Virus record (IMG/VR): IMGVR_UViG_3300031833_000016
Coordinates: 1-31,592 of that record
DNA length: 31,592 bases
Reading direction: 5' to 3' (one strand)
Source: a virus
Lineage: Duplodnaviria; Caudoviricetes
Program-made: the position numbers and the translations under genes
Shown: positions 1 to 31,592 of the stretch, piece after piece
Numbering within the stretch: the stretch's first letter is position 1
How the letters are laid out: each line of letters begins with the position of its first letter
Notes under the pieces: generated by a model
The model's database searches: none
What the model saw: the letters and a program-made list of their open reading frames with translations, nothing else
Told to the model about the DNA's origin: nothing

Positions 1-2
1 CC

Positions 3-257
3 GAGGTGGACGGCTGGATCGCCGCGGGCCGGGTGCTGCCCAAGCAGCGGGCCGCCTACGTGACGCTGGCGCTGACCGACCGGGACATGCTCCTCACGCT
101 GCTGCCGGACGAGCCGGTGGTCAAGCTCAACAACCAGGAGGGCCTGTCCGGCCCGGACGGGGCGCAGCAGCAGGAGCAGGACATCGACGCGGAGGTGGCG
201 CGGCTCACCGCCGTGCACAGCCAGTTCTTCTCGCCGAACGGCACGAAGGGGAGGTGA
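3..257 (+). CDS. C-terminal part of capsid scaffolding / prohead protease-scaffold protein (5' partial)
   Basis: Open frame from window edge with GC3-rich codons; helical/acidic C-terminus; lies directly upstream of decoration and capsid genes. Function inferred from synteny. Confidence 0.6.
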   Translation, partial: EVDGWIAAGRVLPKQRAAYVTLALTDRDMLLTLLPDEPVVKLNNQEGLSGPDGAQQQEQDIDAEVARLTAVHSQFFSPNGTKGR

Positions 258-262
258 GGTAG

Positions 263-931
263 ATGCCAGCCAACGACAGCGTTGAATTCGACTACCCGGC
301 CAACTACCAGAAGCCGACCCACGAGTACGGCCAGCCCTGGGGCGATGAGTTCCACGCCGAGGCGGTCGCGGAGCTGCTCCTGTCCATGGCCGGGTACACC
401 CAGCGCGGTGTCACCCTGGCCGCTGGCCAGGGCATCCTGCCCACCGGCTGCGTGATCGCCCGGCACACCGCCAGCGGCAAGTACTTCGTCTACCAGGCCG
501 CCGCCACCGACGGCCGGGGCGTGGCCATGGGCGTGCTGCGCGATGCCCGCGACACGGGCGGCCCGGGCGCCGCCTCGGTGGCCGCGTACAACGCGAACAC
601 CAACGGGGTCAACCCGGACGGCATCACCCTGGCCGGCGGCACCATCACCTACCCGTCCAGCCCGGCCGGCAAGGTGGCCGGGGACTCCCTGGGCAACCTG
701 GTGATCCGCGGCATCCTGAACGGCAACGTGGTGTCCGGCACCGAGACCACCAACGTGGTCAACGGGGCGGGCGTGGGCTCGGGCACGGGCCAGATCCTGG
801 CCCAGCTGGGCGCCCGGTACGTGTCCTACGGCGGCTCGGTCGCCGCGCAGGGCCCGGCGCCGTTCCCCGGCAGCCCGATGGACGGCAACCCGGTGGCCGG
901 CCAGGTCGGGGTTAATGCTTTCATCTTCTAG
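263..931 (+). CDS. Head decoration protein (lambda gpD-like)
   Basis: SD GGAGGT/GAGGT before ATG; motif GVTLAAGQGILPTGCVIA...Y...A.DG...A.GVL typical of gpD-like decoration proteins; position between scaffold and gpE-like capsid. Confidence 0.75.
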   Translation: MPANDSVEFDYPANYQKPTHEYGQPWGDEFHAEAVAELLLSMAGYTQRGVTLAAGQGILPTGCVIARHTASGKYFVYQAAATDGRGVAMGVLRDARDTGGPGAASVAAYNANTNGVNPDGITLAGGTITYPSSPAGKVAGDSLGNLVIRGILNGNVVSGTETTNVVNGAGVGSGTGQILAQLGARYVSYGGSVAAQGPAPFPGSPMDGNPVAGQVGVNAFIF

Positions 932-940
932 TCGCAGCTC

Positions 941-977
941 AGAGGCCCTTTTTCGAACAAACCGAAGAAGGGTCTCT
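941..977 (+). terminator. Stem-loop, probable terminator
   Basis: AGAGGCCCTTTTTCG (941-955) pairs with CGAAGAAGGGTCTCT (963-977), 15 bp with two G-U, 7-nt loop, just after the stop codon; no U-tract. Confidence 0.6.
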
Positions 978-1081
978 CAACGGGGACGAGTTCCTGGCCC
1001 TGCTTCAGGCCGCCTGAGCGCGTTCACTTCCCGGTAACCCGGAGGGCTGCCCGGCGGCCCGGCGCGCCCGATAGCGGGGGC

Positions 1082-2644
1082 ATGACTGACTTCACCCGCA
1101 GGACCTTCATCAGAGCTGGCGTGCTCGGCGGCACCGTCGCGCTGCTGCCCTGGGGCGGCCGGGCCGTGGCCGGCACCGCCTCGGCCGCGGCTGGCGCGGT
1201 GCAGCCCGGCCAGCCCGTCCCGACCGGCGGCAAGATGCTCGCCCCGATGGCGTTCATGTTCCCCGACCTCCCCCCGTTCGTGCCGGACCCGGACCCCGAC
1301 ACCGCCACCACCGAGCTGATGGCGCTGGCTAACACCCTGCTCGATCCCAACGTCACCGCCGGGCCGGGAAACCGGGACCAGGTGGGCAGTTTCGGCAGCT
1401 CGCTGACGTATCTCGGGCAATTCATCGACCACGACAACTTCCTGGACGGCGAGCCGCAGCCGACCGCGTTCTTCGGCCGCGACAACCAGGGCAACCTGCT
1501 CGACCCGGACGGCAGCATCGTCTTCAACCTGGAATCATTCAGGTTTGACCTGAGCAGCGTGTACGGTGGCGGGCCGGCGGTCTCGCCGCAGCTCTACGCC
1601 AGCGACGGGGTGCGGATGCTGGTCCAGGAGGACAACGGCAACGGGGTCCGGGACCTGCCCCGCGACAGCTCCGGGGTCGCGATCCTCGTCGAGCACCGCA
1701 ACGACGAGAACGAGATCATCGCCCAGGTGCACGTCGCGTTCCTGAAGTTCCACAACGCGGTGGCCGACGCCATGCCCGGCGCGGGCTTCGACCAGGTGGC
1801 CGCCACCGTGCGCCGGCATTACCAGTGGATCGTGATCCACCAGTTCCTGCCGCACATCTGCGGGGACGGCGTGGTCTCCGGCCTGCTCGACGGGTCCATC
1901 CCCAGCCTGTACAAGGCCGGCAACCCGAACGCGCCGCTGGTCCCGGTCGAGATGCAGGTCGCCGCCTACAGGTTCGGCCACAGCATGGTCAGGAAGGCCT
2001 ACGAGCTGACGGTCAGCACCGGCAAGCTCCAGGTCTTCAACGGGACTGCCGCTGACCTGCACGGAGGCCGCCCGATCCCCAGCGGGAGGCAGATCGACTG
2101 GGGCAACTTCGTGCTGCCGCTGCAGCGTCCCGAGAACGCCGCGCACTTCAACAACCCGCGGTTCATCGACACCCTGGTCAGCTCCGGCCTGTTCACGCTG
2201 CCGATCGGCGGCCCCGGCGGCGCCGAGGCGTCCGGGTCGACGGTGCTGCCGTTCCGCAACCTGCTCAGGGGCTTCCGGTACGGCCTGCCCAGCGGGCAGG
2301 ACGTCGCCGCGGCGATGGGCGAGACGGTGATCAGCCCCGCGGACGCGCTGCCGGACAACGTCGACAGCGCCGCCATCACGGCCGGGTTCTCGGGCGGCAC
2401 GCCGCTGTGGTTCTACGTCCTGCGGGAGGCGGAGCTGGGCGGCGGGCTGACCCTGGGCCGGACCGGAGCCCGGCTGGTCGCCGACTCGTTCCTGGGCTCC
2501 ATGACCGCGGACAAGGACGGGCTGCTGCACGACAACAGCCCGACCAGCCGGCGGTGGCAGCCCGTCCCGCCGATCGCCCCGGCCCCGGGGCAGTTTGGCC
2601 TGGAGGATCTCCTCGTGTTCGCCGGCGTGGCCGCCCGGCCCTGA
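1082..2644 (+). CDS. Tat-exported heme peroxidase (animal/myeloperoxidase-cyclooxygenase superfamily, bacterial type)
   Basis: Twin-arginine signal TRRTFIRAG plus hydrophobic stretch and AxA site; family motifs GQFIDHD, RNDEN, AAYRFGHSMVR, RNLLRG, TPLWFYVLREAE. Confidence 0.9.
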   Translation: MTDFTRRTFIRAGVLGGTVALLPWGGRAVAGTASAAAGAVQPGQPVPTGGKMLAPMAFMFPDLPPFVPDPDPDTATTELMALANTLLDPNVTAGPGNRDQVGSFGSSLTYLGQFIDHDNFLDGEPQPTAFFGRDNQGNLLDPDGSIVFNLESFRFDLSSVYGGGPAVSPQLYASDGVRMLVQEDNGNGVRDLPRDSSGVAILVEHRNDENEIIAQVHVAFLKFHNAVADAMPGAGFDQVAATVRRHYQWIVIHQFLPHICGDGVVSGLLDGSIPSLYKAGNPNAPLVPVEMQVAAYRFGHSMVRKAYELTVSTGKLQVFNGTAADLHGGRPIPSGRQIDWGNFVLPLQRPENAAHFNNPRFIDTLVSSGLFTLPIGGPGGAEASGSTVLPFRNLLRGFRYGLPSGQDVAAAMGETVISPADALPDNVDSAAITAGFSGGTPLWFYVLREAELGGGLTLGRTGARLVADSFLGSMTADKDGLLHDNSPTSRRWQPVPPIAPAPGQFGLEDLLVFAGVAARP

Positions 2645-2808
2645 TCCGCCCCGCTGGCCTGGCCCCGCGCGGGCCGGACGATATGACCGGGTAACCGCCA
2701 TCACGCGGCCAGGCCAGCCAGGTGGCTCCCCCCGAGGGGGCGGCGCAGGCCGGGCACCCTGACGGGTGCCGCTGCCTTCAGCGAAGCGCCTACGCAGGGA
2801 GCCCTGGA

Positions 2809-4023
2809 ATGCCGGACATCAGCCTCCTAGAGCCGGTCGTGCTCAGGGGAGTCGTGGAGAAGTTCGTCACCCCCGAAACGCTGGTGCTGCTGAACCGGCT
2901 GGATCAGACCCCCTGGCCTTTCCCGTCCGCGACATGGGACGTCATCAAGGGCTCGCGGATGGTCGCCAAGCCGAACGTCCCGAACAGCGAGGCGCACATC
3001 ATCTCCCGGCTCGGCAGGAGCCAGGAGTCGGCTGCCTTTATCTATCTGCGGGAGAAGAAGGTCTTCGAGCCCACCACGCTGCACTGGCTGCGCGTGCCCG
3101 GTGAAATTGCCCGGGTAAACGCCGAGCAGGCGGTGCTCCGGGAGATCAACGACCTCAATATGAGGTTCGACAATTTCGCGGAATGGTCGTGTTGGCAGGC
3201 CCTGGGCGGCGGCATCAACTACAACTACGCGGACGTTTCCGCGGTAGTGAATTACAAGTTCCCGGCGTCCCATTTCGTCACCCCGGCCACGCCGTGGGTG
3301 AACAACCCGTCGCTGACCTACTTCACCACGGGCGGCGCGACCGCCGGTACCGGCGCGGCCCAGGGCAACCCGCTCACGCTGGGCCAGGCCAACACCCGGC
3401 TGACCGGTGGCACCGGTACGATAACGTACGCCAACCCGGTCTCCATCCTGGAGGACGTCCGGTCCTGGAAGCGCGTGGTCCAGATCCACGGCCGGGTCCC
3501 GGCCAAGGAGGTCTTCGCCACCTCGGTGTCGATGGCGGCCCTGATGGAGGCCTGGACCCAGGCCACCTCCGGCGCCACCGTCAACATCCCCGCGACCATG
3601 CTCTCGGACCGGATGAAGGACGAGTTCTATTCCACCGGGATCATGTCAGGCTTTATGGGGCTCGTCTGGAATACGGTGGAGCAGGTTTTTGAATCGGACC
3701 TGGGCAATATCACATTCTTCGTGCCGGACGGCCAGCTTTATCTCGGGAACTATACCGATCAGCGTCCTATCGAGCTTCTCATTGGCCCGACCGCCGATGA
3801 CGAGGCGCCTGACGGATTCACGGGCAAATATGCGAAAACCTGGAAGGAAAAAGATCCATCGGCCAGGCAGTATCTACTCGAATGGCACCTGCTACCGATC
3901 GTAACCAGGCCTGAGCAGATGCTCGTGGCTACGGGTATTATCGGAACTGGCGCTACCGCAGCTCCGGCCGGGTACTGGGCTGGTTCTGTGGGCAACGCTC
4001 CTGGTGGCGGTCTCATCGACTAG
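2809..4023 (+). CDS. Major capsid protein (lambda gpE-like, HK97 fold)
   Basis: ATG 2809 after GGGAG; gpE-like segments (WDVIKGSRMVAKPNVPNSEA, EWSCWQAL.GG, KTWKEKDPSARQYLLEWHLLP); follows the decoration gene. Confidence 0.85.
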   Translation: MPDISLLEPVVLRGVVEKFVTPETLVLLNRLDQTPWPFPSATWDVIKGSRMVAKPNVPNSEAHIISRLGRSQESAAFIYLREKKVFEPTTLHWLRVPGEIARVNAEQAVLREINDLNMRFDNFAEWSCWQALGGGINYNYADVSAVVNYKFPASHFVTPATPWVNNPSLTYFTTGGATAGTGAAQGNPLTLGQANTRLTGGTGTITYANPVSILEDVRSWKRVVQIHGRVPAKEVFATSVSMAALMEAWTQATSGATVNIPATMLSDRMKDEFYSTGIMSGFMGLVWNTVEQVFESDLGNITFFVPDGQLYLGNYTDQRPIELLIGPTADDEAPDGFTGKYAKTWKEKDPSARQYLLEWHLLPIVTRPEQMLVATGIIGTGATAAPAGYWAGSVGNAPGGGLID

Positions 4024-4042
4024 TCACTCTCCGTATAGCGAG

Positions 4043-4073
4043 AGGCCCTGACTTGACACGAGTCAGGGCCTTT
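4043..4073 (+). terminator. Intrinsic terminator-like hairpin after capsid gene
   Basis: AGGCCCTGACT / AGTCAGGGCCT 11-bp perfect stem, 7-nt loop TGACACG, short T run at the 3' end. Confidence 0.7.
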
Positions 4074-4081
4074 CCTATTGT
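4053..4081 (+). promoter_or_regulatory. Sigma70/HrdB-type promoter for leaderless endonuclease transcript
   Basis: TTGACA (4053-4058), 17-bp spacer, TATTGT (4076-4081), ATG 7 nt later at 4089. Confidence 0.75.
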
Positions 4082-4088
4082 GACAACC

Positions 4089-4727
4089 ATGGTGATGACG
4101 GGAGCGGAACGGCAGCGCAGGTCCAGGCAGGCTAGAGCCCAGGGCGTGGTGCTCCGGCATAAGCGTGTCGTTAATGACGAGGGCCGTGAGTGCGCTTACA
4201 GCGGACCTGGCAGCTGCGGGAACAAGTTCAAGCTCTGGTCGGCGTTCGGTCCCGGCAACGGGCCGCATGGCAGGGAGCGGCGCTGCCGGGACTGCATGGT
4301 CGCCAAGGCCACTGAGTACCTCAAGCGCGAGCCGACCGAGGTGCAGCAGCGCCGTAACGAGCGGCAGGCGAGGTACCAGCAGACCGAGACCGGCAAGGAA
4401 GTCAACCGGCGGGCGAAGATCAGGTACCGCTATGGCATCTCCGTGGGGCAGTACGACTGGCTCTGGGAGCAGCAGGACGGGCGCTGCTACTTCTGCGGCT
4501 TCGGGGAGACCGTCATTCACCATGCCTCGGGTGAGGTCATGAGGCTCGGTGTCGACCATGACCATGACTGCAGTCAGGGGCATGACCCGAAGAAGGCGTG
4601 CGAGTACTGCCTGCGCGGCCTGGCCTGCTACAACTGCAACATCTTCATCAGCCGAGCTGAGCGCTCGCAAATCCTCCGGCCCCGGGTGGCTGACCTGCTG
4701 GCCCGCCGGCCGCTGCTGGCTGCCTGA
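4089..4727 (+). CDS. Free-standing homing endonuclease, endonuclease VII (His-Me) family
   Basis: YRYGIS..QY..L...QDGRCYFC...LGVDHDH...LRGLACYNCN; N-terminal Cys cluster; lower GC3 than neighbours. Confidence 0.85.
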   Translation: MVMTGAERQRRSRQARAQGVVLRHKRVVNDEGRECAYSGPGSCGNKFKLWSAFGPGNGPHGRERRCRDCMVAKATEYLKREPTEVQQRRNERQARYQQTETGKEVNRRAKIRYRYGISVGQYDWLWEQQDGRCYFCGFGETVIHHASGEVMRLGVDHDHDCSQGHDPKKACEYCLRGLACYNCNIFISRAERSQILRPRVADLLARRPLLAA

Positions 4728-4741
4728 CGAACCTGTCCTGC

Positions 4742-5497
4742 ATGGACATCACCGTCGCGTTCACGGTCAGCGGGCAGCGGCAGAAGTACCTGCGCCAGGC
4801 GCTGGCCAGCTGGGCGCGCGCCCGGGGCGTGCAGGATGCGCGGATGCTGTTCTGCGTCGAGCCCGAGCCGTCGTTCCCGGTGCCGGACTTCACCGCCTGG
4901 GCCGGGGAGACGTTCTCCCGGGTCCAGGTGGCGGTCAACCCGGCCGTGCTGGGCTGCCTGGCCAACACCCGGCAGGCGATGGAGCTGGCGTTCGGCGGCG
5001 GGGCGGGCTTCGCGGTGCTGGCCGAGGAGGACATCGAGGTCAGCACCGACGTGCTGGAGTACTTCGGCTGGGCGGCCGGCCGGTACGAGCGCGACACCGA
5101 CATCATGGCGGCCTGCTCGCACGTGCTGTCCAGCCGGGTCCTGCGGGGGATCTCGTGGCCGGATGCCGCGGTCCGGCTGCCCTGGTTCAGCCCGCTGGTC
5201 TGGGGCACCTGGAAGCCCTGCTGGGACGAGTTCATCGGGCCCGGCTGGGGCCCGGCCGAGGGCAACGCCCAGGGCTGGGACGTGCACCTGCGCGAGCAGC
5301 TGCGGGAGGTGGAGCGGGCCTGCCTGTTCCCGGTGCTGTCCCGGTCGCTGCACATCGGGCAGGCCAGCACCCTGTTCAGCCCGGAGCTGGCCGCGCACAT
5401 GTACCCGGGCACCCGGAGCAGCTGCTTCAGCCGCGACTACCCGCCGCAGGAGTGGCGCGAGGTGATCCCCGGGCCGCAGCTGGAGATGACCGTGTAG
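4742..5497 (+). CDS. Glycosyltransferase, GT-A fold
   Basis: N-terminal beta strand, YLRQALASW, LGCLANTRQAM, AVLAEEDI (DxD-like), VWGTW, GWD and SRSLHIG motifs typical of GT-A enzymes. Confidence 0.7.
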   Translation: MDITVAFTVSGQRQKYLRQALASWARARGVQDARMLFCVEPEPSFPVPDFTAWAGETFSRVQVAVNPAVLGCLANTRQAMELAFGGGAGFAVLAEEDIEVSTDVLEYFGWAAGRYERDTDIMAACSHVLSSRVLRGISWPDAAVRLPWFSPLVWGTWKPCWDEFIGPGWGPAEGNAQGWDVHLREQLREVERACLFPVLSRSLHIGQASTLFSPELAAHMYPGTRSSCFSRDYPPQEWREVIPGPQLEMTV

Positions 5498-5517
5498 GGG
5501 TGTCGATTCCCCCGGGC

Positions 5518-6282
5518 GTGGCTGGACTGTCCGGAAAGCAGGTCATCGTCGACGTGGCGGCGCTGGCTGAGCGGCTGGTGCCCGAGGGACCGCAGGAGGA
5601 GCAGCCGGCAGTCGGCGCCGGGCAGTTCCTCCAGGGTGACGGGCCGGGTGTCGCGTCGGCGGCTGGCGGGAACGCGCTGCCAGCCGGCCCGGTGTGCGCG
5701 CTGGGCCACCCGAACGTGCCCGGAGCCCGGTTCTGCGCCAGCTGCGGGCTGTCCATGGACGCGGAGACCGCGCCGCAGGTAGTCCGGGCCGAGGGCATCC
5801 GGCCGAGGCCCGCCGCTGAGCTGAGCGCGGAGGAGCTGGCCGCGCGGGAGAAGGCGCACGCCGCGGCGGTGGCCGAGACCGCCCGCTTCGAGGCCGCCCC
5901 GCCCGAGTGGGTCTACACCGAGGGCGATGCGGTGCTCATCCACTTCATCGACGACGGGCTGACCGCGTTCGGCCAGGTCTGGTACCGGGGCCAGGAGCTG
6001 GAGATCGGCCCGGACCACCCGCGGTGGGAGGAGGCCCGCGGCTGGATCATGCTGAACCGGATGCAGCAGGCGGCCCGGTGGGGCAAGCACTACTTTGAGC
6101 ACGGCCCGTGGCCAGGGCGCCGCTCCTACACCGAGGGCCAGGAGAGCTACGAGCGGCTGGCCGGCACCGACCACCAGGGCAACCCGGTGACCATCCAGGG
6201 CCCGGGCGAGGAGGCGCTGCGCCGCGCCGACGCGATCGAGGCCCAGCGCGGCCGGGGCGTGCCCGCCCGGGCGTTCAGGTGA
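5518..6282 (+). CDS. Hypothetical protein with zinc-ribbon (CALGHPN...FCASCG)
   Basis: Coding-like 3' part of ORF 4549..6282; start GTG 5518 (alternative GTG 5500). Confidence 0.65.
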   Translation: MAGLSGKQVIVDVAALAERLVPEGPQEEQPAVGAGQFLQGDGPGVASAAGGNALPAGPVCALGHPNVPGARFCASCGLSMDAETAPQVVRAEGIRPRPAAELSAEELAAREKAHAAAVAETARFEAAPPEWVYTEGDAVLIHFIDDGLTAFGQVWYRGQELEIGPDHPRWEEARGWIMLNRMQQAARWGKHYFEHGPWPGRRSYTEGQESYERLAGTDHQGNPVTIQGPGEEALRRADAIEAQRGRGVPARAFR

Positions 6283-6397
6283 CGATAGAGCCCGGAGCCG
6301 GGGGAGGGGCAGTTCTGAGCCCCGTCCTCGGAGCCAAGGGCTCCCCGGGGCGGACCAAGGCCGTGCGCGCGCCCCTCTCCCGGCCGATGTACTGGTC

Positions 6398-6985
6398 ATG
6401 TGGCCGCTGCCCAGCGTGAACGACCTGTCCGGCTTCTCCGGCCGCCCGGCCGTCAGCTACACCTCCTACGTCAACTCGGCGCTGCTGCAGGCCGCGCTGA
6501 TGTTCACCTACCTGGCCGAGCGGAACCAGGACGACTTCGGCTCGATGTCCGCGGATGACCAGCAGCTGGCCAACACCGGGGTCATGGCCATGGCGGACTA
6601 CCTGTACCTGCGCTGGCCGTACCAGCAGGTGCTGGCCAGCCCGCTGCAGTCCGAGACGATCGGCTCCTACACCTACCAGAAGCCCTTCCAGGAGATGGCC
6701 CGCAACGCCCAGGCCATGGAGGTGTTCGCCGAGCGCACCGGGGTGGACCTGTTCGACCTGGCGGTCCGGATGCTGGCCAAGCGGACCAAGGCCAACGGCG
6801 TGTACTTCGGGCAGATTAGCGGGTTTGAGCGGTTCAACGAGCGCTATGACGGGGTGGGCATCCACTGGGACTCCGACGAGCAGCGGATGGTGCTGGTCGG
6901 CCCGTCCGACCGGGACCAGCTGGAGATGGTCATGTTCGACATCAACGCGCCCATCTTCCCCTCCGATCCTGGGGTCTTATTTTAG
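6398..6985 (+). CDS. Head-to-tail adaptor / connector
   Basis: Helical protein with QSETIGSYTY motif typical of actinophage adaptors; synteny. Ends GTC TTA TTT TAG. Confidence 0.7.
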   Translation: MWPLPSVNDLSGFSGRPAVSYTSYVNSALLQAALMFTYLAERNQDDFGSMSADDQQLANTGVMAMADYLYLRWPYQQVLASPLQSETIGSYTYQKPFQEMARNAQAMEVFAERTGVDLFDLAVRMLAKRTKANGVYFGQISGFERFNERYDGVGIHWDSDEQRMVLVGPSDRDQLEMVMFDINAPIFPSDPGVLF

Positions 6986-6986
6986 G

Positions 6987-7014
6987 TTGCATTTTTGCGT
7001 TAATGTCGTATGCT
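6987..7014 (+). promoter_or_regulatory. Sigma70-type promoter, leaderless
   Basis: TTGCAT (6987-6992), 16 bp, TATGCT (7009-7014), ATG 6 nt later at 7021. Confidence 0.55.
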
Positions 7015-7020
7015 GGCTTC

Positions 7021-7752
7021 ATGGGAAGGCCGCCGTCAATCAAACTCACTGCTGGTCAGCGCATCGGCAGGGGCGTGGTTATCGACCCCGAGACCAGGCT
7101 GGCTCCGACGCCTGCTGTGCCGAAGGGGCGCAGGGCCGCCCTGCTTCAGTGTGACTGCGGGACTCGTTACGAGGCGGCGCTGTTGACGCTTGTGCCTCGT
7201 AGGGGGGATGGCCGGATCAACACCACGTCTTGCGGGTGTGCTCAGCGGGAGATTGCAGGCGAATACGGTAAGCGCACAATCTGTGAGGCTCATTCGGCCT
7301 GGGTTGAGTCCCGTGGTCTGGGCGGGCTCTCCATGACTCCGCTGTACCGCACCTGGGCCGCAATGAAGAACCGGTGCGAGTATCCGGGCAATCCCCGGTA
7401 TCAGCACTACGGAGGCCGGGGCATCGAGGTCTGCGACCGCTGGCAGGATGTACGCCAGTTCATCGAGGACATCCTGGCGGAGATCGGGCCTTGCCCCGGG
7501 CGGGGCTGGACGCTGGACCGGAAAGATAACGACAAAGACTACGAGCCCGGTAATGTGCGGTGGGCTACGTGGTCGCAGCAGAATCGCAATCGGCAGCCGC
7601 GTAACGGGCGGGCGAAGGGGGCTAGCCGGGAGAAGGTGACCGGGTTGTGGGTAGCGCGCGTGCACCTGGGCCGGTTTGCTACCGAGCAGGAGGCCGCGGA
7701 CGTTTACCAGCGCGCGGTTGCCGTCCTGGAGCGCGAGGGCATCCTCACGTAG
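7021..7752 (+). CDS. HNH-type homing endonuclease with C-terminal AP2-like domain
   Basis: CDCG...SCGC, LYRTWAAMKNRC, YGGRGIEVC, TLDRKDNDKDYEPGNVRWAT...Q..N; C-terminal HLGRFATEQEAA. Confidence 0.85.
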   Translation: MGRPPSIKLTAGQRIGRGVVIDPETRLAPTPAVPKGRRAALLQCDCGTRYEAALLTLVPRRGDGRINTTSCGCAQREIAGEYGKRTICEAHSAWVESRGLGGLSMTPLYRTWAAMKNRCEYPGNPRYQHYGGRGIEVCDRWQDVRQFIEDILAEIGPCPGRGWTLDRKDNDKDYEPGNVRWATWSQQNRNRQPRNGRAKGASREKVTGLWVARVHLGRFATEQEAADVYQRAVAVLEREGILT

Positions 7753-7767
7753 GGCGTATAACCAGGT

Positions 7768-8196
7768 ATGGCCAAGCGCATCCTGGTCACCGTCTCGCGG
7801 ACCTACGACAACCCCGCCGAGATGGAGCGCGTGCTGCGCGCGGCGTGGACCTGGGCGCCGGGCGCGGTGCTGGTGCACGGCGCGCAGAAGGACAGCGACC
7901 TGAGGGCGGTCCGGATCTGGGCGTCCCTCGGCGGCCAGGACGAGCCGCACCCGGTCCGCTGGCGGCCTGAGTGGAACGAGGGCAAGGTCTGGAAGTTCGC
8001 CGGGTTCGACCGCAGCGAGAAGATGGCGAAGCTCGGCGCTGACCTGTGCCTGGCCTTCTTCGGCCCGTGCGACCGGGAGGACTGCTCGCTGCGCGGCAAG
8101 CACGCCTCGCACGGCGCCTCCCACTGCTCCGGCTACGCCGACCGGGTGTGCGGCATCATGACCCGGCGGTTCGGGAGTCCGATTCCCAGGGCGTGA
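7768..8196 (+). CDS. SLOG-family (YspA/DUF2493-like) protein
   Basis: RILVTVSR, LVHGA, AG..R...M, ADLCLAF, SHGA..C pattern; TATAAC 5 nt upstream of ATG suggests a leaderless start. Confidence 0.7.
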   Translation: MAKRILVTVSRTYDNPAEMERVLRAAWTWAPGAVLVHGAQKDSDLRAVRIWASLGGQDEPHPVRWRPEWNEGKVWKFAGFDRSEKMAKLGADLCLAFFGPCDREDCSLRGKHASHGASHCSGYADRVCGIMTRRFGSPIPRA

Positions 8197-8327
8197 CTGC
8201 GGATGCCCGTGAGGCCGCGTACTGGGAATCGCGCTGCCGGTACTGCGAGGCTCCGCTGCGCCGGGACGGCGGCTGCTGCATGTGGTACGGCGAGCCGCAC
8301 GACCTCCCGTATCGGGAGCGCCAGTGA
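8193..8327 (+). CDS. Small Cys-rich hypothetical protein (44 aa)
   Basis: GTGA overlaps at both ends (8193-8196, 8324-8327); CRYC...CC. Confidence 0.5.
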   Translation: MTADAREAAYWESRCRYCEAPLRRDGGCCMWYGEPHDLPYRERQ

Positions 8328-8815
8328 CCACGCCATACACCCCGTTCGCCCCGAGCCAGGCGGGCCTGGCCGTGTTCTACACCTCCACGGTGCAGGTGCT
8401 GCGGCTGACCGAGACGCTGCAGGCCGGCGGCGGCATGACCATGTCCTGGCAGCCGGTGACCACCATCGTGGACCCGCTGACCAGCGTGGTGGGCCAGCTG
8501 CGCTGCCGGATCGACCTGACCCACCTGCGGCCGGGCAAGGACCTGCCGTCGCCCATGGTGGCGGGCCGCGCCCCGGACCGGGTGGGCGTGATGTACTTCA
8601 GCCTGTCCCCGGACGCCAACGGCGCGCCGCAGGTGCTGGCCGCGGACCGGGTGCGCTGCGTGGCCGGGCCGATCTTCGGCACCTTCGAGGTGCGGCTGAT
8701 CCCCGACGTCGCGCAGGACCTGACCGGCGCCCACCACGCCGAGGTGCAGGTCATCGAGGTGTCCCAGCAGCTCGGCACGGGCAGCCCGACCCCGTTCCCC
8801 GGCAGTCAGCCCTGA
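8324..8815 (+). CDS. Head-closure / stopper-like protein
   Basis: Beta-rich, ends HHAEVQVIEV like SPP1 gp16-type stoppers; synteny. Confidence 0.6.
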   Translation: MTTPYTPFAPSQAGLAVFYTSTVQVLRLTETLQAGGGMTMSWQPVTTIVDPLTSVVGQLRCRIDLTHLRPGKDLPSPMVAGRAPDRVGVMYFSLSPDANGAPQVLAADRVRCVAGPIFGTFEVRLIPDVAQDLTGAHHAEVQVIEVSQQLGTGSPTPFPGSQP

Positions 8816-8816
8816 G

Positions 8817-9239
8817 ATGGGCGTCGTCTACGTCACCGTCGACCTGGACGGCGCCGGCGACGAGCTGGACCGGCTGGCCAGGGGGCCCGGCCCGGCCACG
8901 ATCGGCCGCTGGGAGGGCGCGCTGCTGATGTGCTACGCCGTCAGCGAGGCCCGGGCGCACGTCATCACCGGGTTCCTGAAAGCCTCCGGGCACCCCGAGT
9001 CCAGCTTCACCGCGGGCGAGTGGTCCGGCCAGGTGAATTTCGCCCGGCACCCGGGCATCTTCGAGCTGGCCCGGGACGACCGGCCGACCCGGCACCACGC
9101 CGGCGGCCACTACTTCTTCGACCCGGGCGGGCCGGAGTTCGAGCGCGAGGTGCGGCAGGCGCTGTGGGACTGGGTGACCGACGGCAAGGGCGGCCCGGCC
9201 CCGGCCGGAGGCCTGGGCCCGTACTCCGGCGGGTACTGA
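8817..9239 (+). CDS. Neck / tail completion protein (HK97 gp10-like)
   Basis: AHVITGFLKASG resembles the gp10-type (P)V.TG.L..S motif; synteny. Confidence 0.6.
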   Translation: MGVVYVTVDLDGAGDELDRLARGPGPATIGRWEGALLMCYAVSEARAHVITGFLKASGHPESSFTAGEWSGQVNFARHPGIFELARDDRPTRHHAGGHYFFDPGGPEFEREVRQALWDWVTDGKGGPAPAGGLGPYSGGY

Positions 9240-9422
9240 CGGGCCGGGCCTCCTTAGCTGACCACGAGGAAGACCCGGCCCGGACCGCCGTAGCGGGAGA
9301 GGTTCCAGCGCACCTTGGGGAAGTGAGGTGACGAGCCATGATTGCCCGGCGGCGCGGTATGGTCCCTGAGCGGGTTCCCACTGTAGTCCCCCGCCGGGCC
9401 CGCTGTCCCGATATTGCCGGAC

Positions 9423-9938
9423 GTGGATGATGTCGCGTCGGGCGCTGTTCGCTACCTGGCCGCCTTCCCCGATGTCACCGGGCTGCTCGGGGCCTTCCCC
9501 GCCGGCGACCCGATCGCGGCGAACGCCGGCCAGCCGTGGCTGTTCGCCGACACCAACGCCGGGGTCCTCAAGGTCATGGAGGGCAGCTCGGCCGCCGCGG
9601 TGGTGTGCGGTGACTTCGGCGGCTGGTCGGTGGCCGAGCCGCTCGGCACGCTGCGGTTCAGGCGGCTCCGCCTGGACGTGTGGGTGGACCCGGTGCGGGA
9701 CTCCGGCTCCAATGTCACCGAGTCCAGCAGCCTGACCACTAACCGGGGCCTGGCCGTGTTCGCCGCGGTGCAGTTCCGGCTGCAGCGCACCGACCCGGAC
9801 GCGGTGCTGTGGGGCAACCTGGTCACCACCGACTGCCACCTGCTCACCGACATCCAGTTCCTGCCGGTGCCGGACGGCGACATGCTGCAGCGGGGCACGG
9901 CCTACTACGGCGTGAGTTGCGCAGGGTGGGCCGGTTAG
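9423..9938 (+). CDS. Tail terminator-like protein
   Basis: Size, RLRLDVWVD strand and position after the neck gene; start GTG 9423 (alternative TTG 9414). Confidence 0.55.
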   Translation: MDDVASGAVRYLAAFPDVTGLLGAFPAGDPIAANAGQPWLFADTNAGVLKVMEGSSAAAVVCGDFGGWSVAEPLGTLRFRRLRLDVWVDPVRDSGSNVTESSSLTTNRGLAVFAAVQFRLQRTDPDAVLWGNLVTTDCHLLTDIQFLPVPDGDMLQRGTAYYGVSCAGWAG

Positions 9939-9965
9939 CCGGTTGGGCGCCCCGTAGTACGGGGT

Positions 9966-10508
9966 ATGGGACGAATCGCGCGTGATGTAGCTGAGCGCTT
10001 CTGGGAGAAGGTGGATCGCCGGGGTCCTGGTGAATGCTGGCCCTGGCAGGCAGGCTGCAGTCGGCAGGGGTACGGGAAGTTCGAGCTGAACCCAGGTCAG
10101 CTCGAAGTTGTTCGGGTGGGGCATTATCCGGCGCACCGGGTGGCTTACCGCTTGATTCACGGACGGTGGCCGGTACCGCACGGCCTGCACGGGTGTGACA
10201 ATCCGCCGTGTTGCAACGCAGAGAACCCGGAGCATGTGCACGAGGGCACTCCAGCGCAGAACATCCAGGAAATGTACGATCGCGGACGGGCTGATGCTTC
10301 CCGTCAAGCGGCCAGTCTCCGGCTCCGGTCTGCTGTCCATCCTTGTGGAGGTGACAGCCCCTGTTCGGCTCTCACCTGGGCGCAGGCCGAGGAGATCCGT
10401 GTTCGTTACGCAGCGGGCGGAGTGTCATGCGAGACTCTTGGTTTGCGTTATGGCGTTAGCGAGATGACTGTGAGTCGTCTCGTACGTGGGCTGCGCTACG
10501 TCCGATTA
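9966..10508 (+). CDS. HNH homing endonuclease with C-terminal HTH; coding signal ends at TTA 10506-10508 (formal ORF runs to 10964)
   Basis: RFWEKVD...CWPWQ...GYG, AHRVAY, LHGCDNPPCCN..H..EGT..QN; HTH LTWAQAEEIR...YGVSEMTVSRLVRG. Downstream ORF overlaps the next gene. Confidence 0.8.
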
Positions 10509-10544
10509 TGCTGCTCGCCGCTCAAGAGCCGGGGAGGTGGTTCA

Positions 10545-11788
10545 GTGACCGGGCAGCGCCCCCTGAAGGTGATTGTCAAGTCACCATTTTTAGCCAGTAC
10601 AGCGGCTACGGCACCGACGGCTTCGGGCTGCTCCGCGCGCTGCACCGCTGGGGCTGCGAGGTCTACCCGCAGCCGGTCTGGGTGGACGTCCCCATCCCGG
10701 GCGACCTGCTGCACCTGTTCGGCCGCACCCTGGCCGCGCCGTTCGACTTGCTCATCAATCACTGGGACCCCGGCCACCTGTTCATCACCAGGGAGGCCCG
10801 CCTGGCCACCCGGGTGGCGGTGGCGTGGACCATGTGGGAGTTCGCCGGCGGCCCGGGCAAGGACGGCCAGGGCGTGTCCGGGCTGGTGCCGCACTGCAAG
10901 GGCCGCACCCTGCTGCCGCGGAACCTGCGCTGGTTCGACATGCTGCTGGGCTATGACGAGGTGAGCCTGGCCGCCCTGGAGCCCTACACCCCGCGCAAGG
11001 TGCGCCGCGGCGTGCTCCAGGGCGGCTATGACAGCAGCGACTGGCGTCCGCTGAGCCGGGACTGGGACAGCCCCCGGTTCGGCTTCCTGATGCACGGCGC
11101 GCTGAACAAGCGCAAGGCCCCGTGGACCGCCGTGCAGGCGTTCACCGCGCTGAAGTTCGAGCGGCCCGGCCCCTGGCCCGAGGGCTTCGACGACGCCAGC
11201 CTGGCGCTGCACACGGTCGCGCCGGGGGACCTGTTCCCCGAGCTGAACGAGCCCTTCGAGGCCCAGCGGATCAAGGTGTTCGTCGACGCGTTCGACCACC
11301 GCACGCTGGAGGAGTTCTACAAGGCCGGGCACTGCCTGCTGGCGCCGTCCCTGGGCGAGGGCAAGAACCTGCCGGCGCTGGAGTTCATGACCACGGGCGG
11401 GGCGGTCGCGGCCACCGCGTTCGGCGGCCACATGCAGTGGATGAACGCGGACTACGCCTACCCGCTGGAGTACGAGCTGACCCCGACGTTCGAGCAGTGC
11501 CCGTGGGGCGCGCACAGCGCCCGGGTGCCCATCGAGCACCTCAAGGACGTCATCTGGCACATCTACGCGCACCGTGACGAGGCCCGCCGCAAGGGCGCGC
11601 TGGCCGTTGACGTCATCCCCAAGATGTGCGACTGGCAGGTGGTGCTGGAGGCGCTGTTCCGGCGCATCCGGGACGAGGTGAAGGGCCCCGGCCCGGCCAT
11701 CTACGACCTGGCCATGGGCTGCCGCCAGGAGGACGGGGACCTCAGCCTGGGCGCCCTGATGGCCCCGGCCGGGTGGAGGCGGGCGTGA
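10545..11788 (+). CDS. Glycosyltransferase GT-B/GT4-like, with frame break at 10587-10592
   Basis: SD GGAGGT then GTG 10545: MTGQRPLKVIVKSPF; continues in another frame SQYSGYG...; RK, PSLGEGKNLPALEFM (EX7E) motifs. Confidence 0.8.
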
Positions 11789-12087
11789 TGGTGACGATCA
11801 GCCCGGGCATGGCGGCGGAGGACCTGATCGTGGTCGAGGTGCGGTGCCCGGTCCCGGCGGAGCTGCCCAGCGGGCGGTGCAGGCCGGGCCGCCTGCTGCT
11901 GAAGCTGCGGCTGCGCGGCGAGGTGCCGTCCTACGTGCACCCGGACAACCTCATCGAGCTGAGCTGCGAGGACTGCAAGTACCGGCTGAAGCTGGCCGGG
12001 GTCCGGGTGGGCCGGGTGCTGCACCGCTACGACCTGGCCGGCGTCCTTTGGGAGACTCTGACTGAGGGAGGCCCTGGTCTCGGGTTA
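11788..12087 (+). CDS. Hypothetical Cys-containing protein; coding signal ends at TTA 12085-12087 (formal ORF runs to 12321)
   Basis: TGATG coupling with upstream gene; EVRC...C...LIELSCEDC; sequence after TTA overlaps the next gene out of frame. Confidence 0.65.
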
Positions 12088-12113
12088 AGCTCGCCTCTCA
12101 GGAGGTGGGGGCG

Positions 12114-12356
12114 GTGGCGCGGTCGGGAACGATCAGGCGTGATGCCAAGCAGATGCCCTGGTACCACGTGCCGCTGCCGCGGTGCGAGGCGCGGCGGAAG
12201 GCCGACGATGCGCAGTGCGTCTTCAGCGCCCGGTACGAGGGCCACCCGCATAACGGCAACGGCCAGCCGGTCGGGCTGTGCAAGACCCACGCGGACATGG
12301 CCGACTTCCCGACCCGGCTGATCCGCGTGAAGAAGATTACGCTCCGGAGGGCCTGA
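12114..12356 (+). CDS. Small hypothetical protein with Cys/His (possible Zn binding)
   Basis: SD AGGAGGT before GTG 12114; C...C...LCKTH; GC3-rich codons. Confidence 0.6.
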   Translation: MARSGTIRRDAKQMPWYHVPLPRCEARRKADDAQCVFSARYEGHPHNGNGQPVGLCKTHADMADFPTRLIRVKKITLRRA

Positions 12357-12652
12357 TGACGGATGATCCCGGGCTGGTGTTCCCCCGCACCGAGGTGCCG
12401 GCCGAGGTGGCGGAGGCGCTGGTCTCCATCGCCACCTTCGCCGCTGACCACGAGGCCATGAAGCCCAGGCCGCGCAGCGCCGTCCGCAACCCGGACGGCG
12501 GAGTCCAGGGCGAGACGCAGGCCGAGCTGACCCGGCGCCTGGTCGGCGCTGCCGTGCTGCACCTGGTGGAGATCGGCCTGCTGGTCGTGCCGGAGGACTT
12601 CGCCGCCCGGCTGGACGACTGGCTGCCGGTGTCCCGGGACGCCGGGCGCTAG
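12356..12652 (+). CDS. Hypothetical protein
   Basis: TGATG overlap, GGAGG upstream, coding-like codon use. Confidence 0.6.
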   Translation: MTDDPGLVFPRTEVPAEVAEALVSIATFAADHEAMKPRPRSAVRNPDGGVQGETQAELTRRLVGAAVLHLVEIGLLVVPEDFAARLDDWLPVSRDAGR

Positions 12653-12925
12653 ATGCCGGGGATGCGGTTCGTCCCCGGCGGCGTGCATCGGGAGCGGGAC
12701 GGCAACAAGCGGCCGGCCGAGTGGTACATCATCTGGCTGGGCGTGCCGCGTGCCGAGGGAAGCGTGATCATCGGCCGGTCCCGGCGGCTGCGGCGGCACC
12801 AGGAGCACCGGTTCTTCCCTGAGACCGGCGAGCCCTGCCGCGAGATCCAGGGCTGGGTCAAGGGCGTGCAGTGGCTGCTGGAGGTCCGCGAAAGTCACGC
12901 GGAGGTCACGGAAGATAGTCCGTGA
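12653..12925 (+). CDS. Hypothetical protein
   Basis: ATG abuts upstream TAG; coding-like codon use. Confidence 0.55.
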   Translation: MPGMRFVPGGVHRERDGNKRPAEWYIIWLGVPRAEGSVIIGRSRRLRRHQEHRFFPETGEPCREIQGWVKGVQWLLEVRESHAEVTEDSP

Positions 12926-13054
12926 CCTGCGGAGTTTACCTGCGGGACACCTTGCCCGCTTGTTAGGGTCGCCCCGTTCAGTAACCTACTGGCCCGCAGG
13001 AGGCCAGCCGCAGGGTACTGGCGCGGCCGGGGCTCCTGCCGGGCGGGGAGAGCC

Positions 13055-13867
13055 ATGCTGGAGTATGCCCGAAGTACCATCCGAGCGGCCAGGCTGGCCG
13101 CCCTGCTCGCCGTCGCGGCGGCTGCCGCCATCGTGCTGCCGCGCGTTCCTGCCCACCCGCCGCCGCAGGCGCCGGACCGGCTGGAGCCGGCCGGGCCGCA
13201 CGGCGGCCACCGCCTGATCCTCCTGGCGGGCTACCAGAGGCCGCTGGCGGCCCGCGTGTCCCGGTCCGGCCGGACGTACCTGATCCGGCCCGGCGACACG
13301 CTGGGGGCCATCTCAGAGCGTTTCTGCGGCACCCGGGCCGACTACCCGGGCCTGGCCGCGGCCAACGGGATCGGTGACCCGGACCTGATCTACGCCTGGC
13401 ACGCCATCCGGATCGTCTGCCAGGCCGGCGGGTTCCGGCCCGGCGGCGGCGGCCGGGCCATCCGCCACGCCAGCTCCGGCGGCCGGGTTTGGGGGATCAC
13501 CTACGGGTACCCCAACTTCTGCGGCGACGGCGACGGCGACGGCTGGGACGTCAGCTGCTCGACCCGGCACCACCACGAGTCAGGGGGGCGCCACCTGGCC
13601 CGGGCGGCTGTCGCCGTCGGCAGCTACCGGGCCGCGCCGGGCTCGTTCGAGTCCTGTGTCATCGCCCGCGAGTCCGGCGGCCGGGCCGACGCGGTCAACC
13701 CCACGTCCGGGGCGGGCGGCCTGTACGGGTTCCTGCCGTCCACCTGGCACGCGCTCGGCTACTCCGGGCTCCCGGAATACGCCCCCGCCTGGCTGCAGCA
13801 CCAGGCCTTCGAGAAGGAGTACGCCATCGCCGGGACCAGCCCCTGGTCGCCCTACGACCATTGTTAG
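13055..13867 (+). CDS. Secreted LysM + Rpf/SceD-like transglycosylase domain protein
   Basis: Signal-like hydrophobic N-terminus; LysM (YLIRPGDTLGAIS...LAAANGIGDPDLIY); CVIARESGG...NPTSGAGGLYGF...TW...Q...PW lysozyme-like domain with catalytic Glu. Confidence 0.85.
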   Translation: MLEYARSTIRAARLAALLAVAAAAAIVLPRVPAHPPPQAPDRLEPAGPHGGHRLILLAGYQRPLAARVSRSGRTYLIRPGDTLGAISERFCGTRADYPGLAAANGIGDPDLIYAWHAIRIVCQAGGFRPGGGGRAIRHASSGGRVWGITYGYPNFCGDGDGDGWDVSCSTRHHHESGGRHLARAAVAVGSYRAAPGSFESCVIARESGGRADAVNPTSGAGGLYGFLPSTWHALGYSGLPEYAPAWLQHQAFEKEYAIAGTSPWSPYDHC

Positions 13868-13909
13868 ATGTGTGATGGAGGTAGTCTGCAGCCGTCATAT
13901 GCTTAGCGC

Positions 13910-14458
13910 ATGCAGCTACCTCCTCGCATAGATGAGAAGTTTGGCCGTTGGACTGTGACCGGCGAAGTCTCCTGGCCGGGCGGCCGGGCGGCGGTCCCGT
14001 GTCGGTGTGATTGCGGGACTGAGCGTCTTGTGCTGGTGCAGAGCCTTCGTCGAAAGAACCGGGCCAACCCGAGTTGCGGGTGCTGGAGGCGTGAGCGAAC
14101 AGCAACGATCGTCAGTGAGACACGTTGGAAGGATTCGCATGGCCTCAGGGGGCACCCTCTCTATCAGACTTGGCGCGGCATGATGAGACGGTGTTACGAC
14201 GAAACGGACTTCCATTACCCGCGCTGGGGCGGTCGCGGCATCGAGGTCTGCCGGGAATGGCACGACGTGCGGGTCTTCGTCGCGTGGATCGAGGCCAACC
14301 TAGGTCAGCGGCCTCCTGGTCACAGCCTGGACCGCAAGGACAACGATGGCCCGTATGCCTGGTGGAACGTCCACTGGGCGACGGCCCTGCAGCAGTACGA
14401 GAACAGCAGGCTGCTGCGTGATCCCGGCACAGGCCGTTTCCTGTCTCCCGACGACTGA
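13910..14458 (+). CDS. HNH-type homing endonuclease (paralog of 7021..7752)
   Basis: CRCDCG, SCGC, HPLYQTWRGMMRRC, GGRGIEVC, SLDRKDNDGPY...N..WAT; TATGCT (13898-13903) 6 nt before ATG. Confidence 0.85.
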   Translation: MQLPPRIDEKFGRWTVTGEVSWPGGRAAVPCRCDCGTERLVLVQSLRRKNRANPSCGCWRRERTATIVSETRWKDSHGLRGHPLYQTWRGMMRRCYDETDFHYPRWGGRGIEVCREWHDVRVFVAWIEANLGQRPPGHSLDRKDNDGPYAWWNVHWATALQQYENSRLLRDPGTGRFLSPDD

Positions 14459-14471
14459 CGGGGCCGATGAC

Positions 14472-14501
14472 GAGGGCGGAGGACCACGGGCCTCCGCCCT
14501 C
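14472..14501 (+). terminator. Strong stem-loop between endonuclease and peptidase genes
   Basis: GAGGGCGGAGG / CCTCCGCCCTC 11-bp perfect stem, extendable by GAC/GTC; no U-tract, so it could be a 5' UTR structure instead. Confidence 0.5.
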
Positions 14502-14521
14502 TCGTCGTCCCTGGAGGCGTC

Positions 14522-15334
14522 ATGCCCGAGCCCGGCGCGTATGGCCGGAGAACCCCCAAGCGCGGCCCCGCCCTGCAGTTCAGCCGGTGGCGGGCCGGGG
14601 CCCCGCTGCTGTACCCGTCCGGGGTCGACTACCTGGCCCGGCTGAACGGCGGCTGGCAGATGCTCTCCAACGACGTGGCCGGCGACTGCGTGTCCGTCAC
14701 CTGGGCCAATGCCCGCCGCCTGGTCACCTCGCTGCTGGCCCCGCCGGGGCACTACCCCACCCAGGACCAGGTGTGGGCCTTCTACAAGACCCAGAACCCC
14801 GGCTTCGACCCGGCCGGCACCGCGGACACCAACGGGCCGGGCAGCCGCGAGGACAACGGGATGGACATCCAGACCGCGCTGGAGACCCTGGTCCGCGACG
14901 GCGGCCCGGACGGGGCCAAGGCGCTGGCTTTCGGCAAGGTCGACACTCGCGACGTCAGCGAGGTCAAGGACGCCATCGCCGTCTTCGGCTATGTCTGGAC
15001 CGGGGTGAACGTGCAGGCCGCTAACCTCGACCAGTTCCGCGCCGGGAGGCCCTGGGACTACGTGGCCGGCAGCCCGCCGGACGGCGGGCACTCCGTGCTC
15101 ACCGGGGGCTACGGGCTGCCCGGCGGCGGCGCGCTGGCCGGCGACGAGAAGTTCATCACCTGGGCGGCCGAGACCAGCTTCACCGACGCCTACTGGGGCA
15201 GCCAGGCCGAGGAGGCCTGGGTGTGCATCTGGCCTGAGCACCTGGGCTCCCGCGCGTTCGCCGAGGGAGTCGATAGGACCGCGCTCGCGGCCGACTTCTT
15301 GCAGGTGACCGGCCGCCCGCTGAGCCTGGGCTGA
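14522..15334 (+). CDS. Papain-like cysteine peptidase, candidate endolysin
   Basis: NDVAGDC (catalytic Cys), DNG, GGHSV..GY (His), ITW pattern; SD GGAGG; precedes two membrane-protein genes. Confidence 0.6.
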   Translation: MPEPGAYGRRTPKRGPALQFSRWRAGAPLLYPSGVDYLARLNGGWQMLSNDVAGDCVSVTWANARRLVTSLLAPPGHYPTQDQVWAFYKTQNPGFDPAGTADTNGPGSREDNGMDIQTALETLVRDGGPDGAKALAFGKVDTRDVSEVKDAIAVFGYVWTGVNVQAANLDQFRAGRPWDYVAGSPPDGGHSVLTGGYGLPGGGALAGDEKFITWAAETSFTDAYWGSQAEEAWVCIWPEHLGSRAFAEGVDRTALAADFLQVTGRPLSLG

Positions 15335-15342
15335 GGCGCGCC

Positions 15343-15651
15343 GTGCACCCGGGCGTCGTCATCGGCGGGCTGGCCGGGCTGAGCGCCGCGCTATCCCTGG
15401 TGACCGCCATCGGCCGGGCGCTGTACAAGGCGGTGGCCACCGCCCAGCAGAATGCCGGGGCCGTCGAGAAGCTGGTCACTGACGTGGCCGAGCTGCAGGA
15501 CCAGGCGACCGCGCATGACGCCCAGCTGGGCCAGCTCGGCAAGGTGCTCGCTGACGTGGGCGAGCTGCAGGACCAGGCGCACGACCACGACACCCGGCTG
15601 GCCGTCATGGAGGCGCTCGGGGAGAACGACCCGCAGGACGGTGGCAAGTGA
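15343..15651 (+). CDS. Membrane protein with N-terminal TM and coiled coil (lysis cassette candidate)
   Basis: Hydrophobic N-terminus; internal duplication DV(A/G)ELQDQA at 15481-15507 and 15553-15579. Confidence 0.6.
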   Translation: MHPGVVIGGLAGLSAALSLVTAIGRALYKAVATAQQNAGAVEKLVTDVAELQDQATAHDAQLGQLGKVLADVGELQDQAHDHDTRLAVMEALGENDPQDGGK

Positions 15652-15881
15652 AGAGGCTGGCCACCCCGCAGGCGCTCGTCATCGGCGCCGCGGTCCTGGC
15701 CGGGCTGGTGGTGCTGTTCCTGGCCGGGATCTACGTGCTGGTCAGCTGGTACGTCCAGGCCAACGATGACCGCTGGTGCTCGTACTTTGCGGTGGTGACC
15801 CAGCACGTGCCGGGGGACGGGGACCGTGCCCTGGTCATCGAGCTGCGGCAGGCCGAGCGGGAGGCGGGCTGCGGTCGATTA
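15648..15881 (+). CDS. Single-TM membrane protein with two Cys; ends at TTA, no stop before the major tail gene
   Basis: GTGA overlap start; TM helix; RWC...EAGC; then GGT CGA TTA and an in-frame run into ATG 15924. Confidence 0.65.
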
Positions 15882-15923
15882 TCCACGGCAGACGCACTCG
15901 CCGAGCCAGGAGGGCACGCGGGC

Positions 15924-16562
15924 ATGGCCACACTAGCAAGCTCGTACGCAGGTACCCCGTTCGAGGGCTTCTCGCTCTCCCACGCAGCCATCCTGAACGG
16001 CGCGACCGGCGCGGAGGCCTCCACGGTCTATGGCGTGCGGAATGGCACGATCAGCACCGACCAGGGCAACTTTGAAAACACCGGTGACGATGTTGTCCTG
16101 TCCGAGCATTTCTGGATCAATTTCGCGAACGTGACCATTGAAGAAGGCTTCGTGCCATTCTCCACGATCGCGCTGATCACCGGTACGACGGTCACTAGCT
16201 CGGGCGCAGCGGGTGCTGACTACTACGCTATTCCGCTGTGGACGCTCAACTCGATGAACGCTGTCACCCAGCCGCTAGCAATTCGCGTGCCGTCAAAGGA
16301 CGCGGGCGGGCAGGTACGGACGCTCGATTTCGTCCTTTACCGCGTGCAATTCCAGCCCTTTAACTTTACTGGTCCGTCGTACAAGACCGGCCTTTCCTGT
16401 TCCATCGCGGGGCGCGCGCTATTCAGCGGCGTGAACGAGATCGGCGGGGCGCTGCCCGCGTCCTACCCGCAGTCGATTGGCCGCCTGGTGGCCTGGCCGG
16501 GTGCCCAGACCGGAGCGTTCGTCCCCGAGCCGTTCGGCGCGGGCGGCGGCACGATCGTCTAG
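15924..16562 (+). CDS. Major tail (tube) protein
   Basis: Own SD AGGAGG; beta-rich ~212 aa (YGVRNGTISTDQGNFENTGDD...LYRVQF); upstream of tail chaperones and tape measure. Confidence 0.75.
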   Translation: MATLASSYAGTPFEGFSLSHAAILNGATGAEASTVYGVRNGTISTDQGNFENTGDDVVLSEHFWINFANVTIEEGFVPFSTIALITGTTVTSSGAAGADYYAIPLWTLNSMNAVTQPLAIRVPSKDAGGQVRTLDFVLYRVQFQPFNFTGPSYKTGLSCSIAGRALFSGVNEIGGALPASYPQSIGRLVAWPGAQTGAFVPEPFGAGGGTIV

Positions 16563-16564
16563 CC

Positions 16565-16762
16565 ATGGCCACTCCCGCTCCTGCGCAGCAGGGCTACAGC
16601 ACCCGGTGGTGGTTCCTGTTCCGCATTTTCATGCTGGTCAGTGCCGTCTGTTTCCTGTTCTCCGCGCTCACCTTCGGCGGCCACAGGATTCTGTCCGCCA
16701 ACGGCTACGAGTGGCTGGCGGCCGGGTTCGCGGCCTGGGCGTTCGCCTGGGCGGTGCCGTGA
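16565..16762 (+). CDS. Small two-TM membrane protein (possible holin)
   Basis: 65 aa with two hydrophobic helices. Confidence 0.55.
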   Translation: MATPAPAQQGYSTRWWFLFRIFMLVSAVCFLFSALTFGGHRILSANGYEWLAAGFAAWAFAWAVP

Positions 16763-16812
16763 CGGTGCCGATGGCACCGGGTAAATCCGCCTAGAGCCCC
16801 CGGAGGGCCGCC

Positions 16813-17490
16813 ATGGCCGAATCAGAGCTGGACAGGCTCGACCCAGAGCCGGTCATCGTCAAGATGTCTACCGGGTTCGCTGTCGAGGTGGTCCGGCTGC
16901 GGACCCGGCAGTTTTTTCGCCTGCTGCGGGTGCTGACCAACGGCGCCGGCCCGGCCATGATGCAGGCCGGGCTCAACTTCCGCGACAACCCGGACGACTT
17001 CACCCAGAAGTTCCTGATGCTGGTGCTGATGAGCATCCCGGATGCCGAGCAGCAGGCCATCATGTTCCTCCAGTCGATGCTCAAGCCGGCCGGGCTGGCC
17101 GACAAGCCGGACAGCCAGCTGACCAAGCAGCAGAAGGAAGACAACCAGGGGCTGTGGGACCGGTTTAACGAGGAGCTGTTCAACCCCGAGCTGACCGACA
17201 CCATCGACCTGATCGAGGTGATGGTCCGGCAGGAGGCTCCGGAGCTGCAGGCCCTGGGAAAACGGCTGCAGGCCATGATGGCGGTGTTTCAGAAGACGGG
17301 CCAGGACCAGGAGCCGCCGGAGCCGGAGCCGAGCGTGCAGGACCTGGCCTCGCAGGGGCCTTCGCCAGCGCCTTCGACATCATCTCCAGCGAGTACGGAT
17401 GGCGAGACGAGGACATCTTCGACCTCTCCCTCGGACGCCTCCGGCAGGTCGTCGAGGCCATCGGAGTCCGCCGGCAGCGTGAGCACCTGA
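16813..17490 (+). CDS. Tail assembly chaperone (G-like)
   Basis: SD GGAGG; between major tail and tape measure; contains slippery G GGA AAA. Confidence 0.8.
   Translation: MAESELDRLDPEPVIVKMSTGFAVEVVRLRTRQFFRLLRVLTNGAGPAMMQAGLNFRDNPDDFTQKFLMLVLMSIPDAEQQAIMFLQSMLKPAGLADKPDSQLTKQQKEDNQGLWDRFNEELFNPELTDTIDLIEVMVRQEAPELQALGKRLQAMMAVFQKTGQDQEPPEPEPSVQDLASQGPSPAPSTSSPASTDGETRTSSTSPSDASGRSSRPSESAGSVST
17256..17262 (+). other. Programmed -1 ribosomal frameshift site GGGAAAA
   Basis: X XXY YYZ heptamer in correct phase (CTG GGA AAA); the -1 frame is open to TGA 17849. Confidence 0.85.
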
Positions 17491-17849
17491 TCCGCCTGCG
17501 GCTGGCCGAGTGGCAGGTCAAGACGGTGTGCATCTTCATCGGGGCGCAGGCGATGGTTGACACGGACAAGACCGGCGGGCGCAACCCGCTGGTCGATGCC
17601 GCGCTGGCCATCGACGCGCTCGGCGGCCGGACCGCGGAGGAGCTGGAGCTGGACGCCATCCGCGGGGAGCGGGTGGCCGACCGGGTCGAGGACGATCCGC
17701 GGTTCGCCCCGCAGCCCGCCGACCCGGAGCACGGCGTGGAGGCGAGCAACGCCGACGGCAGCTTCGAGCGTCTGATGCAGCTCATGGGGGGCGGCTCCAG
17801 GCCGCCCATGCCGGACATCAACAGCCGCGTCAACGGGGACGGGGGGTGA
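17256..17849 (+). CDS. Tail assembly chaperone frameshift extension (T part of G-T fusion)
   Basis: -1 frame encodes protein-like AFDIISSEYGWRDEDIFDLSLGRLRQVVEAI... continuous with ORF 17526..17849. Confidence 0.8.
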   Translation, partial: GKTAAGHDGGVSEDGPGPGAAGAGAERAGPGLAGAFASAFDIISSEYGWRDEDIFDLSLGRLRQVVEAIGVRRQREHLIRLRLAEWQVKTVCIFIGAQAMVDTDKTGGRNPLVDAALAIDALGGRTAEELELDAIRGERVADRVEDDPRFAPQPADPEHGVEASNADGSFERLMQLMGGGSRPPMPDINSRVNGDGG

Positions 17850-17877
17850 GGCCGTGCGCTCGTGCGTAGTAATAAGC

Positions 17878-18612
17878 ATGCTGAAACTTTCAGATGCTCA
17901 GGTCGCTGAAATCAGGCAGCTCTGGCTGGCTGGTGGTATCTACCAGCACGAGCTTGCTGCTCGGTTCGGCGTCTCGCAGGCCCTGATAAGCCACATTGTT
18001 CGCGGGCAGTTGCATGTCAAGCCCCGTGGGCGGAATCGGCCGCCTGGGGGCCGGATCACCGAGGAGGGCCGGGAGTGCTCGCGGTGTCAGGTCTTCAAAT
18101 CCTGGGCCGAGTTCTCTCCGCTCCGTCAGTCCAGGCTGACCGGTCATCAGTCGGCCTGTAAATCCTGCCGGAATGTCAAGACCAAGGAGGCTGTAGCGAA
18201 AGATCCAGGGGCGAAGCGTCTTGCTGCCTGGGCGTCGTACCTCGTGAGGAAGTACGGCATTACTGCAGAGCAGTACGCCTGGCTGGCGGAGCGGCAGGGA
18301 CACAAGTGCGCGCTCTGCCTGCAACCGGAGACCCAGCGACGGCGTGTCGACCGGCACGGCATTGTCCGGGTGGTAGATCGCCTGGGCGTGGATCATGATC
18401 ATTCCTGCGATCGGCACGGGCTGACTCAGGCCTGCATCTGGTGCATACGCGGCCTGCTCTGCGATGACTGCAACCGGCTGCTCGGGTTCGCCGAGGCTAA
18501 GCCGCTTGTAGCTGTCCGGTTCGCTGATTACCTGGGCATGCGCCCCTTCTTGACGGAGGGAGGTGGTGCCCGAATGCAATACTCAGAGGCTGTGGGCGTG
18601 AATAATGCCTGA
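17878..18612 (+). CDS. Homing endonuclease: N-terminal HTH + Zn finger + endonuclease VII domain
   Basis: KLSDAQVAEIR...LAARFGVSQALISHIVRG; CSRC...CKSC; KYGITAEQY...Q...CALC...LGVDHDH...IRGLLCDDCN. Confidence 0.85.
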   Translation: MLKLSDAQVAEIRQLWLAGGIYQHELAARFGVSQALISHIVRGQLHVKPRGRNRPPGGRITEEGRECSRCQVFKSWAEFSPLRQSRLTGHQSACKSCRNVKTKEAVAKDPGAKRLAAWASYLVRKYGITAEQYAWLAERQGHKCALCLQPETQRRRVDRHGIVRVVDRLGVDHDHSCDRHGLTQACIWCIRGLLCDDCNRLLGFAEAKPLVAVRFADYLGMRPFLTEGGGARMQYSEAVGVNNA

Positions 18613-21600
18613 ATACAGCGGTCCTGAGTACTGGTTATCGCCTGGTATGTCATCTACAAGGCGATAGCTAGACCCTGATCAGCTGACTTCGGCGACCTCA
18701 TGCGGGACGCCAAGAAGGCCAAGGAAGCCCTGAAGGACATGGCCGACGCGGCCCGGGACGAGTCTGCGGCCGAGAAGACCGGCGCCGAGCAGGCGGCCCA
18801 GGCGCGCCGCCAGGACATCAGCGTCATCCGGGACCAGGGCCACGCGCTGGACCAGCTGGCCGCGTCGGCCAAGCAGAGCAACGTCCAGGCCCTGTACGGC
18901 GGCCGGTCGGACATGCAGCAGCACCTGGCCGACCTGGCCAAGGAGGAGCAGCTGCAGACGCTGCTCAACCGCGCGCGGAACATGGGCTTCACCACCCCGC
19001 AGCAGTACCAGGCCTACCGGCAGCAGCTGCTCGCGCTGGCGCTGAACGAGAACAAGGCCCGGTTCGGCGGGTACCTCACCCCGGACCAGTGGCTGACCTA
19101 CCTGCAGAAGGAGATCACGGCCACCAACCTGGAGACCGCCGCGATGAAGAGCCGGGCGGCGGCCATCCGGGACGAGACTTCCGCGATGCTGGAGTACGAT
19201 AACGCGGTCCAGGGCACTCACCAGTCGATCGGCCAGCTGGGCGAGGGCCTGTCCGCCGCCAACGCGTACGCCGCCGCGCTGACCGGCCTGCCGGACGTGG
19301 TGGTCACCCAGGCCGACTTCGACGCCAGCCGGGCGATGACCCAGCTGGCCATGTACCGGGCCGCGCTGATGGCGCTGCCGTCGGTGACCCGGCTGGCCAT
19401 CATGCCCGGGCAGCCGCCCGAGCCGGGGCCGCCCATCCCGATCGGCCCGCCCGAGCCGGGCGCGCTGCCGCCGCCGGACCGCCGGGCGCTGCCGCCGGGC
19501 ACCATGGGCGAGGGTCCGGGCTCCGGCTGGCGCACCGTCGGCGGCATCGAGGCGTTCATCGCCAGCGTGCTGCGCGCCGTCCAGGCCGCCGACCGGTACC
19601 AGGATGCCGAGGCGGGGCTGGCGTTCACGGTGCGCGGCCTGGACGGGGACCAGCGGTCGGCGGCGGCCAGCGCCTACCTGATCAGCCTGGCGCAGCGGGT
19701 GCTCGCGGACGACACGGGCAAGGCCACGGCCAGCATCGAGGAGCTGCGCGCGGCGTGGGCCAAGCTGACCGACGAGGAGCGGATCGCGCGCGCGGGCGGC
19801 GCGTTCGGCGCCCCGCCGCTGCCGCCCCGCGGGCCGCCCGGGCCGCCGGGGCTTCCGCCCGGGCCGCCGGAGCCGCCCGCCCTGCCGCCCGGGGGAGGGC
19901 CGGGGCCGGATGACGCCCGGGCGGCCGAGGCGTCGGCTGAGGCGATGGACCGGCTGCGCGGCGCGCAGGACGCCGAGGCCCAGTCCTCGGACCGCACCGC
20001 GCAGGAGTGGCTGCGGATGGCCGAGTCCGCGGATACCGCCACCCGCGCCGCGGCCTACGTCCGGGCCGCCGCCATCGCGGAGCGGCTGGCCCAGCAGCAG
20101 GCGGGGGACGCCGCGGAGAAGGCAGGACGGCAGGTCGAGGCCACCGTGCCGGGCCTGATCAAGGCGACCGGCGGCTGGTTCGGCCTGGCTGGCACGCTGA
20201 CCGTGTTCGGCGGGTTCATGGGCACCGTCGCGGTCTGGCACGTGGTCCTGGACGCCCTCATCGAGGCGGTGGCCATCCTCATCCCGGCCATCGTCACGCT
20301 GATCGCCGGGCTGGCCGCGTTCGGCCTGGCCGGCCTGGACGCGGGCAAGGCCGTCTACAACCGGCTCGTCGACGTCTACAACGTCAGCGATGCCTGGGGC
20401 GCCTCGCTGCCGCCGCTGACCGGCAAGCTGGAGAAGCTGCACGAGCAGGTCCGGCCGATGGTCTGGCAGCTGTACGGCGATGCGATCGACATCGTGACCA
20501 GCAAGAACGGCATCTTCAACAGGCTGGCCGTCGAGACCGGCCGCGAGGTGGACCGGCTGGCCGGCAAGCTCACCGTCTTCGTGGACCAGGCCAGCAAGGG
20601 ACTCGACAAGTTCTTCGCCGTCGGCGGCCAGAACCTGGCCCAGCTCGGCCGCATCCTGGCCAGCCTGGGCAACGCCTTCATGAACCTGATCCGGGTCACC
20701 CAGCAGACCCATATCGACCAGATTTTCCTGCAGATCCTGGTCGCTGCGTCCAAGCTCCTGGACATGCTCACCCGGCTGCCGACGCCGATCCTGGCGCTGA
20801 TCGTCGGCATCCACGGGCTGTGGCTGTGGGGCGGGCTGCTGGCCACGATCCTCTTGAGCCTGCTGAACCCGATCAAGTCGGTAGCGCTGGCGCTGGGCGG
20901 GCTGGCCGCCACCCAGGTGGCCAAGAACGCCTCGTCCTGGACCCGGCTGACCACCGTGCTCGGTGACATCGTGGCCGGGTTCGCCGCCATCCCGGGCCGC
21001 ATCACCGGCCTGCTGGTCTCGCTTGGCGTCCTCACCGGGGCCACCGATGCCGCCGCGGCCAGCGAGGACGGGCTGGCCGCCTCGGCCGGGGCAGCCGCCA
21101 TCGCCGAAGAGGCCGAGATGATGGCGACCGGGGAGCTGGCCGCCGCCGAGGTCGTGGCGACCGGGATGACGTTCAGCCTGGCCGGGGCGATGGGCGTGCT
21201 GCTGGCCGCGCTGCCTTACGCCGCCATCATCGCCGTGGTCGCCGCCATCGGCTTCTTCATCTACAAGGTGGCCACGGCCAAGGACACCACCCAGCAGTGG
21301 ATCGACTCGCTGAACGCCGGGCTCGGCAAGTCCGGCCTGGGCAACGTGATCGCCAATACCATCCAGAACCTGGCCGCGGTCACCCAGCAGCTGGCCGCCG
21401 TCCAGCACGGCGCCACCGGGAACGCCTCGGAGCTGTCCGCTGCGCAGGCCGACCTGAGCGGCAAGCTGCAGACCGAGCTGGGCCACGTCGGGCAGGTATC
21501 CAAGGCCTACGGCACCGACCTGGCCGGGGCGCTGGCCCTGCTCAACACTGCCGGGGTCAAGACCAGCGACCTGTTCACCAACCAGGCCAACGTGTGGGCT

Positions 21601-24600
21601 GCGGACCTGCAGCAGGTCAAGGGCCTGGTCGACGGCTACCGGAACATGGGCCAGGGGCTCACCCAGCTGCAGGGCGACGTGTCGGTGCAGATCATCCTGC
21701 AGTCCGACGCGCTGACCGCGATGAACAAGCTGAACCAGGCGTGGGACCAGTGGTTCACCATCGTGACCGGCGGCCAGACCGACCTGGTCAAGTTCCTGCA
21801 GACCTATCAGTCGCTCACCCAGCAGCAGCAGGTGGCCGGGGCCTCCACCTCCGGGCTGAACAGCCAGAGCCTGGCCCTGCGCAGCACCTACAACCAGCTG
21901 CTGCCGCAGGCCGAGAGCTACGTCGACTGGGTACGCACCCAGGCCGCGGTCACCCAGAGCGGCGAGTCCGGGCAGAAGCAGCTGACCCGGGCGGTGCGCG
22001 ACTACGCCGACATCCTCGGCCCGGCGGCCGGCGGCAACAAGGCGCTGCAGGACTCGGTGATCGCGCTCATCAACGAGGTCGACCCGAGCATCACCACCTG
22101 GCAGCAGGCCACCAAGTGGATGGGCAAGCAGGGCGCGGCCCAGGCCGCGGCCGACCTGAACACCCAGGCCACCCAGCTGGAGAAGCCGCTGTCCGACCTG
22201 CAGCAGGACGCCCAGAAGCTCGGCGCCTCCCTCCAGAACGACCTCGTGCCGGCCATGACCAACGCCACCAAGGGGGCGCTCGGCGCGCAGTCCAAGTTCA
22301 ACACCTTCTCCGATGACCTGTTCAAGTTCGGGCCGAACAGCCAGAAGACCATCGACGCCGCCGCCCAGGTGGCCTCGGTCCTGATCGCGATCGACGGGAA
22401 CAGCAAGAAGGCACACGACCAGTTCGTCGCCTGGGCCGGCACCATGGGCGTGACCCGGGACCAGGCCGAGCAGCTGTGGAAGTCCGCCACCAAGATCGGC
22501 TCGGCCAAGTACCAGCTGCAGGTCGAGGACAACATCAAGCACGTGCAGTCCAGGCTCGACGTGCTGCAGGCCGAGCTGGGCAAGACCACCGACCCGAAGA
22601 AGCGCAAGCTGATCGAGCTGGAGATCAAGTACGAGAAGGACAAGCTCGACCAGCTCAACGGGCAGCTGATCACCGCGGCCGGCAACGCGGGCAAGATCGA
22701 CAAGAACATCGCCGGGGCGGGCAACACGGCCGGCAAGCTGGCCCAGTCCAGCGTCTGGGCCCAGATCCGGGACAAGATCAGCTGGGCGCTGTCGCAGCCT
22801 ACCGGGATCTCCGAGATCGAGAAGTTCTTCACCAAGACCCTGCCCAACAGCTCCGCGGTGGGCAGCAAGTCGGCCGCCCAGCACTGGGCCGACAACTTCA
22901 ACCGCACCGTCGGCCGCGTCTTCACCAGCGACATCCCGCACTGGGCGACCACCGCCGCCGGCGCCGTCTCCGGCTCGTGGATCACCGGCTGGCACGGGTT
23001 CTACAACAACGTCCAGACCCCGGTGCACAACTTCTTCAACACCCAGATCCCGAGCTGGGCGGCCAGCGCGGGCGGGTTCCTGGGCCGCGACTTCTCCAGC
23101 TGGTACAACAGCTTCCACGGCAACTTCATCGTGTTCGTCGGCCGCGCCTTCATGAACCTGATCCCCGGCTGGATGGGCGGCGCGACCGCCGCCTGGGGAA
23201 AGAGCACCTCGGGGATGGCCCAGGGCTGGGCGAACAACGTCAACCGCACCGTCGGTCACTTCTTCACCTCGGACGTCCCGAACTGGGCCACCAGCTTCGG
23301 GTCCACGATGTGGTCGACCGGGGTGGGCATCTGGCACGGGTTCTACAACAACGTGCAGACCCCCATGCACACCTTCTTCAACACCACCATCCCGAACTGG
23401 CTGGGCGGCTTCGTCAGCGGGTCCGACAGCAGCGCGGTGTCGATCTGGCACGGGTTCTACAACAACGTCCAGACCCCGGTGCACAACTTCTTCAACACCC
23501 AGATCCCGAGCTGGCTGTCCGGGATGGTCGGGTTCTTCGCCGGCTCCTGGATCATGACCTGGCACGACTTCTACTCCTCGGTGTGGACCCCGTTCCACGA
23601 CTGGATCACCAAGACCCTCCCGAACTGGCTGTCCAGCGACCTGGTGCCCGGCTTCAAGCTGGCCTGGGACAACGTGTGGGGCGGCTTCAAGAACGCGGGC
23701 CGGGACGCCATCAACTGGGTCATCGACCACGTGATCAACCACGGGATCTTCGCCCTGATCAACGACGTGACCGGTGTCTTCGGGGTGCACATCCACGACA
23801 TCGGGCTGGTCAAGGCCTCCGGCGGCGACGTCCCCTTCGCCCGGATGGCCTCTGGCTCGGTGGCCGGCCCGAGCGCGGTGGACGGCACCCCGATCCTGGC
23901 CATGGGCGGGGAGTACGTGCTGCGCCAGTCGGCCCGGATGGCGCTGCAGTCCGCCTACGGCCCGGGCTTCCTGCCGATGCTCAACCAGGCGGACAGCTGG
24001 CTCGGCTCGGGCTCGCGCGGCATCGCCGCCTCGCAGCGCTACGCCCTCGGCGGCCAGGTCAACCCGGTCGGCCCCGGGCTGACCCCGGAGCGGGTCGACA
24101 TGGGCGTGGACTACGGTGGCTCCGGGCCGCTGTACGCGATCGGCTCCGGCACGATCAGGAACCTGTACAACAGCGGCTGGCCCGGCGGCACCTTCATCGA
24201 CCTCCAGCTCAACCCGTTCTTCGGCACCGGGTACTGGTACTACGCCGAGGACATCACCCCGGCCGTCAGCATCAACCAGGGCGTCTCCGCCGGGCAGCGG
24301 ATCGGCACCGCCTGGGGCGGCCCGTCCGGCATCGAGATCGGCTGGGCCTCCGGCGTCGGCGGGCAGACCGCCGCCGCCCGCGATGGCCAGGAGAACAAGC
24401 ACGGCGACCCGGGCGCGTTCCCGACCGCGTGGGGCGTGGCGGCCAGCAACCTGATCAAGTCGCTCGGCGGCCCGCCCGGCATCATCTCCGGCCCCGTCCA
24501 CGGCGGCACGCCGGGGTTCGGCGGGTTCGTCGGGGCCATCGAGGGCTTCCTCGACGGGGCCGGCAGCGCGCTGACCGGTGCGGGCCGCGCGCTCGCCGGG

Positions 24601-26157
24601 CTGATCGGCGGCTCGGCGTCCAGCATCCTCGCCCTGGCCCGCAAGGGCGCCCGGGCGCTGTTCGACGCGGCCTGGGGCCACACCGTCACCCCGATGCTGG
24701 GCCATCTGGGCGATGACGTCCCCGGCACCCTGGCCCAGCTGGCCGGCCACGAGATCAAGGCCGGGGTCGACAGCTGGCTGGGCCGCAAGGACTCCGCGGC
24801 GCAGGCCCAGTCGGCTGCGTCCGGCCTTCCGGGAGCGCCGCCCGCTGTCGGCCCGATCCAGCAGTACGCGAAGAAGCTGCTCGCTCAGTACGGCTGGTCG
24901 GGCCAGTGGTCGTCGTTCGACGCGCTGGAAATGCACGAGGCGGGATGGAATCCTACCGCCCAGAATCCGGCGTCGACCGCCTACGGGATTGGCCAGTTCC
25001 TGGACAGCACCTGGGCCACGGTCGGCGGCCACAAGACCAGCGACCCGTACCTGCAGCTGCAGTACATGATGGCGTACATCAAGCAGCGGTACGGGTCGCC
25101 GAACGCCGCGTGGGCACAGTATTTCAACCACCCGGGCGGCCAGGGATCATACGCCGGCGGCGGCCCGGTCCGCTCCGCGGGCCCGGCCTTCCCCGGCGGG
25201 CTGGACGCCGAGGACACCTGGCTGCAGTACTCCACCACGGTGCTGCCCAGCGCGGTGCGCTCGGAGATGGACGCCTTCTGGGGGCTGTTCGGGACCAAGC
25301 TGCCCAAGAAGACGTCGGCGAAGGACTGGGCGCAGTGGTACGCCGAGGAGCTGATCCTGGCTGCCCAGCAGCGCAAGACGATCGGCATGGGCACCGCCCC
25401 GGCCGGGGCCTACATGGCGCTGAGCGAGGACTTCGTGCGGCCCGAGGTGATCACGCCCGGGATGTGGTCCACGTTCGCCTCGCGGCTGAACACGCTGACC
25501 GCCTGGCAGGGCGGCCCCGGCGAGCCGGGCGGGTCCGACCCGCCGCGCTCGGCCTGGCATTACGAGACCCAGGGCAAGTGGCCCAAGGGGCAGCGCCCCG
25601 CGCCCGGCCGCATCCAGCCCAGCGGCTACCCCGGCTGGAAGCACCTGCACCCGCAGTGGATCAGGCTGCGGAACCGGCTGCTCGACCTCAAGGCCAAGGC
25701 CAAGGTCGCCTCCCAGGCGTGGAACGCGCTGTACGCCGGGGCCGGGCTGGCCGGCGGGGTGCCCGGGCCGGGCGCGGCGCCTCCCCCGGCGCCGCCGCCG
25801 TTCCCCGGGCTGGAGGCTGTCGTCACCATCGGCGGCCCGCCGGAGCCGGTCATCGGCTCGCCGCCCGACTCCGGCTACGGGTTTGCCGCGGGCGGCATCG
25901 CTGACGTCGCCGCGCTGTTCGCGCTGGGCGGCCCGGTGCCCGGCATCATGCCGCCGAGCCCGGCGCGGATGTTCAGCGGCAGCCCGTCCGGGTCCGAGTT
26001 CCCGCGCTCCCTGTCTGACGCCGGGGCGTCGGGCCGGGGGATCGGCTTCAACGTCGAGTCGATGACCATCAACAACCCGGTTGCCGAGGCGCCGAGTGAG
26101 TCGATCACCAGGGCGTCCAACCGGCTGGCGTTCCTGGCAGGGAGGGGGATGGCGTTA
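18605..26157 (+). CDS. Tape measure protein (~2500 aa) with M23-like and lytic transglycosylase domains; 5' end interrupted twice, 3' end at TTA
   Basis: Main ORF 18700 onward: Ala/Gly-rich helical protein, hydrophobic segments, W/F repeats, SLT motif MHEAGWNPTAQNPASTAYGIGQFL. Start 18605 and end 26157 are my inferred boundaries (see findings). Confidence 0.85.
22990..23514 (+). repeat. Three copies of a 69-bp coding repeat in the tape measure gene
   Basis: 22990-23058 and 23446-23514 identical; 23332-23400 diverged; encode WHGFYNNVQTP(V/M)H(N/T)FFNT(Q/T)IP(S/N)W. Confidence 0.9.
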
Positions 26158-27020
26158 TGCCCCAGATCGCGCCGCCGGTCGCCGCCTACAGCCCGGCCGA
26201 GCTGTGGTACTGGAACGGGGTTGCGCTCAACCAGCAGTGGCTCAACATCGCCACCATGGGCGGGTCCCGGTTCGGGCTGCCGGTGCTCCGCGGCCAGAAC
26301 TACGAGGTGCCGTACCGGGCCGGGCAGGCGTGGCGGGCCAAGTTCCCGGACCAGCGCACGATAACGCTGGCCATGTGGCTGAACGGGGCGGCCACCGCTA
26401 GCGTGGCCTACCCGGCGGCGGACCCGCGGCTGGCGTTCAACAACAACCTGCAGCAGCTGCGCCAGCAGCTGTGGGCCCGCGGCGCGGGCGGCTCGCTGCA
26501 GGGCCAGCTGCAGCGCAACTGGTACCTGACCCAGGGCACCAACAAGCTGGTCACCTCCACCGCCATGGCCGAGGTGGCCGGCTCCATGGACCTGACCATG
26601 TCCGGGCGGCTGCACGCCGGGTTCAGCGTCGACTTCCTGCTGGCCGACCCGTACTTCTACGGCGCCCAGCAGACCCAGGCGTGCACGGGCGCCAGCACCA
26701 CGTGCACGGCCCTGGGCGAGGGGGTGGTGGGCGAGGGGTACTCCAGTGCGGTCAATGCGTTCACCGTGCAGCTGAGTGCCGCCTGCACGGTGACCAACGG
26801 GACCGCCGGGGTGGCCTTCAGCTTCGCCCAGGCGGGCGCGCAGTACCCGGTCACCGTCGACGTGCTCAGCTGCACCGTCACCGACAACGCCGGCATCAAT
26901 CAGGTGGCCGGGCTCACCCACAGCGGCAGCCGGTTCTGGATGGCGCTGCTGCCGGGGGCCAACATCATCACCGTGAGCGCTGGTACTGCCACGTTCCGGT
27001 GGAACGATTGTTACGCCTGA
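26157..27020 (+). CDS. Distal tail protein (Dit)-like minor tail protein
   Basis: SD GGGAGG; first gene after tape measure; RTITLAMW, FSVDFLLADPYFYG, LLPGANIITV motifs typical of Dit. Confidence 0.8.
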   Translation: MPQIAPPVAAYSPAELWYWNGVALNQQWLNIATMGGSRFGLPVLRGQNYEVPYRAGQAWRAKFPDQRTITLAMWLNGAATASVAYPAADPRLAFNNNLQQLRQQLWARGAGGSLQGQLQRNWYLTQGTNKLVTSTAMAEVAGSMDLTMSGRLHAGFSVDFLLADPYFYGAQQTQACTGASTTCTALGEGVVGEGYSSAVNAFTVQLSAACTVTNGTAGVAFSFAQAGAQYPVTVDVLSCTVTDNAGINQVAGLTHSGSRFWMALLPGANIITVSAGTATFRWNDCYA

Positions 27021-27931
27021 TGACCACGCCAGCGTTCTACTACAGCAACCTGTCGGTGAGCAATACCACCGGGGTGGCCATCTCCAACTCCGCGACCAGC
27101 GTGTACTGCGCGTCCGCGCCGGTCGGCTTCCCGGCCCAGTTCCCGTTCAAGCTGGTGCTCGGCGGCGCCGAGATCGTCTCCGTGACCGCCGGGTCCGGGA
27201 CCGCCGGCACGCCGTGGACCATCACCCGGGCGCAGGACGGCACCGCGGCGCAGGCCTGGGCCCTGGGCACCACCCTGGTGCACGAGCTGACCGCCGGGGA
27301 CCTGTCCCTGTCCCGCGCCCACGAGATCGCCGTCCAGGCCCAGCTGCCGCACGGGCTGCCCGCCACTGCCTGGGTGGCCTCGGCGTTCGCCACGCTGAAC
27401 GAGACCACGCTGGCCAACAGCACCTCGAACCTGGTCACCTGGTCCTCCATCCCGCAGACCTACAAGCACCTGCTGGTGGTCATCGCGGCCCGGCTGACCG
27501 AGACCACGGTGCAGTCCGACGACATCCTCATGCAGGTCAACGGGGACGCCAGCGCGGTCTACAGCTACCTGACCATCAGCGCCACCAACATCAGCGGGTC
27601 CGGCACCGCCGCGCTGAGCCAGTCCCAGTTCGCCGGCACCGCCTCGACCGTCTGGCCCATTGCCCGGGTGTCGGCCAGCCTGGCCGGCTCGGCGGTCACC
27701 GTCGGCGGCGGGTTCGCGGTCCTCCCCAACTACAGCGCGAGCGCCTTCAACAAGTCCTTCTACGGCATCTCCGGGATGGGCCAGGGGTCCGGCGCGGCCA
27801 TCGACGGGCGCTGGCGGATCGGCTTCTACAACCCGGCCACCCAGGCCGCCATCACCTCGCTGAGCTGCGCCGCCCCGGCGGGCTCGAACTTCCTGCTGGG
27901 CTCCCAGTTCAGCCTCTACGGATTCGGGTGA
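27020..27931 (+). CDS. Minor tail / fibre-like structural protein
   Basis: TGATG overlap; EIVSVTA...TITRAQDGT motif and C-terminal SIPQTYKHL...AITSL...GSQFSLYG domain. Confidence 0.7.
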   Translation: MTTPAFYYSNLSVSNTTGVAISNSATSVYCASAPVGFPAQFPFKLVLGGAEIVSVTAGSGTAGTPWTITRAQDGTAAQAWALGTTLVHELTAGDLSLSRAHEIAVQAQLPHGLPATAWVASAFATLNETTLANSTSNLVTWSSIPQTYKHLLVVIAARLTETTVQSDDILMQVNGDASAVYSYLTISATNISGSGTAALSQSQFAGTASTVWPIARVSASLAGSAVTVGGGFAVLPNYSASAFNKSFYGISGMGQGSGAAIDGRWRIGFYNPATQAAITSLSCAAPAGSNFLLGSQFSLYGFG

Positions 27932-27934
27932 TCT

Positions 27935-28099
27935 ATGAGTACCGAGGTTCACATCGACCTGGCCGCGCTGGCCGGGCGGCTGCGCGCGGAGCGCGAGGAG
28001 TCCGAGCGCCGGGTGGCCGGGGCGCTGGCCAGGCTGCGCGCCCGGGCCGAGGACGACCAGGACATCGCGGACCTGCTCGTGCTGATCGGGGCGCCGTGA
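27935..28099 (+). CDS. Small helical hypothetical protein (54 aa)
   Basis: MSTEVHIDLAALAGRLRAEREES...; below ORF-track size; GTGA overlap with next gene. Confidence 0.6.
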   Translation: MSTEVHIDLAALAGRLRAEREESERRVAGALARLRARAEDDQDIADLLVLIGAP

Positions 28100-28278
28100 G
28101 CGAGCCGGACGCCGGGCGGGAGGTGCTGCCCGCTGCGGAGCCGGACGTGCAGGGCGCCCGGCCTGCCGAGCCTGCCGAGCTGGGCGGCCGGCTCCGCGGC
28201 CCGTACCCGGACACCCCCGGGCCCGGCGCGCTGCCGCCGGACACCGGGCGCAAGCGCGACCACATCAAGGGGCACTAG
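28096..28278 (+). CDS. Small Pro-rich hypothetical protein (60 aa)
   Basis: Fills the gap with GTGA coupling; stop 3 nt before next ATG. Confidence 0.5.
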   Translation: MSEPDAGREVLPAAEPDVQGARPAEPAELGGRLRGPYPDTPGPGALPPDTGRKRDHIKGH

Positions 28279-28281
28279 GCC

Positions 28282-31200
28282 ATGCCGCTCGCCACCCTGC
28301 TGCCGCAGGCCCTCCCGTCCGGCACCCTCGTCGTCGGCCAGCCCGGCGCGGCCGGCGGCCCGGGCGGCCCCGCCCCGCCCGGCGCCGGCTCCGGCTGGGA
28401 GGTCCGGGTGCTGGCCGCGCCGGACTACTACAAGCAGCTGGTCCTGTTCAGCCCGCAGATCGTCACCGGCATCCAGTTCGTCAAGCAGCTGAAGGACAAG
28501 GGCAGCGGCACCATCACCCTGTCCATGGACGACCCGTTCTGGCAGACCACGCTGCCCGGCGGGCTGGCCGCGCACAACATCCTGGACTACGAGCACCTGT
28601 GGCAGGTCTGGCAGGATGGCGTGCTGCGGTTCGAGTTCCTGGGCGAGACGGTCACCGAGGCGCTGATCGACCCGAGCGAGCAGCGCCTCGCCACGGTCAC
28701 CGGGCCGGGCGCCATCGCCGCGCTGGCCTGGGGCATGACCCTGCCGCAGGGCTTCCCGTACGTGGTCTACAAGCTGGACGCGCTGTCCGACGGGTTCGCC
28801 GAGACCGACGTGAACGGCAACCTGGTGCTCGACACCGGGCTGTGGAACCAGACCCAGCCGCTCAACCGGGTCTCGCTCAACCCGTCCGGCACCGCCCGGC
28901 TCATGGCCAGCCCGACCACCACCTACCTGGGCACGTCCGTCTTCGACGGCACCGAGACCCTGATCTCGGCCAGCATCATCCCGATGGTCTCGCCGAACTC
29001 CGCCGGGCAGGCGCTGAACGGCAGCCAGCTCACCCAGTTCTACATCCAGGACGTGAACAACAGCGCGAACTACGCGCTGATGGGGCTTTCCGGGACCACC
29101 TTCTACTGCCGCCACGGCGACCCGAAGAACGGGGTGTCCACCCAGGTGATCTCCTCGGCTGCCGGGTTCAACGCCACCCAGGCCGCGGGCTCGCTGAACG
29201 GCACCTACAACTACGACTACTGGATGATCAGCGAGCACGCCGGGGTCTTCTACTTCTGGACCAGCGGCGACGGGACCACCTGGGCCAAGCAGTTCCAGGT
29301 CCGGCACACCTGGGCGGCCACCCGGGTGGCGTTCTTCGTCTCTGCCCAGTACAGCGTCGACAATACCCAGTACGCCTCGGTGCTCAGCATCAACACCAAC
29401 GTCTCCCAGTCCTCGCTGGGCGGCGCGACCTACGTGAGCCAGCCCATCATGAGCGTCTGGCTGCAGTCGCTGCGGGCAGCCCAGGCGCGCGGCACGGTGC
29501 CGTTCGTCACCACCGCCATGACCGCCTCCACCGACAGCTGCGGCAACCCCTGGTCGGACAGCCAGAGCGTCCAGATCGCCAACGGCACCGACCTGCTCAC
29601 CCTGCTCCAGGGGCACGCTTCCATGGTCAACGCGGACTGGATCATGGAGCCGGGCTTCCTGCTCAAGGTGGGCCTGCCCGCGGCCGGCCGTATCACCCTG
29701 GGCGCCGACCGCAGCGCCCAGGTGGTGTTCCGCGAGGCCCGGGACGAGATCGCCAAGACCCGGACCCGCGCCCGCAACTCCATCGCCAACCTGCTCGGCG
29801 TGGTCAACGCGGACGGGCGCACCGTGACCACCTCGGACACCACTTCGATCGGCAACTGGGCGCAGCGCGAGGCCTGGCTGTCCGCCGGCGCGCAGGTCAC
29901 CGAGCAGGACATCACTGTCGTCGCGTCGGCGGCGGTGCAGCAGACTGCCGGCGAGCAGCTGGCCTGGACGATGCAGATCACGCCCAACCTGAGCGGCAAG
30001 ACGGTGTTCCGGGACTTCGCCGTGGGCGACTGGGTGGGCCTGGAGCGGCCGGACTACAGCGCCATCGACGCGGTGCGGGTGATCGCCATCGCGGTGTCGG
30101 TCGACGCGTCCGGGGCCGAGGTGCACGAGCTGACCCTGGTGTCCTACATCTCCTGGCTGCAGGAGCAGTTCGCCTACGTGGTGGCCAAGATGGGCGGCAG
30201 CCTGCTGACCGCGGCCGGCACCTCGCTGGTGGCCGGGGGGATCAGCAGCCGGGTCACCCCCACCGTGTTCGCGCCCACCCTGGCCGGGCTGGGCGACGTG
30301 CAGTCCGCCGGGGCGCAGGGCAACGCCCCGCTGGTCTACGATCCGGTGACCGGCAAGTGGGTGGCGGCGGGCACCCAGAACCCGGACACGGGCGCGACCA
30401 CCAACCTGTCCGTCTCCGGCAGCAGCGGCACCACCACCGTCAGCGGCGGGCAGACCACGGTGGCCGCGCCCACGGTCGCGCCCGCGGACACCGGCACGCC
30501 GGGCCCGGTGGCCAGCACCACCACCACGCCGACCGGGCACGTGATCACGGACAGCACCGGCACCCAGCGGGTCATCGTCGGCGCGCAGTCCGACGGCACG
30601 GTCACCGTCAGGACCGTGAATGCCCCGGCTCCGGCCGCGCCGGACACTCCCACCTGCATAGCCGGCGCGCTCGGCGTCATCGTCGGGTGGGACGGGCTGC
30701 TCGGCGGGGCCGGGCCGCTGTCGGACTTCAAGCTCGTCCAGGTGCACGGCTCCACGTCGAGCGGCTTTACGCCATCAGGTGTCACTCTTCAGGGCACGAT
30801 GGTGGCCGGGGGCCTGTTCGGCGTCGGCGGGCTGGCCGCAGGCACCGCCTACTACGTCAAGCTGGTCGCGCTCAACCTGGCCAGCGTGGCCTCCCCGGCC
30901 TCCGCCCAGGCCACCGCCACCCCAACCACCGTGGCGGCCGGGATCGGGGCGGGCAGCCTGCCGGGGACCGCCATCCAGACCGGGACCATCACCAGCACCC
31001 AGATTTCCGCGACGGCCGGGATCATGGGGTCGCAGCTGGCCAGCAACGCGGGCATCGTCGCCGGGCAGGTCGCCTTCACCGCCAGCGCCATCGGCGGCGG
31101 GCCGGCGGTCACCGTGGCCAATACCGCGCCCGGCTCCCCGGCCACCAATGACCTGTGGTTCGACGGGTCCAACGGGTACGAGCTGAAGAAGTGGTCCGGC

Positions 31201-31592
31201 TCGGGGTGGACCGCCTACCAGTACGGCACGAACGCGCTGAGCGCGGGCTCGGTCACCGCCGCGGTGATCGCCGCGAACACCATCACCGCGGCGCAGATCG
31301 CCAGCGGGGCCATCACGGCCACCCAGATCGCCGCCGGTACGATAACCGCGTCCCAGATCGCCGCCGGCACGCTGACCGCTGGCCTGTTTCAGGCGGGCAT
31401 CATCCTGGCCGGGATCATCAACGGCACCGTGGTCACCGGCAGCACTATCCAGAACAGCAGCACCGACCCCCGGACCAGCATCAACCCGGACGGGTCGGTC
31501 AGCATCACCAACGCCGCCGGCACGGTCATCTTCTCGCTCGGCGCGGATGGCACCATGAACTGGTACACCGGCACCGGGCAGCTTCAGATGCA
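28282..31592 (+). CDS. Large minor tail protein (Tal/hub-like with FN3-like domain and fibre repeats), 3' partial
   Basis: Not in ORF track because it has no stop in the window; ATG 28282 MPLATLLPQ...; KQLKDKGSGTITL, DFAVGDWV, FN3-like YYVKLVALN; 10-aa ITAxQIAAGT repeats near 31243-31398. Confidence 0.85.
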   Translation, partial: MPLATLLPQALPSGTLVVGQPGAAGGPGGPAPPGAGSGWEVRVLAAPDYYKQLVLFSPQIVTGIQFVKQLKDKGSGTITLSMDDPFWQTTLPGGLAAHNILDYEHLWQVWQDGVLRFEFLGETVTEALIDPSEQRLATVTGPGAIAALAWGMTLPQGFPYVVYKLDALSDGFAETDVNGNLVLDTGLWNQTQPLNRVSLNPSGTARLMASPTTTYLGTSVFDGTETLISASIIPMVSPNSAGQALNGSQLTQFYIQDVNNSANYALMGLSGTTFYCRHGDPKNGVSTQVISSAAGFNATQAAGSLNGTYNYDYWMISEHAGVFYFWTSGDGTTWAKQFQVRHTWAATRVAFFVSAQYSVDNTQYASVLSINTNVSQSSLGGATYVSQPIMSVWLQSLRAAQARGTVPFVTTAMTASTDSCGNPWSDSQSVQIANGTDLLTLLQGHASMVNADWIMEPGFLLKVGLPAAGRITLGADRSAQVVFREARDEIAKTRTRARNSIANLLGVVNADGRTVTTSDTTSIGNWAQREAWLSAGAQVTEQDITVVASAAVQQTAGEQLAWTMQITPNLSGKTVFRDFAVGDWVGLERPDYSAIDAVRVIAIAVSVDASGAEVHELTLVSYISWLQEQFAYVVAKMGGSLLTAAGTSLVAGGISSRVTPTVFAPTLAGLGDVQSAGAQGNAPLVYDPVTGKWVAAGTQNPDTGATTNLSVSGSSGTTTVSGGQTTVAAPTVAPADTGTPGPVASTTTTPTGHVITDSTGTQRVIVGAQSDGTVTVRTVNAPAPAAPDTPTCIAGALGVIVGWDGLLGGAGPLSDFKLVQVHGSTSSGFTPSGVTLQGTMVAGGLFGVGGLAAGTAYYVKLVALNLASVASPASAQATATPTTVAAGIGAGSLPGTAIQTGTITSTQISATAGIMGSQLASNAGIVAGQVAFTASAIGGGPAVTVANTAPGSPATNDLWFDGSNGYELKKWSGSGWTAYQYGTNALSAGSVTAAVIAANTITAAQIASGAITATQIAAGTITASQIAAGTLTAGLFQAGIILAGIINGTVVTGSTIQNSSTDPRTSINPDGSVSITNAAGTVIFSLGADGTMNWYTGTGQLQM

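Follow-up and report, generated by a model that had tools for sequence, protein, structure and literature searches.

To our knowledge, programmed translational bypassing has been described for a very small number of genes, and bypassing at a UUA codon in the Streptomyces phage phiHau3 was reportedly described by Smith et al. 2013. In the excerpts of Antonov et al. 2023 (PMC10732093), UUA-triggered bypassing is described for the large terminase gene of phiHau3 and of two prophages. The phage family analyzed here resembles that system in its short non-coding blocks (7–10 nt there), each headed by a UUA that is in frame, in their location in an essential late gene, and in having intact orthologs, a landing codon, and, at some sites, local RNA structure. 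Blocks at positions 10590 and 18635 of the window (the whole 31,592-nt stretch of DNA that was analyzed) are headed by UUA, are missing from intact orthologs, and have a matching landing codon. The two systems differ in extent, with 3 of 100 terminase genes affected there and, here, six gene families other than the terminase that together carry 41 insert sequences, in a link to homing endonucleases here ("homing" gives no hit in that paper), and in that TTA here also replaces stop codons. Nor is the setting that of the terminase of a temperate Streptomyces phage: no integrase was found, and the large terminase pieces that were aligned contain no TTA-led break that we could find.

In phage T4, the bypass in gene 60 is tied to the MobA homing endonuclease (10.1101/2022.08.31.505936, in part). 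Both broken genes of the window likewise have a coding gap adjoining a free-standing homing endonuclease upstream. However, T4 has one 50-nt gap, a UAG trigger, and a nascent-peptide signal according to the same excerpts, whereas this phage family has many gaps of 2–30 nt, a sense codon as trigger, and take-off after as few as 7–10 codons. The byps of Magnusiomyces capitatus, as far as excerpts of PMC5009743 and 10.1101/2022.08.31.505936 describe them, are similar in being numerous, in lying in essential genes, in their unused lead codon, and in some imperfect landings. They differ in belonging to an organelle, in their length (27–55 nt), and in a lead codon that is permanently unused; here the ribosomes are bacterial and the tRNA gene is present in the likely host.

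UUA serves as a stop codon in labyrinthulean and Marsupiomonadales mitochondria and in peDinoflagellate plastids, the plastid case being called the first outside mitochondria (PMC12574857, excerpts). The likeness to these organelles is that UUA is found only at ortholog ends, here apart from hop sites and from two distant relatives, and, as far as the phage genomes themselves go, that no cognate tRNA is encoded. The organellar reassignment is fixed and accompanied by altered release factors in that account. In this phage family no such altered factor could be found, the host uses the standard code, and UUA triggers hops as well. In the literature searched, UUA termination was described from organelles only, with no bacterial or phage case.

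The window contains 46 TTA triplets on its + strand. Among the 850 Leu codons of its gene set, only seven are in-frame TTAs (6977, 10506, 10590, 12085, 15879, 18635, and 26155). The first-pass annotation had placed none of them in mid-domain, and a frame check of the window genes found none mid-gene, with five at gene ends and two at frame breaks. No indel was found at these positions, and long contigs from public runs gave the same letters in 4/4 cases at the sites covered, although one run does not reach 6977, the four runs may be the window's own source, and contigs lose rare variants. The absence of mid-gene TTA from the window alone is no more than chance, as less than one is expected at the actinomycete rate (7 in 121,453 codons of three genomes); phage Magritte has TTA 0 times in 12,972 codons. 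The significance of TTA avoidance therefore rests on orthologs. The features at the five gene ends are as follows.

6398–6979, + strand: conserved head-tail region gene, 193 aa, last codon TTA 6977, with TAG two codons further
9966–10508, + strand: free-standing HNH endonuclease (PHROG HNH matches), last codon TTA 10506, with the broken glycosyltransferase gene immediately downstream
10503–10508, + strand: CGATTA motif, by position containing the endonuclease's last codon
11788–12087, + strand: small conserved gene, last codon TTA 12085, from ortholog ends
15648–15881, + strand: membrane-type ORF, 77 aa, last codon TTA 15879 within CGATTA, from the sequence
15924–16562, + strand: major tail protein with its own GGAGG and ATG, from synteny with phage Magritte
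18685–26157, + strand: tape-measure body, last codon TTA 26155, sharing TTATG with the start codon of the gene that follows, from orthologs
26157–27020, + strand: minor tail (Dit-like) gene (phrog_5577), its ATG overlapping TTA 26155

Read as leucine, and counting the TTA itself, the terminal codons at 6977, 10506, 12085, and 26155 would be followed by a standard stop after 2, 152, 78, and 69 codons, and that at 15879 after 227 codons in an in-frame fusion with the major tail gene; the extensions previously given for the last four of these sites by position were thus correct. Ortholog alignments place TTA at 6977, 10506, and 26155 in the same column as TAG, TGA, or TAA, as the claim of stop-like behavior predicts. 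At 6977, all 16 other ortholog rows end with a standard codon no more than 2 residues away (3 at the same column). The end column of the HNH endonuclease has TGA in one homolog and TTA in another. At the tape-measure end, TTA occupies 4 of 13 distinct rows and a standard stop the other 9, 8 of these in the same column, and the Dit-like gene has orthologs in 10/10 records. The gene at 11788–12087 ends 6 residues past its last conserved motif, close orthologs ending 0–8 residues past it with standard stops; a TAA is present in the +1 frame at 12085. No ortholog was found for the ORF ending at 15879.

CGATTA precedes the major tail gene in 9/9 relatives shown, in varying frames and in 8 directly after a standard stop, and similar CCGAT-type words lie upstream of the glycosyltransferase gene in several relatives, suggesting that CGATTA is a promoter-like motif. 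Since relatives keep it before the major tail gene whatever the frame, the TTA at 15879 was probably not selected as a stop. The proposal that 15879 and 10506 are terminators is weakened, as both fall in this motif. More generally, orthologs support a stop-like UUA that is not read as leucine, less firmly at these two sites and at 12085 with its +1 TAA.

Across nine genomes, TTA occupies 17 of 980 ortholog stop columns and TTG 1. Among 212,759 aligned internal codons TTA occurs 11 times (∼12 expected at the host rate) and TTG 510 times, and a codon model placed all 11 internal TTAs off-frame or beyond the gene end. No credible mid-domain TTA aligned with Leu was therefore found in these genomes. 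The extensions beyond TTA reach up to 126 codons (6/17 are ≤6 codons) and are not conserved, and TTATG stands for TGATG in several unrelated gene pairs. In two distant relatives, L082 and L083, TTA lies within conserved stretches, as if Leu. Terminal TTAs also close replication and sigma-factor genes, so that the pattern is genome-wide; of the virion-operon device originally envisaged, the stop-like TTA stands and the restriction to virion genes does not. One gene-call set treats TTA as a stop by construction, and its TTA-ended genes (1–12 per genome) and TTATG junctions are not independent evidence.

It is unlikely that the hops are real while the terminal TTAs are read as leucine, being tolerated stop losses or parts of promoter motifs that add harmless protein tails. 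Other one-step neighbors of stop codons also occupy stop columns (CAG 16, GAG 14, TGG 13, TCG 12, and TCA 7), indicating that plain stop loss is common, and the count of start overlaps is noisy (TGA 49, GCA 20, TCA 12, and TTA 8). The frame-independent CGATTA, and hosts that keep tRNA-Leu(UAA) and canonical release factors, would also fit leucine decoding. Against it stand the unequal distribution of TTA and TTG between stop columns and internal positions, the TTATG junctions, and the unconserved extensions; moreover, a well-read UUA would let TTA-led inserts inactivate the portal, capsid, and tape-measure genes. On these comparisons TTA is likely an extra stop signal in this phage family.

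The two window genes interrupted by TTA-led inserts are the glycosyltransferase and tape-measure genes, with the following features.

10545–10589, + strand: glycosyltransferase 5′ piece, 15 codons, GTG start after GGAGG, take-off codon TTT, from orthologs
10590–10591, + strand: hop site 1, 2-nt insert with UUA in the A site and landing on an overlapping TTT, from ortholog comparison
10592–11788, + strand: glycosyltransferase body (phrog_2170, PF13692)
17854–18612, + strand: free-standing endonuclease VII-type gene (PF02945, phrog_2633), overlapping the start of the broken tape-measure gene
18605–18634, + strand: tape-measure piece 1, 10 codons, take-off codon TGG, matching intact N-termini
18635–18645, + strand: hop site 2, 11-nt TTA-led insert ending in TGG, 5′ arm of the predicted hairpin, from orthologs and folding
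18646–18669, + strand: tape-measure piece 2, 8 codons that intact orthologs conserve, its last codons pairing with the insert
18670–18684, + strand: hop site 3, 15-nt in-frame insert, AGA-led, with GCT as take-off and landing codon and an in-frame TGA inside
18607–18693, + strand: predicted RNA hairpin spanning both tape-measure inserts (−39.6 kcal/mol)

The glycosyltransferase 5′ piece aligns with the N-terminal codons of its intact orthologs, and most differences between them are synonymous. The ATG at 10508 was ruled out as the start of this gene, as it is not the conserved start in orthologs. Both frame breaks with matched codons that had been proposed were recovered (TTT/TTT over 2 nt at 10590 and TGG/TGG over 11 nt at 18635), although at hop site 1 a −1 slip that inserts an extra Phe may occur instead. 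A further hop, which the first-pass annotation did not mention, is required in the tape-measure gene at 18670–18684. Its insert is led by AGA and does not suit a UUA-only rule; six related inserts at that codon are TTA-led.

The tape-measure hairpin has a z-score of −4.6 and was matched in stability by 0/200 shuffles. The insert pairs with downstream codons, and compensatory changes are seen in related inserts, one pair occurring as T-A, G-C, and A-T; an alignment misregistered across the inserts was left out of the pair counts. Compared with this, folding at 10590 (z −1.2) and in two portal stretches was not strong, and for 9/20 testable inserts the predicted fold is better than that of 95% of randomly filled versions.

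Breaks were found in six gene families, 5/6 of them within the virion region, and 41/46 begin with an in-frame TTA. The 41 TTA-led inserts occupy ∼21 codon positions, all within the first 75 codons, and G007, the genome of the same phage as the window (26,391 nt compared, 2 mismatches), carries three more inserts in its portal gene. The landing codon is identical to the take-off codon in 26 cases, synonymous in 9, shares two of three bases in 4, and none in 2; identical or synonymous landings thus number 35/41, where chance gives 2.2. Degenerate take-off codons end in A or T in 20/34 cases, with 2.6 expected, and 32/41 inserts place a stop in the +1 frame. The inserts in relatives support the suggestion that UUA is a take-off signal, and TTA likely makes ribosomes hop over them.

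That the breaks are instead mended at the RNA or DNA level, are bypassed via a downstream start, or mark dead genes or assembly errors is highly improbable, even though an in-frame ATG lies at 18700 in the tape-measure gene of the window. Nine landing codons equal the take-off codon except for a synonymous third base, which suggests tRNA re-pairing. In addition, the TTA is always in the upstream frame, upstream and middle pieces are conserved as protein, a downstream Met is absent from the broken variants L047 and L055, and assemblies agree.

Hopping might also act at TTATG junctions, some ribosomes passing into the next gene to give fusion proteins (here tape measure plus Dit-like). At 8/14 such junctions (2.8 expected), including that at 26155, a copy of the last codon lies no more than 20 nt further on, in frame with the next gene. 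However, several of the 8 are orthologs of just two gene pairs, 6/14 junctions have no landing codon (among them the G002 tape-measure junction), and most orthologs end in real stops, making this quite unlikely.

A homing endonuclease lies ≤900 nt upstream of 16/30 broken variants as against 7/122 intact ones, counted as variants uncorrected for kinship and with L048 scored broken by hand from the alignment. For the portal gene, an HNH nuclease is upstream of 5/7 broken and 0/31 intact variants. The window's five nucleases alone as queries missed this link (0/7), and the five HNH genes added from upstream of broken portals favor the portal row, yet still match 0/31 intact portals. The capsid gene has no such link (0/3 broken, 4/40 intact). 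By all ten queries, 14/30 broken variants lack an upstream nuclease.

A reading that follows the inverse bldA logic of the first-pass annotation makes UUA a selected regulatory gate, by which virions are made only while the host UUA tRNA is inactive and the phage otherwise waits. Such a gate would account for the concentration of broken families in the virion region, for the +1-frame stops, and for the persistence of inserts in variants without a nuclease, and the same logic is proposed for phiHau3 in the excerpts of PMC10732093. It is nonetheless rather unlikely: most orthologs of the broken genes are intact, several near-complete genomes carry few inserts, and the sites vary by genome. Furthermore, 5 near-complete genomes have no integrase (PF00589, PF07508), no relatives of the major tail gene were found in the genome contigs searched, and 401 Streptosporangiales genomes contained no relative of the capsid, disfavoring a temperate lifestyle. 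With inserts tracking homing endonucleases, their purpose looks more selfish than that of a deliberate regulatory switch. A gate could coexist with the explanation preferred below, as a later use.

The proteins RecA, L7/L12, and DivIVA of phage G001 point to an actinomycete host, leaning toward Streptosporangiales, whereas a peroxidase comparison named no organism. Seven relatives encode 33–37 tRNA genes each, with Leu-UAA in none, in keeping with lost UUA decoding; Leu-UAG is also absent, yet CTA is used 237 times, so that the missing Leu-UAA is not specific. The expected absence from hosts was not borne out, since direct checks found tRNA-Leu(UAA) in 5/5 candidate-host genomes, three of which use TTA mid-gene, and a host lacking it was rejected for those genomes; pattern searches for this tRNA (1/151; any match 46/101) had missed short-arm and CC-UAA forms. 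RF1 and RF2 of five actinomycete genomes have canonical PxT and SPF motifs. The suggested phage release factors and anticodon nucleases fared no better. A release-factor domain (PF00472) was matched in 1/5 phages (G005), covering the GGQ domain only, Pth was found in 0/5 by PF01195 and 0/5 by PF01981, and no anticodon nuclease is named among the G001 proteins (198 of 214 by Pfam, 57 by PHROGs), most of which are unannotated. Because no release factor shared across 5 genomes was found and the five candidate hosts keep tRNA-Leu(UAA), the route of protein release at UUA is inferred.

The explanation we favor, with a probability of about two in three, is that UUA goes undecoded during infection and leads to a hop or to release, the inserts having spread with homing endonucleases. 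In infected cells host tRNA-Leu(UAA) would be in short supply, uncharged, or lost; with none provided by the phage, the ribosome would stall with an empty A site. Where a matching codon lies 2–30 nt ahead, the peptidyl-tRNA would quit its weakly paired take-off codon and re-pair downstream, aided at some sites by a hairpin. At a gene-end UUA with no landing codon the chain would come off slowly: a host release factor might act on UUA as a near-cognate codon, the ribosome might slip +1 into UAA or UAG when the next base is a purine, or ArfB-type rescue might intervene. Homing endonucleases probably carried the inserts along as they spread, and the inserts would disrupt the sites that these enzymes cut. 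A block of virion proteins when UUA is readable would be a consequence rather than a proven purpose. The stronger form, in which UUA is during infection a true if conditional fourth stop on bacterial ribosomes, and the empty A site lets homing endonucleases seed bypassed inserts, is put forward tentatively, at slightly less than even odds.

In these soil phages, standard gene finders mis-call the genes for portal, capsid, and tape measure. Their dozens of unlike, very short gaps offer natural material from which to learn what take-off codons, lengths, and hairpins permit efficient hops, and the phiHau3 proposal becomes testable in many genes. If UUA also ends proteins, a sense codon would act as a stop on bacterial ribosomes, and one would have to ask what factor frees a chain of 2,500 residues there.

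On the + strand of the window, 46 TTA triplets were found, 7 of them in a gene's frame, compared with about 850 Leu codons. All seven in-frame TTAs named in the first-pass annotation were located at the positions claimed, and the read-through extension lengths given there proved correct when recomputed. Long contigs from four runs (possibly runs of the source DNA) were identical at every covered TTA site. The UUA feature of the window is real. The absence of mid-gene TTA within the window could by itself be explained by chance, and therefore orthologs were tested; for reference, 7 TTA occur in 121,453 codons of three candidate-host actinomycete genomes and 0 in the 12,972 codons of Microbacterium phage Magritte, the sole cultured capsid match (49% identity) in the phage collection searched.

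The window is a tailed-phage fragment of 70% G+C that encodes head decoration, major capsid, tail assembly chaperone, tape measure and minor tail proteins. Five of its genes are free-standing endonucleases of the HNH or endonuclease VII type. Its relatives are likewise uncultured phages, the largest being 152 kb. The window's own phage (G007; 2 mismatches over 26,391 nt) continues further upstream than the window. The RecA, L7/L12 and DivIVA genes of one relative, G001, point to an actinomycete as the probable host, leaning to the Streptosporangiales. G001 also carries a polynucleotide-kinase-like gene. Close homologs of the window's peroxidase and GNT-I-type glycosyltransferase were found in metagenome contigs. 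The frame change in the tail assembly chaperone pair is what the usual programmed frameshift would be expected to give.

G001, L103 12159-12542 and L108 5177-5815, (-) strand: ribosomal protein L7/L12 and DivIVA genes, both with phage-borne homologs
Window 1082-2644 and 4742-5497: haem peroxidase with twin-arginine-like leader and GNT-I-type glycosyltransferase, within the head module
Window 16813-17849: tail assembly chaperone pair, frame change near 17300-17400, TTA-free

The proposal that terminal TTAs align with ortholog stops held at three of the five sites. At 26155, where TTATG stands in place of TGATG, 13 distinct ortholog rows comprise 4 TTA and 9 standard stops, 8 of these in the same column. 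At 6977, 16 orthologs end within 2 residues, three in the identical column, and at 10506 the same column is TGA in one homolog and TTA in another. The TTA at 12085 lies within a variable tail, with TAA in the +1 frame, and no ortholog was found at 15879. Genome-wide, TTA occupies 17 of 980 ortholog stop columns; among 212,759 aligned internal codons it occurs 11 times, and a codon model places every one of these off-frame or past a gene end, where the host rate predicts about 12 genuine ones. TTG, likewise a single substitution away from a stop, occurs at 1 stop column and 510 internal positions. The claim that TTA avoids mid-domain positions stands for these aligned codons and fails in two distant relatives (L082, L083), where TTA within conserved stretches marks the boundary of the trait. 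Three results count against a special role of TTA. The codons CAG, GAG, TGG, TCG and TCA each occur at 7-16 stop columns, the extensions that follow TTA exceed those behind other codons only modestly (median 12 versus 5, p 0.012), and the start-overlap count was noisy. We consider a stop-like reading of terminal TTA likely.

The trait is not confined to the virion operon: genes of the replication region, a radical SAM gene and a sigma-factor gene also end at TTA, so it extends beyond late genes. The radical SAM extensions past TTA are unrelated and the DNA surrounding the TTA is conserved; this TTA could act as a conserved stop or belong to a promoter element.

G001 43488-46280, with orthologs in G002-G005 and G009: radical SAM gene, 930-960 aa, TTA-ended in 6/6, 55-82% identity

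CGATTA precedes the major tail gene in all nine relatives shown, in any frame, and of 89 (C/T)CGATTA words 27 are found 15-90 nt upstream of a called start, which suggests a promoter element. The open reading frame that ends at 15879 reads as one whose original stop is gone and which continues into CGATTA; the same probably holds for the one ending at 10506. Some ribosomes at TTATG junctions might instead hop into the next gene: an in-frame landing codon is present there at 8 of 14 junctions (2.8 expected), although several of the eight are orthologous.

Frameshift-aware alignment in which TTA was not specially weighted detected 46 distinct breaks in six gene families: 41 headed by an in-frame TTA, one led by AGA (in the window) and four without TTA (in three other records). 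The 41 TTA-led breaks, which are sequence variants rather than independent events, map to 21 codon positions, all inside the first 75 codons. Landing and take-off codons are identical in 26 and synonymous in 9 (2.2 of 41 expected by chance for these two classes together), alike at two of three bases in 4 and unmatched in 2; the synonymous third-base differences point to tRNA re-pairing rather than a DNA repeat. Of 34 degenerate take-off codons, 20 are rare forms ending in A or T (2.6 expected), whose P-site pairing would be weak. In 32 of the 41 inserts the base after TTA is a purine, giving a stop in the +1 frame. That ribosomes hop over the TTA-led inserts is very probable.

RNA structure is not general at the inserts: 9 of 20 testable inserts pass a random-filling folding control, and neither 10590 nor two portal stretches have notable structure. 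The portal gene of the window's phage has three further TTA-led inserts. In the portal gene of L291, the 30 nt of a TTA-led insert around codon 71 fold into a perfect hairpin with a four-base loop that takes in the take-off codon, the nearest likeness to the T4 gene 60 take-off stem-loop. In a tail-fibre-like gene of two relatives (G002 117065 (-), G004 11976 (-)), the reading frame breaks at codon 7, where two T give rise to a TTA and a matching landing codon is missing; a -1 slip may occur there instead of a hop.

Some relatives have an unbroken tape-measure start, whereas in others it is interrupted, at any of five codons. In the window a second insert follows that at 18635, and six related inserts at its codon begin with TTA. 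Either AGA or TGA may be the trigger of this second insert. AGA occurs four times across the window's genes; the Arg-UCU-bearing tRNA block of seven relatives is missing from the tRNA cluster of the window's phage, as are many other tRNAs, and its contigs may contain only part of the cluster. The RNA of 18600-18700 folds far more stably than shuffles (z -4.6), and one predicted pair joining the insert at 18635 to a downstream Ile codon is T-A in the window, with G-C at this place in three genomes and A-T in one further record. Short frames like the one that opens at ATG 18574 in the window lie upstream of the tape-measure start in relatives (G002 126774-127190 (-), L012, L047). Those of G001, G002 and G009 terminate TTA-TGA across it, and such frames resemble the UUA-ended uORF of adpA.

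Window 18670-18684: second tape-measure insert, in frame, GCT on both sides, AGA at its head, TGA inside
Window 18555-18612: short reading frame over the tape-measure start, GGAGG-rich box and ATG 18574, 12 codons, the tail of an endonuclease ORF

The glycosyltransferase starts at GTG 10545, and its first 15 codons agree with intact orthologs; ATG 10508 was ruled out by ortholog N-termini. Its break consists of two additional T, and relatives have TTA-led inserts at three further codons of the same stretch. The match in another relative, G006, begins at residue 58 (L065, L066 upstream of 8001) after unrelated sequence, suggesting that a bigger piece was inserted or that the 5' end was exchanged.

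Each of the window's two broken genes lies directly 3' of a homing-type endonuclease. Counting variants regardless of kinship, an endonuclease lies within 900 nt upstream of 16/30 broken versus 7/122 intact variants (Fisher p 1e-8): 6/12 versus 0/11 for the tape measure, 5/7 versus 0/31 for the portal, 3/5 versus 1/25 for the glycosyltransferase and 0/3 versus 4/40 for the capsid. The clustering of inserts at 5' ends is attributed to these upstream endonucleases. The inserts mirror the endonuclease-linked insert of T4 gene 60/MobA, where the gap protects DNA from the enzyme and may outlast it (10.1101/2022.08.31.505936). We put the probability that hopping and stop-like reading operate together, with a selfish origin of the inserts, at roughly two in three.

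UUA bypass in phiHau3 was reportedly described by Smith in 2013 and is also treated in PMC10732093. PMC12574857 describes UUA termination in organelles with altered release factors. The window family shares its trigger with phiHau3 and the probable kind of origin of its inserts with gene 60, and falls outside both classes as defined. Because no integrase was found in five near-complete genomes (PF00589/PF07508), the lysis-lysogeny logic proposed for phiHau3 is not directly transferable. The literature searched, largely outside subscription journals, yielded no report of multi-gene UUA bypass, of UUA bypass tied to homing endonucleases, or of UUA termination in bacteria or phages.

Seven relatives carry 33-37 tRNAs each, including Leu-CAA and Leu-CAG; all seven lack Leu-UAA, and Leu-UAG as well, though CTA is in use. 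The cluster of the window's phage is much reduced (12 found; L272 34-2863, L273 346-2626), and its Ile-to-Asp block is missing from the usual place. A lack of tRNA-Leu(UAA) was rejected for the candidate hosts: a short-arm form of the gene is present in 5/5 of them, and three use TTA rarely within genes. Short variable arms were seen in Streptosporangiales (L504 1501-1576 of G049; L373, L383, L388), and in G049 C replaces U immediately 5' of the anticodon; such a tRNA may be a poor decoder. RF1 and RF2 motifs are canonical in the five actinomycete genomes read. The suggested search of phages for release-factor or ArfB-like genes yielded a GGQ-domain protein, a candidate ArfB-like factor, in G005 and none in the other four; Pth was found in none of the five.

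G005 16933-17646 (L160): 237-aa GGQ-domain protein in which a codon-reading domain was not detected; the other genomes have no homolog

Together, the missing phage Leu-UAA, the host tRNA gene, the canonical release factors and the few phage release genes favour a conditional state in which host tRNA-Leu(UAA) would be scarce or inactive during infection. Vegetative Streptomyces, in which the bldA tRNA is scarce or inactive according to PMC10732093 and PMC2635970, provides the parallel. Chain release at UUA would proceed by slow near-cognate termination, +1 slip or rescue. Deletion of bldA gave few additional tagged proteins in PMC2635970; tmRNA tagging would destroy proteins stalled at UUA.
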